DNA of 64,000 nucleotides from Patescibacteria group bacterium (GTDB taxonomy: Bacteria > Patescibacteriota > Microgenomatia > Levybacterales > UBA12049). The notes below the pieces were generated by a model. It saw only the letters and a list, made by a program, of their open reading frames with translations, searched no databases and had not been told where the DNA came from. Made by a program: the position numbers and the translations under genes. Below are positions 1-64,000 of the stretch, piece after piece (within the stretch, counting starts at the first letter, position 1; every line of letters begins with the position of its first letter). Location: assembly GCA_038064195.1 (NCBI GenBank), contig JBBTTO010000002.1, positions 402,387 through 466,386 of the forward strand, read 5' to 3'.

Positions 1-1347
1 AAAAACTCACGATTGTTTTTGGAGAGATCTTCATCAACTTCGAGAAAAAGTTTTTGCAACAGCTCGCCGATTTGACGACCGGGTTTGATTTTGAGTTCCT
101 GCATAATATCATTTCCGTCAATTGCTAAATCATTGATGGAGAAAGGAGCAGGAGCGAGTTGCTCCTCAACTCTTTTCTTAAAAAGTTTTAGTCTCCAGCT
201 CTCAGCAGTTTGTGTCCCTCCACCCAGTCTGTCACCGATGCGTAAATCCATCATGTCCTGAACATTCTCAACGCCGATGCGTCTGATGAACCGTCGTACC
301 GCACTATCGGTGATATGCTCATCCACCGTAAACATATGCCATCTGATCAGTTTGACAATTTTCTCTTTATCTCTTTTGGAAAAGCGCAAACGGTCTGCAA
401 TCTCGGCTGCCATTTTGGCACCGACGATCTCATGGTTGTGAAAGATGACAAATCCCTCCGTATCTTTGGCGGCCACTCGGGGTTTGGCAATATCGTGAAT
501 GAGTGTCGCAAAGCGGACAATCGGGTTGGTCGAGGGGCAGAATTTGAGAGAAAAAATATTGTGTTCAAAAACATCTGTCGTATGATGTCTCCCCGGACGC
601 TTTTGTGAAACACCGACTCCTTCTAGCAATTCAGGTATGATGTAGGTCAGAAGCTCGGTGTTTTTTAAGAGCATAACACCCTCAAATGGATAATCACTCC
701 CAAGGATTTTGAGAAATTCATCATGAATGCGTTCAGAGGCAATGTGTTTGAGGAGGGAGGCATCCCTCGTGATAGATGCCAGCGTATCCTGTTCAATACT
801 GAATGAAAGTTGCGTAGCAAAACGAATCGCCCGCATCAGTCGAAGCGCATCTTCTTTGAAGCGTTCATTGGGATCTCCGACTGCCCGGATTAGCTTGTCT
901 TCCAGATCTTGTCGACCATTGAAAGGGTCGATGATGTTGGCAGTTGGCAGTTGGTAGTTAGTAGTAAGGGCGATAGCCATGGCATTCACGGTGAAGTCAC
1001 GGCGGGCGAGATCTTCTTCAATTGTTTTGCCCCAGCTAACGCTATCAGGATGACGGCGATCCGAATATCCCTGCTCGGTACGAAACGTCGTCACTTCAAT
1101 AACTGTCTGGTCGGGGGTATCTTTGTTGACCGGGATACCCACCGTTCCGAAAGCATTGTCATAAAAGGCATCAGGGAAAAGCTTGAGGATCTCCGAAGGC
1201 TGGGCATTCGTCGTAAAATCCCAGTCTTTAACAGGTTTTTTAAGTAATAAATTCCTGACAGGGCCGCCGACTAAGAAAACCTGAAAACCTGCATTTTTAA
1301 GAACTTGGATTACCTCTTTAATTGATGGCGGAACAGTCAGTGTCATT
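1..1347 (-). CDS. cca: CCA tRNA nucleotidyltransferase / poly(A) polymerase family with C-terminal HD domain; partial, C-terminus runs off the window start
   Basis: Reverse-strand translation from ATG (complement of 1345-1347) reads MTLTVPPSIKEVIQVLKNAGFQVFLVGGPVRNLLL...DWDF (nucleotidyltransferase head) and later HHTTDVFEHN...IHDIAKP (HD motif). Not in the ORF track because no stop lies inside the window; the short + ORFs at 315-1247 are antisense artefacts. Confidence 0.8.
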
Positions 1348-1413
1348 AGGTGAAAGGGTCTGGTATAGTATACCAGATTGGCGTATAGCAAATGGCTAAT
1401 AGCTAATAGTTCT

Positions 1414-3090
1414 ATGGTAAAGAAGTGGGAAATTTTGACAACTGAAAAAACTCCTAAAGAACCGGGTGAGATAGTTAATTTGCTCTTGAAGCAACGCGGG
1501 ATTATAACCGAGAAAGACAAAGACGCTTTTTTATATCCTGATTTATCAAGTATTACGTCAGAGAAAGTAGGGTTGTCACAGGTGGCGATTAAAAAAACGC
1601 TCAATCGCCTGCAGAAAGCTAAGGACCATAAAGAGCTCGTCATAGTCTATGGAGACTATGATGTCGACGGTATAACAGGGACTGCTATCCTTTGGGAGAG
1701 CATGATCGCACTCGGATTTGAGGTCATGCCTTATATCCCTCATCGGGTAGACGAAGGATACGGTTTGTCAAAAATCGGAATTATTAATGTCAAAGAACAG
1801 TATCCTCAAGTAAAAGTAATAATAACCGTTGATAACGGAATAGTCGCAAACGAGGCAGTAGATTTTGCGACAAAAGAAAAAATAGACGTCATCATCACCG
1901 ATCATCATTTAGCAGATAGTAAAGACAAGCCACAAGCACTCGCTACCATCCATACCACCCTTCTTTGTGGTGCGGGAATAGCCTGGCTTTTGGCAAAAGA
2001 AATTCAGAGAAAGTTCGGTACTATCGGGAAAGATGATGAGGACTTACATCTGGAATTGGCGGCTTTGGCAACTGTAGCGGATTTGGTACCGCTAACCGGT
2101 GCTAATAGAGCAATTGTCCGACACGGCATCAATAAACTACGTAAAACAGAACGCTTCGGATTGGTGGCGCTTTTCCTGCAAGCGGCATTGGATGCAGGTA
2201 AGATCGGTACCTATGAAATAGGATACGTCATCGGTCCGCGGCTTAATGCTTCGGGGAGACTGGAGAGCGCCATGGATAGTCTCAGACTTCTTTGTACGAG
2301 GGATCAAAAAAGGGCGCGGGCGTTGGCCGAGCAACTGGAACTAACCAATCAAACCAGGCAACAGATTATGCGTCAGGCAATCCTCCATGCAAGTAATGAG
2401 ATCAGAGGACGAGAACAGGATCAGAAAATGCTGATAATTGCGAGTGAGGCTTATGAGGAGGGGATCATCGGTCTCGTCGCCGGAAGACTGGTCGAGGAAT
2501 TTTACAAACCTGCGATAGTCATCGCTAAAGGCGCGGAGACGAGCAAGGGATCGGTACGGTCAGTGAGCGGTTTTAATGTTATTGAATTTCTCAGGAGTAA
2601 GCCTGAGCTTTTTATCGGAGTTGGGGGACATCCCATGGCAGCAGGTTTTAGTATTAAGACAGATACTTTAACAACTTTCAGGCAAGCTCTTGAAAAGCAT
2701 GCAGCGACTGTAATAAATGAGGAGATGTTACAACGAAAGCTAAAAATAGATTTGGAGATTGATTTGAATACTATTTCTGAAGAGCTTTATCAGAAAATTC
2801 AATCCCTTGCGCCATTTGGCATGGGAAATCCCGAACCTACATTTCTCTCCAAACACGTTCTCGTCCGTCAAAAAAAACTCATGGGTAAGGAAGGAAAACA
2901 TCTGCGTTTGATAGTTCAGGGCGGAGAAATGGGGCAAGTCATAGAGGTAGTCGCATTCGGGATGGGAGCGCGAGCCCTTGAGATACAGGAGGAAAGGCAC
3001 ATCGACATCGTCTATACGCTAGATGAGAATGAATGGAATGGAACAAAACGCCTGCAATTGAAAGTGAAGGATTTCAGGTTCACTGAGTAA
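1414..3090 (+). CDS. recJ: single-stranded-DNA-specific exonuclease RecJ (DHH/DHHA1)
   Basis: VIVYGDYDVDGITGTAIL, ITDHH, GGHPMAAG motifs. Track ORF starts at 1378 but ATG 1414 (MVKKWEIL...) fits the RecJ N-terminus better. Confidence 0.85.
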   Translation: MVKKWEILTTEKTPKEPGEIVNLLLKQRGIITEKDKDAFLYPDLSSITSEKVGLSQVAIKKTLNRLQKAKDHKELVIVYGDYDVDGITGTAILWESMIALGFEVMPYIPHRVDEGYGLSKIGIINVKEQYPQVKVIITVDNGIVANEAVDFATKEKIDVIITDHHLADSKDKPQALATIHTTLLCGAGIAWLLAKEIQRKFGTIGKDDEDLHLELAALATVADLVPLTGANRAIVRHGINKLRKTERFGLVALFLQAALDAGKIGTYEIGYVIGPRLNASGRLESAMDSLRLLCTRDQKRARALAEQLELTNQTRQQIMRQAILHASNEIRGREQDQKMLIIASEAYEEGIIGLVAGRLVEEFYKPAIVIAKGAETSKGSVRSVSGFNVIEFLRSKPELFIGVGGHPMAAGFSIKTDTLTTFRQALEKHAATVINEEMLQRKLKIDLEIDLNTISEELYQKIQSLAPFGMGNPEPTFLSKHVLVRQKKLMGKEGKHLRLIVQGGEMGQVIEVVAFGMGARALEIQEERHIDIVYTLDENEWNGTKRLQLKVKDFRFTE

Positions 3091-3370
3091 CTACCCCTTT
3101 TTTCCCAGGTGGCAAACAGATTACGGTTATGGTTGCGCAGGTATTGCAATACCTGTTGGTCCGTATAAAGAAAAGTCGGGGAGGAATTTACCTCATAGAA
3201 TTCTCTTCTCGCCATAAAACAAAAAAAATCTCCCGGAAATATTTCGAGGAGATTGAAACTGGGTATTTATTACACGCTAATCTCCACTACTCCATGTAGT
3301 GGCGATTAAATTGCATAATAAAAAATCCCGAATTCATATACTCCATTATTATACGTATTAGCTTTGAATC

Positions 3371-3399
3371 TTGTCAACGTCAGCAATTCCATGTATCAT
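3371..3399 (+). promoter_or_regulatory. sigma70-like promoter candidate for aspS (TTGTCA - 17 nt - TATCAT)
   Basis: Hexamers with a 17-nt spacer about 35 nt upstream of the aspS ATG; read directly from the sequence, no expression evidence. Confidence 0.3.
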
Positions 3400-3406
3400 A
3401 TGCGAG

Positions 3407-3427
3407 AGCAAAGAGCAAAGAGCAAAG
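3407..3427 (+). repeat. (AGCAAAG)3 heptanucleotide tandem repeat in the aspS 5' leader
   Basis: gagAGCAAAGAGCAAAGAGCAAAGatt, three perfect units ending 8 nt before the aspS start codon. Confidence 0.7.
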
Positions 3428-3434
3428 ATTTTCT

Positions 3435-4841
3435 ATGGATAAGTTGACAAGAACATTGGTTGAACAAACGGTTGAGAAGGTTGGTGAGAAAGTGGTGCTT
3501 GAAGGGTGGGTAGATACCAAGCGCGATCACGGCAAACTGACTTTTATTGATCTCCGTGATCGAACAGGCAAAGTACAGTGTGTCGGTTTTCAAAAAATGG
3601 GAGAGCTGAGTGTCGAGTCTGTCGTCCGTGTGATCGGCATGGTCAAACTCAGACCTGAGAAAATGATCAATCCCGATCTGCCGACCGGAACAGTAGAGGT
3701 GGATGTAGAAAGTTATGAGATACTCAATAAAGCAATCGAGCTTCCCATCCAGCTTGATACCGACGGGCTCGAAATAGGAGAAGAGGTCAGACTGCGTTAT
3801 CGCTATATCGATCTGAGACGGGCACGTATGCAGCGCAATATCAGACTGCGCAGTGAGTTCATGCAGGCTCTGCGTCAGGTACTTTTGGCGAAAGATTTTG
3901 TCGAAATCGAAACGCCACTGCTTTCCAAAGCGACTATGGAGGGAGCACGGGATTTTATCGTCCCTTCCAGATTTCAGCCGGGCAAATTTTACGCACTTCC
4001 TCAGAGCCCTCAGCAGTACAAGCAGCTTTTGATGACTTCCGGATTTGAGAGATATTTCCAGTTCCCGCATTGTCTCAGAGATGAAGACCTCCGGGCCGAC
4101 AGGGGATTTGAATTTACCCAACTGGATTTGGAAATGAGTTTTGTAACCCGTGAGGACGTCATGCAGACAGTTGAGGATATGGTTAAAAAAGCTGTCAAGT
4201 CAGTCGGTGGAAAGTTACAAAAAGAGGAGTTCCCCGTGATCACCTATCAGGAGGCACTTGATAAATACGGAGCCGATAAATTCGACCTCAGAACCGAGGA
4301 GGAGAAGAAAGACGGGACGCTCGCTTTTGCCTGGGTCATAAATTTTCCGTTCTTTAAGAAAGTGGATAGTAAGGATGCAGCTGAGGTACGGGACGGCAAG
4401 AGCGGCTGGACATTTACCCATAATCCGTTCAGTATGCCGCTTCCGGAGCATGAAGAGTGGCTCTTGAAAGGGGAGAATATCGGGCAAATCATGACCACCC
4501 AATATGATCTCGTTTGTAACGGACTGGAGGCAGGTGGGGGTAGTATCAGAGCGCATCGGTCAGATCTGCTCAAGGCGACATATAAGATCATGGGCTATTC
4601 TGAAGAGCAGACACAGGAGAGTGTCGGTCATATGCTGGAGGCCTTTGAACTCGGTACGCCTCCGCATGGGGGGATCGCTTTGGGGCTGGATCGATATATC
4701 GCTCTTTTGACTGGGGAAAGTTCAATTAAAGAGGTCATAGCCTTCCCGATGACCTCGACCGGTCGAACAGCGATTATGGACGCTCCGTCTCCCGTTACCA
4801 AAGAGCAACTTGATGAACTCAGTCTTAAAGTGACCGAATAG
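3435..4841 (+). CDS. aspS: aspartate--tRNA ligase, short bacterial-type form lacking the GAD insertion
   Basis: N-terminal OB anticodon-binding fold; class II motifs FYALPQSPQQYKQLLM, RYFQFPHCLRDEDLRADRGFEFTQLDLEMSF (bacterial AspRS motif-2 signature), GGGSIRAHR. 468 aa. Confidence 0.85.
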   Translation: MDKLTRTLVEQTVEKVGEKVVLEGWVDTKRDHGKLTFIDLRDRTGKVQCVGFQKMGELSVESVVRVIGMVKLRPEKMINPDLPTGTVEVDVESYEILNKAIELPIQLDTDGLEIGEEVRLRYRYIDLRRARMQRNIRLRSEFMQALRQVLLAKDFVEIETPLLSKATMEGARDFIVPSRFQPGKFYALPQSPQQYKQLLMTSGFERYFQFPHCLRDEDLRADRGFEFTQLDLEMSFVTREDVMQTVEDMVKKAVKSVGGKLQKEEFPVITYQEALDKYGADKFDLRTEEEKKDGTLAFAWVINFPFFKKVDSKDAAEVRDGKSGWTFTHNPFSMPLPEHEEWLLKGENIGQIMTTQYDLVCNGLEAGGGSIRAHRSDLLKATYKIMGYSEEQTQESVGHMLEAFELGTPPHGGIALGLDRYIALLTGESSIKEVIAFPMTSTGRTAIMDAPSPVTKEQLDELSLKVTE

Positions 4842-4857
4842 TCTCCTATTTTTCTTC

Positions 4858-5865
4858 TTGACTGTTAACTATAATAAAAGCGTGGCTACTAAAAAGAAGA
4901 TTATCAAAAAGAAAGTGCCTCGGAGGGTAAAATTCGGAGTTTTTTTCAGGAGACACGAAGCGGATTTCAGACTGGCTCTTATCCCGTTGATCTTAGGTGT
5001 AGTGTGGGTGATCTTATCAATCATTACCACCCGTGTACAACTGCAAGCTAAGCAGGAACAAATAAATCTTCAGTCAATCGCCCAGACGGCAACCCCCTAT
5101 ACCTATTTCAGCCAACCGATAATTCCGCCAATTACCGCTGAAGCTGCAACGATCATCGATCGTGACAGCAAAAGTATCCTTTATGAGAAGAACGCGAGCG
5201 TACGTTTTGCTATGGCATCAACGACAAAGCTTATGACTGCGGTGGTGGCAATGGATTATTTCAAACCGGAAAGCATACTGACTGCTTTTACTGCAAATGT
5301 CGAGGGAGTCAATGTAGGCCTGACAGTTGGTGATCACTTACGATTTAAGGATAGCCTGTATGCCATGTTGCTGCCGTCCGGGAATGACGTGGCGCTGATG
5401 ATTGCCCAGAATTACCCGGGGGGTGAGGAAAGTTTTGTAAAAGCAATGAACGCGAAAGCACAGCAACTCCATTTGGCTAACACCCATTATGCCGATCCGG
5501 CCGGGCTTGATGATGACGGGAATTATACAACTGCCCATGAATTGGCAGAACTGGCCGCAGTAGTGAGTGTAGATCCGATACTGGCAGATGTTACCGCTAC
5601 AAAGAGTAAAATTGTGACGACAATGGATGGCAAAAAGACATTTACGCTCAATAACCTTAATCGATTACTTGGTATATCAGGGGTGACAGGTCTTAAGACA
5701 GGGCATACCGAAGGAGCAGGTGATGTACTGATCACATCCAGTATCAGTGAGGGGCATAACTATATTATCGTTGTCATGCGAAGTCAGGATCGCTTCACAG
5801 ATACCGAAGTCCTGCTTTCGAATGTAACCCGGGATGTGAGAGTTTTTACCCCGAATATTCGCTAG
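4858..5865 (+). CDS. serine-type D-Ala-D-Ala carboxypeptidase (PBP5/6-like, peptidase S11) with N-terminal membrane anchor
   Basis: SxxK (ASTTKLMTA), SxN (SGND), KTG (LKTGHTEGAG) motifs; TM helix LALIPLILGVVWVIL. The track start is TTG, so the true start is uncertain (possibly GTG further in). Confidence 0.75.
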   Translation: MTVNYNKSVATKKKIIKKKVPRRVKFGVFFRRHEADFRLALIPLILGVVWVILSIITTRVQLQAKQEQINLQSIAQTATPYTYFSQPIIPPITAEAATIIDRDSKSILYEKNASVRFAMASTTKLMTAVVAMDYFKPESILTAFTANVEGVNVGLTVGDHLRFKDSLYAMLLPSGNDVALMIAQNYPGGEESFVKAMNAKAQQLHLANTHYADPAGLDDDGNYTTAHELAELAAVVSVDPILADVTATKSKIVTTMDGKKTFTLNNLNRLLGISGVTGLKTGHTEGAGDVLITSSISEGHNYIIVVMRSQDRFTDTEVLLSNVTRDVRVFTPNIR

Positions 5866-6945
5866 TTATTTAAGCATCCAAGTGTCACTCACCGCCGGAA
5901 CATAGGCCGTAAAACCGTCTTTACCTGAGAAGACATAGACAGGCATGAGGTATTGTTGTTTTTCTTCTCCGAGGTAATATGCTAAGTAAATGTCCTTAAT
6001 GCGTATCTCAGTCTGAGTACCGAAATAACCCGCAATGTAGGCTTTGTTCTTTTTAAGAAGATCAAAAGCCTGAGACACATTTTTGATAGGATAGGTAGTG
6101 TTTTCCTGGCTTACGACCTGGTGTGAAAAAATGGCATCGACAATCTCGCTGGTTCTGCTCCCACCCAATAAGAAATGCATTGTTGAGTAAGGCGGGTGCG
6201 GGTAGACGACAGGAAGCTTATTAACATCTTTCTGGAAGAAATCAACCCTGACCAATTGCGCAGTTGACGGGCTGGTCGCGGCAAAGATATTAGACCCCTG
6301 CATGGACAGCAGCTGGGAAGAAGTTCCTTCCTCATCAAGGTCAAGCGGATGGAGGTTGAGGTTGGTTAGAAAATTGACCGCTGTCTCAATAGCGTCTGAT
6401 TGATTGACGGGGGGTACTGTCAGCAGGTCGGCATAGGAGAAGTAGTTAGAAGTAATTGAAAAGTCACCGGAGACGATATTGTACGTAATTTTCTTGTCGG
6501 GCCTGAAAGTGTCTCCCCAGGAATAGACGGTGTCGGTGAGAGGTGTCTCATCCAGTCTAAAGCTGGTAGTCTGCAGGAGGTTACGTGTTGTTTGGAGGTT
6601 GAGAAGGTTGGGTATGGGTGGTGCGATTTTATTAATAATTACTCTATCGGCAAATGAGCCCAGGTTACCGCTGACTGTGTCGATCCGATAAGTAAATTGT
6701 TGGTTACTGGTATTCTGAGGGAAAAGAACAGGAGGTAATTTACCAAACGCTACTTTGGGAGCCGCAGGTGTTTTTGGGAAAAAGACACTCATTAGGTATC
6801 GACCTCCTCGATAGGCTCCGATGAGAAGAAGTATCCCAACGACAAGTGCCCCGCCCCATTTGGCAATTGCTATAATTATATTTTTTGATTCGTCCAAACT
6901 GATCATATCTTGAGTATAGGAGAGGCGAGCTGTATAATGCAACAA
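5866..6945 (-). CDS. hypothetical membrane-anchored extracytoplasmic protein
   Basis: 359-aa ORF with one N-terminal TM helix (IIIAIAKWGGALVVGILLLIGAY) and no recognisable catalytic motifs. Confidence 0.5.
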   Translation of the reverse strand: MLHYTARLSYTQDMISLDESKNIIIAIAKWGGALVVGILLLIGAYRGGRYLMSVFFPKTPAAPKVAFGKLPPVLFPQNTSNQQFTYRIDTVSGNLGSFADRVIINKIAPPIPNLLNLQTTRNLLQTTSFRLDETPLTDTVYSWGDTFRPDKKITYNIVSGDFSITSNYFSYADLLTVPPVNQSDAIETAVNFLTNLNLHPLDLDEEGTSSQLLSMQGSNIFAATSPSTAQLVRVDFFQKDVNKLPVVYPHPPYSTMHFLLGGSRTSEIVDAIFSHQVVSQENTTYPIKNVSQAFDLLKKNKAYIAGYFGTQTEIRIKDIYLAYYLGEEKQQYLMPVYVFSGKDGFTAYVPAVSDTWMLK

Positions 6946-6971
6946 GACCGAATCTACACGAATACTTTTGT

Positions 6972-8357
6972 ATGTTAGTTAGAACACGCATCGCACCATC
7001 GCCCACAGGCTTTCCGCATATCGGGACCATCTATCAGGTGCTTTTTGATTTTGCCTATGCTCACAAGTATAACGGGAAATTTATTTTACGGATTGAGGAC
7101 ACGGATAGAGCACGTTTTGTCGAAGGGGCGGAGGAAATAATTTTCAGATCGCTTGACTGGTTTGGACTCACGCCTGATGAAGGACCTGTGCAGGGGGGGG
7201 ATTTCGGGCCGTATCGTCAGTCTGAACGGCTTGACATATACAAGAAATATGCACATCAGTTACTCGATAAAGGACATGCGTATTATTGTTTTTGTAGTCG
7301 TGAAAGACTTGAGGAAATGCGTAAAGAACAGGAGCGCAAAAAGCAGTCGCCTATGTATGACAGGACCTGTCGTACTCTCACGGAGGGGGAGATAAAAGCA
7401 AAATTAGCAGACAATATCCCCCATGTGCTAAGAATGAAGGTCCCTGACGACCGGAAAATTGTCGTGCATGACGTGATCATGGGCGATATTGAATTTGAAA
7501 GTAATACCGTTGATGATCAGGTCGTCCTTAAGTCAGATGGCTTTCCGACGTATCATCTCGGGGTAGTAGTTGATGACCATCTCATGGAAATCTCACACGT
7601 CTTTCGCGGTCGTGAATGGGTCTCCAGTACACCAAAGCATGTTCTGCTTTATGAATTTTTCGGGTGGGAGATGCCGGTGCATGCTCATCTGCCTTTGATT
7701 CTTAACAGCGACGGGAAAGGAAAATTATCAAAGCGTCATGGGCATGCGTCTGTGGATTATTATCGTGAGGGGGGATATTTGCCTGAGGCAGTACTCAATT
7801 ATCTGTCAAATATCGTCTGGAATCATCCTGAGGGGAAAGAGATTTATAGTCTTACGGAGTTCATGCAGCTTTTTGATATAACTCAAATTACCTCACAGGG
7901 GGCACGGTTTGATCTGCAGAAATTGAACTGGATGAATCAGCAATATATCCAGAAGATGAGTGATGAAGAACTGCTGACTAAGATTAAGGATTTTTATAAA
8001 GACAGACAATTGGATGATATTTTGGTCCGAAAGTTATTGCCTTTACTTAAAACCAGGATGGAGACACTTGCTGATTTTGAGAAATTGACAGGATATTTTT
8101 TTGCTGCACCGAGCGTTGCGCCCCGTAGCCAAAAAGAAAAAGAAATAATCGTTGACCTTCAGTCTATTCTTTCAGATGTGACTGATTGGACGGAACAGGG
8201 AATTTTTGTGGCATTAAAAGCAGTCCTTGAAAAGCATAGTTGCCGTATGCCGGTATTGTATTATCTGTTCACCGGTGAGGAGCACGGCTTGCCCCTCCCA
8301 CAATCACTTGAGATACTCGGCAAAGAGACGACACTTATGCGTCTGAAACAGCTGTAA
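6972..8357 (+). CDS. gltX: glutamate--tRNA ligase
   Basis: HIGH motif (PSPTGFPHIGT) and KMSKS-type motif (KLSKR); class I GluRS architecture. Confidence 0.9.
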   Translation: MLVRTRIAPSPTGFPHIGTIYQVLFDFAYAHKYNGKFILRIEDTDRARFVEGAEEIIFRSLDWFGLTPDEGPVQGGDFGPYRQSERLDIYKKYAHQLLDKGHAYYCFCSRERLEEMRKEQERKKQSPMYDRTCRTLTEGEIKAKLADNIPHVLRMKVPDDRKIVVHDVIMGDIEFESNTVDDQVVLKSDGFPTYHLGVVVDDHLMEISHVFRGREWVSSTPKHVLLYEFFGWEMPVHAHLPLILNSDGKGKLSKRHGHASVDYYREGGYLPEAVLNYLSNIVWNHPEGKEIYSLTEFMQLFDITQITSQGARFDLQKLNWMNQQYIQKMSDEELLTKIKDFYKDRQLDDILVRKLLPLLKTRMETLADFEKLTGYFFAAPSVAPRSQKEKEIIVDLQSILSDVTDWTEQGIFVALKAVLEKHSCRMPVLYYLFTGEEHGLPLPQSLEILGKETTLMRLKQL

Positions 8358-8361
8358 TATT

Positions 8362-8958
8362 ATGGTCATTTATTTTGCCCGTTTGGTGTCTTTTCTCTTT
8401 AATCCGTATTTTTTGATCATCCCTGTACCTTATTTGCTCGTCTTACGTGAAACAGGAGACGGAGTAATCGCCATGCAGTGGACGCTGTTCTCACTTTTTT
8501 TCCTCGCAATTGTCGGAATAGCTGTCTTTGTATTATTTAAACGCGGTTATTTCAGTGATCTGGATATCTCCAAAAAAGAACAACGTCCGCTCTTTTTCCT
8601 CCTGGTCTGTGTATTTGCCATTTGTTATTTTTTAGGTCTTTTTTATCTCCGGGGACCGCTCGTACTCTTCATCTCACTCAGCGGACTTTTTTTCAGTCTC
8701 TTAGTCTTCAGTTTTCTCGTCACAAAAGTCAAAGCAAGTATCCATGTCGCAACCATCACAGCCATGATATTTTCATTCAGTGTCCTTTATGGAGGGCAGT
8801 TCTTTCTCCTCCTGTTCCTGATTCCGCTCATCGGCTGGTCAAGAATTAAGATACACCGTCATACCTGGATTGAGGTCATGGTCGGAGCAGTTCTGGGAAT
8901 TGTAATACCGGTTGTAATGTTTGTGGTTTTTAAAGTACTATTACATGTATCGCTATGA
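8362..8958 (+). CDS. polytopic membrane protein, PAP2-like phosphatase (possible undecaprenyl-diphosphatase, BcrC/PgpB-like)
   Basis: Five or six TM helices; KASIHV and SRIKIHRH resemble PAP2 motifs PSGH and SRxxxxxH. It lies directly upstream of dgkA and overlaps it by 4 nt. The PAP2 assignment is tentative. Confidence 0.4.
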   Translation: MVIYFARLVSFLFNPYFLIIPVPYLLVLRETGDGVIAMQWTLFSLFFLAIVGIAVFVLFKRGYFSDLDISKKEQRPLFFLLVCVFAICYFLGLFYLRGPLVLFISLSGLFFSLLVFSFLVTKVKASIHVATITAMIFSFSVLYGGQFFLLLFLIPLIGWSRIKIHRHTWIEVMVGAVLGIVIPVVMFVVFKVLLHVSL

Positions 8959-9332
8959 TTAGACACAGAACGCTTATAGAATCATTCGGCTTTGCCTGGG
9001 AGGGGATTAAATACGCTCTCACCCATGACCAGAATTTCAAAATTCACTTAGCAGCTGCCATACTTGTTATTGTTCTTACTATTTATTTTGATGTCAGCCC
9101 TTTTGAAATGGGGATACTCGGGGTTATGATTATCTTAGTTATCACAACCGAGATGATCAATACGGCTATAGAAAATATGGTGGACTTAATAACCAAAGAG
9201 CATAGAGAAGAGGCAAGAATTGCAAAAGATGTATCAGCCGGAATGGTCTTGATCGCCTCAGTTGGAGCGCTCATCGTCGGCTTTTTGATATTTGCTCCGC
9301 ATCTCCTCACTGCATTAGGGATCCAGCATTAG
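8955..9332 (+). CDS. dgkA: diacylglycerol kinase / undecaprenol kinase (DgkA family)
   Basis: 125 aa with three TM helices; NFKIHLAAAILV and EMINTAIENMVD match DgkA signature regions. Confidence 0.8.
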   Translation: MIRHRTLIESFGFAWEGIKYALTHDQNFKIHLAAAILVIVLTIYFDVSPFEMGILGVMIILVITTEMINTAIENMVDLITKEHREEARIAKDVSAGMVLIASVGALIVGFLIFAPHLLTALGIQH

Positions 9333-9406
9333 CTCTCTTACACAATTCATACGCAATTTGAGGAAATAAACATGTATCCTTCCTCAAGGATTTAATCTTT
9401 TCTCAT

Positions 9407-9856
9407 ATGAAAGTTGCAGATATTATCAAAAAGGATGTCGACTCGATAAGTGTTACCTCATCGGTTTTGGATGCCGCTAAACTCATATTTAAACACGGTC
9501 ATACAGGAATCCCGGTCGTCACCGGTAAAAGTAAAAAGCTTGTCGGGTTTATCACCGATCAGGACATCCTCTCACAATGCTTTCCCTCGATGCAGGAATA
9601 TATCGAAGACGTAGTCCATGCCCGGGACTACAACGGGATGGAGGCAAAGCTTAAAGAAATTATGAAGATGAAAGTAAAAGATGTTATGAGTAATGAACTG
9701 ATCTCGATAAAAGAAGATTCTCCTCTCATGAGGGCTGAGTCACTTATGAAGGTCAAACGTATCGCCAGGCTCTCAGTGGTCGATGACAAAGGCAATCTGG
9801 TCGGTATTCTTACAAAAAGAGATATCTTCCGCAGTCTAGTCGGCAAAGTCCTCTAA
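9407..9856 (+). CDS. CBS domain pair protein
   Basis: Two CBS-like segments (VADIIKKDVDSISV..., VKDVMSNELISIKEDSPL...VDDKGNLVGILTKRDI). Confidence 0.7.
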   Translation: MKVADIIKKDVDSISVTSSVLDAAKLIFKHGHTGIPVVTGKSKKLVGFITDQDILSQCFPSMQEYIEDVVHARDYNGMEAKLKEIMKMKVKDVMSNELISIKEDSPLMRAESLMKVKRIARLSVVDDKGNLVGILTKRDIFRSLVGKVL

Positions 9857-9867
9857 ACTTCTTCAAA

Positions 9868-9900
9868 CTAGTAATTTACTCTCATTTTCGTGCTACATTG
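9868..9900 (+). promoter_or_regulatory. copy 1 of a 33-40-nt direct repeat (TAATTTACYCTCATTTTCG...GCTACATTG), promoter-like
   Basis: Starts right after the stop of the CBS gene and about 80 nt upstream of yjbQ; the second copy is at 10528-10570. Confidence 0.35.
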
Positions 9901-9983
9901 ACGGCATGCTTCATAGTCCCGGCGAATGATTTCGTGATTTTTTACGACTATATATATTAGAGAGCTGCATTTCAGTTTTTTCT

Positions 9984-10511
9984 ATGTATTTAAAAGAATT
10001 AACATTTGATTCCACAATTCATACCTATATTAAAAATATAACAGATCAGGTAAAGAGTGCGTTAAAAAAATCAAAAGCGAAGCAAGGCTTGATCGTGGTC
10101 TCAAGCAAACACACTACACTCGGAATAATCGTGCATGAAATAGCCGAGCCCAAACTGCTGCAAGATATCATCAATCATTCACTTTCTTACGTGCCTGAGG
10201 ATAAGCGATCTACGAGAATCAGTAAAGACTACAAGCATCCGACAGTCGATTACACGCATAGATGTCAAGATAATCCATATTGTAATGAAATCGATGAGGA
10301 TTATAACGCCGGAGCGCATATCAGGACTCTAACATTTTCACATTCAAGCGTGACTCTCCCTTTTAGGAACGGAAAGATAGAGCTGGGGAAGTATCAAGAA
10401 ATAGCAATTTTTGAATTTGACGGTAGAGACGGAAGCGGTAAAAATCCGATCAGGAAAAGGACGGTGCAAATTTGGATAAATCCTGTGGAAGATATATCTG
10501 TCATTACGTGA
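9984..10511 (+). CDS. YjbQ/UPF0047 family protein (secondary thiamine-phosphate synthase-like) with an internal insertion
   Basis: VVSSKHTTLGIIVHE...GKIELGKYQEIAIFEFDGR...RKRTVQIWINP matches the YjbQ family pattern. Confidence 0.6.
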   Translation: MYLKELTFDSTIHTYIKNITDQVKSALKKSKAKQGLIVVSSKHTTLGIIVHEIAEPKLLQDIINHSLSYVPEDKRSTRISKDYKHPTVDYTHRCQDNPYCNEIDEDYNAGAHIRTLTFSHSSVTLPFRNGKIELGKYQEIAIFEFDGRDGSGKNPIRKRTVQIWINPVEDISVIT

Positions 10512-10527
10512 CACGAATCCTCTACAA

Positions 10528-10570
10528 CTGGTAATTTACCCTCATTTTCGCTACAATTGGAGCTACATTG
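10528..10570 (+). promoter_or_regulatory. copy 2 of the promoter-like direct repeat; contains TACAAT and abuts the tRNA-Gln 5' end
   Basis: ctggtaatttaccctcattttcgcTACAATtggagctacattg, immediately followed by the tRNA-Gln acceptor stem; a plausible tRNA promoter. Confidence 0.4.
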
Positions 10571-10639
10571 CCGGATCATCTAATGGTAGGATAGCGGACT
10601 CTGAATCCGCTCATTTTGGTTCGAATCCAAGTCCGGCAG
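10569..10639 (+). tRNA. tRNA-Gln (anticodon CUG), 71 nt, CCA not encoded
   Basis: Manual cloverleaf: acceptor TGCCGGA/TCCGGCA, D-arm ATCT-AATGGTA-GGAT, anticodon stem GCGGA/TCCGC with loop CT-CTG-AA, T-arm TTTGG-TTCGAAT-CCAAG, discriminator G. Confidence 0.8.
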
Positions 10640-10754
10640 CAATTTTACAAGCCTCAGAAAACTGTATCAAAGTGAACAACCGCTTCCTGGATTCGAACTG
10701 ATAGCCTCCAATTGATTGACTCTTCTGTTTTATAGGAATATAATCCCAACCAAT

Positions 10755-11540
10755 ATGCGACAAGAACAAGGATTTGATTTTGAGGCATTTCAAAACAGAA
10801 GAGCTTGGAAAAAAGTTGGACTAGATATTGGAAGAATGAATGAAAGGGCAACTGAGGTTGCTGATGATTACAGAGCCCTAGTGACTGCTGATCCACTTAC
10901 GGGGATTGATAAGCTTGGCCTCTTTCTTGAAGAAATGAGAGATATAAATCCGAACCGCAGTTTTGTTGAGGCAGTTGCTGCTGGTCCTAACCCTGAGTGG
11001 ACAGGACAATTACTTGCTCTATTAGGTACTCGATACTCTTATCTAGATAGAGATACAAGAAGTGTTGTTCTAACTAAAGGCTTAGGTTTTCTTGATAGAC
11101 AAAGATATGATATATCCCAAGGAAATGTTTCTTATATTGATAATCCACATTTAGCTGCCGATATTGCCGTAAGTCGCCCTCTCTATTGGCCTGGATTTGA
11201 AGAATATACTGGAATACTTACAAGATTAAGAACATGGGATGAGATAGAGCCACAGGTTGAAAGAGCAAAAAGTACCTTTTGGTTAAGTCTTGCAATTACA
11301 AGACCAGATATGGCAAGTGACGATGTACGAAATGGTTTAGAAAGAATATACCCTACTCTTCTTGATAAAACACTTGATGCAATTGCAGCTATAACTGCTG
11401 AAAGAGCAGTAGATAAACATAGAAGTGATGGAACTCCCGTAGAGGAATATACAGATGAACGAATTGCAAAGTATGATTCACGGTATTCAGATGCCATAAG
11501 AACTAAAATAGTAGAGCATAACTGGATTAGGCTTGAATAG
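10755..11540 (+). CDS. hypothetical soluble protein (261 aa)
   Basis: The track ORF starts at a TTG (10716); the first ATG is 10755 (MRQEQGFDFE...). No recognised domain. First gene downstream of tRNA-Gln. Confidence 0.5.
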   Translation: MRQEQGFDFEAFQNRRAWKKVGLDIGRMNERATEVADDYRALVTADPLTGIDKLGLFLEEMRDINPNRSFVEAVAAGPNPEWTGQLLALLGTRYSYLDRDTRSVVLTKGLGFLDRQRYDISQGNVSYIDNPHLAADIAVSRPLYWPGFEEYTGILTRLRTWDEIEPQVERAKSTFWLSLAITRPDMASDDVRNGLERIYPTLLDKTLDAIAAITAERAVDKHRSDGTPVEEYTDERIAKYDSRYSDAIRTKIVEHNWIRLE

Positions 11541-11676
11541 TCTGTAAATAATATACTGACTTATCAAAAACTAACTCTGGATAATTGATGCTCTCAATCC
11601 ATTTTTTTGTTCGGAAGTCCTCAACCAGTGCCAGCAAAAATTAGACCTCGGATTCGAACCTGTTACAATCATTACA

Positions 11677-12000
11677 ATGAGCATAATTAAAACAAAAGCA
11701 ATTCTTACCTGTCCTATTTGTAATGCTAAACAGGATGTAGAGATGCCTATTAACGCTTGCCAACATTTCTATAAATGCACGAACTGTAATAAAATGTTGA
11801 AACCGAAAAAAGGAGACTGTTGTGTATTTTGCTCATATGCTGATAGTAAGTGTCCTCCCCAAACAGCAAGAGGCTCAAATGTAATTTGGAATATAAATTT
11901 CATCTGTATTTTGAAGCCAAAAAGTTCGAATAGCGTCTATGTCCGGCAGCACATTCGGCAAGCTCAGTGCAGGCAACATTATAAAAACAAAACGTACTAG
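11677..12000 (+). CDS. small Cys-rich zinc-ribbon-like protein with CPICN...CTNC...GDCCVFCSY motif
   Basis: CxxC-x17-CxxC followed by GDCCVFCSYADSKC, suggesting a metal-binding module; I cannot name the family with certainty. The C-terminal 40 aa look low-complexity, so the true stop could be earlier if there is a sequencing error. Confidence 0.4.
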   Translation: MSIIKTKAILTCPICNAKQDVEMPINACQHFYKCTNCNKMLKPKKGDCCVFCSYADSKCPPQTARGSNVIWNINFICILKPKSSNSVYVRQHIRQAQCRQHYKNKTY

Positions 12001-12240
12001 TTTGATTCCGCCAAACAAAACATTGCTCTGGTTGCATTTGCGGTAGGACTTCTCCTTATTTGGGTCGAGCTTGCAGTTGATAGTGTATCGCAAGCATTAA
12101 AATTGTTCTTCTGAATTAGCTAGTTGAAGGATCGGGTTCGGGGAGCTCATCGCCTGTGTATTGCATTACTCTATCACCTGCATGAATAGCTACGTCGCCT
12201 GAGAGAATCTCTGCATCTGATTTCTCATGCATAATGGCAT

Positions 12241-12948
12241 TTAATTTCTCCCAGTCCAAGACATATTCCTGATAAACTCTTTTTTGTTATAAAAGCTAAT
12301 CGGTCCATGATCTACAAATCCGGCTGCTTCAACCATACGTCTGGAATCGATATTGTCAGATTTGATAGAAGCGGTAATAACAAGCTGTGGAGAGACGAAG
12401 TCGGGATCGGGTTTTTTATGTGGCTTGAATGCTTCCGGATCATGAGTGTTGCGGACCGCATCCATTTGGGCAATTCGCAGGCATGCTTGCCGTAAGGCGC
12501 TGGTCATTTGGCCCGGAGCAGCTTTGGGACGCTTAGCATACATAATCTCTAAGACATGCGTATTGGGATCAGGTTGCGGGATCATGCCTCTCTTTACTAA
12601 AATGTCGGTGTCTTCATTGGCATCAAAGCTAATCCAGCCTTGCAGTTCTCCTACTTCTTTGTCCTCGACTCCGTTAAGTCCGGCAACACCGAAAACATAT
12701 TGGGCATCATTTTTGGGAGAATCAGGTCGGCCGTCTCGGGTCTGTTGGATCAGTTCTTTATCAGATTCTGCAGCACCGCCGAATTCTTCGGGAAGATGCT
12801 CCTCGATAGTCCGCATTCGCTTCATATCGCGATAGTCCTTGTAATCGATAAGCCGTATGCCTGAACGCTCACCGACAAAATTAATTATTTCTCGAGGCTT
12901 AGTCTCATAATCTTTCAGAGGCAATTTATCAATGGCACCTTCATTCAT
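12241..12948 (-). CDS. GNAT-like N-acetyltransferase (tentative)
   Basis: The C-terminal half (HVLEIMYAKRP...GQMTSALRQACLRIAQ...VITASIKSDNIDSRRMVEAAGFVDHG) fits the GNAT fold pattern; GC is somewhat elevated. Confidence 0.4.
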   Translation of the reverse strand: MNEGAIDKLPLKDYETKPREIINFVGERSGIRLIDYKDYRDMKRMRTIEEHLPEEFGGAAESDKELIQQTRDGRPDSPKNDAQYVFGVAGLNGVEDKEVGELQGWISFDANEDTDILVKRGMIPQPDPNTHVLEIMYAKRPKAAPGQMTSALRQACLRIAQMDAVRNTHDPEAFKPHKKPDPDFVSPQLVITASIKSDNIDSRRMVEAAGFVDHGPISFYNKKEFIRNMSWTGRN

Positions 12949-13012
12949 ATGAGGATTATGACAACAAATTTTTAGGGAGTCAATGAGGCGATGTCTTTGC
13001 TATACTTAGCAC

Positions 13013-13723
13013 ATGTATTCAGTCGTCATACCCGCCTACAACGAAGAAAAATTTATCGGCAGCTGCCTGGAAGCACTTACCAAGCAGGATACGCACGAAA
13101 AATTCGAGGTTATCCTCGTTGATAATAATTCATCAGACCAAACAGTAGAGATAGCGAGAAAATTTAAAGACAGACTGGATCTGAAGATCATAAAACAGGA
13201 AATAAAAGGAAGGGGTCCAGCACGGGCCAAAGGCTTCGAGCACGCTTCAGGCGAAATTATTTTCTCACTGGATGCTGACACTATCGCCCCCCCTCAGTGG
13301 ATTAGCCATCTATCGAGCAAATTAAAACAGAGTAACGGGGTAGCTGTCGCGGGTACCTGCCGGATCAAAGATTGTCCGCGACATATCAATCTGCTTTTTA
13401 ATTTCTCTCAACCTCTGATGATGAGGGCTTATCGACTCTTCGTGGGTCATTATTGGCTAAATGGCTTTAATTCCGCAATTTATAAGGAGGCGTACAAAAA
13501 ATCAGGTGGCTTTGATGTCGACTTAAATGCACAGGAGGATGTGGAGCTATCTTTTCGGGTGAGTAAAATCGGGAAGATAATTTTTCTTCCTCAAATCGCG
13601 GTCATATTTTCGGGCAGACGTTTTCGTAACGGGTTTTTCCGCGGCCTTGTGCCATACCTCATGACCTATGCAGGATATTTTTTCTTCAAAAATAAAAAGA
13701 TAATTCTTAGCGACGAGCGCTAG
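13013..13723 (+). CDS. glycosyltransferase family 2
   Basis: VVIPAYNEEKFIGSCLEAL...VILVDNNSSDQT...SLDADT, a GT-A DxD-type signature. Confidence 0.8.
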   Translation: MYSVVIPAYNEEKFIGSCLEALTKQDTHEKFEVILVDNNSSDQTVEIARKFKDRLDLKIIKQEIKGRGPARAKGFEHASGEIIFSLDADTIAPPQWISHLSSKLKQSNGVAVAGTCRIKDCPRHINLLFNFSQPLMMRAYRLFVGHYWLNGFNSAIYKEAYKKSGGFDVDLNAQEDVELSFRVSKIGKIIFLPQIAVIFSGRRFRNGFFRGLVPYLMTYAGYFFFKNKKIILSDER

Positions 13724-13771
13724 ATTCTTTTTATCAGTTGTTTTTTGTCCTTCGATGCGTATACTTGATGT

Positions 13772-14761
13772 GTGGAAAAAATCTACTATAGCAAGCAAAT
13801 CCGCAGACGACGCCGACATGATGGACTAAGAACTATCCTGGCATTTGTCATCCTTTTTGGCTTAGTGATTGGCTTACTATTTGCTGCGTATAAAGTAGTG
13901 ACTTTTTCAACCGGGATACTCGGGGCAACAGCTCCCATCCCTCAGTTAGAGGCTGATCATCCTTTTGACGAAACTCCTACTCCGACTCCTGAAATTCAAT
14001 CCAGACTCGGGCAAGTTGTTGAGAAAGCACTCAGCGGCAGTCACGGTAGCTACGGGATAAGCATCAAAAATCTCAAGACAGGTGAGTCATACACAAAAGG
14101 AGACACGATCAGTTTTGAGTCGGCAAGTCTCTATAAGCTATGGGTAATGGCTGTCGTTTATCAGCAAATCAAAGACGGCAGATTAAGCGAGGAGGATACG
14201 CTGAGTCAGGATATAGCCACACTGAATAAAAAATTTAATATCGCGACTGACGCGGCAGAGCTCGCAGACGGCAAAGTCAGTATGACTGTCGATGAGGCAC
14301 TCACACAGATGATAACGATTTCGGATAACTATGCGGCCCTCCTCCTGACAGAGAGGGTCAAAGTCTCCGGACTTACTGCTTTTCTTAAGGCCAATGATTT
14401 TAATGAATCGGCGGTTGGGACAGGAGGCAAACTCCCTACCACCACAGCCCATGATATCATGCTTTTTTTGGATAAACTCTATATGAGACAGCTGACTGAT
14501 GAGGAGTATACCGTTAAGATGCTGGAATTATTAAAGGATCAAAGACTGAATAACAAGCTACCTCTTTATCTACCGCTAGCTGTACAGGTAGCACATAAAA
14601 CGGGAGAAATCGACGAGTATAGTCATGATGCAGGGATAGTTAATGCCCTAAATGGTGATTATATTATTGTCATTATGACCAAAAGCGATGATCCGGAATC
14701 TGCCAATGAACGCATCGCTTTAGTCTCAAAAGCAGTGTACAATTATTTTGAGGGAGAATAA
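13772..14761 (+). CDS. class A beta-lactamase-like serine hydrolase with N-terminal TM anchor
   Basis: SxxK (SASLYKLW), SDN (ISDNYAA) and KTG (HKTGE) motifs in class-A order and spacing. Confidence 0.65.
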   Translation: MEKIYYSKQIRRRRRHDGLRTILAFVILFGLVIGLLFAAYKVVTFSTGILGATAPIPQLEADHPFDETPTPTPEIQSRLGQVVEKALSGSHGSYGISIKNLKTGESYTKGDTISFESASLYKLWVMAVVYQQIKDGRLSEEDTLSQDIATLNKKFNIATDAAELADGKVSMTVDEALTQMITISDNYAALLLTERVKVSGLTAFLKANDFNESAVGTGGKLPTTTAHDIMLFLDKLYMRQLTDEEYTVKMLELLKDQRLNNKLPLYLPLAVQVAHKTGEIDEYSHDAGIVNALNGDYIIVIMTKSDDPESANERIALVSKAVYNYFEGE

Positions 14762-14765
14762 TTTT

Positions 14766-15266
14766 ATGAAAGTATTAGTGACAGGCGCATCCGGAGCAGG
14801 AAAAACATATGTTTCATCTCAGTTAAGAGAGCTGGGTTATCCGGCTGTCGACAGTGATGATATAGGAGGGTTGTCAGGATGGTTTGACGGGCAGGGCAAT
14901 AGGGTGGACTATCCGGCAGCGGCCGGGGCTGAATTTTTGGAGAACCATAGATTTTTGTGGAACAGAAAATTTCTTGAGGAATATTTAGCGTTACACCCTG
15001 ATATCTATATCTTCGGGATGGCGGGTAATGCTTTTGAGATGCTGGATCTTTTTGATAAGGTATATTTTCTTAAAGTTCCGCCGAAAATTCAGATGGAGAG
15101 ACTGCTCCATCCGTTGCGCGCAAATCCCATGGGGCAGACAGAGTATCAAAGAAAGAATGCTGTCTGGTGGGCTCAGATGCTGGAGAGGGATGCCAAAAAA
15201 TTAGCAATTCCGATGATTGACGCGACCAAGAGTCCCAAGGAGATTTGGGAGATAATTAGTCAGTAA
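14766..15266 (+). CDS. P-loop NTPase, nucleoside/nucleotide kinase-like
   Basis: Walker A GASGAGKT at the N-terminus. The track start at 14748 overlaps the upstream stop; ATG 14766 (MKVLVTGASGAGKT) is the likely start. Confidence 0.6.
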   Translation: MKVLVTGASGAGKTYVSSQLRELGYPAVDSDDIGGLSGWFDGQGNRVDYPAAAGAEFLENHRFLWNRKFLEEYLALHPDIYIFGMAGNAFEMLDLFDKVYFLKVPPKIQMERLLHPLRANPMGQTEYQRKNAVWWAQMLERDAKKLAIPMIDATKSPKEIWEIISQ

Positions 15267-15267
15267 G

Positions 15268-15480
15268 TTTTTGTTCATACTTTTGAACCGCCAAAAGTAT
15301 GCAAAAGCTCGTGAGCTAGTGAGCGGTCACTAAATTTTCTCCTTCGTTAGTCGGGGGAATTCGGCCCCCTCATCCACACGCTGCGCTCGGTCTGGAATCC
15401 CCCTGACAACTCAGTCGAAAATTTTTAACGTGCTGCGCTCAGCGCTCACAATAAAGCACGCAAAGTGGCGAAATTAGGAA
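15268..15480 (+). ncRNA. intergenic structured element, copy R3 of a 4-member family (putative novel ncRNA)
   Basis: P1 hairpin CATACTTTT-gaaccgcc-AAAAGTATG, then CAAAAGC. P2 helix GTGAGC (15304-15309) pairs with GCTCAC (15443-15448). Long-range helix gTCGGGGGAATT (15343-15354) pairs with AATCCCCCTGAc. The 3' end GGCGAAATTAGGAAC resembles R1. Confidence 0.45.
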
Positions 15481-15503
15481 CTATTTAAAGATTCAGTGTT
15501 ATA

Positions 15504-15791
15504 ATGATCAATATGAAGAGTCGGGGGAACGAGGAGCTTATTAAAGAGATAGATGAGAAGTTAAGTATCAAAGTTTCACCTGATGCCAAGTCCACAATCC
15601 TGACCATCCGTAATCTTATCGAATCAAATTCTCGAGTGGAGGAGTCAATTGACGAGTTGCATCAAAGTATAACTGTTGCCAATAAAGAGAATGGAAAGCT
15701 CCAGACGAGAGTATATTACCTCACAATCGTTACAGTTACCCTGACTATAGTTCAAGTCATCGGCGTCATCGTCCAACTCCTTAATAAATAG
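15504..15791 (+). CDS. hypothetical small protein with C-terminal TM helix
   Basis: 95 aa with a coiled-coil-like N-terminus and hydrophobic tail YYLTIVTVTLTIVQVIGVIVQLL. Confidence 0.4.
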   Translation: MINMKSRGNEELIKEIDEKLSIKVSPDAKSTILTIRNLIESNSRVEESIDELHQSITVANKENGKLQTRVYYLTIVTVTLTIVQVIGVIVQLLNK

Positions 15792-15795
15792 CCAA

Positions 15796-16242
15796 ATGAA
15801 AAAAGGAATTGATTATATCGGCGTCTCTGCAGGGGCGATGATCATCAATGATCGTGGTGAACTGTTCCTCTCGAAAAGAAGTCAAAGTGTCAAAAATGAA
15901 CGGGGTTGTTGGGAGACACCTGGAGGCAGTGTGGAATTTGGTGAGAAATTAGCAGATGCTGTACAACGGGAGATGAAAGAAGAGTATGGAGTAGAGATTG
16001 AGATCCTCGAACAATTTCCGGCCGAGGATCATCTCATCCCCAACGAAAATCAGCACTGGGTCGCAACGACTTTTTTGGCAAAACTTAAAAAGGGACAAAA
16101 GCCTCGGATTATGGAAGCGGAGAAATGTGATGAGATCGGATGGTTCCCCCTCGATAATTTACCAGCTCCGCTTTCAATTATTACGAAATTAGATGTTAAG
16201 CATCATGAAAATAAAATCCAGAACAAAGTGAATAGTTTGTAA
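15796..16242 (+). CDS. NUDIX hydrolase
   Basis: Nudix box GGSVEFGEKLADAVQREMKEEYGV. Confidence 0.8.
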   Translation: MKKGIDYIGVSAGAMIINDRGELFLSKRSQSVKNERGCWETPGGSVEFGEKLADAVQREMKEEYGVEIEILEQFPAEDHLIPNENQHWVATTFLAKLKKGQKPRIMEAEKCDEIGWFPLDNLPAPLSIITKLDVKHHENKIQNKVNSL

Positions 16243-16336
16243 ATGTTATTGATATTCTAAGTGGTTTTTTTATGCATGAGCCACGAAATCGGACTATTTT
16301 CCTTCAGTCGCTAATCGGTGGTAGAATAGTGAGTGT

Positions 16337-17506
16337 ATGAGTAGATCATTCCTCATCAGTACCCTGGGACTAATCATCGGTCTTGGCATAGGGTATCTCC
16401 TCGTCCTTCATCCGACATTTTCTTTTTTTAGTCCGTCAGGAAATTTTGAAATTACATCTCCTTTAAGTCAGCCAAAACATCAGGTAATCGGCTTTCTCCC
16501 GTACTGGCTCCTCAAAAATTCAGCCCTCGATTACTCACAGTACGTTACTAAGGTGGCATATTTCGCCCTCACCCCGGGGAGTGACGGGAGGATAAAAAAA
16601 CTCGATAATCCGATTGAGGAAGAACCGGGCTGGTACAGTCTGACAAGCGGCAAGGCTGACAAGGCTTTAAAAACTGCACGGGAGAAGCATATCGCACTAT
16701 CCCTGGTCATCTTCAGCGGTGACAACGAGGCTATAGCTGAGATGCTTGCGGATCCGGTGACTAATGCAAGACATCTCATGAGTGATGTCCTGCCTCTGAT
16801 GCGAAAATACGGCTTCAGTGATCTCAATTTGGATATCGAACAGATAGCGGACGCGACAGATCAGGATCGGAGTAATTTCATACTTTTTGCTTCAGAAATA
16901 AAACATATACTTAATACTCAGAAAGCGGGGACATTGACTGTCGATATCACAGGCGATGACCTCATCCGTAATAACCTCATTGAGCCTGAAAAGATAGGGA
17001 AAATAGCGGATTATGTCATGTTGATGATGTATGACTTTCACTACACCGGTTCCATGGTTACCGGTCCGGTAGCTCCTTTGTCTGGCGCGGGGAAAGTGGC
17101 TGAATACGATATCGAGTCGGCCGTACAAAAGGCCCTTGCTTCAATCCCTGCTGAGAAGATCATTGTCGGAGCGCCGCTTTATGGCTATGAATGGGAGACT
17201 TTGGGAGATGATCCGCGTTCGGCTATACTGCCCGGCAGCGGTATCCTGGCGAGCAATAAACGGATAGAGGATTTGCTTGCGCACTGTGCGAGCTGCAGTG
17301 CAAAAATAGATGAGATAGCTCAAGAATCGTATTTGATCTACAAAGATCAAGGCACCGGCACGTATCATCAGATCTTCTTCCCGACAGATAAGGCCATGCA
17401 GGTGAAGATAGATTTTGTAACTAAACAGGGCTTGGCGGGGATAGGACTCTGGGCATTGGGGTATGAGGGGAAAACAATTTTGGAACCATTAAGGGGATAT
17501 AAGTAG
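16337..17506 (+). CDS. glycoside hydrolase family 18-like protein (chitinase/spore-cortex-lytic type) with N-terminal TM
   Basis: SDLNLDIEQ (DxxDxDxE-like catalytic region), LMMYDFHYTG and APLYGYEWE, typical GH18 blocks. Confidence 0.6.
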   Translation: MSRSFLISTLGLIIGLGIGYLLVLHPTFSFFSPSGNFEITSPLSQPKHQVIGFLPYWLLKNSALDYSQYVTKVAYFALTPGSDGRIKKLDNPIEEEPGWYSLTSGKADKALKTAREKHIALSLVIFSGDNEAIAEMLADPVTNARHLMSDVLPLMRKYGFSDLNLDIEQIADATDQDRSNFILFASEIKHILNTQKAGTLTVDITGDDLIRNNLIEPEKIGKIADYVMLMMYDFHYTGSMVTGPVAPLSGAGKVAEYDIESAVQKALASIPAEKIIVGAPLYGYEWETLGDDPRSAILPGSGILASNKRIEDLLAHCASCSAKIDEIAQESYLIYKDQGTGTYHQIFFPTDKAMQVKIDFVTKQGLAGIGLWALGYEGKTILEPLRGYK

Positions 17507-17584
17507 TGGGTAGAGGTTAGTGAGTAGTGTATAGGGGAATAACGAAAGAGCCATAGCTACCCACTTTACATTAATTTCTACACA

Positions 17585-18226
17585 CTATTCAATATCGGTT
17601 GTGCGGGTGGAGTCATCATACGTTAAAGTCTCACCAGTATTAATTGTCAGGACGGTACTCACGTTATCTGTATTGTTGAAGGCAACTTGGGCGGACCCGT
17701 CGGTTATCGCTATTATAATAGTACCGTCATCCATTACGCTAAATTGCAACGTTCCTTCAATTTGGCTAAGAAGTAAATGCAGGCTGCGAATGGAAATAGG
17801 CTCTGAACATTTTTTTTCACTCGTTATTTTGCCGAGAGGAATTTCCAAGACAATATTTGCGGGCAGGGTTTGGATCAAGTTCAGTTCAGTATCGGGGGAG
17901 AGTGTGATTGAACAAGTATCAGCCAAAGTAAGGCTGGCTGTGCCGCTTTGGCCGGTGGTCAGGATTTCACCCTGTTGAAGTATCCGGGGCGCAGTGAGGG
18001 GGGAAGCCGAAGAAGCAGTGCGTGACTCCCAGGTAACCTCGCCTGAAAGACGGGTGATGGTAGCCCGTAAAGAATCAGCCGGAGCCTCACTTAGTGAAAA
18101 GCGGGTGTGAAGAGGTGGGGTGGTGCGGGATGGAGTCAGCTCATATGTCCTGGTCTGATTAACAACGAGCAAAGGGATAGCAATTCCTAAGGCCAACGCA
18201 GGGAGGAAAAAAAGGAGTGCCTTCAT
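17585..18226 (-). CDS. secreted FecR-domain-like protein
   Basis: Signal peptide MKALLFFLPALALGIAIPLLV; LTTGQSGTASLTLADTCSITLSPDTELNL resembles the FecR beta-sandwich signature. Confidence 0.4.
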   Translation of the reverse strand: MKALLFFLPALALGIAIPLLVVNQTRTYELTPSRTTPPLHTRFSLSEAPADSLRATITRLSGEVTWESRTASSASPLTAPRILQQGEILTTGQSGTASLTLADTCSITLSPDTELNLIQTLPANIVLEIPLGKITSEKKCSEPISIRSLHLLLSQIEGTLQFSVMDDGTIIIAITDGSAQVAFNNTDNVSTVLTINTGETLTYDDSTRTTDIE

Positions 18227-18235
18227 AGATACTTA

Positions 18236-18490
18236 TTATACACAGAGAGCCTTTTTTTGCTCGTGGGTAAGTGTTTTTAATCTGGCTTCTTCAGAACAGG
18301 CTTCTGAATGGGTTGAGAATTCTTTTTGATACACAAGTTTTACGGGGCGGCGAACTCTCGTGTATTTGGCCCCGCCTTTGATCTCACCATTGTGCTGTCT
18401 GAGTCTATTGACTAAATTACTTGTTTTGCCTGAGTAAAGCGATCCATCGGCACAGAGAAGAAGATACGTGTAGAAGTGTCTATTTGGCAT
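18236..18490 (-). CDS. GIY-YIG nuclease superfamily small protein (UPF0213-like)
   Basis: FYTYLLLCADGSLYSGKTSNLVNRLRQHN is a canonical GIY-YIG block. Confidence 0.7.
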   Translation of the reverse strand: MPNRHFYTYLLLCADGSLYSGKTSNLVNRLRQHNGEIKGGAKYTRVRRPVKLVYQKEFSTHSEACSEEARLKTLTHEQKKALCV

Positions 18491-18499
18491 TTGTATAAT

Positions 18500-18574
18500 G
18501 TATTATGTAGCCTGTATAGGTATAAATAAAAGGTATTAATCATACATTATACATACTACTTGATACATGCTACA
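18500..18574 (+). repeat. direct repeat DR1 (GTATTATGTAG...TTATACATACTACTTGATACAWGCTACA); second copy at 21804-21869
   Basis: An 11-mer plus a 28-mer (27/28 identical) shared with the rarA upstream region; both copies sit about 45 nt upstream of a gene start. Confidence 0.6.
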
Positions 18575-18618
18575 TTTTACTCGCTTTACTTATTTAGTGG
18601 AAATACTACAATAACAGT

Positions 18619-19608
18619 GTGCAGCGGATAATTCCCCCCAAACTTAAAACAGGTGATACGATTCGAATAATCGCCCCGTCTGATGCCCATACTGCTGATA
18701 ACAAACCAGAGGATATAAAGTTAGCTCAGAAAAATTTGGAGTCATTAGGTTTGAAAGTAACGTATGGCGAACACATTACGGAGATCGATGAATTTAAATC
18801 ATCAAGTATTGAGTCCCGCATTACTGATCTTCATGCAGCCTTTGAGGATCCTGATGTCAAAATGGTTTTGGCAAGTGATGGCGGGTGGATTGCCAACCAA
18901 TTACTTCGCTATATTGACTGGGAATTGATTAGAAAAAATCCTAAAATACTCTGTGGTTACTCAGATATCACAGCACTCAATAATAGTATTTTTGCTAAGA
19001 CAGGAGTTGTAACTTACTCAGGTCCTCTTTTTTGTATATTTCCCATGCAGGAAGGTTCAGAGTATATGATTGACCATGTTAAAAAGTGTTTATTTAGCGA
19101 TGACCCCTACGAAATAAAACCAAGTGACAATTGGAGCAATGATGAATGGTGGAAGCATGTAAAGAAGCGAAAGTTTTATCCCAATGAGGGTTGGCTAGTA
19201 ATCAATGAAGGGGAAGCTGAAGGAATATCACTGGGGGGCAACCAATGTACGCTTAATCTTTTACAGGGCACAGAATATATGCCGGATCTGAAGGATTCAA
19301 TTCTCTTTCTGGAGGATGACTATGAAGTATTACCAAAGACATTTGATCGCGATCTGCAGTCTCTGATCCATCTCCCGAGTTTCACAGGCGTAAAGGGAAT
19401 AATAATCGGCAGATTTGAAAAAGTCTCAAAGATGTCTGATCATCTGATCACTGAAATTATAAAGAGGAAAAAAGAACTTGATCATATCCCGGTCATAGCC
19501 AATGTCGACTTCGGACATACTGATCCCAAGATCACTTTTCCAGTCGGTGGGAGAGTGAGCATGAAGGCGAATAAAAAGGATTCTGTGATAACAGTCCTCG
19601 AACACTAG
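18619..19608 (+). CDS. ldcA: LD-carboxypeptidase (peptidase S66, muramoyltetrapeptide carboxypeptidase)
   Basis: CGYSDITAL with the nucleophile Ser, and the conserved C-terminal His/Glu region (DFGHTDP). Confidence 0.75.
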   Translation: MQRIIPPKLKTGDTIRIIAPSDAHTADNKPEDIKLAQKNLESLGLKVTYGEHITEIDEFKSSSIESRITDLHAAFEDPDVKMVLASDGGWIANQLLRYIDWELIRKNPKILCGYSDITALNNSIFAKTGVVTYSGPLFCIFPMQEGSEYMIDHVKKCLFSDDPYEIKPSDNWSNDEWWKHVKKRKFYPNEGWLVINEGEAEGISLGGNQCTLNLLQGTEYMPDLKDSILFLEDDYEVLPKTFDRDLQSLIHLPSFTGVKGIIIGRFEKVSKMSDHLITEIIKRKKELDHIPVIANVDFGHTDPKITFPVGGRVSMKANKKDSVITVLEH

Positions 19609-19891
19609 ATACCTCTTCAGGGGATTCACCTTTGAATATCCCTCACCTCGGTCCTCTCCCAATAGGGCGAGGAAGATTAAGGTTAAGTCATTGAGATGGG
19701 GGACAAAGCATATAAGTATTTGGAAAAGACAAAGAGTCTTCCAGAGATAAAGAGCGAACTCTTCAGTCTGAAATAGTCAGTGTCTTGGCAAACGCCAACG
19801 TGGCAAGAAACCCCGAAGGGTTGGAAAGGGACCGGTTTGAGCCGGTTACATCGCGGAGCGATGCTTGAATACCCTTTCCGTGAATCTCCGG

Positions 19892-20608
19892 TTAGCTCAT
19901 CTGGTAGAGAACCTCAGGCATATGCCGTGCGAGCCAGATTGTGAATGCGTCGTTGGGCGTCGCTGCTCGGTAGCTTACACCATCATGTACATCTGTGCCG
20001 ATACGCGCCAGCACCAGAAGCGCTGGAATGTATTCGGCTCTGAAGATGAGCTCTGTGGCGTCTAGCTGATCGGAAATCATCTTTGGGTCGACCTCGACGT
20101 CCCAGACCTCAGACCATGTAGCGCAGAAAGTCGGGTTGGGGTTGTGATACCCCAGAAACGTGATGTTCTTGATGCCGCGCGCACCGGCTTCTTGGAGCGC
20201 TTCACGACGCACAGCGTCGTCATCGCTCTCGAAAGCGGCCGCGAGATTTGTACCGAGAATCTTCTCCTTGAAGCCCATAACACAGGGCTGGGCGAAGATG
20301 ATCGGTGGATCGGCCGGTGTGCCATCCGGTTTGTCCGCGAGCGGACGAGCTTGGATGACGACAGCGATGTAGATGATTCCGCCTTTTCGATACCAGCAGA
20401 CAGCGTTGATATTCGGCGCTTCGCCGACCACTACCCGATCGAAATCAGGTGTGCCATCGGCCTTTGTCTGCACGCGCACTTCGGCGAAACCGAAGCGCGA
20501 GAAGAATCTTTTATTGCTGCGGTCTAGGTGCCACGAATTGACTCCTCGATCCTTGAAAAAATTGAAGGTTCGTCTGGATGCTTCTTGGGGGGTAACCCAA
20601 CCAATCAT
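19892..20608 (-). CDS. NUDIX hydrolase (ADP-ribose pyrophosphatase-like), high-GC gene
   Basis: Nudix-box-like AAAFESDDDAVRREALQEAGA. Start placed at the ATG complementary to 20606-20608 (MIGWVTPQEA). The track's longer N-terminal extension would run through a 12-bp inverted repeat and is probably not translated. GC is about 55 % against about 43 % locally. Confidence 0.6.
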   Translation of the reverse strand: MIGWVTPQEASRRTFNFFKDRGVNSWHLDRSNKRFFSRFGFAEVRVQTKADGTPDFDRVVVGEAPNINAVCWYRKGGIIYIAVVIQARPLADKPDGTPADPPIIFAQPCVMGFKEKILGTNLAAAFESDDDAVRREALQEAGARGIKNITFLGYHNPNPTFCATWSEVWDVEVDPKMISDQLDATELIFRAEYIPALLVLARIGTDVHDGVSYRAATPNDAFTIWLARHMPEVLYQMS

Positions 20609-20661
20609 GATCGTTCCTTTCGAAAAACAAATGAGCGAGAAAGGGAACGCCCCTATCTCTT

Positions 20662-20705
20662 TTTGCCCGACAGAAGAATAAATAATTACTCGCCTGTCGG
20701 GCAAA
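20662..20705. promoter_or_regulatory. perfect 12-bp inverted repeat (TTTGCCCGACAG ...20 nt... CTGTCGGGCAAA) in a divergent intergenic region
   Basis: Lies between the NUDIX gene (minus) and the CAP-domain gene (plus); a candidate operator or cruciform. Confidence 0.4.
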
Positions 20706-20918
20706 AGAGTGGGGTTTCTTTTCTTATATGCTTTGTCAACGTGCGTTGAGTCCAAAATAGACTCAACTATGCCAGAACTATAACAGATTACTATAGGTTT
20801 TTCAAGTTCGAACCATTAGATCGAATACGAAAATTGTTCGATCCAGGCACGAAGCAGAACAATAATTTCCTATATATTTGCATTTTTTGCGTATTTTTGC
20901 TACAGTCAAAACTTCGTA

Positions 20919-21800
20919 ATGCTGACCAGCGCACATACTTTACGCTTGGCCGCGTCCTCACTGCTCGGGGCGATGTTAGTCCCTCTCGTGGCTTCGATAT
21001 CCACTGTTTCAGCTTCAGATCCTCTTTTACTCACCTCTCCCGTTACTACCGCAAATTCTGAACAAAATCTCTGTCTGGCAACTCTGCCTGACAGCCTGAT
21101 GGAGCTTAATTATGCTTTGACACCGGCTCGCTTTGAGCGTGTCGACGCAAGTAATGTCAATTCAGTCGTCATTACGCAAGCAAAAGACGGTATGCTCCAC
21201 TCATTCGGTAGTGAGAAAACAGTCCTGAGTAAAGCAACCATTGAGGAGTTAGTAGATGCTAATACCACACCTACGCCGATCCAACCGGTTCAGGAACCAG
21301 TCGTCACGATCATTCCGACCGCTGAAGTCTTAGCTGCTGAGGATCAGGTATCGAGCTCTCAGCTAAGTGCGGATGTCTTATTTAATCTGGTAAATGCGAC
21401 ACGTGCGAACTATGGACTCGCGCCTTTTCAAAAAGACGATCGAATCTGTAATGTGGCTGTCTCACGTGCGCCTGAGCTGGATAGTGAAATTTGGGTTACT
21501 CGTACCATGCACGCGGGCTTTTACGCGCGTAATCTTCCGTACTGGGCAACTGAAAACGTCATCAGTACGCGGACTGAACAGCAGGCACTCAACTGGTGGA
21601 TGCATTCGCCTGTCCATAGATCAGCACTGCTTGGTAACTGGAAATATGCCTGTGTAGCATGTAGTGGCAAGTCATGTAGTATGATTTTTACCAACTTTGA
21701 TATGAAGCAGACAGCTCCAGTAATTCAAGTAGCAACACCCACACCTGCGACTGCAGGAGTAACTCCTCAAGCATCTGTCGGACAGACTCCTGTTTTGTAG
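20919..21800 (+). CDS. secreted CAP/SCP/PR-1 domain protein (YkwD-like)
   Basis: Signal peptide; Ser/Thr/Pro-rich linker; C-terminal CAP block YGLAPFQKDDRICNVAVSRA...HSPVHRSALLGNWKYACVACSG. GC is about 50 %. Confidence 0.65.
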   Translation: MLTSAHTLRLAASSLLGAMLVPLVASISTVSASDPLLLTSPVTTANSEQNLCLATLPDSLMELNYALTPARFERVDASNVNSVVITQAKDGMLHSFGSEKTVLSKATIEELVDANTTPTPIQPVQEPVVTIIPTAEVLAAEDQVSSSQLSADVLFNLVNATRANYGLAPFQKDDRICNVAVSRAPELDSEIWVTRTMHAGFYARNLPYWATENVISTRTEQQALNWWMHSPVHRSALLGNWKYACVACSGKSCSMIFTNFDMKQTAPVIQVATPTPATAGVTPQASVGQTPVL

Positions 21801-21803
21801 TAA

Positions 21804-21869
21804 GTATTATGTAGTAGGTATCACGTATGAAAGGTATCTTCTTATACATACTACTTGATACAAGCTACA
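21804..21869 (+). repeat. direct repeat DR2, copy of 18500-18574
   Basis: gtattatgtag...ggtat...ttatacatactacttgatacaagctaca. Confidence 0.6.
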
Positions 21870-21896
21870 ACTCACTCTCTATGTTAGAATGGGGCT

Positions 21897-23099
21897 ATGA
21901 ATTTAGCTATTAGGATGCGGCCGCAAACACTTAAGGACTTCGTCGGGCAGGAAGAGCTCGTCGGACAAGGGAAATTGATCAGACGAATGATCGAATCGGA
22001 TAGTTTAAGTTCGATAATTCTCTGGGGGCCTCCGGGGAGTGGCAAGACGACACTTGCCAGTATCATTGCTCATGAGACAGATAGTGACTTCCATATGCTC
22101 AGTGCCGTCTCAACCGGCAAAGAAGATCTCCAAAAAATCATCAAAGAAGCTAAAGACCAGACGCTTTTTAAAAAGAAAACCATTTTGTTTTTAGACGAAA
22201 TTCACAGGTGGAATAAAGCCCAGCAGGATGTATTACTTCCTTACGTTGAAACTGGTTTGATCACCCTCATCGGCGCCACAACTGAGAACCCCTCATTTGA
22301 AGTCAACAGTGCGCTCCTCTCAAGAAGTAAAGTTTTTGTACTCAAATCCTTGACTCCTGAAAATCTGCATACAATTATTACTCGTAGTCTTAAAGACACT
22401 GAAAAGGGTTTGGGCACGGCGAAAAAAACTATCAGTAAAGTTGCTGAGGAATTATTGATACGGCTCTCCGGCGGAGATGCGCGGGTAGTCCTCAATGCTA
22501 TTGAGATGGCGGTCACGAATTTTTCAGATAAGAAGATTGATGAGAAAATCGTTCAGGATATTTTTCAAACCAAAACAGCCGGCCTCTATGACAAGAAAGC
22601 TGATGAGCACTACAATATCATCTCGGCATTTATCAAATCCATGCGGGGATCAGATCCCGATGCGGCTTTATATTATTTAATGCGGATGCTTGAGAATGGT
22701 GAAGATCCCAAATTCGTTGCACGCAGAATGGTAATTTTCGCCTCAGAGGACATCGGGCTAGCGGACAGGGGAGCGCTTATCCAGGCCAATGCGGGATTTG
22801 ATGCAGTCCATAAAATAGGTATGCCTGAGTCTCAGCTCATCCTGGCGCACATTTGTTTGTATTTATCTACCACCAAAAAGTCCCGAAGCGTCCCGAATGC
22901 CATGGGGAGGGCAAAAGATGCTGTATATCAGTACCCCAACGAACCAGTACCTCTGCATTTGCGCAATGCTCCGACTAAACTGATGAAAGAGCTTGGCTAT
23001 GCCAAAGACTATCAGTGGAGTGAGGAAAAAGTCGGGCCGAAAGGCGACCTCGGTTTCTTACCCGAAAAGTTAAAGGGGAAGAAGTTTTATGAAGAATAA
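21897..23099 (+). CDS. rarA: replication-associated recombination protein A (AAA+ ATPase RarA/MgsA)
   Basis: Walker A LWGPPGSGKTTLA, Walker B LFLDEIHRWNK, and the MgsA C-terminal domain. Confidence 0.9.
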   Translation: MNLAIRMRPQTLKDFVGQEELVGQGKLIRRMIESDSLSSIILWGPPGSGKTTLASIIAHETDSDFHMLSAVSTGKEDLQKIIKEAKDQTLFKKKTILFLDEIHRWNKAQQDVLLPYVETGLITLIGATTENPSFEVNSALLSRSKVFVLKSLTPENLHTIITRSLKDTEKGLGTAKKTISKVAEELLIRLSGGDARVVLNAIEMAVTNFSDKKIDEKIVQDIFQTKTAGLYDKKADEHYNIISAFIKSMRGSDPDAALYYLMRMLENGEDPKFVARRMVIFASEDIGLADRGALIQANAGFDAVHKIGMPESQLILAHICLYLSTTKKSRSVPNAMGRAKDAVYQYPNEPVPLHLRNAPTKLMKELGYAKDYQWSEEKVGPKGDLGFLPEKLKGKKFYEE

Positions 23100-23280
23100 G
23101 TTTTTTCTGTACTTTTTCCCGCAAAAAGTACCAAAAGCTCTCGCCCTGTCTTCCTCAATGCAGAAAAATATGATTCGCTCATTAAAAGTTAGTGCTATTG
23201 ACTTGCAACTTTTACCCTTCAGGTCATTCTCTCATCATATTTTTCTAGGCTTTCGACGCGAACGGGCGATCATAGGAACC
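23100..23280 (+). ncRNA. intergenic structured element, copy R1 (putative novel ncRNA family)
   Basis: Starts 1 nt after the rarA stop. P1 GTACTTTTT-cccgc-AAAAAGTAC, then CAAAAGCTCTCG. P2 CGCCC (23143-23147) pairs with GGGCG (23264-23268). P3 TAAAAGT-variable loop-ACTTTTA. About 85 % identical to R2 in the conserved blocks, with compensatory changes. Confidence 0.5.
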
Positions 23281-23311
23281 TTATAAAAAAACGATTCTTT
23301 ATTAAGAGGAG

Positions 23312-23956
23312 TTATTCTCCGAGGTGGGAGTAGTCGTTCCAGGTGAGAAGTCTCCATTTTTCTTTGTCATACTCCATCATCGTGATACCGGTATTGGTCG
23401 TATGGGCAAATTTTATAAAGGGATTAAAGATGCTATCCGTTAGGTCATCTCCATAAACCATAAGTAACGCGATCAGTATCATGATATAGCCATGTGTCAC
23501 GACTAATACATTCTCATATGGCATAGCTTCTAACTCTTCGATGAATTTCAACCCCCTTGCTTTGAAATCAAAGAAGTTCTCCTCATCTGAGTAATGCCAG
23601 TCAGGGTCATTATTGTGCTCTTTGATCAATGTTTTAATCTCTATGGCTTCAGGGTGGTTCCTGTCTTTGCCATGCAAAATTGTGGGTGTTCGTTTCTCGA
23701 TCAATAAGTCAGCGACAACTAATTTTTTTTGCAAAACGTTATTAATAGTCTCTGCGGTTTGGAGGGCTCTTGTTTGACTACTGGTATAGATGATATCAAC
23801 TGGGATGGACTTGAATCGCTCCGCCACTTTTTCTGCCTGCGCAAAGCCTTCTTCAGCTAGTGGGGTGGTCGGGAATTGGTGTGTCTTGTTATGAAATGGG
23901 TCAGCATTAAAAGTGGATTGGCCGTGTCTGACAAAATATACTTTCATATTAACCAA
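23312..23956 (-). CDS. histidine phosphatase family protein (phosphoglycerate-mutase-like)
   Basis: RHG motif (VYFVRHGQSTFN) and a downstream catalytic His (VTHG). Confidence 0.75.
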   Translation of the reverse strand: MVNMKVYFVRHGQSTFNADPFHNKTHQFPTTPLAEEGFAQAEKVAERFKSIPVDIIYTSSQTRALQTAETINNVLQKKLVVADLLIEKRTPTILHGKDRNHPEAIEIKTLIKEHNNDPDWHYSDEENFFDFKARGLKFIEELEAMPYENVLVVTHGYIMILIALLMVYGDDLTDSIFNPFIKFAHTTNTGITMMEYDKEKWRLLTWNDYSHLGE

Positions 23957-25475
23957 TTAAGCTCTTTCCTGTCATGACGGGGGGGATCGGGAGATTGAAA
24001 AGCGATAAAATTGTTGGGGCAATGTCCGCAAAAGTCCCTGGGTGTAATGTAGTCCCTGTTACAGTGAGGATCGCCGGGACGGGATTTAAGGTATGCGCGG
24101 TATGGGGCTGATTGTGGACTTCATCAAACATTACCTCAGCATTACCGTGATCGGCGGTGATAAAAGCTATGCCGCCTTTAGCCTCGATTGCCTCAACTAC
24201 CCGTCTAATCTGTCCATCCAGGAATTTGATTGCGGCAATCGTGGGCTCCCATTTGCCTGTGTGTCCTACCATATCGGCATTGGCGAAGTTGAGAGCCACA
24301 AAGTTAGTTCCGTTGTTAATCGCTTCAATCGTCTTGTCAGCAATTTCTTTGGCTCGCATCTCGGGAGCTAAGTCGTGTGTCGCGATGTCTTTGCGACTGG
24401 GGATCATCACAAAATGTTCGCCTTGGTGTTCTTTATCGTCGCCACCGTTGAGAAAATAGGTGACATGAGCATACTTTTCAGTCTCGGCGATGTGGGTTTG
24501 TGTTAGTCCCGCTTTGCTGATCTCGGCAGAAAGTGATGTCTCTATCTTTTCAGGCGGAAAGGTGACATGAGAGTTGATGCTCGTGTCGAAGCGTGTCATC
24601 GTGACAAAGTCGAGGCTCAGGCGTGGTTGCATCTCCATAATTTTTTGACTCAGTTCACGAGCACGATCAGGGCGGAAATTAAGGAAGAAAATGCCATCGT
24701 TTTGCTTGATGACACTTGGCTTTCCCGATGGATCTTTCAATACAATCGGCATGATGAATTCATCGCCTGTGTTGGCAGCGTATTCAGCTTTGATAATCTC
24801 GATCGGATCAGTGGCTGTGGAGACCATACCGGTGCCCTGGAAGATCACATCGGACATCTTTTGTATTCGATCAAAATTACTGTCCCTATCCATAGCATAG
24901 TACCTTCCGGAGATAGTCGCGATCCTTCCCAGCCCGGTCTCAGTCATCACTTTTTGCAGTTCGGCTACATATATCACTGCACTTTGCGGTGGCGTATCGC
25001 GGCCATCTGTAATGACGTGGATCGCCACATCCATCACACCCGCTGAGCGGGCGAGGCGAAGGACGGCGAAAAGATGCTCCTGATGACTATGGACTCCTCC
25101 TGGACTGACAAGTTCTATGAGATGAAGTGTTGAGTTATTTTTCTTGACATGAGCAAAGAGTTCCTGGATGACGGGATTGGTAGCCAAGCTGCCATCGTGG
25201 ATAGCTTTATTAATCCGGAGCAAGTCAGTAAAGATAGTTCGCCCTGCACCGATACTCATATGACCTATCTCACTCGTCCCGATCGTGCCCTCAGGGAGCC
25301 CTACAGCCTCGCCGCTGGCAGGCAGGAGAGTGTGGGCATAGGTACGCCACATCTGCTGGAAGAACTCAGGGTGGGCACTAGCGATGGCATTATATTTTGT
25401 CGCCTCTAAGTACCCCCAGCCATCAAGGATCATCAGGACGATTTGGCGGTAGGGAGGGTGGAATTGTTGGTTCAT
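23949..25475 (-). CDS. gpmI: 2,3-bisphosphoglycerate-independent phosphoglycerate mutase
   Basis: LMILDGWGY, SEIGHMSIGAGR and ITADHGNAE iPGM signatures. Confidence 0.9.
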   Translation of the reverse strand: MNQQFHPPYRQIVLMILDGWGYLEATKYNAIASAHPEFFQQMWRTYAHTLLPASGEAVGLPEGTIGTSEIGHMSIGAGRTIFTDLLRINKAIHDGSLATNPVIQELFAHVKKNNSTLHLIELVSPGGVHSHQEHLFAVLRLARSAGVMDVAIHVITDGRDTPPQSAVIYVAELQKVMTETGLGRIATISGRYYAMDRDSNFDRIQKMSDVIFQGTGMVSTATDPIEIIKAEYAANTGDEFIMPIVLKDPSGKPSVIKQNDGIFFLNFRPDRARELSQKIMEMQPRLSLDFVTMTRFDTSINSHVTFPPEKIETSLSAEISKAGLTQTHIAETEKYAHVTYFLNGGDDKEHQGEHFVMIPSRKDIATHDLAPEMRAKEIADKTIEAINNGTNFVALNFANADMVGHTGKWEPTIAAIKFLDGQIRRVVEAIEAKGGIAFITADHGNAEVMFDEVHNQPHTAHTLNPVPAILTVTGTTLHPGTFADIAPTILSLFNLPIPPVMTGKSLIG

Positions 25476-25499
25476 GGTTTTTCTGCTTTTTCAGGGGAG

Positions 25500-26786
25500 T
25501 CACCTTACGAGGGCATTTTTGCCGGCAAAGACAGCCGTGTCTCCTAACATCTCCTCGATACGCAGCAGCTCGTTGTATTTAGCGACTCTATCTGAACGTG
25601 AGAGTGAGCCAACTTTTATTTGCCCTGTATTAAGTCCTACAGATAGGTGAGCGATAGTTGTGTCTTCTGTTTCACCACTCCTATGAGAGATGATGGTCTT
25701 CCAGCCGGCTTTCTGGGCCATTTGCACTGCCTGAATAGTCTCAGTCAGTGTGCCAATTTGATTGACTTTCACCAAAATAGCATTGGCTGCTTTTTGGCTA
25801 ATGCCTTTTTCAAGGAATTTGATATTGGTGACGAGTAAATCATCGCCGACAATCTGAATTGAATCACCCAAGCTTTGTGTCAATTTCGTCCAGCCTTCCC
25901 ACGCTTCCTGCTCGAGGCAGTCTTCAAGTGACACAATCGGGTATTTCTCCGTCAATTCCTTGAGCCAGGTAATAAGTTCATCAGTGTTTAAATCCTTACC
26001 TTCTGATTCCATTTTGTAAACACCATCATGGTAGAACTCTGAGGCTGCACCGTCAATGCCAAAAACGATATCCTCGTCTGTACGATAACCTGCTTTGATA
26101 ACTGCTTCGGAGATGAGTTCGAATGCCTCAGCGTTGCCGTGCTTTAATTTAGGGGCAAAACCGCCTTCATCACCGACTGCGATGCTATAGCCTTTTTCAT
26201 CGAGTGTCTTGGCTAAATTATGGAAAACTTCGGTTCCCATTCTCAGCGCCTCTGAAAAAGTCGGAGCACTGATCGGGAAAATAATGAACTCCTGAAGATC
26301 CGCAGCCCAGTTGCCGTGTTTGCCGCCGTTGATGACATTCATCATGGGAAGTGGGAGGGTGAAGGTGGAGTTGCCGGAGAGGTTGCCTAAGTAATGATAA
26401 AGTGGAAGCTTCTGACTGAGGGCTGCGGCTTTAGCTGCTGCAAGTGAAACAGCCAGGATGGCGTTAGCTCCGAGATGGGACTTGTTCTCAGTACCGTCAA
26501 GATCGATCATGAGCTGGTCAATACCTGCCTGATCGAATATATCGTGACCTGTGAGGCTGTTGGCGATAGGGCCGTTGACGTTAGCTATGGCTTTAAGCAC
26601 GCCTTTGCCTAAATATTGGCTTTGATCCCCATCCCGTAGTTCAAGGGCCTCATGGGTACCTGTAGAGGCTCCAGAGGGCACTGCTGCACGACCTAGAATG
26701 CCGTCTGTTAGAGTGACATCAGCTTCAACGGTGGGGTGGCCGCGGGAATCAAGGATCTGGCGAGCGTGGATGGATGCAATCTTCAT
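25500..26786 (-). CDS. eno: enolase
   Basis: [24 protein letters not shown] and SHRSGETED; full-length 428 aa. Confidence 0.95.
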
Positions 26787-26849
26787 CTCAGATTATTATA
26801 CTGAGAAGAGAAGAAATAACAAGGGTATTTATCGAGTTTCAGGGGTTTC

Positions 26850-27022
26850 ACCCCTAATAGCAGTTTGTTTGTAGGGGAGAAACCCCATGGGGTTGTGTTG
26901 GGGGAGAAAAACGGGTATAATGGGTAAATAATATAGGACTCTGCTGAGTTCAGCAGAGTTGGCAAGATCTTTCAAGGGAGTCACCCCGCAAAGGATTGTA
27001 TGGCGGGGAGACACCCTTTTTT
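26850..27022 (+). promoter_or_regulatory. structured typA leader / divergent eno-typA control region: nested GC hairpins, TATAAT, and a terminator-like hairpin plus T6 ending 3 nt before the typA ATG
   Basis: GGGGTTTCaCCCCTa...tAGGGGaGAAACCCC (14-bp composite stem), cgggTATAATggg, CTCTGCTGagttCAGCAGAG, CACCCCGC-aaaggattgtatg-GCGGGGAGACACCC-TTTTTT-aat-ATG. Confidence 0.35.
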
Positions 27023-27025
27023 AAT

Positions 27026-28840
27026 ATGAATATACGAAATGTTGCAATTATCGCTCACGTAGATCACGGCAAAACCACCCTTGTCGATGCTTTGCTGCGT
27101 CAATCGAAGACCAAGCTGGATAAAGAAGTAGATTCAGCCGATCTCATCATGGATAGTAATGAGCTTGAGCGCGAGCGTGGCATTACTATTTTTAGTAAGA
27201 ACGCGAGCGTGGTTTGGAACGAAACAAAAATTAATATCATCGATACCCCCGGGCATGCTGATTTCGGTGGGGAAGTAGAACGTGTGCTGACTATGGCTGA
27301 CGGATGTTTGCTCTTAGTCGACGCAAAGGAGGGTCCGATGCCTCAAACTCGCTTCGTACTCCGTCAGGCACTGGCTAAAAAACTCAGAATTATCGTCGTC
27401 GTGAATAAGATTGACAGGCCGGACGCACGTATCCACTATGTTTTGGACAAAACACTGGATCTCTTTCTCGAACTCGGTGCAAGTGATGAAATCGCTGATT
27501 TCCCAATCGTCTATGCGAGTGGTAAAGAAGGTAAGGCTGGCCTTGAGCCTGATCTTTCAACTATGACTGATATCGCACCGGTGTTTGACGCTATTTTAGA
27601 ACATATACCCGCTCCCAGTGGGGATGCTGCCAAACCTCTACAAATGCTCATGACAACACTCAGCAGTGACTCTTTCAAAGGCCGTATTGCCATCGGTCGA
27701 ATCTACAACGGTACGATCAAAGCCGGGCAGGACGTCATGCACATCAATCGTGACGGGGAAATGAAAAGGCATCGCCTGGTATCGCTGATGACTTTTGAAG
27801 GACTTGGCCGTGTCGATATCAAAGAAGCTCAGGCAGGCGATATAGTAGCCATTTCGGGAATCCCTGATATCACGATCGGTGAGACAATTGCCAGTGTTGA
27901 GAATCCGATTGCTTTGCCACTCTTAGCAATTGAGGAACCGACCGTCATGATGACTTTCGGGGTCAATACTTCACCCTTTGCCGGACAAGAAGGAGAGTAC
28001 AAAACTTCACGTCAGATTCGTGAAAGATTGTACAAAGAGCTTGAGACAGATGTGGCACTCAGAGTTGAAGATTTGCCGACAGGGGAGTGGAATGTCTCTG
28101 GTCGTGGAGAGCTGCATTTAGCTATCGTTATTGAACGCCTTCGCCGTGAAGGATATGAGTTCCAAGTCTCACGTCCTCAGGTTATCGAAAAAGTCGTCGA
28201 TGGAGTCAAAATGACCCCATATGAACAACTTTTTCTGGAAGTACCACAAGACTACAGTGGTGCTGTGATGCAAAAGCTCGGTGAGAGGCGGGGAGAGCTT
28301 AAGGATATGCGCTCTGATGAAAACGGGATAACGTCTTTTGAGTTCATCATCGCGACTAAAGACCTATTCGGCTACCGATCTGAGTTCATCACCGATACAA
28401 AGGGTCTAGGTATCATGAATATGTCTTTTTATGAATATGCTAAGGATTCGGGGAGTACGCTGCGACGTGATCGCGGTTCACTCATCGCTTTTGAGACAGG
28501 CGTCACGACACTCTATGGCCTGACCGGTGTCCAGGATCGCGGCGATCTCTTTATCGGCCCTCAATATCAGGTATATAAAGGACAGGTCATCGGTCAGCAC
28601 AGTCGACCGGAAGATTTGCGAATTAACGTTTGCAAGACCAAGCAACTCAGTAACATGCGTTCAAAAGGCGACGGGTCAATGGAGCATTTCAATGTCCCGC
28701 ACGTCATGGGGCTTGAGGACGCTCTCGAATATATCGGGGATGATGAACTGGTCGAGGTAACGCCCAAAAATATCCGTATGCGTAAGAAAATTCTCGACGA
28801 GCTAGAGGAGCGCCGCAAAAAAGCCCAGGGAATTGCTTAA
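27026..28840 (+). CDS. typA: translational GTPase TypA/BipA
   Basis: [23 protein letters not shown] and NKIDR G-motifs; 604 aa from ATG 27026. The track's upstream start at 26996 would read through the leader hairpin. Confidence 0.9.
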
Positions 28841-28875
28841 TTTGCCATTTATCTCTGAGACGCTATAATAACTTC

Positions 28876-29355
28876 GTGATCTCATGTACTTTTGAAAACG
28901 GCAATAAAGCCTTCCTCCGTCACGTCGTCGTGGATACCCTCGTTCTTAAAGATGACAAAATTCTTCTTGTCAAACGAGCAGAACGACTCCTGGAAGGCGG
29001 AAAGTGGGCACTCGTCGGAGGGTACGTCGATCAAGGTGAAACGCTTCCACAGGCAGTCCAGCGTGAAGTATTTGAAGAGACAGGATATAGAATTCACACT
29101 ATCCAAATGCTGGCAGTTAATGCCGATCCTCACCGTCCTAACGAAGATCGACAAAATATTTCTTTCATCTTTGTGGCTGAAGCCGGAGAAAAAGAAGGAG
29201 AGTCAGATGACGAGGTATCTGAACAAAAATGGTATGGGTTTGATGATCTCCCTCCTGAGGCCACAATAGCCTTTGACCATTATCAAGCCATTGAATTATA
29301 TTTGGAATATAAGAAAAACCCGCAGCCTCTCCCAATCATCGTGTACGAAAGATAA
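28876..29355 (+). CDS. NUDIX hydrolase
   Basis: Nudix box GGYVDQGETLPQAVQREVFEETGY. Confidence 0.75.
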   Translation: MISCTFENGNKAFLRHVVVDTLVLKDDKILLVKRAERLLEGGKWALVGGYVDQGETLPQAVQREVFEETGYRIHTIQMLAVNADPHRPNEDRQNISFIFVAEAGEKEGESDDEVSEQKWYGFDDLPPEATIAFDHYQAIELYLEYKKNPQPLPIIVYER

Positions 29356-29452
29356 TTTCGTTCTTCAGAGGTTTTAACTTTTATTGATCTCAGAGGAGAC
29401 ACCCATTCTTCCACTTGCTTTCTCAAAACTTTTTTGTGTATAGTAGGTACTT

Positions 29453-29965
29453 ATGGACGAAGACAAAGTACAGGACGCTGAAGTCATTGACGAGAAGCCC
29501 CTCAGTCAGGATTTCCCCGGCATAGAAGATGTCCCCACAAGTAGTATCGTCAAAGATAGCGGTGCGACAGGGGATGCGGCTATCCTCCTTAATCTTGAGG
29601 AAATGATCAAAAACTATATCCAGAGTCTGGATAAGCTGCGTGAGGAAAAGAAGAAAATCGGGGAGATGCTGGAGGACAGCTTCGTCAATAATCCTGTCTA
29701 TCGCGAAAATGCTGAGAAGGCCAAAGAGGCACTCAAGGTCAAGGCCACGACCCGTCAGCAGATTGCCAGTCAGCCATCAGTTATCGCTCTCTCCCTGAAA
29801 GTGAAAGGGCTCAATTCTGATATCAAAGAACGACAAGTTGCATTGTCTGATTACTTACTCGAATATCAACGCCTCAGTGGAGCCAACGAGATCGAAGATG
29901 CCGAAGGTCAGATCAGAGAAATTATCAATTCTGCCAGGCTTATCAAGCGAACTGCCAAAAAATAG
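29453..29965 (+). CDS. hypothetical acidic coiled-coil protein
   Basis: 170-aa ORF with no recognised domain. Confidence 0.45.
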   Translation: MDEDKVQDAEVIDEKPLSQDFPGIEDVPTSSIVKDSGATGDAAILLNLEEMIKNYIQSLDKLREEKKKIGEMLEDSFVNNPVYRENAEKAKEALKVKATTRQQIASQPSVIALSLKVKGLNSDIKERQVALSDYLLEYQRLSGANEIEDAEGQIREIINSARLIKRTAKK

Positions 29966-29992
29966 ATCTTCTCGAATTTATTTAATTTAAGG

Positions 29993-30180
29993 TTTTTTCT
30001 GTACTTTTTTCCGCAAAAAGTACCAAAAGCTCTCGTCCAGTTTTGCTCAATGCAGAAAATGGCGACTCGTTCATTAAAAGTTACGGCCTCCACTGAGTTT
30101 CGCCTTTCAACTTTTACCCTTCGGGTCATTCATTCGCCACCATTTTCTAGGCTTTCGCGGCAAGTGGACGATCAGAGGAG
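29993..30180 (+). ncRNA. intergenic structured element, copy R2 (closest paralog of R1)
   Basis: Same P1 hairpin (loop tccgc) and CAAAAGCTCTCG. P2 CGTCCA (30036-30041) pairs with TGGACG (30164-30169), compensatory relative to R1. The P3 stem is conserved with a different, longer loop. The indel pattern breaks any common reading frame. Confidence 0.5.
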
Positions 30181-30469
30181 TTTATTATATGAAAAATGAT
30201 TTATTCAGCTGGTTTTCAAAAAACTCTTATATGTTTCTTACGGGATTTTAAGCAGGCTCTTATACATGAGTAATATGATCTAGGTCATAGAACTTGGTGG
30301 AATTTGGAGGTAAAGTAATATAACAGGTTAAGGAGTTTGTCCACCATGACTTACTTTTCGCCTTAGATCATTTGATCTGCGGCTCAAAGAGCGTTCAATT
30401 GGCGGACTTAAGACTCTCTAATTCTGATTTCTAGCAAAATCAGAAAGAGACTCTAAAGGAGGTGAGAAT

Positions 30470-30646
30470 ATGGCAGGTAAATCAAAACGAGGCTTTGCCT
30501 CAATGTCTAGTAGTAAGCAGCGAAGTATCGCCAGTAAAGGCGGTAAAGCAGCGCATGCCAAAGGGACAGCGCATGAATTTACGAGTGATGAGGCTCGTAA
30601 AGCAGGGCGTAAAGGTGGAATCGCACGACAACGAAAAGATCGCTAG
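30470..30646 (+). CDS. KGG-repeat general stress protein (YciG/con-10-like), 58 aa, below the track's 60-aa cutoff
   Basis: MAGKSKRGFASMSSSKQRSIASKGGKAAHAKGTAHEFTSDEARKAGRKGGIARQRKDR; strong RBS aaaGGAGGtgagaatATG. The overlapping track ORF 30462-30698 is in another frame and looks spurious. Confidence 0.55.
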   Translation: MAGKSKRGFASMSSSKQRSIASKGGKAAHAKGTAHEFTSDEARKAGRKGGIARQRKDR

Positions 30647-30790
30647 CACGAGAAGGGATTACTGCCTATCAATACCCAAATGCAAAGGGTATTTTTAGGT
30701 AGGAATTTATTGGTAACTGACATTTTATTGTAAGAAATTGTTAAGAGTCAGGCTAAAAACCTTGCAAATATATCTTTTTTTGGTAAGATC

Positions 30791-31960
30791 GTGGGTATAG
30801 TGCGACAAACAATCCTCCAGCAAATCAGTATTTCGGCTTTAAAGTTCCTTGTACCCTTAACGACTGAGGAGACTTATAAGATCATCGTCTCTGAGGCCGA
30901 GAAAATAATCGGAGCGGACTTTGGAACTATTTTTTTGCAGGAGCAGGGTGAGCTCCGCCGTGTTTACGCGGACGCGGCATTTTTTAGCAGGTTAAAGCCC
31001 CGTCCACGCGGCTTTACCTATGATACTTTTACGAAAAATCAGCCAAAGCTGATTGACGTCCGAAAAGAGAAGAATTTTCACCCGGCGATTAAAAAAAGGG
31101 GCATAAAATCTATCGTCTATGTCCCTCTTTCCTACAAAGATAAGACAATCGGTGTCTTGATTGTTCATTCAAAGAAACACAAGACAGTCTCCAAAAATGA
31201 TTTTTATTTTTATACGCTCTTTGGCGCTCTGGCCAGCATGGCGATTCGTAAAATGCAACTTTATGACGAGACGAGGGAGGCTCTTGCGACACGCGATCTT
31301 TTTATCTCGCTTGCCTCACACGAGCTGCGCACTCCTCTGACATCAATTAATGGCTATATACACCTCCTGTCATCAAAATTAAAAGACAATAAAGGATCTG
31401 AAGGGAAGTGGATCAACGAGCTTACAGCTGAAAGTAAGAGACTCACGAGTCTTATCACAGAACTTCTCGAAATCAATCGTATCAAGCAGGGTCAGCTCCA
31501 GTATGAGTTCAGAGAATGCGGTCTTAAAGAATTTTTGGATATCGCCATCGATCGTTACCGATTTGTTAATCCTGAGCGTGAGATTGAGTATGTTCAGGAT
31601 CCGAGAGTAGATAAGGCAAAAATCATAGGTGACTCCAACAAGCTCCTCCAGATGACTACAGCTCTTCTGAGTAATGCCGATAAATTCTCACGTCGGGATT
31701 TGCCGATTACACTTAAAGTCAAACTGACTGCCAAACACGTAGTGATTCTCGTTATTGATCATGGAGCAGGCATACCTGATGCACATTTAGCGCACATTTT
31801 TGAAGGCTTTTATAAGGGTGAGAATGGAGAGTCACAAGGACTAGGGGTCGGTTTACTGCTTGCCAAGCATATTATTTCCTCCCATCATGGTATAATAACT
31901 GTTAAATCTAAAAAAAAGAAAGGAACAACTGTCCAAGTAAAGCTCCCCCGCATTACATGA
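30791..31960 (+). CDS. sensor histidine kinase, cytoplasmic GAF + HisKA + HATPase_c
   Basis: H-box SHELRTPLTSINGY; N/G-box region LLSNADKFS...IDHGAGIP...GLGVGL; no TM segments. Confidence 0.8.
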   Translation: MGIVRQTILQQISISALKFLVPLTTEETYKIIVSEAEKIIGADFGTIFLQEQGELRRVYADAAFFSRLKPRPRGFTYDTFTKNQPKLIDVRKEKNFHPAIKKRGIKSIVYVPLSYKDKTIGVLIVHSKKHKTVSKNDFYFYTLFGALASMAIRKMQLYDETREALATRDLFISLASHELRTPLTSINGYIHLLSSKLKDNKGSEGKWINELTAESKRLTSLITELLEINRIKQGQLQYEFRECGLKEFLDIAIDRYRFVNPEREIEYVQDPRVDKAKIIGDSNKLLQMTTALLSNADKFSRRDLPITLKVKLTAKHVVILVIDHGAGIPDAHLAHIFEGFYKGENGESQGLGVGLLLAKHIISSHHGIITVKSKKKKGTTVQVKLPRIT

Positions 31961-31985
31961 CCAAACAAGATATACGCAAAGCCTC

Positions 31986-32456
31986 TTAGTTAAGGTTTAT
32001 AAAGCATTGACGGTGGAAGTGGAGTTCGGCTACTTCTCTGCTTCGTGTCTCATACCAGATATGATAGCCTTTGCGTCTACCGTCCTCAGGGTCAATCTCA
32101 AGTTTTTCTTCACACAGATCACAGGTAAATGCTTTTAATGCCGGTGGTGCCAGAGTATTCCACTCTTCAAGGATTTCTTCAAATGTCCCCGTGGCTTTTA
32201 GTGAATAGGGATTGGTCAAATTTATAGTTTTTTCTAGTGGTGGAGAGGCAAATGTCAATGTTTCTGACTGAAAAGCCTGCTCACACGTCTCATCACAGAG
32301 GTGTATTGGGACGAGAAAGCCGCTGGAGCGCAGCCAGTGATGCCAAGCTTTATTGCGATACTCCTGGCAGACAGCGCAGCGAAAACCACGATACTCAGGA
32401 TCGGATTTGATATTCCAGGACTGAACGATCTGGAGTAGCAGCTGCTGTTCGTCCAT
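31986..32456 (-). CDS. hypothetical Cys/His-rich protein (two zinc-ribbon-like CxxC/HxxC pairs)
   Basis: CAVCQEY...HLCDETC...CDLCEE...HFHRQC. Start set at ATG (MDEQQ...) rather than the track's GTG at 32471. Confidence 0.45.
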   Translation of the reverse strand: MDEQQLLLQIVQSWNIKSDPEYRGFRCAVCQEYRNKAWHHWLRSSGFLVPIHLCDETCEQAFQSETLTFASPPLEKTINLTNPYSLKATGTFEEILEEWNTLAPPALKAFTCDLCEEKLEIDPEDGRRKGYHIWYETRSREVAELHFHRQCFINLN

Positions 32457-32476
32457 ATAAAAAATATACACTTTTT

Positions 32477-32516
32477 GGGGGAAAGGGGAAAGGGGAAAGG
32501 GGAAAGGGGAAAGGGG
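32477..32516 (+). repeat. G-quadruplex-type microsatellite GGGGG(AAAGGGG)5, i.e. (GGGGAAA)n with six G-tracts
   Basis: Read directly from the sequence. It begins 21 nt upstream of the ATG of the minus-strand gene 31986-32456, and on that strand it is followed by TGTATATT (an extended -10-like element). Confidence 0.9.
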
Positions 32517-32667
32517 TCTTTATAGGTTCTGTACGTAGGATGTGGGAATTAGTTTTGAGGCTAAAATGAGTAAGGTATGCAGGAGAGAGAAGGGAGCTAC
32601 CCATCGAGGCAGCGCGGAGGCGCATATGCCTTCGGTGTCTCCCGGATACCTTACCCAAGTTATCTAG

Positions 32668-32976
32668 TTACCGGCCGCTGTCAACATGACTATTCTTGAA
32701 GATGTATTGGACTACTGCGTAACCGGTCGGAATTTGTGTACTAAAACCGAAAGGTCCTACCTCTCGGAGAACGACTACTTGATAGAGGTTGTATCCCTTC
32801 AAGCTCATTTCGTTGAGCTTTGCGGTTACCTCCTTGTCATTTTGTGGCAAGTAACAAGTCCAGGTTTGGTATTGTGGCGTTGTGGCCATTTTGAAACCTC
32901 CATAGCCGTGTGGTCTCGAACCGATTTCCGAGAACCCCGGTGTAGTTGCTTTTTTTTCAAGGGTTTCACCTTGCAT
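32668..32976 (-). CDS. hypothetical small protein, possibly DUF4177-like; low confidence
   Basis: ...QYQTWTCYLPQNDKEVTAKLNEMSLKGYNLYQVVVLREVGPFGF... loosely resembles the W-EYK...LNELG.EGWELV pattern. It overlaps an antisense plus ORF (32686-33057), so neither reading frame can be preferred. Confidence 0.25.
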   Translation of the reverse strand: MQGETLEKKATTPGFSEIGSRPHGYGGFKMATTPQYQTWTCYLPQNDKEVTAKLNEMSLKGYNLYQVVVLREVGPFGFSTQIPTGYAVVQYIFKNSHVDSGR

Positions 32977-33229
32977 CAGTTTGTTTGGCGAGGAGAAACC
33001 TCTTTAAGTAACCACATCGGGATTCTCGGAATTTTCAGCGTAGTTCTGCGGATATAAAATGTCCGCCTTTTTCGCGCTTGTACTAGATTTCCTGCATACC
33101 TTGTTAAAGTACAAAAACTAGCGAATGGCATATGGCGTATAGCAAATAGTAGAACTATCTACAACGACACAAGCTATTACTAATAGGTGATTATACCTCA
33201 AAGAATTGTTGAAAGTAAAACTATGGGGC

Positions 33230-33793
33230 TTAATGGCGTGTCGTTTGTGAGGGAATAGTAAGTGAAGACGCGAGATCCGATTCTCCCAGAATGATATTCA
33301 TCAAGGTCATCGTCCGAGTCAAAGCCTGTCGAAAAACCGGAATTTCCTCCTCAGTGGTATGGATCGTGATATGGAACGTGCCGCGGGGGTCCCTCACCCA
33401 GTTCCAGTTCGTCCTGCCCTCATACGTAGCTGTATCCAGACCACGTTCCAGCTGAACGATACACAGATACTCCAGGAGTATATGCTCGAAAAGATGTCCG
33501 AGCTCTGTACGCGTGACTTCCTGTGGGAAGGGCAGCTTGTCATCATTGTAGCAGCTTGATCGAAAAATACTCGGGAGGTAAAGAAGTAGCAGTTGGCTGG
33601 TCAGCGGAAAGTAGCGGGTGCTTACCTGTGGGATGAGAAGTTGCATCCTGATGCGGGTCCGGGTCTTATGGTGTCTTACTAAAAGAGTGTAGAGGTTAGC
33701 AGCCAGAGTCTTCTCGGCTTGCTGTAAGGTAGGGATTTTTGACATAAAAAATAAATTCTTTTTTATGATATGGGGAGGTGAGGCGGGTGTCAA
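33230..33793 (-). CDS. hypothetical protein (contains an HxxEH motif)
   Basis: GHLFEHILLEY; too short to be an M16 peptidase and the N-terminus is unclear. Confidence 0.3.
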   Translation of the reverse strand: MTPASPPHIIKKNLFFMSKIPTLQQAEKTLAANLYTLLVRHHKTRTRIRMQLLIPQVSTRYFPLTSQLLLLYLPSIFRSSCYNDDKLPFPQEVTRTELGHLFEHILLEYLCIVQLERGLDTATYEGRTNWNWVRDPRGTFHITIHTTEEEIPVFRQALTRTMTLMNIILGESDLASSLTIPSQTTRH

Positions 33794-33837
33794 GCTAAGC
33801 CATTACGCATAGCGCTAAGCGCCGAGCGCAAAGCGGA

Positions 33838-34512
33838 TTATTCTTTTATCACATACCCGAAGCCGCGGACTGAATGGAGTAATTTTTTATCCGCATCCGC
33901 ATCTATTTTTTTTCTGAGATAGCCCATATAAACATCTACCACCCGGGTCTCTATGTCACTTGAGTAAAGCCAGATACGATTGAGGATCATCTCGCGCGTC
34001 AGAATGCGGCCTTTGTTATTCATCAGATATTGCAGCAGCTTGAATTCCTGAGGGGTGAGTTGGATTTGCTTATCGCCTCTTTTAACAGCCAGAGTCTTAC
34101 TGTCCAGTGTGAGATCCGCCACCGTCAGGACCGATTCACTGCCGCCGTCTTTGCGGCGGAGGCGGGCTTTAATGCGGGCGAGAAATTCATCAGCTACGAA
34201 TGGCTTAGTCATGTAGTCATCAGCACCCAAATTAAGTCCCTGGACGATCTCACCTACGCTGTCTTTAGCAGTCAGGATAATGACCGGTAATTCGGGATAT
34301 TTCTTTCTGATCTCACTGCAAACTGCCTCACCAGACATATTAGGGAGTCCGAGGTCTAGGATAACGACGTCAGGTTCTGCCTTACTGATCATATCGAGTG
34401 CGATGATCCCATCTCCTGCGATCTTTACTGAATAACCGTTATCCAAAAGTAATTCTTTGAGGTATTTCTGAAGGCCTTTGTCGTCTTCGACAACTAAGAT
34501 AGTGTGTGCCAT
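33838..34512 (-). CDS. OmpR-family response regulator (receiver + winged-helix)
   Basis: VEDDKGL...DVVILDLGLP receiver; LTPQEFKLLQYLMNNKGRILTREMILNRIW wHTH. Confidence 0.85.
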   Translation of the reverse strand: MAHTILVVEDDKGLQKYLKELLLDNGYSVKIAGDGIIALDMISKAEPDVVILDLGLPNMSGEAVCSEIRKKYPELPVIILTAKDSVGEIVQGLNLGADDYMTKPFVADEFLARIKARLRRKDGGSESVLTVADLTLDSKTLAVKRGDKQIQLTPQEFKLLQYLMNNKGRILTREMILNRIWLYSSDIETRVVDVYMGYLRKKIDADADKKLLHSVRGFGYVIKE

Positions 34513-34641
34513 AGAGTAGTTGGTAGTATAGCAACGTTCTTACAAAACCTCAATGCATCTCTACTATTTTCTTTCCTATCTCTTACAAAAATAGTTGTCG
34601 GGAATGGTCTTTAGTTTGCAGGGCCGTGCTAGAATACGTCT

Positions 34642-35025
34642 ATGAGGATACTTGTGGCAGAGGATGACGGTGCGATCATTGAGGTCATGCACATTATTTT
34701 AGAAGGTGAGGGGCATGAAGTCCTGCATGCAATGACCGAGAAAGATATCATGGCCCTGACCTCTGAAAAAAAGCCCCAGTTACTTTTTTTGGATATCTCC
34801 TTAGGTGCAGATGACGGGGGGAAAATTACCAGTCGGATTAAAAAAAGTTTTACGGATTACTACCTCCCCATCATTATCATCTCAGCCAATACTCAGACGG
34901 CAAAAATTGCCAAGAAAAGCGGAGCGGACGGATTTTTGCTCAAGCCTTTTGATATTGAAGAGCTTTTAAATCTCGTTGAGAAATACGATCATACTACTCA
35001 AAAAAAAATCGGGGTTGACATCTAG
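34642..35025 (+). CDS. stand-alone CheY-like receiver domain protein
   Basis: MRILVAEDDGAIIEV...LFLDISLG...LLKPFDIEEL. Confidence 0.75.
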   Translation: MRILVAEDDGAIIEVMHIILEGEGHEVLHAMTEKDIMALTSEKKPQLLFLDISLGADDGGKITSRIKKSFTDYYLPIIIISANTQTAKIAKKSGADGFLLKPFDIEELLNLVEKYDHTTQKKIGVDI

Positions 35026-35085
35026 CAGTGCATGTGATAGAGTGCTAATAATCAGGCAATTTCCACCAAGTTTTTGCCCCAACCT

Positions 35086-37473
35086 ATGGAAAAAGTAGTC
35101 CCAGTTATACCAATCAGAGACGGCATTATTTTCCCCAATACCGACTCAGTTCTTACATTTGGCAGACCCAAAAGTCTAGCGGCCCTTGAATCTTCATTTG
35201 AACACGAACGCATTGTTTGTTTTGTCCTGCAAAAAAGTTCCCGCGTGAACGATCCCGAGCCGGAAGACCTCTTTGAAGTCGGTACCCTTTCCCGCATCGA
35301 GCGCATGATCAGGGCAGATGGTGAGATCAATGCTCAGGTCCGTGGCTTGAACCGTGTCCGTATCCTCTCCTATGAGAAGCAGGATAACTTTTTTGTCGCG
35401 CGTGTTGTCGAGATTGAGGAAGAGTTGGATAACAATCCCGAGGTAACCGCTCTCTGCAACCACCTTACCAACGAATTCCGCCGCGCCATGAACTTCGGCA
35501 AGTCAGCCGATTTTTTAGTCTTTATGAACATCATGTCTGAGAACTCACCCTCTGAGCTATCAGATCTTGTTGCATCAGCCCTTGACCTTAAGCCTACCGA
35601 GCGCCAGGAGTTACTCGAAATGACCAATGTCAAAGAGCGCCTGCAAAAATTAGTTGATTTGCTTGCCAAAGAAATCCGTGTTTTAGAGCTTGAACGTCGT
35701 ATCGCCAGTAAGACCCAGGAGCGCTTTGAGAAAGGTGCTAGAGAGGCTATCCTCAGGGAACGCTTAAAGACGATTGAGAAAGAACTCGGTGAAGAAGAAG
35801 GCGGTAGCGAGATCAAAGAACTCATGCAAAAAGTCAAAGAAGCCAAGATGCCTGAGGATGTTGAGGATAAAGCCAAAAAAGAAGTCAAAAAGCTGGCTCA
35901 AATGAACCAGTTCAATCCTGAGGCCGGATATATCCGTAACTATATAGACTGGCTCATCTCACTCCCCTGGAGTGTTGAAAGTAAGACAGATCTTAATATC
36001 AAAGCCGCTGAAAAAATCCTCAACGAAGACCACTACGGTCTGCCGAAAGTTAAAGAGCGTATTCTCGAGTACTTAGCTGTGCAGAAATTAGCCGGCAAGA
36101 TGAAGTCTCCGATTCTTTGTTTTGTCGGACCACCCGGAGTGGGTAAGACATCCCTTGGTAAATCCATCGCCAGGTCTTTAGGCCGTAAGTTCATCCGTGT
36201 CTCCTTAGGCGGGATCAGAGATGAGGCAGAAATCCGCGGTCATCGCAGGACCTATGTCGGCGCACTCCCCGGACGCATTATTCAGGGGATTAAAGACTCC
36301 GGTACGCGCAATCCCGTCTTTATGTTAGACGAGATCGACAAAGTCGGTGCAGATTTCCGCGGTGATCCGTCCAGTGCCTTACTTGAAGCTTTAGATCCAG
36401 AACAGAATACTGATTTTTCAGATCATTATTTGGAAGTTCCTTTCGATCTGTCTAACGTCATGTTCATCACCACCGCCAATGTTTTGGATACCATTCCGCC
36501 GGCTCTGCGTGACCGTCTGGAGATCATTCAATTTGCAGGCTATACCCATGATGAGAAATTCCACATCGTTGAGCAGTTTTTGCTCAAAAAGCAGATGGAA
36601 ATGCACGGTCTTAAAGCTAAGCAGGTTACTCTAACACCTGAGGCGATCAACTTTATTATCAATCATTACACCCGTGAAGCAGGCGTCCGTAACTTAGAGC
36701 GACGTATCGCAACTATCTTTAGGAAAGTCGCCCGTAAGGTAGCTGAAGGGAAGCGGGTCAAGATCACGATTACTGAGAAGGACATTACCAAATACTTAGG
36801 GCCTGTGAAGCACAGTTCCACTCAGGTTGAGAAGCAGGATCAGATCGGACAGTCGACAGGTTTGGCCTGGACTGAGGCAGGAGGCGAGATACTCTTTATC
36901 GAAGTCGCGCTTATGCCGGGCAAAGGTCAGCTGACTCTGACCGGGCAGTTAGGCGATGTGATGAAAGAGTCCTGTCAGGCCGCACTCTCCTACATCAGAG
37001 CCCGTGCGGATTATTTCGGCATCGCGGATAAAGTTTTTCAAAAGACAGATATCCATGTCCACGTCCCTGAGGGTGCAGTTCCCAAAGACGGCCCTTCAGC
37101 AGGTCTGGCCATAACGACGGCTATCGTCTCAGCTCTTACTCACATTCCGGTGAAAAGGACTGTCGGTATGACAGGTGAGGTTACCCTTCGCGGACGCGCA
37201 CTCGAGATCGGCGGAGTCAAAGAAAAAGTTATCGCCGCTCATCGCGCCGGACTTAAAACAATTTTACTTCCTAAAGATAACAAAAAGGATCTTGAAGAAG
37301 TACCTGAGGAAGTTCTTAAAGATGTCGAGTTCAAATTCGTTTCACATATGGATGACGTCCTGGAGCTGGCACTCACTAAGCCTTTGAAAGTAAAGCACAC
37401 CAAAGAAGATATCGAGATGGGCTATATCCCGACACGTCAGGTCGTATCCCATCGCCCCTACAAAGCAGACTGA
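35086..37473 (+). CDS. lon: ATP-dependent protease Lon
   Basis: Lon N-domain, AAA+ Walker [10 protein letters not shown], Ser-Lys dyad region [15 protein letters not shown]...K. The track start is TTG at 35074; the first ATG is 35086. Confidence 0.9.
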
Positions 37474-37658
37474 GGGGGTGTCTCCTCAGAATGATATCCA
37501 CAGGTGCACCGCAACGCAGTTGTGGTGCACCTTAAAGACTCTGCTAAACACCACAAATAGCTTGATTTGACGCCCAAATCATCATATCACCATAATGTAT
37601 GGTTTTAGCCTCAGACCATACTTGACCATATATTGTATGGAGTGCATACTAGTGATAC

Positions 37659-38330
37659 ATGGATGAGTCAGCTGCCCGACCAGAAGAACAAATTGACGGC
37701 CGTACTGTTTCAGGCCCCAAACATCCCCATGACTCCCACGGTCATTTCATCCACAAATTCCCAACCCCGCCTAAGCCGGGATCACAGCCCAGCCTCACCG
37801 AAAAACTTTTCCCAACCCATGTCTCGGTAGACCATAAAGTTACCCAGGACGCTTTGTTAGACGTTCACATCGGCAATCCACTCCGTCGGATCACTCAGCT
37901 TCTGGAGGAGATAAAGCGCCAAAAAGCCTTTTCTTTCACCCTGAAAGGCTCCCTCGGTATCATGGGAGTGGCTTTGGCGTTATCGGTCTTTGGTTTTTTT
38001 GGTAGTTCCAAAGTCCTCTGTGACAAAGGCACGCAGACGTTATCCGGCACGATCAAATCTCTCTCAGTCATGGATCGCCCCGCTCAGATTCCCGTTCTTT
38101 CTACAGTTATTAACTCTGCCAATTATTTACTGTTTCACAAAGGCTGGCCGACAGGGACCAAGCGCTATGTTCTCGTTGATCTGAAAGACGCCTCGACGAT
38201 CGGATTGCAGGCCAGCGAATCAGACCTGAATTCATTCCTCAATCAAGTCGTCTATATCACAGGTGGCTATGATAGTTGCTCACGAGTATTGAAAGTCACC
38301 CAGCCCCACGCCATTGAAGAACTCCACTAA
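37659..38330 (+). CDS. hypothetical protein; possible small secreted protein starting at an internal Met
   Basis: The N-terminal 100 aa are low-complexity; a signal-like segment MGVALALSVFGFFGSS begins near 37962. Confidence 0.35.
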   Translation: MDESAARPEEQIDGRTVSGPKHPHDSHGHFIHKFPTPPKPGSQPSLTEKLFPTHVSVDHKVTQDALLDVHIGNPLRRITQLLEEIKRQKAFSFTLKGSLGIMGVALALSVFGFFGSSKVLCDKGTQTLSGTIKSLSVMDRPAQIPVLSTVINSANYLLFHKGWPTGTKRYVLVDLKDASTIGLQASESDLNSFLNQVVYITGGYDSCSRVLKVTQPHAIEELH

Positions 38331-38459
38331 GTCTCATAGTTTTTGATTTTAATTCCAGCTTTGCTATACTACTCTTACTGTTTTTGATCCGTGGGGTAGA
38401 TTCTCACGGGGAGAACTCAGTGATCTTATTTGCAGTAGAGCCAGCATTGGAGGAAGGCC

Positions 38460-38810
38460 ATGAAGATGATTGCCGACAGAGCGCTTTTTGAGGAGGTTCT
38501 CAGACGTGCTAGCTCGTTTCGACTCAGACCGGACTTAGCGATGATTCGGATGACGCGTCACCCGCTCACTCCGAGACACTTGTCTGGTTACGGCTACGAG
38601 ATCATCGCCGCTGCCAATGAAGCGACCTTGCGCGGCCTTTTGGTCGGGCAGCCGCTTAGTCTCACGGGGGAGACTCTTGAATTCTTCCCTGTCGATACGG
38701 TTCTGATAATCGAATGTGACCTGCGGTTCCCCTGGATGGGGAGGACACTGCAGACGTATGCGACGAAAGTGAACGGCTTTTTGCCGTACCACATCGTTAT
38801 GTCAGATTGA
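38460..38810 (+). CDS. hypothetical protein (high-GC island B)
   Basis: 116 aa, no recognised motif, GC above 50 %. Confidence 0.3.
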   Translation: MKMIADRALFEEVLRRASSFRLRPDLAMIRMTRHPLTPRHLSGYGYEIIAAANEATLRGLLVGQPLSLTGETLEFFPVDTVLIIECDLRFPWMGRTLQTYATKVNGFLPYHIVMSD

Positions 38811-40159
38811 CTCTATTTGCGAGTGCGCCCCGATGGACATCGGGGCGCTTTCAGTTTTCATCTCATCATTCAGGAGGTTTCATTCCCCATACTAATATCA
38901 AGTCACCTTATAATTTATTATCCGCTATCTTTGTGTATAATGCGCATATGTCAGCTGAGGTAGACCGTCGTATCGCACTTAAGCTTATGGCCATGAGCCC
39001 TATAGCACTTACTCATCCTGAAGCCGTATCTGCATTAGCTTCCCCGTCAGCACCTGTAGTCGAGGCTTCCGCTACTGGTCTTATGCCCGTTGATTCCGAA
39101 GGTTTTTTATCCGAGGTTGATAGGAGAGCTGAAGGAGAACCTGATGCTTTAGAAATGCTCAATAGGATCAATCGGTTGCACGGAGAGATGGGAACACAAA
39201 TGGTAGAAAAAGACGGTGTTACGAGCTACGCTGAAGTACTTCCGTTAGGAGATCATAATGCAGAAGTAGTGAGTGAGACATCAATGAGGGCAGATGGATC
39301 CACTTATCAAGTAGGGCGGATATCATATATACCTGATGAAGAGGGTGATTTATCTTATACGGAGTTCAATTTTGATAGCTCAGGGAGGATTTGGGTGGGG
39401 ACTCCGGCGCTGCGTCTGGGTGACATAGATCTCCAGAGTGAGGAGGGCGTTCAATATATGATTGAGGTTATGGATTGGCATGAAAAAGCTCGTCAATTCA
39501 GTCCTTCGACTGTCTGGAAAGGTGTAGACGAAGCAGTGACACTTCTTGTTGATCCGGCTGCTCAGAATACTTTTATTGAGGATCACATCGAACCTATGGT
39601 CGGCTGGGATAAAATTGATGCGATTAACACGCGCTTTTTCCCCGAGGATTATGAATTTGAGATTACAGAGCAAGGTTCTGAGCTGCTAGCATACTCTGAC
39701 CCAGAAGATGAGCGGGAACTTGATGAGGCAATGGCTTCCTATCAGCGGGGAGAGTTTACCCATCCTACAGCTTCAGATATCAGAAATCGACTTACAACTA
39801 TTGAGGAAGAAAACAACAGGGCAGCTGAGGCCATGGAAAAATTTTGGCGAGGAGAGGGTTCCGTCTACAGTGCTTCAGATTTAGAGGAGCTAATCGCCCT
39901 GAAAAAAGCAAAAGAATCCCGCCTCTGGAATGGTGGTTTTTCCCGCGTCCAGTTGTTCCATGCCTTTGCTGCATTAGGTGGGGAGGTCAAGCGGATTTTT
40001 CAAGGCGGTACCTATAAGGCTTTGCCTGATGAGCTCAAGCAGCTTTTTGCTGTTGCTGCTCTTCCGCCTCAAAGAGAAGAGGAAGCTATTGCTTCTGAAA
40101 GGGATGAGCTTATCCCTATTTCCTCCGGTTTTTCTTTCTATACCCCCGAGGGTGAATAG
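38807..40159 (+). CDS. hypothetical acidic protein (about 400 aa from the internal Met at 38948)
   Basis: The N-terminus from the internal Met, DRRIALKLMAMSPIALTHPEAVSALA, could be a Tat-like signal; no known domain recognised. Confidence 0.4.
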   Translation: MTLFASAPRWTSGRFQFSSHHSGGFIPHTNIKSPYNLLSAIFVYNAHMSAEVDRRIALKLMAMSPIALTHPEAVSALASPSAPVVEASATGLMPVDSEGFLSEVDRRAEGEPDALEMLNRINRLHGEMGTQMVEKDGVTSYAEVLPLGDHNAEVVSETSMRADGSTYQVGRISYIPDEEGDLSYTEFNFDSSGRIWVGTPALRLGDIDLQSEEGVQYMIEVMDWHEKARQFSPSTVWKGVDEAVTLLVDPAAQNTFIEDHIEPMVGWDKIDAINTRFFPEDYEFEITEQGSELLAYSDPEDERELDEAMASYQRGEFTHPTASDIRNRLTTIEEENNRAAEAMEKFWRGEGSVYSASDLEELIALKKAKESRLWNGGFSRVQLFHAFAALGGEVKRIFQGGTYKALPDELKQLFAVAALPPQREEEAIASERDELIPISSGFSFYTPEGE

Positions 40160-40288
40160 GTTATTTCCCCCACGAAAAAGGGCACGCCAGTACTGACGAG
40201 GGTACTGGAGTGCAAAGACGCGCATGTGCGTCAGTGTCTCCAAAGAGACCCTTTTTCGTCAGGCTACTTTCGTGCCCGAATTACCTTT

Positions 40289-40813
40289 CTAGCTGAAGAA
40301 GCCGCTTTCCGGCGTCCGATCTGCGTTGATCTGAGCGTCCGCATGGATGGGAGCGATCGCGATCCACCCTAGACCTTCGTCATTTTCCCCTTCAACTCCA
40401 CTGAATCCGCCGGCGAGACCGTCGAGCCAGACTCCTCCGGAGTAGGCGACGTCGCCTGGTTGGATGGTGAGGGAGTACTGGTCGATGATCATGCTTGTTT
40501 CCATTTGCTCCCGCCCGGACAGGATGGTCTTGGCGCGAGCGATGTACTGGTAGTCAGGCTTCCATAGTCCGTCCCCGTTGTATTTACGATCCACGAGGAT
40601 GAGGCCGTCGAAATGCTCGTTGAACAGATCGTCGTCCTTGGCGATCTGTTCAATCGTCACGCCTTCCGGCAGGGGTCGAAACCCCCGCGTAAAGTCCATG
40701 ATGACCAAATGGCCTGCGTTTTTATTCGCAAAGCCGGTCCTGGATAGGCGACGCAGTGCATCGCCGACGATGTCTCCTGCAACGACGAGTAGGTTAGGAT
40801 CACTGATGATCAT
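40289..40813 (-). CDS. hypothetical protein (high GC, about 57 %)
   Basis: 174 aa, no recognised motif; the codon usage contrasts with the core genes. Confidence 0.4.
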   Translation of the reverse strand: MIISDPNLLVVAGDIVGDALRRLSRTGFANKNAGHLVIMDFTRGFRPLPEGVTIEQIAKDDDLFNEHFDGLILVDRKYNGDGLWKPDYQYIARAKTILSGREQMETSMIIDQYSLTIQPGDVAYSGGVWLDGLAGGFSGVEGENDEGLGWIAIAPIHADAQINADRTPESGFFS

Positions 40814-41019
40814 GAAATCCTCCGTTCAACTTTAGCTTCCTCACAATTGAGTGAAGCCGCGAGAGAAAGATTGTGATCTTTCGCTCACTGGTTCACTCAA
40901 TATGTTTTTAGATAGAAAAGTGCTTTTAAAAGAGAACCTAAGCACGTAGCTTATATTCTCATCTAAAACACGCTCATTATAGCTAAAGAGGGGAGTGAAA
41001 TCAAACTATGGGCCAATCC

Positions 41020-41061
41020 TAATTCTTAATTCTTAATTCTTAATTCTGTATACTGTATACT
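41020..41061 (+). repeat. (TAATTCT)4 immediately followed by (GTATACT)2, heptanucleotide tandem repeats
   Basis: ccTAATTCTTAATTCTTAATTCTTAATTCTGTATACTGTATACTctcctt-ATG, ending 6 nt before the start of the 41068 gene. Confidence 0.85.
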
Positions 41062-41067
41062 CTCCTT

Positions 41068-41661
41068 ATGCTTCCTGAGTATTTTATATTTATCGGTACA
41101 GGTATTAATGCTATTGGCGCTATCAGTTACCTCATCGATACAGTTCGCGGTCGCGTCCAACCTAACCGTGTTACTTGGTTTCTCTGGGCCTTAGCCCCTC
41201 TTGTGACTGTGGCGGCGCAGCTTGATCAGGGAGTTGGGTTGCCTGCTCTTTTGACATTCAGTGTAGGTTTTTTGCCTGCACTTATTGTTATTGCTTCATT
41301 TTTTAATAAAAAAGCAGTCTGGAAGATTACTCGTTTTGATATCTTTTGCGGGGTGCTTTCCCTAGTAGGCCTTATCCTCTGGCAGATCACAAAAGTAGGA
41401 AATATTGCTATTTTACTAAGCATAGTCGCTGATCTTTTTGCCGGTATTCCGACATTTCGTAAAGCATATTCGCATCCGGATTCTGAGAGTTTTAGGGCTT
41501 TTTTCCTGGGGGCTATTGGGGCTGTCCTTGTCATACTTACTATTACCACGTGGACATTTGCTGTGGCTGCTTTTTCAGTTTATTTCTTCCTGAGCAATTC
41601 ATTGATCGCCTTCCTCGTTAAGTCCCGCATCGGCGCTCGATCCAGACATCAAATACAATAG
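41068..41661 (+). CDS. polytopic inner-membrane protein (5-6 TM), unknown function
   Basis: Hydrophobic helices throughout; no motif recognised. Confidence 0.5.
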   Translation: MLPEYFIFIGTGINAIGAISYLIDTVRGRVQPNRVTWFLWALAPLVTVAAQLDQGVGLPALLTFSVGFLPALIVIASFFNKKAVWKITRFDIFCGVLSLVGLILWQITKVGNIAILLSIVADLFAGIPTFRKAYSHPDSESFRAFFLGAIGAVLVILTITTWTFAVAAFSVYFFLSNSLIAFLVKSRIGARSRHQIQ

Positions 41662-41812
41662 TTCTAGATTGTCCTCCTTGCCCCATTTATATCAAAATAA
41701 AAACCTTAGATCGCAAACTGAGCGCAACGGGTTAAACTTTATCAAATGAAGGTCTTTTTCCAAAGAGTTAGGGGCGGCCTGGCCTTTCGGCGGGCCGCCC
41801 CTTGGTACACAT

Positions 41813-43117
41813 TTAGACGATGACAGCGCCTAACTGGATGCAGTCCTTGGCGCCATGGACAGCTTTGTCCCGACGCGCAGTGACGATGATATCAGCCAGC
41901 TGACGTTGTACATACTGGACGGTCACGCGCATGTACCAATCCTCGGTTGTCTGCAGAATAGGAGCGCTGTTGCTCCCATCTTCAAACCAGGAAAATGTTT
42001 GAGGTTGGTTAATGATCTCTTCCTGGAGGATCCAGTTCATTTGTGATTTGCAGGCATCAGAGAGATCTGACTCAAACGACGGATCGCTTGAGAAGATCGT
42101 CCCTTTCATCCCGCTGGAGATCGACTCCTTGAGGACGTATTGCTTCATGTCGAGACGCTGGACATTCCGCACCATGTTGTAGCGCGGCATGGTAGCTTCT
42201 CGTGGAAGGTTTTCCCACGTGACAGCTTGCGTTCCGACGAGGTACGTCTCTGGGATGTACTGCCTGACGCGTTGGAGTGAGTGGGCACGGATGAACGACT
42301 GCAGTAACCCCTCAAGGATGGGATCCTTACTGTCGTTTCGAAGTATCGCCAGCACTCCTTTGGCCCCGAGAAAGGGTTTGGGAGGGATGACGAAGACGAC
42401 CTTGCCTTTTTTGTACGAGTCGATGATCGTCTCGTACAATGCAGTCCGGTGGTAGAGGAACGGCAGATCGAGGAACAGTCCTTCCTTCAGAAGTGCTGTT
42501 TCCGCTTCCATCTCTGAAAAGACCTGACAGTGGAGTCCGAGTTTGGCGAACTCTGCCTGCGCGATTTCAAATTCTGGCAGGTAGAACCGTTCCTGGTCCG
42601 CGTAGAAGATCTTGACCGTGTCAAAGCCCAGCTTGCGTACGTAGTCGGTGATCAGTTTGACAGCACCGGGTAGTGCCTTTGCCTCAGGGTAGAGACTTTG
42701 GCGGAACAGCCGGCCGAGGGTTGCGTACCCTAGGCCATGTTTGTTGTGGCCGTCGATCTCAGCGATGCGGAATTCTCCCCACTCATTGACCATCAGGTCG
42801 ACTTTGAGAAGTTGGGGGAGCTGTGTCCGGTTCTGTCCTTGTAGATCGTGGTAGGCTTTGGGGACACCTGATGAAAAAATCTGCCGCAATTCTGTCCATA
42901 CGCCTCGGTAATTGAGCTCACGGTCAAAAGCGATAGTCGCTAGATGCGAGAGTCCTTGCAGGCAATCGGTGATGGCGTATCCCAGCTGAGTGAGTTCTTG
43001 CTGTTGCGCGGTCGTGATCCGATAGACGCTGGGGGACAGATGAAAAGCGTGCGTTGCACGTCTCTGTCCTTCCCAGATACGGGTATCTTCTGTGACTTTG
43101 AGTAGCGTGTCATACAT
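41813..43117 (-). CDS. glutathionylspermidine-synthase-like ATP-grasp amidoligase (YgiC/YjfC family)
   Basis: [32 protein letters not shown] parallels the YgiC region [47 protein letters not shown] parallels [20 protein letters not shown] (ATP-grasp strand-loop). Recalled from memory, not searched. Confidence 0.5.
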   Translation of the reverse strand: [434 protein letters not shown]

Positions 43118-43271
43118 GACCTCTTCTCCTTGTTTGTAAATGTGCCAGTAGTCCCGACATTTTCGGGGCTACTTTCAATAGTTCTTACGCATGACCGTAA
43201 GGACCATAGAGAGTACCCCCAACGTGAGTTGTGGTACCAGAAAGTAACGAAATATTGGTGAGCTAGAAATT

Positions 43272-43688
43272 TCATAAGTTTTTTATAATTGGGAGCAGTT
43301 CAGTCATAGTGGTGATCGTAAAATCTGCTTTGATATTGATAGAATCATCAGCAAATTTGCCCTGTTTTAGGTGGATCGTGATACAGCCAAGCTGATTGCC
43401 GATAGCTATTTCATCGACCAATCGATCGCCGACGACTATATTTTTGTCATTTTTATCGATGAGTGAGGCAAAAGCTTCGATTGTTTTTTTATCAGTAAGT
43501 AAAATTTGTTCAAAGAATTCCTCCAGTCCCATATCTTGGATAAGACTTTCACGTTTTCCCTCTTTACGTGTGATCAGGATCAGGCGGTTTTGTTTCTTTA
43601 GCTTTTTCAACAAAGGAATGACACCCGGGAACAATTTTTTGTTATCAGGATCAAAAAGTGTACGATTAAAATCAAATATAATAGTCAT
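43272..43688 (-). CDS. HAD-superfamily hydrolase-like small protein
   Basis: Motif I IIFDFNRTL (second Asp replaced by Asn); motif IV VGDRLVDEIAIGNQLG. Confidence 0.55.
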   Translation of the reverse strand: MTIIFDFNRTLFDPDNKKLFPGVIPLLKKLKKQNRLILITRKEGKRESLIQDMGLEEFFEQILLTDKKTIEAFASLIDKNDKNIVVGDRLVDEIAIGNQLGCITIHLKQGKFADDSINIKADFTITTMTELLPIIKNL

Positions 43689-43928
43689 AAATACAAAAAA
43701 CCGGCTTCCTTTCAGAACCGGTTAGTGAAAAAAAGTTTATTATTTTTTAAATCACGCTAAAGACACCGGCTCTATCCCCGCGAACCAGTGATAAAAAGAA
43801 TTTATTTTTAAATGAGACTTCATCCCTTGATGTTAGCATACCTGAGTTCGTGAGTCAATTTTTAGAAGATGGTGTGCTTTTTAGTCTTGCGACCAAGGCA
43901 GCATGAATGCTGGCACACCCACCCCGGT

Positions 43929-44348
43929 TCATTTGAGTTCGATCTTTCGATAAAAAATCCCCCCATCTCGTTCTGGGACGAGATAGAGCCCGATAAATCC
44001 CCCTCGCTCAGGATATGCCGCCATAAAGGCTTTTGTGTCCTTCATGGAGATCATGTACTCACCGACGATGACGATCTGAGATTCGGTTGCCGATGCCAAG
44101 TGGCCGATAACCGACCACAGGCTTGGTTTCCAGATATCGTCAGGGTAGTCACGGATGAGCTGGATGATCCTGAAAGCTGCTCCAGGATACCAGAGTCCGA
44201 GTTCTCCCAAGAGTTCCATGACGTCCGTTTCTTCAAGCAGCTCAAAGCCGACGTTGAGGATTCGCATGAATCCAAGTCGGATCCGTGCTGCTTCCGCTTG
44301 GCTTGGATTCTCCAAACCTTTTTCTGGACCGTCCACACAGACCTCCAC
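43929..44348 (-). CDS. hypothetical protein (high GC)
   Basis: 139 aa. The overlapping plus ORF 43869-44414 reads as Cys/Trp/His/Arg-rich noise, so the minus frame is preferred. Confidence 0.35.
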   Translation of the reverse strand: MEVCVDGPEKGLENPSQAEAARIRLGFMRILNVGFELLEETDVMELLGELGLWYPGAAFRIIQLIRDYPDDIWKPSLWSVIGHLASATESQIVIVGEYMISMKDTKAFMAAYPERGGFIGLYLVPERDGGIFYRKIELK

Positions 44349-44469
44349 TCACGACGTTACTCAAATGACGTGGGTGTAGTATACTCCAAATTCCCTTCGA
44401 ATCAACTCTCCTAATCCATGAGCACATTTTATTTCAAGTAAGGTTCTAAAGATCGCGGATTGAACGCAT

Positions 44470-44660
44470 ATATATTCTTCTAAAAACGTGCTTTTTAGAA
44501 CAAAGCGCGTAAATAAATTGTGAGTGAGTTGTCAGGGGGAATCCGGTCCTTTAGTGGCCGAAGGGGGAGGACAATCCTCCCGACAACGAACGAACAATTT
44601 TAGTGCGACTTCGCAAAGCACGCAGTTTTGTACACTTTTGCTGCCACGCCCTATGAAATA
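44470..44660 (+). ncRNA. intergenic structured element, copy R4 (R3-like)
   Basis: P1 TTCTAAAAA-cgtgc-TTTTTAGAA (44478-44500), then CAAAGCGCG; GTGAGTGAG; GAGTTGTCAGGGGGAATCCGG (reverse complement of the R3 motif GGAATCCCCCTGACAACTC); AAAGCACGCA shared with R3. Boundaries approximate. Confidence 0.35.
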
Positions 44661-44747
44661 GTAGTCCCTTGAGGAAAAGTGCAAAGAAAATCTTTTCCAA
44701 CAAAAAAGCTCACACTTTGTGAGCTTTTAAGCAGAAAAACCTAGTGC

Positions 44748-45005
44748 TTATGCAGCCATAGGTGCTTCATTTGTGTCGTCAGTGTTACCTGCGTCACTTG
44801 TGCCGGCAGAAGCGCGGGCTACATTTTTTGCAAAAGGGCCTTTATCGCCACTTCCCATTTCAAATGTAACTTTGTCGCCTACTTGAATATCATCCCAAGT
44901 CCATCCTTGCAGATCATTGGAATGGAAAAATAGATCTTTTTCTTCGCCATCACGACTAATGAATCCGAATCCTTTTTCTGTCTTTACTTTAATTATACCT
45001 TGCAT
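44748..45005 (-). CDS. cold-shock protein (CspA family) with an acidic C-terminal tail
   Basis: MQGIIKVKTEKGFGFISRDGEEKDLFFH, the RNP1-type motif. Confidence 0.8.
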   Translation of the reverse strand: MQGIIKVKTEKGFGFISRDGEEKDLFFHSNDLQGWTWDDIQVGDKVTFEMGSGDKGPFAKNVARASAGTSDAGNTDDTNEAPMAA

Positions 45006-45248
45006 TGACTTTTACTCTCCTTTCTTCTCATACATTATACCAGACAATGCAATAGCAATTTGTGATCAAAAATTTTCTAGGGGGGCAAAAGAGATTGCCT
45101 TGCTTAATTGTGCCTTTCCTGTTAAAGTGGGGACACATGACACTCCATCACGGCGGTACAAAGAAGAAGACTCCTCGCCTTTTGCGCAAAAAGATTCACG
45201 GTTCGCAACGGAATTTAAATAAAAGGCGCAAATCCCCCAAGAAATAAT

Positions 45249-45857
45249 TTATTTACCAGCTTCGTCGAGTCTTTTTGCCACGTCGTCCCAGTTGACGATA
45301 TTCCACCAGGCAGCGATATAGTCAGGCCGTTTATTATAGTACTGGAGATAGTACGCATGTTCCCAGACATCCAGCCCCAGAAGGGGGATTTTCCCTTGAG
45401 TTAGCGGGCTATCCTGATTGGGCGTACTCATCAGTGAGACCTCTCCGTTATTATAGACGAGCCACTGCCAGCCGCTGCCAAAAACTTTGGTCGCTTTTTC
45501 CGTAAACTCATTTTGGAAAGTTTTGATTTCCCCAAAGCTGTGTTGGATTTTATCTTTGAGTGTTCCTGTGGGCACTTGATCCTTTTTAGGTGCCATCATT
45601 TCCCAGAACAGGGAGTGATTGTAGTGCCCGCCGCCGTGATTGCGGACTGTCATACGGATATCCTCAGGTATTTTGTCAAGGGAAGTGACGAGTTCTTCAA
45701 TCGGTTTGCCCTGCCACTCTGGATATTTCTCCAAAGCTTTATTGAGGGTATCGACATAGGTGCGATGGTGTTTGTCATGGTGGAGATGCTGGATGTCAGT
45801 ACTGATAAAAGGCGCGAGGGCGTCGTATTCATAGGGGAGGTCAGGGAGAGTGTACAT
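45249..45857 (-). CDS. sodA: Fe/Mn superoxide dismutase
   Basis: YTLPDLPYEYDALAPFIS, HHDKHH and DVWEHAYYL signatures. Confidence 0.9.
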   Translation of the reverse strand: MYTLPDLPYEYDALAPFISTDIQHLHHDKHHRTYVDTLNKALEKYPEWQGKPIEELVTSLDKIPEDIRMTVRNHGGGHYNHSLFWEMMAPKKDQVPTGTLKDKIQHSFGEIKTFQNEFTEKATKVFGSGWQWLVYNNGEVSLMSTPNQDSPLTQGKIPLLGLDVWEHAYYLQYYNKRPDYIAAWWNIVNWDDVAKRLDEAGK

Positions 45858-45930
45858 GAGATCAGTATAACACTTTTTCCCGAATTTTCTGTATGAAGAA
45901 TGTAAAAATTAGATGGTATAATTCATAGGT

Positions 45931-46383
45931 ATGAATAGTGCCCCCAAACATGAAAATATCGGTGCAGTTGTGATAGTTATTCATCCCGACGGAAATAAGA
46001 TTTTACTGGGAAAGCGAAAAAATAGTTATAAAGCAGGCTGGTTTGGTCTTCCGGGCGGCAGAGTCGACTATGACGAGTTACTTCCAACTGGAGCAGCCCG
46101 TGAGCTCCTAGAAGAGGCGGGATTAGTCCCTCAAGATTTGACGTATCTGGGCGTCGTTCGTGAACAGCAAGAGGTCTCACAATTTATTCATTTCGGGTTT
46201 GTGACTCATGTTTTTCAAGGAGAGCCGACCAATGTTGAACCGGACAAATGTGAAGGATGGGAGTGGTATGAGCTGGATAATTTACCTGATCCAATTCTCC
46301 CCGGACACAAGGGGATCATTGATATTTTTCTCTCTCCGGAGCAAGAAAATGTGAGAGACGTTTTATTACAAGAGAAATTATGA
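45931..46383 (+). CDS. NUDIX hydrolase
   Basis: Nudix box GGRVDYDELLPTGAARELLEEAGL. Confidence 0.75.
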   Translation: MNSAPKHENIGAVVIVIHPDGNKILLGKRKNSYKAGWFGLPGGRVDYDELLPTGAARELLEEAGLVPQDLTYLGVVREQQEVSQFIHFGFVTHVFQGEPTNVEPDKCEGWEWYELDNLPDPILPGHKGIIDIFLSPEQENVRDVLLQEKL

Positions 46384-46784
46384 AGAAAATACTTTTTATT
46401 TGTGCAGGGAATGTAGCCAGAAGTCAGATGGCTGAAGCTTTTTACAATTATTTTACTGACTCACTTGATGCCATAAGTGCGGGGGTATTGGATTTTACTC
46501 CTGCCAAATATGGCCATCCTATTCCTGAGGTTGTTGAGGTCATGCAGGAGGAGGGGATAGATGTTTCTCAAAAAAAAGTAAAAACTGTCACTGCCGGTAT
46601 GGTCAAAACTGTTGATGACATCTATGTTTTATGTCCCGAAGAAAAAGTTCCCGAATTCGTAACTGACAGAGGGAGTGTAATTTACTGGGAGATAAAAGAT
46701 CCCTTTGACAGTAGTACTGAAAACTTCCGTATGATCCGCGATGTGATCAAAGAGAAAGTCAAGAAAATAATTATTTTTCAGTGA
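46380..46784 (+). CDS. low-molecular-weight phosphotyrosine phosphatase / ArsC-like (LMWP family)
   Basis: CX5R P-loop ILFICAGNVARSQMAE at the N-terminus. Confidence 0.75.
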   Translation: MKKILFICAGNVARSQMAEAFYNYFTDSLDAISAGVLDFTPAKYGHPIPEVVEVMQEEGIDVSQKKVKTVTAGMVKTVDDIYVLCPEEKVPEFVTDRGSVIYWEIKDPFDSSTENFRMIRDVIKEKVKKIIIFQ

Positions 46785-46855
46785 CGCTAGCGGGAGTCGA
46801 ACCCGCGATCTTCAGAATGAGAATCTGACGTCCTAGACCACTAGACGATAGCGCC
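46782..46855 (-). tRNA. tRNA-Glu (anticodon CUC), 74 nt, CCA not encoded
   Basis: Reverse complement GGCGCTA-TC-GTCT-AGTGGTCTA-GGAC-G-TCAGA-TTCTCAT-TCTGA-AGATC-GCGGG-TTCGACT-CCCGC-TAGCGTC-A. The D-arm matches typical tRNA-Glu (TCGTCTAGTGGTCTAGGAC). Confidence 0.8.
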
Positions 46856-46906
46856 ATTACTAACGCATATTTTACCTTAATTTGAAGCTGTAAGCAAACA
46901 GTATAG

Positions 46907-47698
46907 ATGTTATGCGTAATGTTGTATAATCTTTTAGTGAGTCAAATTACACTCTCAGTTATTATCCCTTCTTACAACGAGATGGCCAATCTCCGTAAAG
47001 GCGTTTTGGAGAAAGTCGATAGCTATCTCACCAAGAAAAAATATGCTTTCGAGGTGATAGTCGTTGATGACGGTTCGACAGACGGAGGAACTGAGTTCAT
47101 TCGTGAATTTGTTAAAGACCACAAAGAATTCCGCTTGCTTGAGAACGAGCATTTGGGGAAAGGCGGAGCAGTCACCGCCGGGATGTTGGCGGCACGGGGC
47201 AAATACCGGCTCTTTACTGACATGGATCAGGCTACTCCGATTGAGGAAGTCTCTAAATTGCTACCACTTTTTGAGGATAAAGCAGATGTCGTTATTGGTT
47301 CACGCTCCACACGCCGTCAGGGATCGCCCCTGATTCGCCGTTTTATCTCCCGTGCGCAAATTATTTTGCGTAAAATGATTATCGGATTGCCGGGTATTTC
47401 AGATACACAGTGCGGCTTTAAGATGTTTAGAGGAGAGGTGGCAGAGCAGCTATTTACAGCCGTCAAAAAAATTCACAAAGGGTTTAAGACCATTCATGGC
47501 TCCAATGTGACATCGGGGTTTGATATTGAACTGTTGTATTTAGCTTCGAAGATGGGTTATAGCATCAAAGAAGTCCCCGTTGAGTGGCTCTATGTCGAGA
47601 CCAGACGTGTCAATCCTGTGACTGACTCAATTCAGGGAGTTATGGATCTAGTGACGATCAAAAAAAATGCTATTGATGGCGTATACAGCAAAGTATGA
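46907..47698 (+). CDS. GT2 polyprenyl-phosphate sugar synthase (Dpm1/GtrB-like)
   Basis: SVIIPSYNEMANL...VIVVDDGSTDGG...TDMDQATP. Confidence 0.75.
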   Translation: MLCVMLYNLLVSQITLSVIIPSYNEMANLRKGVLEKVDSYLTKKKYAFEVIVVDDGSTDGGTEFIREFVKDHKEFRLLENEHLGKGGAVTAGMLAARGKYRLFTDMDQATPIEEVSKLLPLFEDKADVVIGSRSTRRQGSPLIRRFISRAQIILRKMIIGLPGISDTQCGFKMFRGEVAEQLFTAVKKIHKGFKTIHGSNVTSGFDIELLYLASKMGYSIKEVPVEWLYVETRRVNPVTDSIQGVMDLVTIKKNAIDGVYSKV

Positions 47699-48900
47699 CG
47701 ACTCAAGTCCGATCTCGTTTTCTTACCTCCAAAATATGGGTTTTTCTTACTTCACTGTCTGTCCTCTGTCTCTTTTTCTATTCTTTTGTTCAGGTTGATT
47801 TAGGTCTGACTCTGACTCGTACCTCCGTCATTACCACAATTCAACGTTCCTTTCAGTACATCGGCTATTTTGATCGTCCGCTTTCGACTTATTTATATGT
47901 GGGTATTCTTATTTTACTCTTTCTCAGCTATGGCTTAGCATTGTGGTTGGCAGCTAAGGGGAAGTTAGAACGTAAATTGGTCTGGAAGGTCATCATTATT
48001 ATGACCATTATTTTAGCTTTGAGTTACAACGCCTTTTCCTATGATCTCTTTAACTATATCTTTGACGCCAGGATTCTGACTCACTATCATCTCAATCCGT
48101 ATGAGTACAAAGCGCTAGATTTCCCCGCAGACAAGATGCTCGGGTTTATGCACTGGACACATCGTACCTATCCATATGGTCCTGCCTGGCTTATCCTGAC
48201 TGTTCCGTTGTCATTTGTCGGTATGGGTCTTTTTATTCCAACGCTTATTTTATTCAAATTACTGATGGGTGGATTTTTTCTCGTCGCACTTTTCTATCTT
48301 GAAAAAATCCTCAATAAAGTCTCGCCCAAAGATGCTACTCTGGGCCTCGTCTTTTTTGCTTTTAATCCTTTAGTCATTATTGAGTCACTTGTTTCGGCTC
48401 ACAATGATATTGTCATGTTCTCAATTGTTTTAATGAGTATTTATTTTTTAGTCAGCAAGCGGTATCTTTTTGCTTTTTGTTTATTGCTTCTTTCAGTTGG
48501 TATCAAATTTGCGACCGGATTGCTCCTGCCGCTTTTTATTATTATTGTGTTGTTTGAGCGCAAAAAAGTTCCGGTGAAGTGGGGCCAGATTTTTCCTATT
48601 TTTACTTTGACTATGGTTATCGGTCTGGTGGCAGCGACAATGCGTACTAATTTTCAGCCATGGTATTTGCTCTATCTTTTGCCTTTTGCCGCCTTGACAC
48701 CGAGAAAATATTATTTGGTTATTCCGGGTATTATTTTATCGTTTGCCGCTCTTTTAAATTATGTTCCTTTTCTTTTCACAGGCAATTGGGATCCGCCCAT
48801 CCCCTCAATTTTATTTCAGATAAATATAGTGGGTATTGTCATTTCAATACTTCTTTTAGGTTTACTATTTTTCAAAACACATCTTTCTAAAAAAGGTTAA
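47695..48900 (+). CDS. polytopic membrane protein, GT-C-fold glycosyltransferase-like (DUF2029/PMT_2-like)
   Basis: More than 10 TM helices; acidic loop motif YDLFNYIFDARI after the first TM pair. Confidence 0.4.
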   Translation: MTTQVRSRFLTSKIWVFLTSLSVLCLFFYSFVQVDLGLTLTRTSVITTIQRSFQYIGYFDRPLSTYLYVGILILLFLSYGLALWLAAKGKLERKLVWKVIIIMTIILALSYNAFSYDLFNYIFDARILTHYHLNPYEYKALDFPADKMLGFMHWTHRTYPYGPAWLILTVPLSFVGMGLFIPTLILFKLLMGGFFLVALFYLEKILNKVSPKDATLGLVFFAFNPLVIIESLVSAHNDIVMFSIVLMSIYFLVSKRYLFAFCLLLLSVGIKFATGLLLPLFIIIVLFERKKVPVKWGQIFPIFTLTMVIGLVAATMRTNFQPWYLLYLLPFAALTPRKYYLVIPGIILSFAALLNYVPFLFTGNWDPPIPSILFQINIVGIVISILLLGLLFFKTHLSKKG

Positions 48901-48944
48901 TCAATTTGGTCAGTAGTTAGCAGTCAGAAGTTAGGTGTTAAAAT

Positions 48945-50033
48945 ATGCGTAAATTTATTTGGATAACTCTTCTAAGTATTGTTTTTCTTCATTTAGGCTT
49001 TAGGATTATTCAGTATTGGCCGCGTTACATACAGGATTTAGATGGTGAGTACTGGAAAGACCGCTACTTTCAGTCCCAGTGGGTCGTGACTGATTCCAAA
49101 AATCCGATCGGGGACGATGGCCTCTATGCTTATCATGGCTATGAGCTTGTCCTTGGCGGGGATCCGACAGTGATCAATCCCGAGGTTCCGCCACTTGGCA
49201 AATATCTCATCGGTCTATGTGTCCTTGTTTTTCGTAACAATAATATCTTCGGTCTTTTTACCGGACTGTTTTGTCTTTTGACGTTTTATTTTTTTAACAG
49301 GCAGCTTTTCAAAGACAGATTGCTTGCCTTTTTCCCGGTTGCTCTTTTTTCACTCGATCCGTTGTTTTATTCACAGCTGCAGGCATCATTTCTGGACACA
49401 TTATATCTCTCTTTCCTTTTTCTGACGTTTTTGTTTTTCCTGCGAAAGAAATTTTTTATCGCGATGATATTTTTGGGCTGTTTTGCCTCAGTCAAATTCT
49501 CAGCTTTAGCAATTTTTGTCATCGCTACCTGTTTGGTTTATTTATTACTTCAGAAGAGGCGAGCGGATATTATCCGTTTTATCCCAAACTTAATTATGGT
49601 TCCTGTTGTTATTCTTCTGAGTTACTCTCGTTATTTTTTACTCGGGCATTCACTTAGTGACTTTCTAAAAGTTGAGAAATATATCGTGGTTTTTTATGCG
49701 ACTGGTGCTAAAGCTCGTGTTTTTGCTATGGCCATACCGATGCTCCTTATTAATAAGTGGTATACCTGGTGGGACGGAGTTCTGCGCATTCCTGAATGGA
49801 CTGTACTGTGGCCGGTCAGTCTTATTTCCGCTTGCTTTACAGCATTTATACTCAGACCTAAGTCTCCGTTTTATCTTTGTCTGATCTGGTCGTTTGCTTA
49901 TCTTGTCTTTCTCTCACTCACACCTGTTTATCCCCGCTATTTGCTTCTGCTTCTGCCTTTCCTTTATAATTTGCTCATATGGGCTTTGTCACAAAATACA
50001 AAAGTGAAATCCTCTTTTCGCTTGGTATCGTAG
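48945..50033 (+). CDS. GT-C membrane glycosyltransferase-like (PMT_2/GT39-like)
   Basis: First extracytoplasmic loop DDGLYAYHGYELVLGGDP...NPEVPPLGKYLIGL resembles the PMT/ArnT D-E...HPPLxK signature. Confidence 0.5.
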   Translation: MRKFIWITLLSIVFLHLGFRIIQYWPRYIQDLDGEYWKDRYFQSQWVVTDSKNPIGDDGLYAYHGYELVLGGDPTVINPEVPPLGKYLIGLCVLVFRNNNIFGLFTGLFCLLTFYFFNRQLFKDRLLAFFPVALFSLDPLFYSQLQASFLDTLYLSFLFLTFLFFLRKKFFIAMIFLGCFASVKFSALAIFVIATCLVYLLLQKRRADIIRFIPNLIMVPVVILLSYSRYFLLGHSLSDFLKVEKYIVVFYATGAKARVFAMAIPMLLINKWYTWWDGVLRIPEWTVLWPVSLISACFTAFILRPKSPFYLCLIWSFAYLVFLSLTPVYPRYLLLLLPFLYNLLIWALSQNTKVKSSFRLVS

Positions 50034-51493
50034 CCCTTTTTCTCCTCCTCAGGCTGCCGACTCTGACTCAGCTTCCGATCTTTACCGATGAGGCAATTTA
50101 TCTCAGGTGGGCACAAATTGCTCTTCAGGATGCCGGTTGGCGTTTTATCTCACTCACCGATGGGAAGCAGCCGCTTTTTATCTGGGCAGTTATTGTCTCT
50201 ATGAAATTTTTAAAAGATCCGCTTGTGGCCGGGAGAATTGTCTCAAGTGGTGCCGGACTGTTGACGATGCTCGGCCTTTTTTTCTTAGGTCGTGAGGTTT
50301 TCAAAAATAGATGGGTAGGTATAGTGAGTGCCGCTCTTTACTGTATTTTCCCATTTGCTTTGGTTTATGACAGGATGGCGCTCTATGATAGCCTGGTCGG
50401 TACTTTTGCTGTCTGGGGATTATATATGACCTTTTTGTTATTTCGTCGGCCCACGCTTGATAAAGCGCTCCTGATGGGATTTGTGACAGGTGCTGCAGCT
50501 CTTAACAAAACCAATGGATTTTTTACGATTTATCTGCTGCCTTTTGCTGCTATTCTTTTTGACTTCAAAGACAAACTTTGGCAAAAGAAATTCATTCGTC
50601 TTGTTGGCCTATCTTTGCTCGTTGTTGTAATGACGTATGGCTTTTACTCAATCCTTCGTCTATCACCATTTTTTTATATCATCAAACAAAAAAACGCTAT
50701 CTTTTTCTATCCCCTTGGGGAGTGGATTCATCATCCCTTTATGAGTGTTCTCTCCAATTTTTCAGCCTTTGCTGATTGGTTTATGCGTTATGTCGGACTT
50801 CCACTGAGCTTGACAGCCCTGGCCGGATTGATAATTGACAAAAAATTTTGGCGTGAGAAAGTCCTTCTTTTGCTCTGGTTTCTGCTTCCCTTTATCGGTT
50901 TTGCCTTTATCGGAAAGACTGTTTATCCCCGCTATATTTTCCCGATGACCCTCACGCTTCTACCCTTGACCGCGTATACCATTGTGAAATTACAGGAGAA
51001 AATTTCACGCAGCAAATGGATCCTGGTTGTCATCCTTGTCCTGGGCTATTCGGTTCTGACAGACTTTCTTATTATTTATAATTTCGCGGGTTCCCCAGTC
51101 CCGAATGCCGATAAAGGGCAGTACTTGACCGCATGGCCTGCCGGGGTTGGGGTAAAAGAAGCTACTGATTATTTCCGGATGCAGGCAGCATCCCGTCCGG
51201 TTTATATAGCAACCGAGGGTACCTTCGGTCTGTTGCCTTATGCTTTTGAGCTTTATTTGGTCAACAATCCTAACGTCACCATTAAAGGGTTTTGGCCGAT
51301 TAAGAGTCAACCCCCTCAAGAACTCTTGGATGCAGCCAAAAAGCAGGATACCTATATTGTTTTCTATCAGGATTGTCCTGTCTGTAGTGGGGTAGGGGTG
51401 GCGCCGAGTACCTGGCCGCTTCAGAAAATCATGCAGCTGAAGCGTATTGAAGCAGGCTCGTATTTTACTCTCTATAAAGTTATAGCACCATGA
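49979..51493 (+). CDS. GT39/GT83 (ArnT/PMT)-like lipid-carrier-dependent glycosyltransferase
   Basis: LPIFTDEAIYLRWAQIAL matches the FxxDEARYA motif; polytopic. The 5' end overlaps the upstream gene by 55 nt, so the start is uncertain. Confidence 0.6.
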   Translation: MGFVTKYKSEILFSLGIVALFLLLRLPTLTQLPIFTDEAIYLRWAQIALQDAGWRFISLTDGKQPLFIWAVIVSMKFLKDPLVAGRIVSSGAGLLTMLGLFFLGREVFKNRWVGIVSAALYCIFPFALVYDRMALYDSLVGTFAVWGLYMTFLLFRRPTLDKALLMGFVTGAAALNKTNGFFTIYLLPFAAILFDFKDKLWQKKFIRLVGLSLLVVVMTYGFYSILRLSPFFYIIKQKNAIFFYPLGEWIHHPFMSVLSNFSAFADWFMRYVGLPLSLTALAGLIIDKKFWREKVLLLLWFLLPFIGFAFIGKTVYPRYIFPMTLTLLPLTAYTIVKLQEKISRSKWILVVILVLGYSVLTDFLIIYNFAGSPVPNADKGQYLTAWPAGVGVKEATDYFRMQAASRPVYIATEGTFGLLPYAFELYLVNNPNVTIKGFWPIKSQPPQELLDAAKKQDTYIVFYQDCPVCSGVGVAPSTWPLQKIMQLKRIEAGSYFTLYKVIAP

Positions 51494-53889
51494 AAAGGTT
51501 TTCCCTCCTACCTGTTAGCCTTCTTTTACTTATTATCCTTGTCTTTTTCTACCCGATTTTTAAAGGCTGGATCCCTTTCCCGGGAGATTTAGTAGTTAGC
51601 ACCCCACCATACAGTACGCAATCCTTCCTGGGGTATGCACCGGGTGGCGTTCCTAATAAAGCCCAAGGACCTGATGTTATCAGGGAGTCAATGCCTTGGA
51701 AATTCTTTGCTATAACGAGTTTTAAAAAAGGCGAGATTCCTTTTTGGACGCCCTACAATTTTTCGGGCAATCCCCTCATGGCCAATTTTCAGAGCGCTGT
51801 CTTTTATCCGCTTAATGCTATTTTCTTTAGTTTTCCCTTTTTGAGTGCCTGGACGATTTTTATTACCCTTTCACCTTTGTTGTCTGGGTTATTTACCTAC
51901 TTCTTTTTGCGTTCACGTAATCTGTCTACTGTAGCAAGTCTTTTTGGTGGTGTTGTATTTGCTTTTTCCTCATATATGGTTGTCTGGCTTGAGTGGGGGA
52001 ATATCACCCATACCCTGTTGTGGTTGCCTTTAGCCCTTTTCTTTACCGAAAAGTATCGTACCAAAGCCAAGTGGCAGTATCTGTTGGCGCTGGTCGGTTC
52101 GCTGTGGCTGTCTTTTTTGGCAGGCTATATTCAGGAGTTTTTTTATCTCATCATTGTTGTGGCTCTCTATTATTTCGCCTTTGAATTTGGTCTCCTCAAA
52201 AAGTCTCTGCCTAAAGCAGGTATTTTTCTGATCTCTCTTATTTTTCCGGTATTGTTATCGTTATTCCAGCTTTTACCGACATTATCTCTGCTTGCTATCT
52301 CATCTCGTAACAGTTATTCGCTCACACAAATAACGGCCCTCCTTAATCCCTGGTGGTATGCCATAACGATTTTTATTCCTGATTTTTTTGGCAATCCTGC
52401 CGCTCGCAATTTTTGGTTTGTCGGTACGTATATTGAGAGAGTCTCATATTTCGGGGTGATACCGTTCTTACTGGCCGCAACTGCTCTCTTTAGCAAAAGA
52501 AAAGATGTGATGATTTTCTCCTCCATTTTTGCAGTTTGCCTTCTACTCTCACTTGACGTATTCGGAGTCAAATATCTTTACCTTCTGCCTCTGCCGATGC
52601 TCTCGACCACCGTCCCTACCCGAATATTGGGCATTCTTTGTTTTAGTGGCGCGGTGCTGAGTGCTTATGGGCTGGACGCATTGAGGGAAGGGATTTCAAG
52701 GAAGCGTTTTTTTCTGTCAATCCTGCTTGGCGGATTTTTACTCAGTATTGCCTGGGTGTTTGTTTTTTTCGGTTCTCATTTTTTTACGAAAATTTCACCT
52801 GAAAGCTTTGCGGTTACCAGACACAACCTCATCATTCCCACTTTCTTGAGTTTTATTTTTGTGGTTGCAGTTGTGATTCGCTTCAGTACGCTGTTTCGCA
52901 AAATTCCCAGGGCTGCAACCCTTCTTGTTATCTGTCTTTTTGTTATTACACTCGGAGATCTTTTTTATTTTTTCCATAAAATTACTCCCTTCGCACCGCG
53001 TGAATTTGTCTATCCGAGGACACCGGTTATTTCGTACTTACGAGAACACGCAGGTATTAACAGATTCTGGGGATATGGTTCAGCCTACATCAGCAGTAAC
53101 TTCCAGACCTATGACAAGACATTCTCACCCGAGGGGGATGATCCTCTTCATACTAAAATTTATAGCGAATTCATTGCCGCCTCAAATGACGGCAAGTTGC
53201 CGGTAGTAGCATCCCGTCTGGATGCCAATATTAAAGGGGGCTATGGCCCCACAGACCTGAGGAGTAATTTCTATCGTGAGCGGGTCATGGCGATCCTGGG
53301 TGTCAAATATATCCTGAACAAGAATGATTCACTGGGGAGTGAGCAGGATCCTGATACGGGAACTTTCCCCCATGAGAAATATCGCCTTGTCTGGCAGCAG
53401 GCACCCTGGCAAGTCTATGAAAATCTATCAGTTATTCCCAGAGCTTTTCTTACAAACGACTACCGCGTGATCTCAGATCCACAGTCAGCACTTAGCACGT
53501 TATTCAAGCCTGATTTTGATCTTGAGAAGACAATTGTTCTTGATCAGGATCCGCATCTGTCGAAAGGATCCTTGACGAGAAAATCCGTCAAGGTTGTCAG
53601 TTATCAGCCAAATCAGGTTGTGATAGAGACGGTATCAAATGCTGATGCCCTGCTTTTTTTATCGGATACCTATACACCTGACTGGACAGTTACAATTGAT
53701 AGCAGAAATGCTACAGTATATAGAGCTGATTATGCCTTTCGGGCGGTACCAATAACAAAGGGGCAGCATACAGTAATTTTTTCTTATTACCCGGCATCAT
53801 TTGACATGGGACTCAGGGTAAGTATCGGCTCATTTATCGTTATGGTTATAGGACTGGTCATCGCAAAAAAGAGAAAAATACTTGTCTGA
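51490..53889 (+). CDS. YfhO-like large membrane protein (lipid-linked glycan transferase candidate)
   Basis: 799 aa with about 14 TM helices and a C-terminal soluble beta-rich domain ending in a final TM; the layout resembles the YfhO family. Confidence 0.45.
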   Translation: MKRFSLLPVSLLLLIILVFFYPIFKGWIPFPGDLVVSTPPYSTQSFLGYAPGGVPNKAQGPDVIRESMPWKFFAITSFKKGEIPFWTPYNFSGNPLMANFQSAVFYPLNAIFFSFPFLSAWTIFITLSPLLSGLFTYFFLRSRNLSTVASLFGGVVFAFSSYMVVWLEWGNITHTLLWLPLALFFTEKYRTKAKWQYLLALVGSLWLSFLAGYIQEFFYLIIVVALYYFAFEFGLLKKSLPKAGIFLISLIFPVLLSLFQLLPTLSLLAISSRNSYSLTQITALLNPWWYAITIFIPDFFGNPAARNFWFVGTYIERVSYFGVIPFLLAATALFSKRKDVMIFSSIFAVCLLLSLDVFGVKYLYLLPLPMLSTTVPTRILGILCFSGAVLSAYGLDALREGISRKRFFLSILLGGFLLSIAWVFVFFGSHFFTKISPESFAVTRHNLIIPTFLSFIFVVAVVIRFSTLFRKIPRAATLLVICLFVITLGDLFYFFHKITPFAPREFVYPRTPVISYLREHAGINRFWGYGSAYISSNFQTYDKTFSPEGDDPLHTKIYSEFIAASNDGKLPVVASRLDANIKGGYGPTDLRSNFYRERVMAILGVKYILNKNDSLGSEQDPDTGTFPHEKYRLVWQQAPWQVYENLSVIPRAFLTNDYRVISDPQSALSTLFKPDFDLEKTIVLDQDPHLSKGSLTRKSVKVVSYQPNQVVIETVSNADALLFLSDTYTPDWTVTIDSRNATVYRADYAFRAVPITKGQHTVIFSYYPASFDMGLRVSIGSFIVMVIGLVIAKKRKILV

Positions 53890-55540
53890 TATGAAGAGAT
53901 TTTTTTGGGTTTTATTAGGGCTTATTTTTTTAGTTGCTCTTTTTCTGAGATTCTCGCAACTTGCCAAAATCCCTGTCGGATTTCATACCGATGAGGCATC
54001 GCTTGGCTACAACGCCTATTCACTCCTTATGACCGGTAAAGATGAGGCAGGACGTGCTTTCCCGCTTTATATTGATACGTTCGGTGATAATAGGCCGACG
54101 GGCTATAACTATCTTGCTATGCTGCCGATTAAATTTTTCGGCTTGAGTATTTTTGCGACCCGCTTACCATCCGCACTCTTTGGTAGCATGTCTGTTTTTG
54201 CCATTGCCTTTCTTTCTTTTGTTCTTTTCAAGAACAAAAAGATTGCTCTTTTAACAGGCATGCTTTTGGCCATCGCTCCCTGGAGTGTTGTTTTATCCCG
54301 TGCCAGCGATGAGGCAGTTGTAGCACTTTTTTTCATCCTTATCGGCTTTGCCTTTCTTTTTTTGAGTTTACGATCCAAGAGACAGTTGTACATTATTTTA
54401 GGAGGCTTATTTCTCCTCATAAGCTTCTTTTTTTACCACACCCCCCGTGTTTTTGTCCCTATGCTTTTTCTCGTCTTCCTGGGATATTTTTTCTGGCAGT
54501 TTCGTACCCGTCTCTCCCGGACTCACCATACGCTGATGATCTCTGTTTTTTGTTTACTGTCTGTCATAGCAGTCTATCTGGTTTTTCTTGTTAGCGGCGG
54601 GACGGGACGTTTTTCACAAGTCAATATTTTTACTTTTCCTGAGACCAAACTTGTTATGCAGGAGCAAATTCGTGAAGACGGAAGTATGCATGCACCGCTC
54701 ATTACGACACGTGTATTCCACAATAAATTAGTTAATTATCCGCTCACTTTTGTCTCAAATTACCTGACTTATTTTACCGGGGACTTCCTTTTTATCAAAG
54801 GCGGACTGCCGATCTGGTATCAAGTCCCCTCTATGGGTTTGCTGTACCTTATCGAACTGCCATTCTTACTTTACGGTCTTTTCCTCTTATGTAAAAGTGA
54901 TGATCCGTTGAGTAAGTTACCGCTTTTGTGGTTACTTATTGCACCGGTTGTCTCCTCAATTACCGTGGACGATGTTCCCAACGTTAACCGCGTTATCGTC
55001 CTTTTCCCGATTATGGAGGTGATTGTCGGATATGGCCTCTATACCTTTGTGACTAAGTTTAAAAAAAATACAAAGTTATTCATTTCAGTTGGTGTAACTT
55101 TGTTGTTTATAGCTAATTTGCTCTATTTTCAGCATCAGTACATCGTCCATGCATCAACGCACCGAACATGGTATCGCAATAATGGCTTTGATCAGATGGT
55201 TGCTACACTTCAGGAGTCCTATGCCGGGTCTGACCGGATTATTGTCACCAAATCCATGGGTAGTATGTATCCGCTCATCCTTTTTTATATGAAATATGAC
55301 CCTGCTCTCTACCAAAGAGAAGGCTCAAGCAAAGACCGCGAATATACAGGCTTTGGCAAATTCCTTTTTGTTCCTCAAGACTGTCCGTCTATCACCAAAG
55401 ACAGCCGTTTCCCGATAGGGCATAACCTTATCTATATTAATAACGGTAACTGTCCGGATGATAAAGGTAAGTTAGTTAAAAAGCAGGTTATCATCAATCG
55501 TGAAGACGGGACCAAGGCCTTCAAAATAGTCTATGACTGA
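53882..55540 (+). CDS. GT39/PMT_2-like membrane glycosyltransferase
   Basis: FHTDEASLGYNAYSLLMTGKDEAGRAFPLYIDTFGDNRPTGYNY, the DE-motif loop; polytopic. Confidence 0.6.
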   Translation: MSDMKRFFWVLLGLIFLVALFLRFSQLAKIPVGFHTDEASLGYNAYSLLMTGKDEAGRAFPLYIDTFGDNRPTGYNYLAMLPIKFFGLSIFATRLPSALFGSMSVFAIAFLSFVLFKNKKIALLTGMLLAIAPWSVVLSRASDEAVVALFFILIGFAFLFLSLRSKRQLYIILGGLFLLISFFFYHTPRVFVPMLFLVFLGYFFWQFRTRLSRTHHTLMISVFCLLSVIAVYLVFLVSGGTGRFSQVNIFTFPETKLVMQEQIREDGSMHAPLITTRVFHNKLVNYPLTFVSNYLTYFTGDFLFIKGGLPIWYQVPSMGLLYLIELPFLLYGLFLLCKSDDPLSKLPLLWLLIAPVVSSITVDDVPNVNRVIVLFPIMEVIVGYGLYTFVTKFKKNTKLFISVGVTLLFIANLLYFQHQYIVHASTHRTWYRNNGFDQMVATLQESYAGSDRIIVTKSMGSMYPLILFYMKYDPALYQREGSSKDREYTGFGKFLFVPQDCPSITKDSRFPIGHNLIYINNGNCPDDKGKLVKKQVIINREDGTKAFKIVYD

Positions 55541-57203
55541 CTTCATTACGCTGCATAAAAGATTGGTTTTTGCATGTGTTGTTTTTTTGGCAATTTTTCT
55601 TCGTTTTTATCAACTAGGAGTCAACCCTCCATCGCTTGACTGGGATGAGACTAGTATTGGCTACAATGCATACTCGATTTTACATACAGGCAAGGACGAG
55701 TATGGGAATAGACTTCCTTTAAGTTTTCGCTCATTTGATGATTACAAGCCGCCTATTCTTATCTATTTGACAGTACCGAGTGTGGCGATTTTTGGCTTGA
55801 CAGAGCTTGCAGTCCGTCTGCCGGCTGCAGTTTTTGGCGTCATTGGCGTGATTGCAGTTTATTTCCTGGTTAAAGAATTGTTACAAAGCAAATCCGGAAA
55901 AAAAACTATTACTCCGGAAGTGCAGCAATCCATAGCCTTTTTAGCTATGATTTTTCTGGCAATATCGCCCTGGCACCTTCAGTTCTCTCGGGCGGCTTTT
56001 GAAGGCAACATCGGACTCACATTTTTGCTTCTTGCACTTATTTTCTTTTTTAAAGCGTGGCAGAAGGCATATTACTATTTTCTTTTTTCTCTTTTCTTCA
56101 TTTTGAGTATGTATTCATATCATAGTTTTCGCTTGCTTGACCCTCTGGTATTACTTATATTGATTGTTTTTTTCACAAAGCAGCTTTTACAACAAAAAAA
56201 GATCTTTATATTTTCTTTTATTTTGATAGTTCTATCCACAATTCCGATTTATACTAGCGTTTTTGCGTCTCAGGGTACGGGGGCGAGGCTTTCAATGGTG
56301 ACGGTTTTTTCTGATCCGCGTCTCCAGCAAATTTCAGCCGAGCAGGTCTTACTGGCCAAAAAGCAGCACAACATCCTTAATCAACTGCTTTATGATCGAC
56401 GGATTATCTTTATTCCAAGTATTGTTAAAGGCTATTTCGATCATTTTAATTTCGATTTTCTCTTTGTTCATGGTGATGGGGGAGTCCAACACCATGCATA
56501 TCAAATGGGCATGCTTTATCTCTGGGATTCCCCCTTTGTTATTGCAGGTATTATTTTTTTACTGCGACATAGAACAAAACGTATTCTTTTATTGTTCCTT
56601 ATTTTTATTCTGGCGCCTCTTCCATCTGCAATTACGACAGGTACCCCGCATCCAGTGCGGGCAATCGCAATGATGCCGGCCTTTCAGATTTTTGCAGCAA
56701 CTGGTATCGTTTGGCTAGCAGTATTTTTACAAAAAAAGAAGAAGTTCAACCTCATTGCGATCTCTGTGGTTGTTCTGCTATTTGCCATAAATTTTGTTTA
56801 TTATTTGAATAGCTATTTTGTTTTGACACCGATTCACTACGGTTATTTCTGGCAGTTTGGCAATAAAGAGGCAGTGCTTTATGCCAAAGCCCACGAGAGT
56901 GAGTATGAGCAAATTATTATGACGTATACCTATGATCAACCCTATATTTATTATCTTTTTTATCATAAAATCGATCCTGTTTGGTATCAAAAGAACTGGA
57001 ATTATAGTGAGAACGGGGAAGTCCAACGTTTTTATCGTAAGATCGGGAAGTATGAATTCATGAATATCACACCTAAGGACTTTTCGCGCAAGAAGACATT
57101 ATTGATCGGTACGCCTTCAGAGATACCAGACAATGTGGGTGAGATCAAAGAGGTGATTCACTTTCCGGACGGGAGAGTTGCCTACAAAATTGTAGCTTTA
57201 TGA
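55533..57203 (+). CDS. GT39/PMT_2-like membrane glycosyltransferase (paralog of 53882-55540)
   Basis: LDWDETSIGYNAYSILHTGKDEYGNRLPLSFRSFDDYKPP, the same loop motif. Confidence 0.6.
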   Translation: MTDFITLHKRLVFACVVFLAIFLRFYQLGVNPPSLDWDETSIGYNAYSILHTGKDEYGNRLPLSFRSFDDYKPPILIYLTVPSVAIFGLTELAVRLPAAVFGVIGVIAVYFLVKELLQSKSGKKTITPEVQQSIAFLAMIFLAISPWHLQFSRAAFEGNIGLTFLLLALIFFFKAWQKAYYYFLFSLFFILSMYSYHSFRLLDPLVLLILIVFFTKQLLQQKKIFIFSFILIVLSTIPIYTSVFASQGTGARLSMVTVFSDPRLQQISAEQVLLAKKQHNILNQLLYDRRIIFIPSIVKGYFDHFNFDFLFVHGDGGVQHHAYQMGMLYLWDSPFVIAGIIFLLRHRTKRILLLFLIFILAPLPSAITTGTPHPVRAIAMMPAFQIFAATGIVWLAVFLQKKKKFNLIAISVVVLLFAINFVYYLNSYFVLTPIHYGYFWQFGNKEAVLYAKAHESEYEQIIMTYTYDQPYIYYLFYHKIDPVWYQKNWNYSENGEVQRFYRKIGKYEFMNITPKDFSRKKTLLIGTPSEIPDNVGEIKEVIHFPDGRVAYKIVAL

Positions 57204-58864
57204 TAAAAAAAATCTATCCCGGTTTATTGCTTATTGTTTATTGTTTACTGACCTCCTTGCCTGTCATCCTGCCTTATTTTCACCCGGGCTATTTCCCCAC
57301 ACATGACGGTGAATGGGCTGTAATACGATTAGGTGATATGTTCAGGAGTTTACGTGATCACCAATTTCCTGTGCGTTTCAGTGGCAACCTTAACTTTGGC
57401 TATGGCTATCCGCTATTTAACTTCACCTATCCTGCCCCTTATTACATCGGAGTTCTTTTTCATTTCCTCAAATTCGGCTTTGTCGATACGATTAAAATAC
57501 TCTTTGCCCTGAGCGTTGTCCTCTCCGCGATCGGGATGTTTTTGTTATCAGCCAGGCTTTGGGGTCATAAGATGGCAGGCTTCATTAGCGCATTTTTATA
57601 TGTTTATTTTCCCTACCGCATAGTGGATCTGTATGCACGGGGGTCAATTGGTGAATCACTTTCTTTTGCTCTCTTTCCGTTTGTTCTTTTTTTTCTTGAT
57701 AGGATTCTTTCGGGGAATAAGACATATTTATATGTAGCGCTCGGTTCACTGAGTTATGCGTTGCTTATTTTGACGCACAATATTATGGCAGTCCTTTTTA
57801 CCCCTGTTCTTATAGTTTTTATTTTTGGGAGGATGTATTTTGAAAAGTCCAAAAATTTTTTACCTCCTCTTGTTTTTATTACCCTCAGCTTTATCCTGTC
57901 CGCATTTTTTTGGTTACCGGCACTTGTTGAAAAAAACAGTATTCTTCTTTCCCGTATTCCCATAGCTGATAGGAGTATTTACTTTGTCAATCTGTCTCAG
58001 TTGATCATTCCTCGGTGGGGATATGGTCTGCCTGATCATCCGGACGGTTTTTCTTATCAAATCGGCTTGCCGCATATTATTATAGTTCTTACCGTCTTAG
58101 GTCTTTTACTTTATTTTTGGCAAGCCAGGAAAAAAGTTCTGACGAAATATCATTTTCAGTTGTCCGTTCTTTTACTTATTATAGTTGTGGCTTTTGTGTC
58201 TATGATGTTTTCTGTGAGTTCTCTGCTTTGGCAGGCTCCTCTGCTTAAAGAAATTAATTATCCTTGGACACTTCTTGGGCCTCTATGTTTTGTGATCAGT
58301 CTTCTGGCGGGGTTTCTTTGTTTGCAGCATAAGTTCATCAAATACCTCTCAGTTGTTCTCTGTGTTGTAGCTGGTATACTTATTCTGCCCAATGCCAGGC
58401 CGTCTTCGTATTTTGACAAGGGGGATAGTTATTATTTGACCAATGACGCGACGACGACCTCGTCGAGGGAGTTAATGCCTTTATGGGTCAAGACCCAGCC
58501 TTCTCTCCGCGTGGAGCAAAAGGTAGAAGTTATAAAAGGGGAGGGAAGTATCTCAAATAGTTTTGCTGATTCGCGTTTAATTACTTTTGTCGTTGATGCC
58601 AAAGACAAGATAACGCTGCGGATCAATACCATTTATTATCCGGGGTGGACTATACAAGCTAACGGAGTTGCTGTCCCGATTGATTATACGAACAGGCTTG
58701 GAGTTATGGATATCACTGTTCCCGTCGGGCGGCATGAGATTATCGCGAAGTTTGGGGAGACGCCATTGAGACTTACTGCCGATATCCTGTCGCTGGTTGG
58801 AATTATCATTGTCTTGTATCTGATTATAATGGATCGCTTCAAGATCAAATTTTTAAAATCATGA
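57200..58864 (+). CDS. polytopic membrane protein, GT-C/YfhO-related (PTPS-related membrane family-like)
   Basis: FHPGYFPTHDGEWAVIRLGDMFRSLRDHQFPVRFSGNLNFGYGYPLFNFTYPAPYYIG; C-terminal YYPGWTIQANGVAVPIDYTNRLGVMDITVPVGRHEI beta-domain followed by a final TM. Confidence 0.45.
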   Translation: MIKKIYPGLLLIVYCLLTSLPVILPYFHPGYFPTHDGEWAVIRLGDMFRSLRDHQFPVRFSGNLNFGYGYPLFNFTYPAPYYIGVLFHFLKFGFVDTIKILFALSVVLSAIGMFLLSARLWGHKMAGFISAFLYVYFPYRIVDLYARGSIGESLSFALFPFVLFFLDRILSGNKTYLYVALGSLSYALLILTHNIMAVLFTPVLIVFIFGRMYFEKSKNFLPPLVFITLSFILSAFFWLPALVEKNSILLSRIPIADRSIYFVNLSQLIIPRWGYGLPDHPDGFSYQIGLPHIIIVLTVLGLLLYFWQARKKVLTKYHFQLSVLLLIIVVAFVSMMFSVSSLLWQAPLLKEINYPWTLLGPLCFVISLLAGFLCLQHKFIKYLSVVLCVVAGILILPNARPSSYFDKGDSYYLTNDATTTSSRELMPLWVKTQPSLRVEQKVEVIKGEGSISNSFADSRLITFVVDAKDKITLRINTIYYPGWTIQANGVAVPIDYTNRLGVMDITVPVGRHEIIAKFGETPLRLTADILSLVGIIIVLYLIIMDRFKIKFLKS

Positions 58865-60534
58865 ATATAGCTAAAAAGATACTTCCTGTTGTTTCAATCC
58901 TTACTCTTTCCTTATTGGCTATCCAGCCTTTTTTTCATAAGGAGTTTTTCCCGATTCATGATGCCACGCAAGTAGCGCGTGTTTTTGAGATGCACCAGTC
59001 ACTCCAGGGCTTGATGTTTCCTGTTCGCTGGGTGCAGGATTTGGGCTATGGCTATGGCTATCCGATTTTTTCTTTTTATGCCCCTCTTGCGTATTATCTC
59101 GGAGCATTTTTTATGTTTCTCGGTTTTTCCGCTCTCCTTGCAACTAAAATAATGATTGCCCTTGGGGTGGTACTTGCCGGTGTGACTATGTATTTTTTTT
59201 CCAAGGAGCTTTTTGGCGAAAAAGCAGGTGTTCTTTCAGGAGTCCTTTATGTTTTTGCTCCTTATCATGCACTTAATATTTATGTCCGCGGCGCAATAGG
59301 CGAGGTATGGGCGTACGCTTTTATTCCCTTAGCATTCCTCGGCTTTTTGCAAATTGCCAAAAAGCCGACATGGATCTCTATTTCCTTGGCGGTAGGGGGA
59401 CTTGTCGGCATCATTATTTCTCATAACTTAACCGCTTTGATCGTGGCTCCTTTCCTCCTGGTCGAAATTGCTGTTTTATTTTTCCGTTTTCCCGGTAAGG
59501 CTTCCCGTAAGGGTCTATTGCTTGGGTTGATATTGTCTTTTTTAATCAGCAGCTGGTATACATTACCGGCAGTTTTTGAAATGGGGTATACCAATGTTGT
59601 CTCCCAAACCGGCGGAGGTTCTGATTATAAAGATCACTTTGTTTGCCCTTCGCAGTTATGGTCGAGTCAATGGGGATTTGGGGGTTCGACAAGCGGTTGT
59701 CTGGACGGTCTTTCATTTCAGATAGGGAAAATTCATATCTTACTGGCAGCTATCGGATTAAGTAGCGTATTATTTCTTAAACGCAAAAAAGAACGCAGAA
59801 TCGGATTACTCCTCGCGTTGGGAATACTCGTAGCAACTCTTATGGTGTTACCGGTGACCAAACCTCTCTGGGATACTCTCTCTTTTATGAAATATCTGCA
59901 ATTCCCTTGGCGTTTTCTGCAGATTGACCTTTTTTTCATCTCTCTTCTTGGTGGTTTTTCCGTCTTTCTTTTTGCTTTTATTGAGGAGCGTCTAAAAACA
60001 AAATACAGCGGAGTTGTTATCCTGAGTTTGACTATTACTATTCTCGGTATAGCTTTCTTCTACACCAAATTATTTCAGGCCCAGTTTTTCTATGATCCAT
60101 ATCCTGACCAAACAAAAAAATCGACATTGAATTGGGATATTTCCAGGATTTCTGACGAATATCTTCCTGCTACTTTTTCCAGGCCTCATTCCAGGGATGA
60201 AGTTCCGTCGCTGCCTTACCGGCCAACTGAGACTGCCAGTGTTGAGATTCTTGTAGATACACCTGGCCAGCTTATTTTATCTGTTAATGCTGTAGCTGAT
60301 AGTCATCTGATTTTGAATCGGGCATATTTTCCGGTGTGGCATATCACTCTCGATGGCCACCGTGCCTCCTACGCTATCGGGAACGGCTTGTATGATGTCG
60401 TTATTCCTGAGGGCAGTCACAACTTGACTGTAGTTTTTGAGCAAACCCCGCTTGAGCGGGTGAGTAATATTCTGTCACTGGTTGGCATTGTCCTGCTGGT
60501 TCTTGGTATACTATTGAGGAGATTTACTCTATAA
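58861..60534 (+). CDS. paralog of 57200-58864 (same membrane family)
   Basis: FFPIHDATQVARVFEMHQSLQGLMFPVRWVQDLGYGYGYPIFSFYAPLAYYLG; C-terminal AYFPVWHITLDGHRASYAIGNGLYDVVIPEGSHNL followed by a final TM. Confidence 0.45.
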   Translation: MNIAKKILPVVSILTLSLLAIQPFFHKEFFPIHDATQVARVFEMHQSLQGLMFPVRWVQDLGYGYGYPIFSFYAPLAYYLGAFFMFLGFSALLATKIMIALGVVLAGVTMYFFSKELFGEKAGVLSGVLYVFAPYHALNIYVRGAIGEVWAYAFIPLAFLGFLQIAKKPTWISISLAVGGLVGIIISHNLTALIVAPFLLVEIAVLFFRFPGKASRKGLLLGLILSFLISSWYTLPAVFEMGYTNVVSQTGGGSDYKDHFVCPSQLWSSQWGFGGSTSGCLDGLSFQIGKIHILLAAIGLSSVLFLKRKKERRIGLLLALGILVATLMVLPVTKPLWDTLSFMKYLQFPWRFLQIDLFFISLLGGFSVFLFAFIEERLKTKYSGVVILSLTITILGIAFFYTKLFQAQFFYDPYPDQTKKSTLNWDISRISDEYLPATFSRPHSRDEVPSLPYRPTETASVEILVDTPGQLILSVNAVADSHLILNRAYFPVWHITLDGHRASYAIGNGLYDVVIPEGSHNLTVVFEQTPLERVSNILSLVGIVLLVLGILLRRFTL

Positions 60535-60537
60535 CCC

Positions 60538-61257
60538 GTGACGAACGAACTTCCTGAATTATCAGTTTTTTTTCCATTCTGGAATGAAGAAAAAAACATC
60601 GACAAAGTCGTAACGATCGCACTTGCTATTTTGCCGGGTATCGCCAAAAAATACGAAGTGCTGCTTATCGATGACGGCTCACAGGATAATACCCGTGAGA
60701 AGGCTTGGGCTTTAGCTAGAGAGCACAAGTTCGTTAAAGTTATTTCCCACACTCCCAACCGCGGTTATGGTGCCGCACTTCGTTCAGGTTTTGATCACAG
60801 TCAGTATGAGTATGTTGTCTTTACCGATGGAGATCTGCAGTTTGATTTCGCACAAATCAGCAAATTTCTCGAGAAGATCATTGACGCAGATATCGTTATC
60901 GGCTTTCGTAAAAAAAGGCGGGACGAAAAAATATTTAAGCGATTACTCCTTATGAATTTATTGAAGATTTGGGATTTTATTCTTTTTGGATTTTATTTCC
61001 GGGATATCGATTGCGGATTTAAGATGTTTAAGAGATCAGCCCTTGAGCAAATTGCTCCTCTCAGGTCTGAGGGTGCTATGATCACGACTGAGATTCTGGC
61101 TAAAGCGACTAAGAAAAAGTTGAAAATTATTGAGGTAGGGGTTGATCATTTTCCACGACAATTTGGTAAGCAGACAGGAGCGAATCTCTTCGTTATTTTC
61201 CGGGCAGTCCTTGAAAGTCTGACACTTTTCTCAGATATTAAAAGTAAGAGGTTCTGA
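60538..61257 (+). CDS. GT2 polyprenyl-phosphate glycosyltransferase (Dpm1-like)
   Basis: SVFFPFWNEEKNI...LLIDDGSQDNT...FTDGDLQ. Confidence 0.75.
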   Translation: MTNELPELSVFFPFWNEEKNIDKVVTIALAILPGIAKKYEVLLIDDGSQDNTREKAWALAREHKFVKVISHTPNRGYGAALRSGFDHSQYEYVVFTDGDLQFDFAQISKFLEKIIDADIVIGFRKKRRDEKIFKRLLLMNLLKIWDFILFGFYFRDIDCGFKMFKRSALEQIAPLRSEGAMITTEILAKATKKKLKIIEVGVDHFPRQFGKQTGANLFVIFRAVLESLTLFSDIKSKRF

Positions 61258-61259
61258 TT

Positions 61260-62714
61260 ATGCAGGAAATCGATATTGCCACCATCAAACGCCGTTCAAT
61301 TAAAGGAGTCTTTTCTCTCGTCTCGCGTACTTTTTTGATTCAGCTGATCGGACAGATTGTCACTTTTTTACTGACAGTTTATCTCTCACCGGGTGATTAC
61401 GGACTTTTTTTCCTTGTTTCAACGGTTATTACTTTTCTGGCTTATTTTTCAGACATCGGTTTGGCGGCAGCTTTGATTCAAAAGAAAGAGGCACTCACAC
61501 AGGACGATCTGAGGACCACCTTTACTATCCAGCAGATTTTAGTTGTGATAGCAGTTATTCTGGGTCTTTTAGCCACACCGTTTGTAGCTAAGATATACGA
61601 TTTGAACGGTACAGGGGTAGTTTTATACCAGGCATTGGTTTTGGCTTTTTTTATCTCGTCTCTCAAGACTATTCCTTCAATTCTGCTTGAGCGCTCACTG
61701 CAATTTAATAAATTAGTTATTCCGGATATAGTCGAGACCCTGGGATTTAATATTATTGTCCTGGTTCTCGCTATTAAGGGGTTCGGGGTAGCAAGCTTTA
61801 CGTATGGAGTCGTTGCTCGGGGTCTGGCGGGACTGATTGCGGTTTATATAATCTCACCCTGGAGGCCCGCTCTTGGAATTAATAGATCGGTTGCCAAAAA
61901 ACTCCTTTCCTTCGGTGTCCCTTTCCAGATCAACTCGCTTTTAGCATTGGCTAAAGATAATCTATTTTTCCTTTATTTAGGCGCGGTTTTGCCCAAACCT
62001 GCTCTGGGATTTATTGGTGTAGCTCAGAAATGGGCATATATTCCATTAAGGGTTATTATGGATAATCTGATCCGGATTACGTTCCCCTCATTTTCAAGGC
62101 TTGCAGGTAACGCCGAGTATTTAGGCAAAGCTATTGAGAAGACGCTTTTCAGCACAGCTCTTTTTATCTTCCCTTCAATTGTCGGGATGATCATTCTCAT
62201 GCCTCATTTCATGACCATCTTTCCGAAGTATCAGAAGTGGGAACCGGCCGTCATGTCTCTCACCTTTTTTGGTATTAACGCCATTCTTTCCTCTATTTCA
62301 ACTCCGTTGACAAATGCTTTAAATGCTATCGGCAAGATCAAAACCACACTCTATCTGATGATTTTCTGGACGATTGCTACCTGGGTCCTGACTCCGATTG
62401 TGATTATGTCGTATGGCTTTAACGGTGTCGCTATCGCTTCAGCCATCATCTCACTGAGTGTGGTTCTCGTTATTTACCTTGTCAAAAAGCATATCAATTT
62501 TTCCATTATCACCGTTACTCTCTCACCGGCTATCGCGACAGCTATCATGGCTGTTGTTCTTTTAATTATCAGCCCCATTTTAGTCCATAATTTCCCGATG
62601 TTTTTTCTGACTATCTTTATCGGTGCGGTTGTTTATTTAGGTACCGTCTATCTCTTAGCACACGAGCTTATCCGATCTGATGTACAATTAATACTGGAGA
62701 ACCTGCGTAAATAA
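61260..62714 (+). CDS. Wzx-like oligosaccharide flippase (MOP/PST superfamily)
   Basis: 484 aa with about 14 TM helices and a polysaccharide-biosynthesis-protein N-terminal pattern. Confidence 0.7.
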   Translation: MQEIDIATIKRRSIKGVFSLVSRTFLIQLIGQIVTFLLTVYLSPGDYGLFFLVSTVITFLAYFSDIGLAAALIQKKEALTQDDLRTTFTIQQILVVIAVILGLLATPFVAKIYDLNGTGVVLYQALVLAFFISSLKTIPSILLERSLQFNKLVIPDIVETLGFNIIVLVLAIKGFGVASFTYGVVARGLAGLIAVYIISPWRPALGINRSVAKKLLSFGVPFQINSLLALAKDNLFFLYLGAVLPKPALGFIGVAQKWAYIPLRVIMDNLIRITFPSFSRLAGNAEYLGKAIEKTLFSTALFIFPSIVGMIILMPHFMTIFPKYQKWEPAVMSLTFFGINAILSSISTPLTNALNAIGKIKTTLYLMIFWTIATWVLTPIVIMSYGFNGVAIASAIISLSVVLVIYLVKKHINFSIITVTLSPAIATAIMAVVLLIISPILVHNFPMFFLTIFIGAVVYLGTVYLLAHELIRSDVQLILENLRK

Positions 62715-62716
62715 TC

Positions 62717-63637
62717 ATGAAACTCTCAGCTGTTATCTCAACCTACAATAGTGAAAAAGTCCTTAAAGATTGTCTTGAGTCACTCGATTTTGTCGACGAG
62801 ATAGTCGTGGTTGACCATACTTCACAGGATAATACTACTGCGCTGGCTAAAAAATATACCAAACATATTTTTGTTCAGCCAAATGATCCGACTCAAATCG
62901 ATCTCCAGAAGAATTTCGGTTTTGCCAAAGCTAAAGGTGACTGGATACTCTCAATTGATGCGGATGAAAGAGTCTCGCGGGAATTAGCTCAGGAAATTAA
63001 GAAAGCAATTGAAGATACCTCACCTGTTGCCTATAAAATTCCCCGTAAAAATATCATTTTTGGCAAATGGATAGAGCATTCTCTCTGGTGGCCTGACTAC
63101 CAGCTCAGACTTTTTCAAAAAGGAAAGGGTAAGTATGTCCATGTCAAAGTCCACCAGGACCTTCAGATTGACGGGCCGATAGGACAGCTTGAACAGCCTC
63201 TTATACATGAGAATTATCAGACCCTTTCTCAGTATTTGCAAAAAATGGATGTTTATACAGAGAATGAGGCTGAAAGTATGGTCCGCGAAAATGTTCATAT
63301 GTCCTGGATTGACGCGATCCGGCTACCTCTGTCTGACTTTCTTAAGACATTTTTCCTGCAGGCAGGCTATAAAGATGGGTTGCACGGACTTGTCTTAAGT
63401 ACTCTTCAGGCGTTCTATGCGTTTTTAGTCTTTACTAAAGTCTGGCAAAAGCAGGGCTTTCGTGAAGAGGCACAGGAACATATGATTAAGAAATTGCTTG
63501 AGGAATGGATGCGTGCGCAACACGAAATTTCTTACTGGTTTTTCTCATCTCTTATCAAAGACACCCGCAACCCGTTGACGAAGATAAAATATCATCTGCT
63601 TCGTAAGCGCGAAGCGTCTAAGCTTAAAAAAACATGA
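62717..63637 (+). CDS. glycosyltransferase family 2
   Basis: LSAVISTYNSEKVLKDCLESL...VVVDHTSQDNT...SIDADE. Confidence 0.75.
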   Translation: MKLSAVISTYNSEKVLKDCLESLDFVDEIVVVDHTSQDNTTALAKKYTKHIFVQPNDPTQIDLQKNFGFAKAKGDWILSIDADERVSRELAQEIKKAIEDTSPVAYKIPRKNIIFGKWIEHSLWWPDYQLRLFQKGKGKYVHVKVHQDLQIDGPIGQLEQPLIHENYQTLSQYLQKMDVYTENEAESMVRENVHMSWIDAIRLPLSDFLKTFFLQAGYKDGLHGLVLSTLQAFYAFLVFTKVWQKQGFREEAQEHMIKKLLEEWMRAQHEISYWFFSSLIKDTRNPLTKIKYHLLRKREASKLKKT

Positions 63638-64000
63638 AGCACGTCTTTATCTCAATTCTTGACTACAATCAAAAGGAGACTACTCTCACCTGCCTCGCAT
63701 CTATTGAGAAGCTCAATACAAGAGGTTTAAAAGTGAGTGTTATTGTTATTGACAACTATCCTAAGGGCAAATTAGAGATTGATACGTCCATTTACAAAAA
63801 TGTTTCAGTGACACTTAAAAAGACTCCTGACAATCTCGGTTTTTCGGGCGGACATAATGTCGGTATTGCCTACGCCTCGGAGCATAATGCCGATTTTGTT
63901 GTCGTTTTGAATAATGACGTAGTTGTGGATCCTGACTTAATTGTGAATTTAGTTAAGGCAGCAGGCGCATCAGATAAGATCGGAGCTGTTGTTCCCAAGA
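63634..64000 (+). CDS. glycosyltransferase family 2, 5' partial within window (continues past the end)
   Basis: MKHVFISILDYNQKETTLTCLASI...VIVIDNYPKG...VVVLNNDVVV; the ATG overlaps the upstream stop (ATGA). Confidence 0.7.
   Translation, partial: MKHVFISILDYNQKETTLTCLASIEKLNTRGLKVSVIVIDNYPKGKLEIDTSIYKNVSVTLKKTPDNLGFSGGHNVGIAYASEHNADFVVVLNNDVVVDPDLIVNLVKAAGASDKIGAVVPK

Follow-up and report, generated by a model that had tools for sequence, protein, structure and literature searches.

A contiguous multi-family GT-C glycosyltransferase locus in Candidatus Levybacteria as a candidate system for extracytoplasmic glycan assembly

The 64,000-nucleotide stretch of DNA analysed here (the window) ends in a locus in which eight consecutive membrane proteins, supported as GT-C glycosyltransferases, are followed by a Wzx-type flippase and flanked by short GT2 enzymes. 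The locus is vertically inherited and conserved across Microgenomates. Our leading interpretation, to which we assign a probability of roughly 55%, is that of an expanded multi-component system for transmembrane glycosylation, which works like the assembly of mycobacterial lipomannan and arabinogalactan; its most likely task is to build or elaborate, outside the membrane, a complex glycan of the cell surface. The type of pathway is known, while no characterised system has this composition, and the remark in an earlier note on this DNA that the array does not map to a characterised pathway was a fair one.

Extent and organization of the locus

The host is an ultra-small bacterium from Hainich groundwater with a genome of about 1.08 Mb. 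All 13 open reading frames of the locus within the window lie on the plus strand, and the gene order described earlier was confirmed together with its coordinates:

tRNA-Glu (anticodon CTC, detected by ARAGORN): 46781..46855, minus strand
G1: 46907..47698, plus strand; short GT2 without C-terminal membrane domain, Dpm1/GtrB/ArnC-like putative polyprenyl-phosphate hexose synthase
M1: 47695..48900, plus strand; MptA/MptB-like GT-C, 401 aa, about 11 TM helices; core gene
M2: 48945..50033, plus strand; membrane-only minimal GT-C with ArnT-like core, 362 aa; accessory
M3: 49979..51493, plus strand; PMT_2-type GT-C, 504 aa, C-terminal soluble domain of about 130 aa; core
M4: 51490..53889, plus strand; YfhO-family GT-C, 799 aa, big extracytoplasmic C-terminal region and terminal TM helix; accessory
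M5: 53882..55540, plus strand; PMT_2-type GT-C, 552 aa (549 aa from the start at 53891 set by gene callers), paralog of M6 and M9; accessory
M6: 55533..57203, plus strand; PMT_2-type GT-C, 556 aa, paralog of M5 and M9; accessory
M7: 57200..58864, plus strand; PTPS_related-type GT-C, 554 aa; core
M8: 58861..60534, plus strand; PTPS_related-type GT-C, 557 aa, ancient paralog of M7; core
G2: 60538..61257, plus strand; short GT2, ArnC/Dpm1/GtrB-like putative polyprenyl-phosphate-sugar synthase, directly 5' of Wzx
Wzx: 61260..62714, plus strand; Wzx-type (MOP family) flippase for a lipid-linked sugar, 484 aa
G3: 62717..63637, plus strand; soluble GT2, 306 aa
G4: 63634..64000 (cut by the window end), plus strand; soluble GT2, 305 aa in the source contig

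Most junctions are overlaps of 4-8 bp (G1 overlaps M1 by 4 bp) or gaps of 2-3 bp, the exceptions being the 44-bp gap between M1 and M2 and the 55-bp overlap of M2 and M3. Scans of the locus for promoters and terminators returned signals at chance level, so that single-operon status is argued from gene packing only. The tRNA gene, placed earlier just upstream of the locus, indeed lies 51 bp before G1, but on the opposite strand; it marks the upstream boundary and lies outside the operon. The contents of the previously described 17-kb locus hold, but its end does not: the window edge at 64000 cuts a locus that continues for at least 9.6 kb on the source contig (L065, 1.08 Mb), where G4 is followed by a GT2 (252 aa), a PMT-type GT-C (556 aa), a YfhO protein (758 aa), a DUF5652 protein, a GT4 (358 aa), a second YfhO protein (744 aa) and a GT2 (318 aa). 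The region in the window is the first two-thirds of a large operon-like locus of at least 27 kb with at least 11 GT-Cs, seven GT2s, one GT4 and one Wzx. The window and the 9.6 kb downstream of it yielded no initiating phosphoglycosyl transferase of the WecA or WbaP type, no Wzy polymerase, no LCP ligase and no GtrA-type flippase; the primer and the attachment step are therefore not accounted for by the locus. Of the PAP2 and DgkA genes previously connected with it, DgkA (8955-9332) is solid, but PAP2 (8362-8958) scores below the Pfam threshold (25.7 versus 27.2 bits); the genes lie 38 kb away, and the connection is one of proximity within 64 kb only.

Assignment of the membrane proteins to the GT-C superfamily

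Six of the eight membrane proteins match PMT_2, YfhO or PTPS_related in Pfam: M3 (PMT_2, 2.3e-10), M5 (PMT_2, 7.4e-6), M6 (PMT_2, 3.5e-9), M4 (YfhO PF09586, 2.2e-27, 96 bits versus a cutoff of 28.5), M7 (PTPS_related, 5.2e-6) and M8 (PTPS_related, 3.9e-8). M1 carries a precomputed match to the MptA_B_family (PF26314), aligns with the NCBIfam alpha-1,6-mannopyranosyltransferase A model TIGR03459 (3.2e-15, far below the equivalog cutoff), and its family profile matches GPI mannosyltransferase 1 (PIG-M-like) in the PDB (4e-7). For M2, which has no Pfam GT-C match in the direct scan, the AF2 model (pLDDT 94.9, pTM 0.93) finds ArnT (5ezm) as its best Foldseek PDB match (E 5.9e-6, TM 0.64), followed exclusively by other GT-Cs, namely STT3/PglB, PIG-U, ALG9/12, PimE, Pmt4, AftB and Emb. 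In the M7 model (pLDDT 87.6, pTM 0.89), 11 TM helices are accompanied by a beta-sandwich on the extracytoplasmic side (about residues 442-518) and by a TM anchor at the C-terminus; the top matches of this model are AglB (2.4e-5), PglB, STT3, AftD, Pmt4, DPY19, Emb and ArnT.

Profile-profile comparison using hhalign joins all 11 GT-Cs of the locus in one network (M1-M2 90%; M2-M3 95.7%; M2-M5 94.3%; M3-M5 97.8%; M3-M6 96.9%; M3-M7 94.4%; M4-M7/M8 98.8-98.9%), while the Wzx negative control stays below 1%. Every GT-C family in the window conserves an Asp/Glu past TM1, as D-E in M3 (invariant D37 E38), M5 (D37 E38) and M6 (D38 E39, with D55 E56), as H-D in M7 (invariant H35 D36) and M8 (H33 D34) and as G-D in M4 (P31-G32-D33); the conserved acidic residues of M1 are D35, D117 and D124. 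The D-E...PPLxK signature attributed earlier to several of the proteins occurs in its strict form in M2 only (invariant D57 D58 ... E80-x-P-P-L-G-K86).

Together these data support the identification of all eight as GT-Cs, as first proposed. The opposite view, that they are transporters or that the array is a collapsed or chimeric repeat assembly, could point to the missing direct Pfam matches of M1 and M2, but we regard its probability as negligible. GT-C is the only fold that the models of M2 and M7 match, since hits to MFS, ABC and GPCR proteins stay at probabilities of at most 0.13 and TM-scores of at most 0.16, and the Wzx control aligns to none of the GT-Cs. Paralogs are about 30-33% identical and no DNA repeats longer than 31 nt occur within 46000-64000; identical M4 proteins are encoded on 17 and identical G3 proteins on 22 independent contigs from several samples, one of them 1.08 Mb long, and synteny recurs in dozens of genomes. 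The absence of long repeats, the identical genes on independent contigs and the recurring gene order exclude chance or artefact.

The two tandem pairs noted earlier, M5/M6 (53882/55533; 30.6% identity) and M7/M8 (57200/58861; 32.1%), are real and full-length, but to judge from these identities they are old rather than recent duplicates. M6 is 32.7% identical to M9, encoded past the window edge, M4 shares 33% identity with its paralogs M10 and M11 further downstream, and the C-terminal domain of M8 locally resembles that of M4 (30% over 86 aa, E 5e-7). On the question of recent duplication versus assembly from different families, the data support a mixture of GT-C families (MptA/B-like, minimal ArnT-like, two PMT_2 types, YfhO and PTPS_related) combined with ancient duplications. 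Similarity to any characterised GT-C is very low at the sequence level: PDB profile searches gave no match for M2, M3, M4 or M7/M8, and the sole sequence match of the M5/M6 family profile was ArnT (E 0.0034).

Donor synthases, flippase and soluble glycosyltransferases

The short GT2s G1 and G2 (Glycos_transf_2, 7e-28 and 9e-28; 31.5% identical to each other) resemble polyprenyl-phosphate-sugar synthases, in agreement with the earlier note. G1, whose orthologs stand upstream of M1 in related loci, aligns over its full length with the NCBIfam dolichyl-phosphate hexose transferase and PpgS models, and its best solved relatives are Dol-P-Man synthase (5mlz, 1.5e-14), GtrB (5ekp, 1.6e-11) and ArnC (1.6e-10). 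For G2 they are ArnC (1.2e-16), Dol-P-Man synthase (5.7e-14) and GtrB (1.7e-13), with NCBIfam matches to PgfS (4e-21), AglJ (1e-20), ArnC (6e-19) and, at full length, PpgS. The predicted flippase is likewise present (Polysacc_synt_3, 2.8e-46; MOP flippase 1.9e-32, O-glycosylation flippase 5.6e-33 and TuaB 1e-26, all below equivalog cutoffs). Across related loci, Wzx identity follows the type of the adjacent GT2 (52.2% versus 41.5%, as raw identities that ignore kinship) while M7/M8 identity does not, a co-variation that fits a GacI/GacK-like synthase-flippase pair (PMC8035078). G3 (Glycos_transf_2, 5.7e-19; no TM segment; 34% identical to the downstream G5) probably works in the cytoplasm as a transferase whose substrate is a lipid-linked intermediate, and the 122-aa fragment of G4 also matches Glycos_transf_2 (4.7e-9). 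The gene set as a whole indicates lipid-carrier-dependent glycosylation outside the cytoplasmic membrane.

Such a gene set might instead serve protein O-glycosylation, the GT-Cs moving sugars from polyprenyl-phosphate donors onto Ser/Thr residues in proteins that are secreted or displayed on the surface (S-layer proteins, pilins or secreted Thr/Pro-rich proteins), with paralogs for different substrates or for O-glycan extension, as in actinobacterial Pmt or Streptococcus mutans Pgf. Consistent with this are the PMT_2 matches of M3, M5 and M6, the match of M9 to PMT (PF02366), the weak NCBIfam likenesses to PgfS (in G2), PgfM1/PgfM2 (in M4) and the O-glycosylation flippase (in Wzx), and the Thr/Pro-rich linkers in secreted proteins of the window, for example the CAP-domain protein (20919-21800) and a 213-aa protein (17585-18226). 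These likenesses lie far below cutoffs, however (28.5 versus 1400 bits for PgfM1, 115 versus 720 for the flippase), and PMT_2 is a generic ArnT/PMT-type domain. No protein in the window reaches the PMT (PF02366) threshold, which leaves the O-mannosylation-like function suggested before disfavoured. In known O-mannosylation one GT-C suffices, not 8-11 from five families, and the MptA/B-like M1, the cytoplasmic GT2/GT4 enzymes, the beta-sandwich ectodomain and the PBP-pedestal fusions of relatives point to glycan or wall acceptors. We therefore consider protein O-glycosylation unlikely.

Conservation across Microgenomates

Among 35 Microgenomates genomes, the core G1-M1-M3-M7-M8-GT2-Wzx is fixed, and the number of GT-C genes from M1 to Wzx ranges from three to eight. 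The core GT-Cs M1, M3 (seen in nearly all related loci), M7 (orthologs in 59 genomes) and M8 keep their order across class-level divergence, M2, M4, M5 and M6 being accessory (M2 is found in a minority of related loci); the exact M1-M8 order also occurs in three other species. The flanking Lon and SOD genes are conserved, which argues that the locus is not a mobile island. In loci of the same type, relatives of M2 occur as fusions, the partner being either an M7/M8-type GT-C or PBP pedestal domains. The version of the locus in Gottesmanbacteria has further genes, which encode UDP-glucose dehydrogenase, SDR epimerase/dehydratases, a GT2-GtrA fusion and one more PMT_2 protein.

This variation in number, the exchangeable GT2 type next to Wzx, the absence of a polymerase and an initiating transferase from the locus and the characterised role of Firmicutes YfhO and PMT_2-type GT-Cs (PMC5836110; PMC8035078) would also be compatible with side-chain decoration only. 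The backbone, teichoic-acid-like or of the Wzx/Wzy type, would then be made elsewhere in the genome, and each GT-C would add a single sugar as in stacked CsbB/GtcA/YfhO or Gtr systems, the variable content giving antigenic or phage-receptor diversity. Yet stacked three-component systems normally have one GT2 per GT-C, whereas the window holds two donor synthases for eight GT-Cs. Four invariant core GT-Cs in fixed order across class-level divergence better suit a conserved structure, the M1 family comprises chain-extending mannosyltransferases, and GT-C/GT-C fusions exist. Decoration alone is accordingly an improbable account, about on a par with protein O-glycosylation.

Proposed mechanism and acceptor

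Glycan assembly fits better, given the number and diversity of the GT-Cs, the cytoplasmic GT2/GT4 enzymes, Wzx, the beta-sandwich ectodomain and the PBP-pedestal fusions of relatives. The data show which genes are present, the fold and motifs of the GT-Cs, the homology of the donor synthases, the synteny and the modular variation; from these we infer the following direction and order of steps. On the cytoplasmic face, G1 and G2 would charge polyprenyl phosphate with two different monosaccharides, that of G1 probably being mannose or another hexose. G3 and G4, together with the GT4 and further soluble GT2s encoded downstream, may build a lipid-linked primer oligosaccharide, and the MOP/Wzx protein would translocate the lipid-linked sugar or sugars, its presumed substrate, a role also proposed for the Streptococcus pyogenes protein GacK. 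At the outer face of the membrane, all eight GT-Cs (at least 11 in the whole locus) would use their first-loop Asp/Glu to transfer sugars from polyprenyl-phosphate donors to the growing envelope glycan, each creating one particular linkage or branch, much as MptA/MptB/MptC/Aft/Emb do when lipomannan, LAM and arabinogalactan are assembled. The fixed core M1, M3, M7 and M8 could thereby generate the basic structure, and the variable M2, M4, M5 and M6 lineage-specific elaborations. Our preferred acceptor is a glycopolymer that belongs to the cell wall or is anchored in the membrane, perhaps with a link to peptidoglycan.

Comparison with known systems

To our knowledge, no known protein O-glycosylation system approaches the number and diversity of GT-Cs in this locus. 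PMT (GT39) and Pgf proteins share with it the first-loop DE motif (M3, M5, M6) and PMT_2 matches, along with the weak similarity to PgfS, PgfM1 and PgfM2, but the proteins in the window fall short of PF02366 and no MIR domain was detected by Pfam. The ArnC/ArnT system for lipid A aminoarabinose provides the best solved relative of G2, the best structural match of M2 and the sole PDB sequence match of M5/M6. The locus differs from it in lacking ArnA/B/D and ArnE/F genes, M2 lacks the ArnT periplasmic domain, and the DNA comes from a CPR bacterium, whose group is reported to lack a Gram-negative envelope (PMC6744442).

In Gram-positive three-component systems a GT2 attaches a monosaccharide to polyprenyl phosphate, the product is moved by a flippase, and a polytopic GT-C transfers the sugar outside the membrane (PMC8035078, PMC5836110). 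CsbB/GtcA/YfhO, GtlA/GtlB and GacI/GacJ/GacK/GacL of Streptococcus pyogenes follow the same scheme of GT2, flippase and first-loop-Asp GT-C, and YfhO and PMT_2 domains are common to these systems and the locus; the Gac system comes closest, with a GT2 lacking its own membrane domain and an adjacent Wzx-type flippase. However, these systems use one GT2 and one GT-C to place one decorating sugar on a polymer that is synthesised elsewhere, whereas the locus unites two donor synthases and eight GT-Cs (at least 11 over its whole length) from five families in a single operon, has no GtrA-type flippase, and its sequences lie far below every curated family cutoff.

Lipomannan/LAM and arabinogalactan assembly in mycobacteria and corynebacteria involves Ppm1 with PimE, MptA, MptB, MptC, EmbA-C and AftA-D. 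The genes of the mycobacterial pathway are scattered, with no more than three known to be adjacent (embCAB), whereas the locus keeps its genes together in a single array although the genome is smaller by a factor of about four; neither PIM-type lipid anchor genes nor a decaprenyl-phospho-arabinose pathway was seen, and homology to the enzymes is at the superfamily level only. The likeness lies in many GT-Cs acting in sequence outside the membrane on one glycan, fed in the mycobacterial case by one or two polyprenyl-phosphate sugars from Dpm1-like GT2s, in the appearance of PimE, AftB, AftD and Emb among the Foldseek matches, and in the position of M1, a relative of the MptA/MptB family, directly 3' of a Dpm1-like GT2.

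Gene content and extent of the locus

The 13 open reading frames that the earlier note had called from position 46907 to the window end are all present on the plus strand, exactly where it had placed them. They encode four GT2 glycosyltransferases (G1 to G4), eight membrane proteins (M1 to M8) and a MOP-type flippase (Wzx), with G4 truncated by the window end. Most junctions are overlaps of 4-8 bp or gaps of 2-3 bp, but M1 and M2 are 44 bp apart and M2 overlaps M3 by 55 bp; judged by this spacing, the genes appear to form a co-translated operon. Scans for promoters and terminators yielded no more signal than shuffled controls and were uninformative on operon structure. In line with what membrane proteins lead one to expect, T is abundant on the coding strand, whose G+C content is slightly below that of the remainder of the window.

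The source of the window is a 1,075,823-bp contig, recorded as ENA ERZ1292617, Hain_H52_01um_R3_1, from a 0.1-µm-filtered Hainich groundwater metagenome, whose relatives are Candidatus Levybacteria and other Microgenomates. On this contig the locus goes on past the window (stretch L065, 10918-20921) with the genes listed below, and its true end is not reached within the fetched stretch.

Genes of the source contig past the window, in order
G4, GT2, 305 aa (cut by the window end)
GT2, 252 aa
M9, PMT-type GT-C, 556 aa
L065 14211-16487, M10, YfhO protein, 758 aa
L065 16478-16717, minus strand, DUF5652 protein, 79 aa
GT4, 358 aa
M11, YfhO protein, 744 aa
GT2, 318 aa (runs off the fetched stretch)

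In total, the locus holds at least 11 GT-C, at least seven GT2, one GT4 and one Wzx gene over at least 27 kb, which amounts to about 2.5% of the contig.

The eight membrane proteins are GT-C glycosyltransferases

Members of the GT-C superfamily are polytopic proteins, typically with 8-13 transmembrane (TM) helices and the N-terminus inside, and their hallmark catalytic position consists of one or more acidic residues (DxD, DE or similar) in the first extracytoplasmic loop after TM1. Hydropathy analysis gives M1 to M8 a GT-C topology of 7-13 TM segments per protein, and in every in-window family an acidic residue just after TM1 is found in at least 90% of the orthologs (see the lineage table). 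A Pfam scan assigns M3, M5 and M6 to PMT_2, M4 to YfhO and M7 and M8 to PTPS_related; PTPS_related and PMT_2 are listed, together with GT87, as members of the GT-C clan CL0111 (PMC7801869). Comparison of ortholog profiles with hhalign joins all in-window GT-Cs in one network (YfhO with PTPS_related, 98-99%; M3 with M5/M6, 97-98%; M2 with M3, 96%; M3 with M7, 94%; M1 with M2, 90%), while the profile of Wzx, included as a negative control, stays under 1% with every GT-C profile.

Sequence searches of the PDB were largely empty, with no match for the profiles of M2, M7/M8 and M3 or for M4 alone and a marginal match to ArnT only for the M5/M6 profile, so that a comparison of folds was needed. M2, for which no family match of any kind was obtained, was modelled with AlphaFold from 71 homologs as a helical bundle (pLDDT 94.9, pTM 0.93). 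The best match of this model among solved structures is ArnT (E 5.9e-6, TM 0.64), and the next 29 matches are all GT-C enzymes, amongst them STT3/PglB, PIG-U, ALG9/12, PimE, Pmt4, AftB and Emb; because these matches are all of this class, M2 is, according to the model, a minimal, membrane-only GT-C of 362 aa. In the AF2 model of M7 (pLDDT 87.6), likewise a helical bundle, 11 TM helices are accompanied by a beta-sandwich (about residues 442-518), and the C-terminus forms a TM anchor; the model matches AglB, PglB, STT3, AftD, Pmt4, DPY19, Emb and ArnT. By homology, fold and motif, all eight proteins are thus GT-C glycosyltransferases, as the earlier note had proposed, their likeness to characterised enzymes lying only at the superfamily level. 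From the adjoining Dpm1/ArnC-like GT2 genes we infer that they use a polyprenyl-phosphate-linked sugar donor.

M1 has no match in the direct Pfam scan and a precomputed match to the MptA_B_family (PF26314); it aligns to the NCBIfam MptA model at 3e-15, a similarity at family level only, as its 56 bits lie far below the equivalog cutoff of 439 (TIGR03459), and its family profile finds GPI mannosyltransferase 1 (PIG-M) in the PDB at 4e-7. No protein of the window matches PMT (PF02366) above the gathering threshold: M3 and M5 lack a match, that of M6 reaches 16.5 bits (cutoff 22.7) in the wrong part of the protein, and a precomputed one exists only for M9, outside the window. M4 belongs clearly to YfhO (PF09586; 96.3 bits, cutoff 28.5), and its residues 500-770 are non-membrane, followed by a terminal TM helix. 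The function of YfhO in Firmicutes is teichoic acid glycosylation. Orthologs of the downstream YfhO protein M10 (L065 14211-16487) lack the first-loop aspartate conserved in M4 (D33) and M11 (D34), reading P-T-R-Q instead of P-G-D or P-T-D, though D72 is retained; M10 may lack catalytic activity or rely on another residue.

As to whether the array arose by duplication or by the assembly of different families, both apply, with five or six GT-C lineages represented.

GT-C lineages of the locus, with the residues just after TM1 of the in-window proteins
MptA/B-like: M1 (D35)
Minimal ArnT-like: M2 (D57 D58)
PMT_2 type A: M3 (D37 E38)
PMT_2 type B: M5 (D37 E38), M6 (D38 E39), downstream M9; 30-33% identity
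YfhO: M4 (D33), downstream M10 and M11; 29-34% identity
PTPS_related: M7 (H35 D36), M8 (H33 D34); 32% identity

Since orthologs of both M7 and M8 are found in Levy-, Roizman- and Gottesmanbacteria, their duplication predates these three groups. A collapsed-repeat assembly artefact is ruled out: the locus region contains no DNA repeat longer than 31 nt, shorter matches being at chance level or conserved paralog motifs, and identical proteins occur on 17-22 independently assembled contigs.

Putative donor synthases and the flippase

G1 and G2 are short GT2s with 31.5% identity to each other. The closest solved relatives of G1 are archaeal Dol-P-Man synthase (5mlz), GtrB (5ekp) and ArnC, and those of G2 are ArnC, 5mlz and 5ekp; both align over their full length to the NCBIfam models for PpgS and dolichyl-phosphate hexose transferase, in all cases below the equivalog cutoffs. 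In sequence, the two are thus most similar to polyprenyl-phosphate sugar synthases (Dpm1/GtrB/ArnC-type GT2). Neither has a C-terminal TM helix. Such a membrane anchor is present in GtrB, ArnC and archaeal DPMS, its place being taken by a separate membrane partner in GacI-GacJ and DPM1-DPM3; in lacking the helix, G1 and G2 resemble GacI or eukaryotic DPM1. The DUF5652 protein, with two TM segments, is encoded by the sole minus-strand gene inside the locus; homologs occur in 21 related loci, in a conserved position after the third soluble GT2. One may speculate that it is a GacJ/DPM3-like membrane partner of the anchor-less synthases. The soluble transferases comprise G3 and G4 together with G5, GT4 and G6, the last three encoded past the window end.

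Because G1 overlaps M1 and the relatives of the two (Dol-P-Man synthase; MptA/B and PIG-M) use polyprenyl-phosphate mannose, it is a reasonable, if unproven, inference that they form a mannose pair.

Wzx is a clear MOP-family protein (Polysacc_synt_3, 2.8e-46). The GT2 gene directly upstream of it is of two non-orthologous types, present in 29 and 13 loci respectively (L006-L064 compared with window 60538-62714). Identity to the Wzx of the window averages 52.2% where a G2 ortholog lies upstream (n=29) and 41.5% where the other type does (n=13), whereas M7 (48.9 vs 49.1) and M8 (39.6 vs 40.5) do not differ between the two groups. As Wzx identity tracks the GT2 type while M7 and M8 do not, this suggests a flippase fitted to what the adjoining synthase makes. 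A flippase-synthase match was also proposed for GacI/GacK (PMC8035078).

Conservation across Microgenomates

Related genomes share the recurring order G1-M1-M3-M7-M8-GT2-Wzx-GT2-GT2-GT2-(DUF5652)-GT4-YfhO; M1, M3, M7 and M8 are core and M2, M4, M5 and M6 accessory genes. M1 and Wzx are both present in 35 loci, where the stretch from the one to the other holds three GT-C genes in one locus, four in 13, five in four, six in four, seven in seven and eight in six; the exact M1-M8 order recurs in three other species-level genomes. A tRNA-Glu(CTC) gene lies just upstream of the locus (46781-46855, minus strand), yet a tRNA-associated genomic island is ruled out: the locus is conserved at class level, and Lon and SOD flank it in other Levybacteria as they do here, these conserved neighbours pointing to vertical inheritance.

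The Gottesmanbacteria locus (L062 552-6481 and 14040-16195) adds UDP-glucose dehydrogenase and four SDR epimerase/dehydratase genes, as well as a fusion of GT2 with a GtrA/DPMS membrane domain and an extra PMT_2 GT-C. By their predicted functions, these additions suggest that this lineage has a module for a uronic-acid-derived or pentose sugar and would constitute a textbook three-component module, reinforcing the pathway type. Many metagenome-assembled records with a Microgenomates-type locus (L010, L012, L013, L016, L019 and others) carry the title 'uncultured Gammaproteobacteria bacterium'; in gene content and best matches they resemble Levybacteria, so that the titles look like placeholders or wrong taxonomy.

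Fusion proteins related to M2

At E <= 1e-10, a profile search with the M2 family retrieved 713 representatives. Among the top 150, roughly half have a length of about 690 aa (P0258, P0263, P0271, P0287 and many others) and carry MecA_N and PBP_dimer behind a GT-C core; in class B PBPs these two domains make up the pedestal, and here the transpeptidase is absent. These proteins (L067 10001-12070) lie in the homologous locus between DUF5652 and the GT4/YfhO pair. Fusions of about 930 aa (P0255, P0265) join a PTPS_related GT-C of the M7/M8 type to a GT-C of the M2/PMT_2 type, and the locus of such genes (L068; L069 10001-12787) also contains four YfhO genes, a Wzx and GT2s. Both fusion types are found in the same kind of locus. 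The GT-C/GT-C fusion speaks for a shared pathway of these enzymes, and the pedestal fusion hints at the cell wall as the site of action. A cluster look-up returned neither names nor taxa for the fusion proteins. We know of no description of the GT-C/PBP-pedestal architecture.

Neighbouring genes and possible acceptors

The other 47 kb of the window hold housekeeping genes, peptidoglycan-trimming enzymes and one extra GT2. Five cell-wall-related genes lie upstream, with no link to the locus established:

4858-5865, DD-carboxypeptidase (S11)
13013-13723, extra stand-alone GT2, 236 aa
13772-14761, beta-lactamase-family protein
16337-17506, GH18 glycosidase
18619-19608, LD-carboxypeptidase (S66)

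The PAP2 and DgkA genes that the earlier note had connected with the locus (8362-9332) lie 38 kb away; the DgkA assignment is strong (1e-34), and that of PAP2 fell short of the Pfam threshold (25.7 against 27.2 bits). Gram-positive DgkA homologs act as undecaprenol kinases, and by analogy such a role would suit carrier-lipid recycling. The 64 kb also contain three clear NUDIX hydrolase genes (15796-16242, 28876-29355, 45931-46383) and a possible, weak fourth (19892-20755). The one directly upstream of the locus adjoins a low-molecular-weight phosphotyrosine phosphatase gene (46380-46784) that runs with its 3' end 4 nt into the tRNA-Glu gene.

Protein O-mannosylation of the PMT (GT39) type would call for Ser/Thr of a protein as acceptor. 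Two candidates are a predicted secreted 213-aa protein (17585-18226, minus strand; 31% S/T/P, weak FecR match) and a CAP-domain protein (20919-21800), also predicted to be secreted, with Thr/Pro linkers. From their composition, both are possible substrates if this function applies; nothing ties the Thr/Pro-rich secreted proteins inspected in the window to the locus, and we regard protein O-glycosylation as unlikely.

Proposed pathway and significance

By analogy with known systems, the pathway logic would be that of an expanded multi-component transmembrane glycosylation system. G1 and G2 would make polyprenyl-phosphate sugars, the soluble GT2 and GT4 enzymes might build a primer, Wzx would translocate the lipid-linked sugar, and the GT-Cs would transfer sugars one after another, outside the cytoplasmic membrane, onto an envelope glycan. 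A Wzx/Wzy-dependent pathway has its flippase here, while neither an initiating phosphoglycosyl transferase nor Wzy is found among the proteins of the window or L065. LCP ligase, UppS and GtrA flippase are absent from the other 47 kb of the window, and L065 contains no ligase or GtrA either; that initiating transferase, polymerase, ligase and GtrA flippase are all missing from this sequence is a weak point of the proposed pathway. Pure side-chain decoration is, in our estimate, about as improbable a function of the locus as protein O-glycosylation. A bolder reading, to which we assign a probability of roughly 0.3, is that Microgenomates (CPR), small as their genomes are (about 1 Mb), carry out most of the assembly of a complex envelope glycan on the outer side of the membrane, by an assembly line of up to eleven or more GT-Cs, in a lipomannan/arabinogalactan-like strategy that arose independently of Actinobacteria and is perhaps physically coupled to peptidoglycan synthesis. 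The coupling is suggested by the GT-C core fused to the MecA_N and PBP_dimer pedestal.

CPR/Patescibacteria make up a large share of bacterial diversity and are mostly uncultured and attached to host cells; to our knowledge, next to nothing has been learned of the chemistry of their surface. That at least 27 kb, or about 2.5%, of a genome of about 1.08 Mb goes into a single glycosylation operon, and that Levy-, Roizman- and Gottesmanbacteria all conserve it, indicates that the glycan is important for their biology. If the bolder reading is true, these episymbionts would have in the glycan a major surface component that has so far gone undescribed, and lineage-specific modules would set host or phage specificity. 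Full-text literature searches found no paper describing the locus or GT-C arrays in CPR, and nothing specific on CPR combined with GT-C, YfhO, undecaprenyl or Levybacteria; Méheust et al. (2019; PMC6744442) note only that most families enriched in Microgenomates are hypothetical and that many of them localise to the membrane. The locus supplies concrete targets in the form of donor synthases, a flippase and GT-Cs with identifiable, predicted catalytic aspartates. GT-C enzymology, too, gains new objects of study from it: a membrane-only GT-C of 362 aa, PTPS_related proteins whose ectodomain is a beta-sandwich, and fusions of GT-C with GT-C or with the PBP pedestal.

Each type of component is familiar, but not, as far as we know, a system of this scale and composition: we know of no characterised one with eight contiguous GT-C genes, or eleven in one locus, and here the genome measures only about 1 Mb. 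In its mode of operation, the proposed system would work like the assembly of mycobacterial lipomannan, LAM and arabinogalactan.
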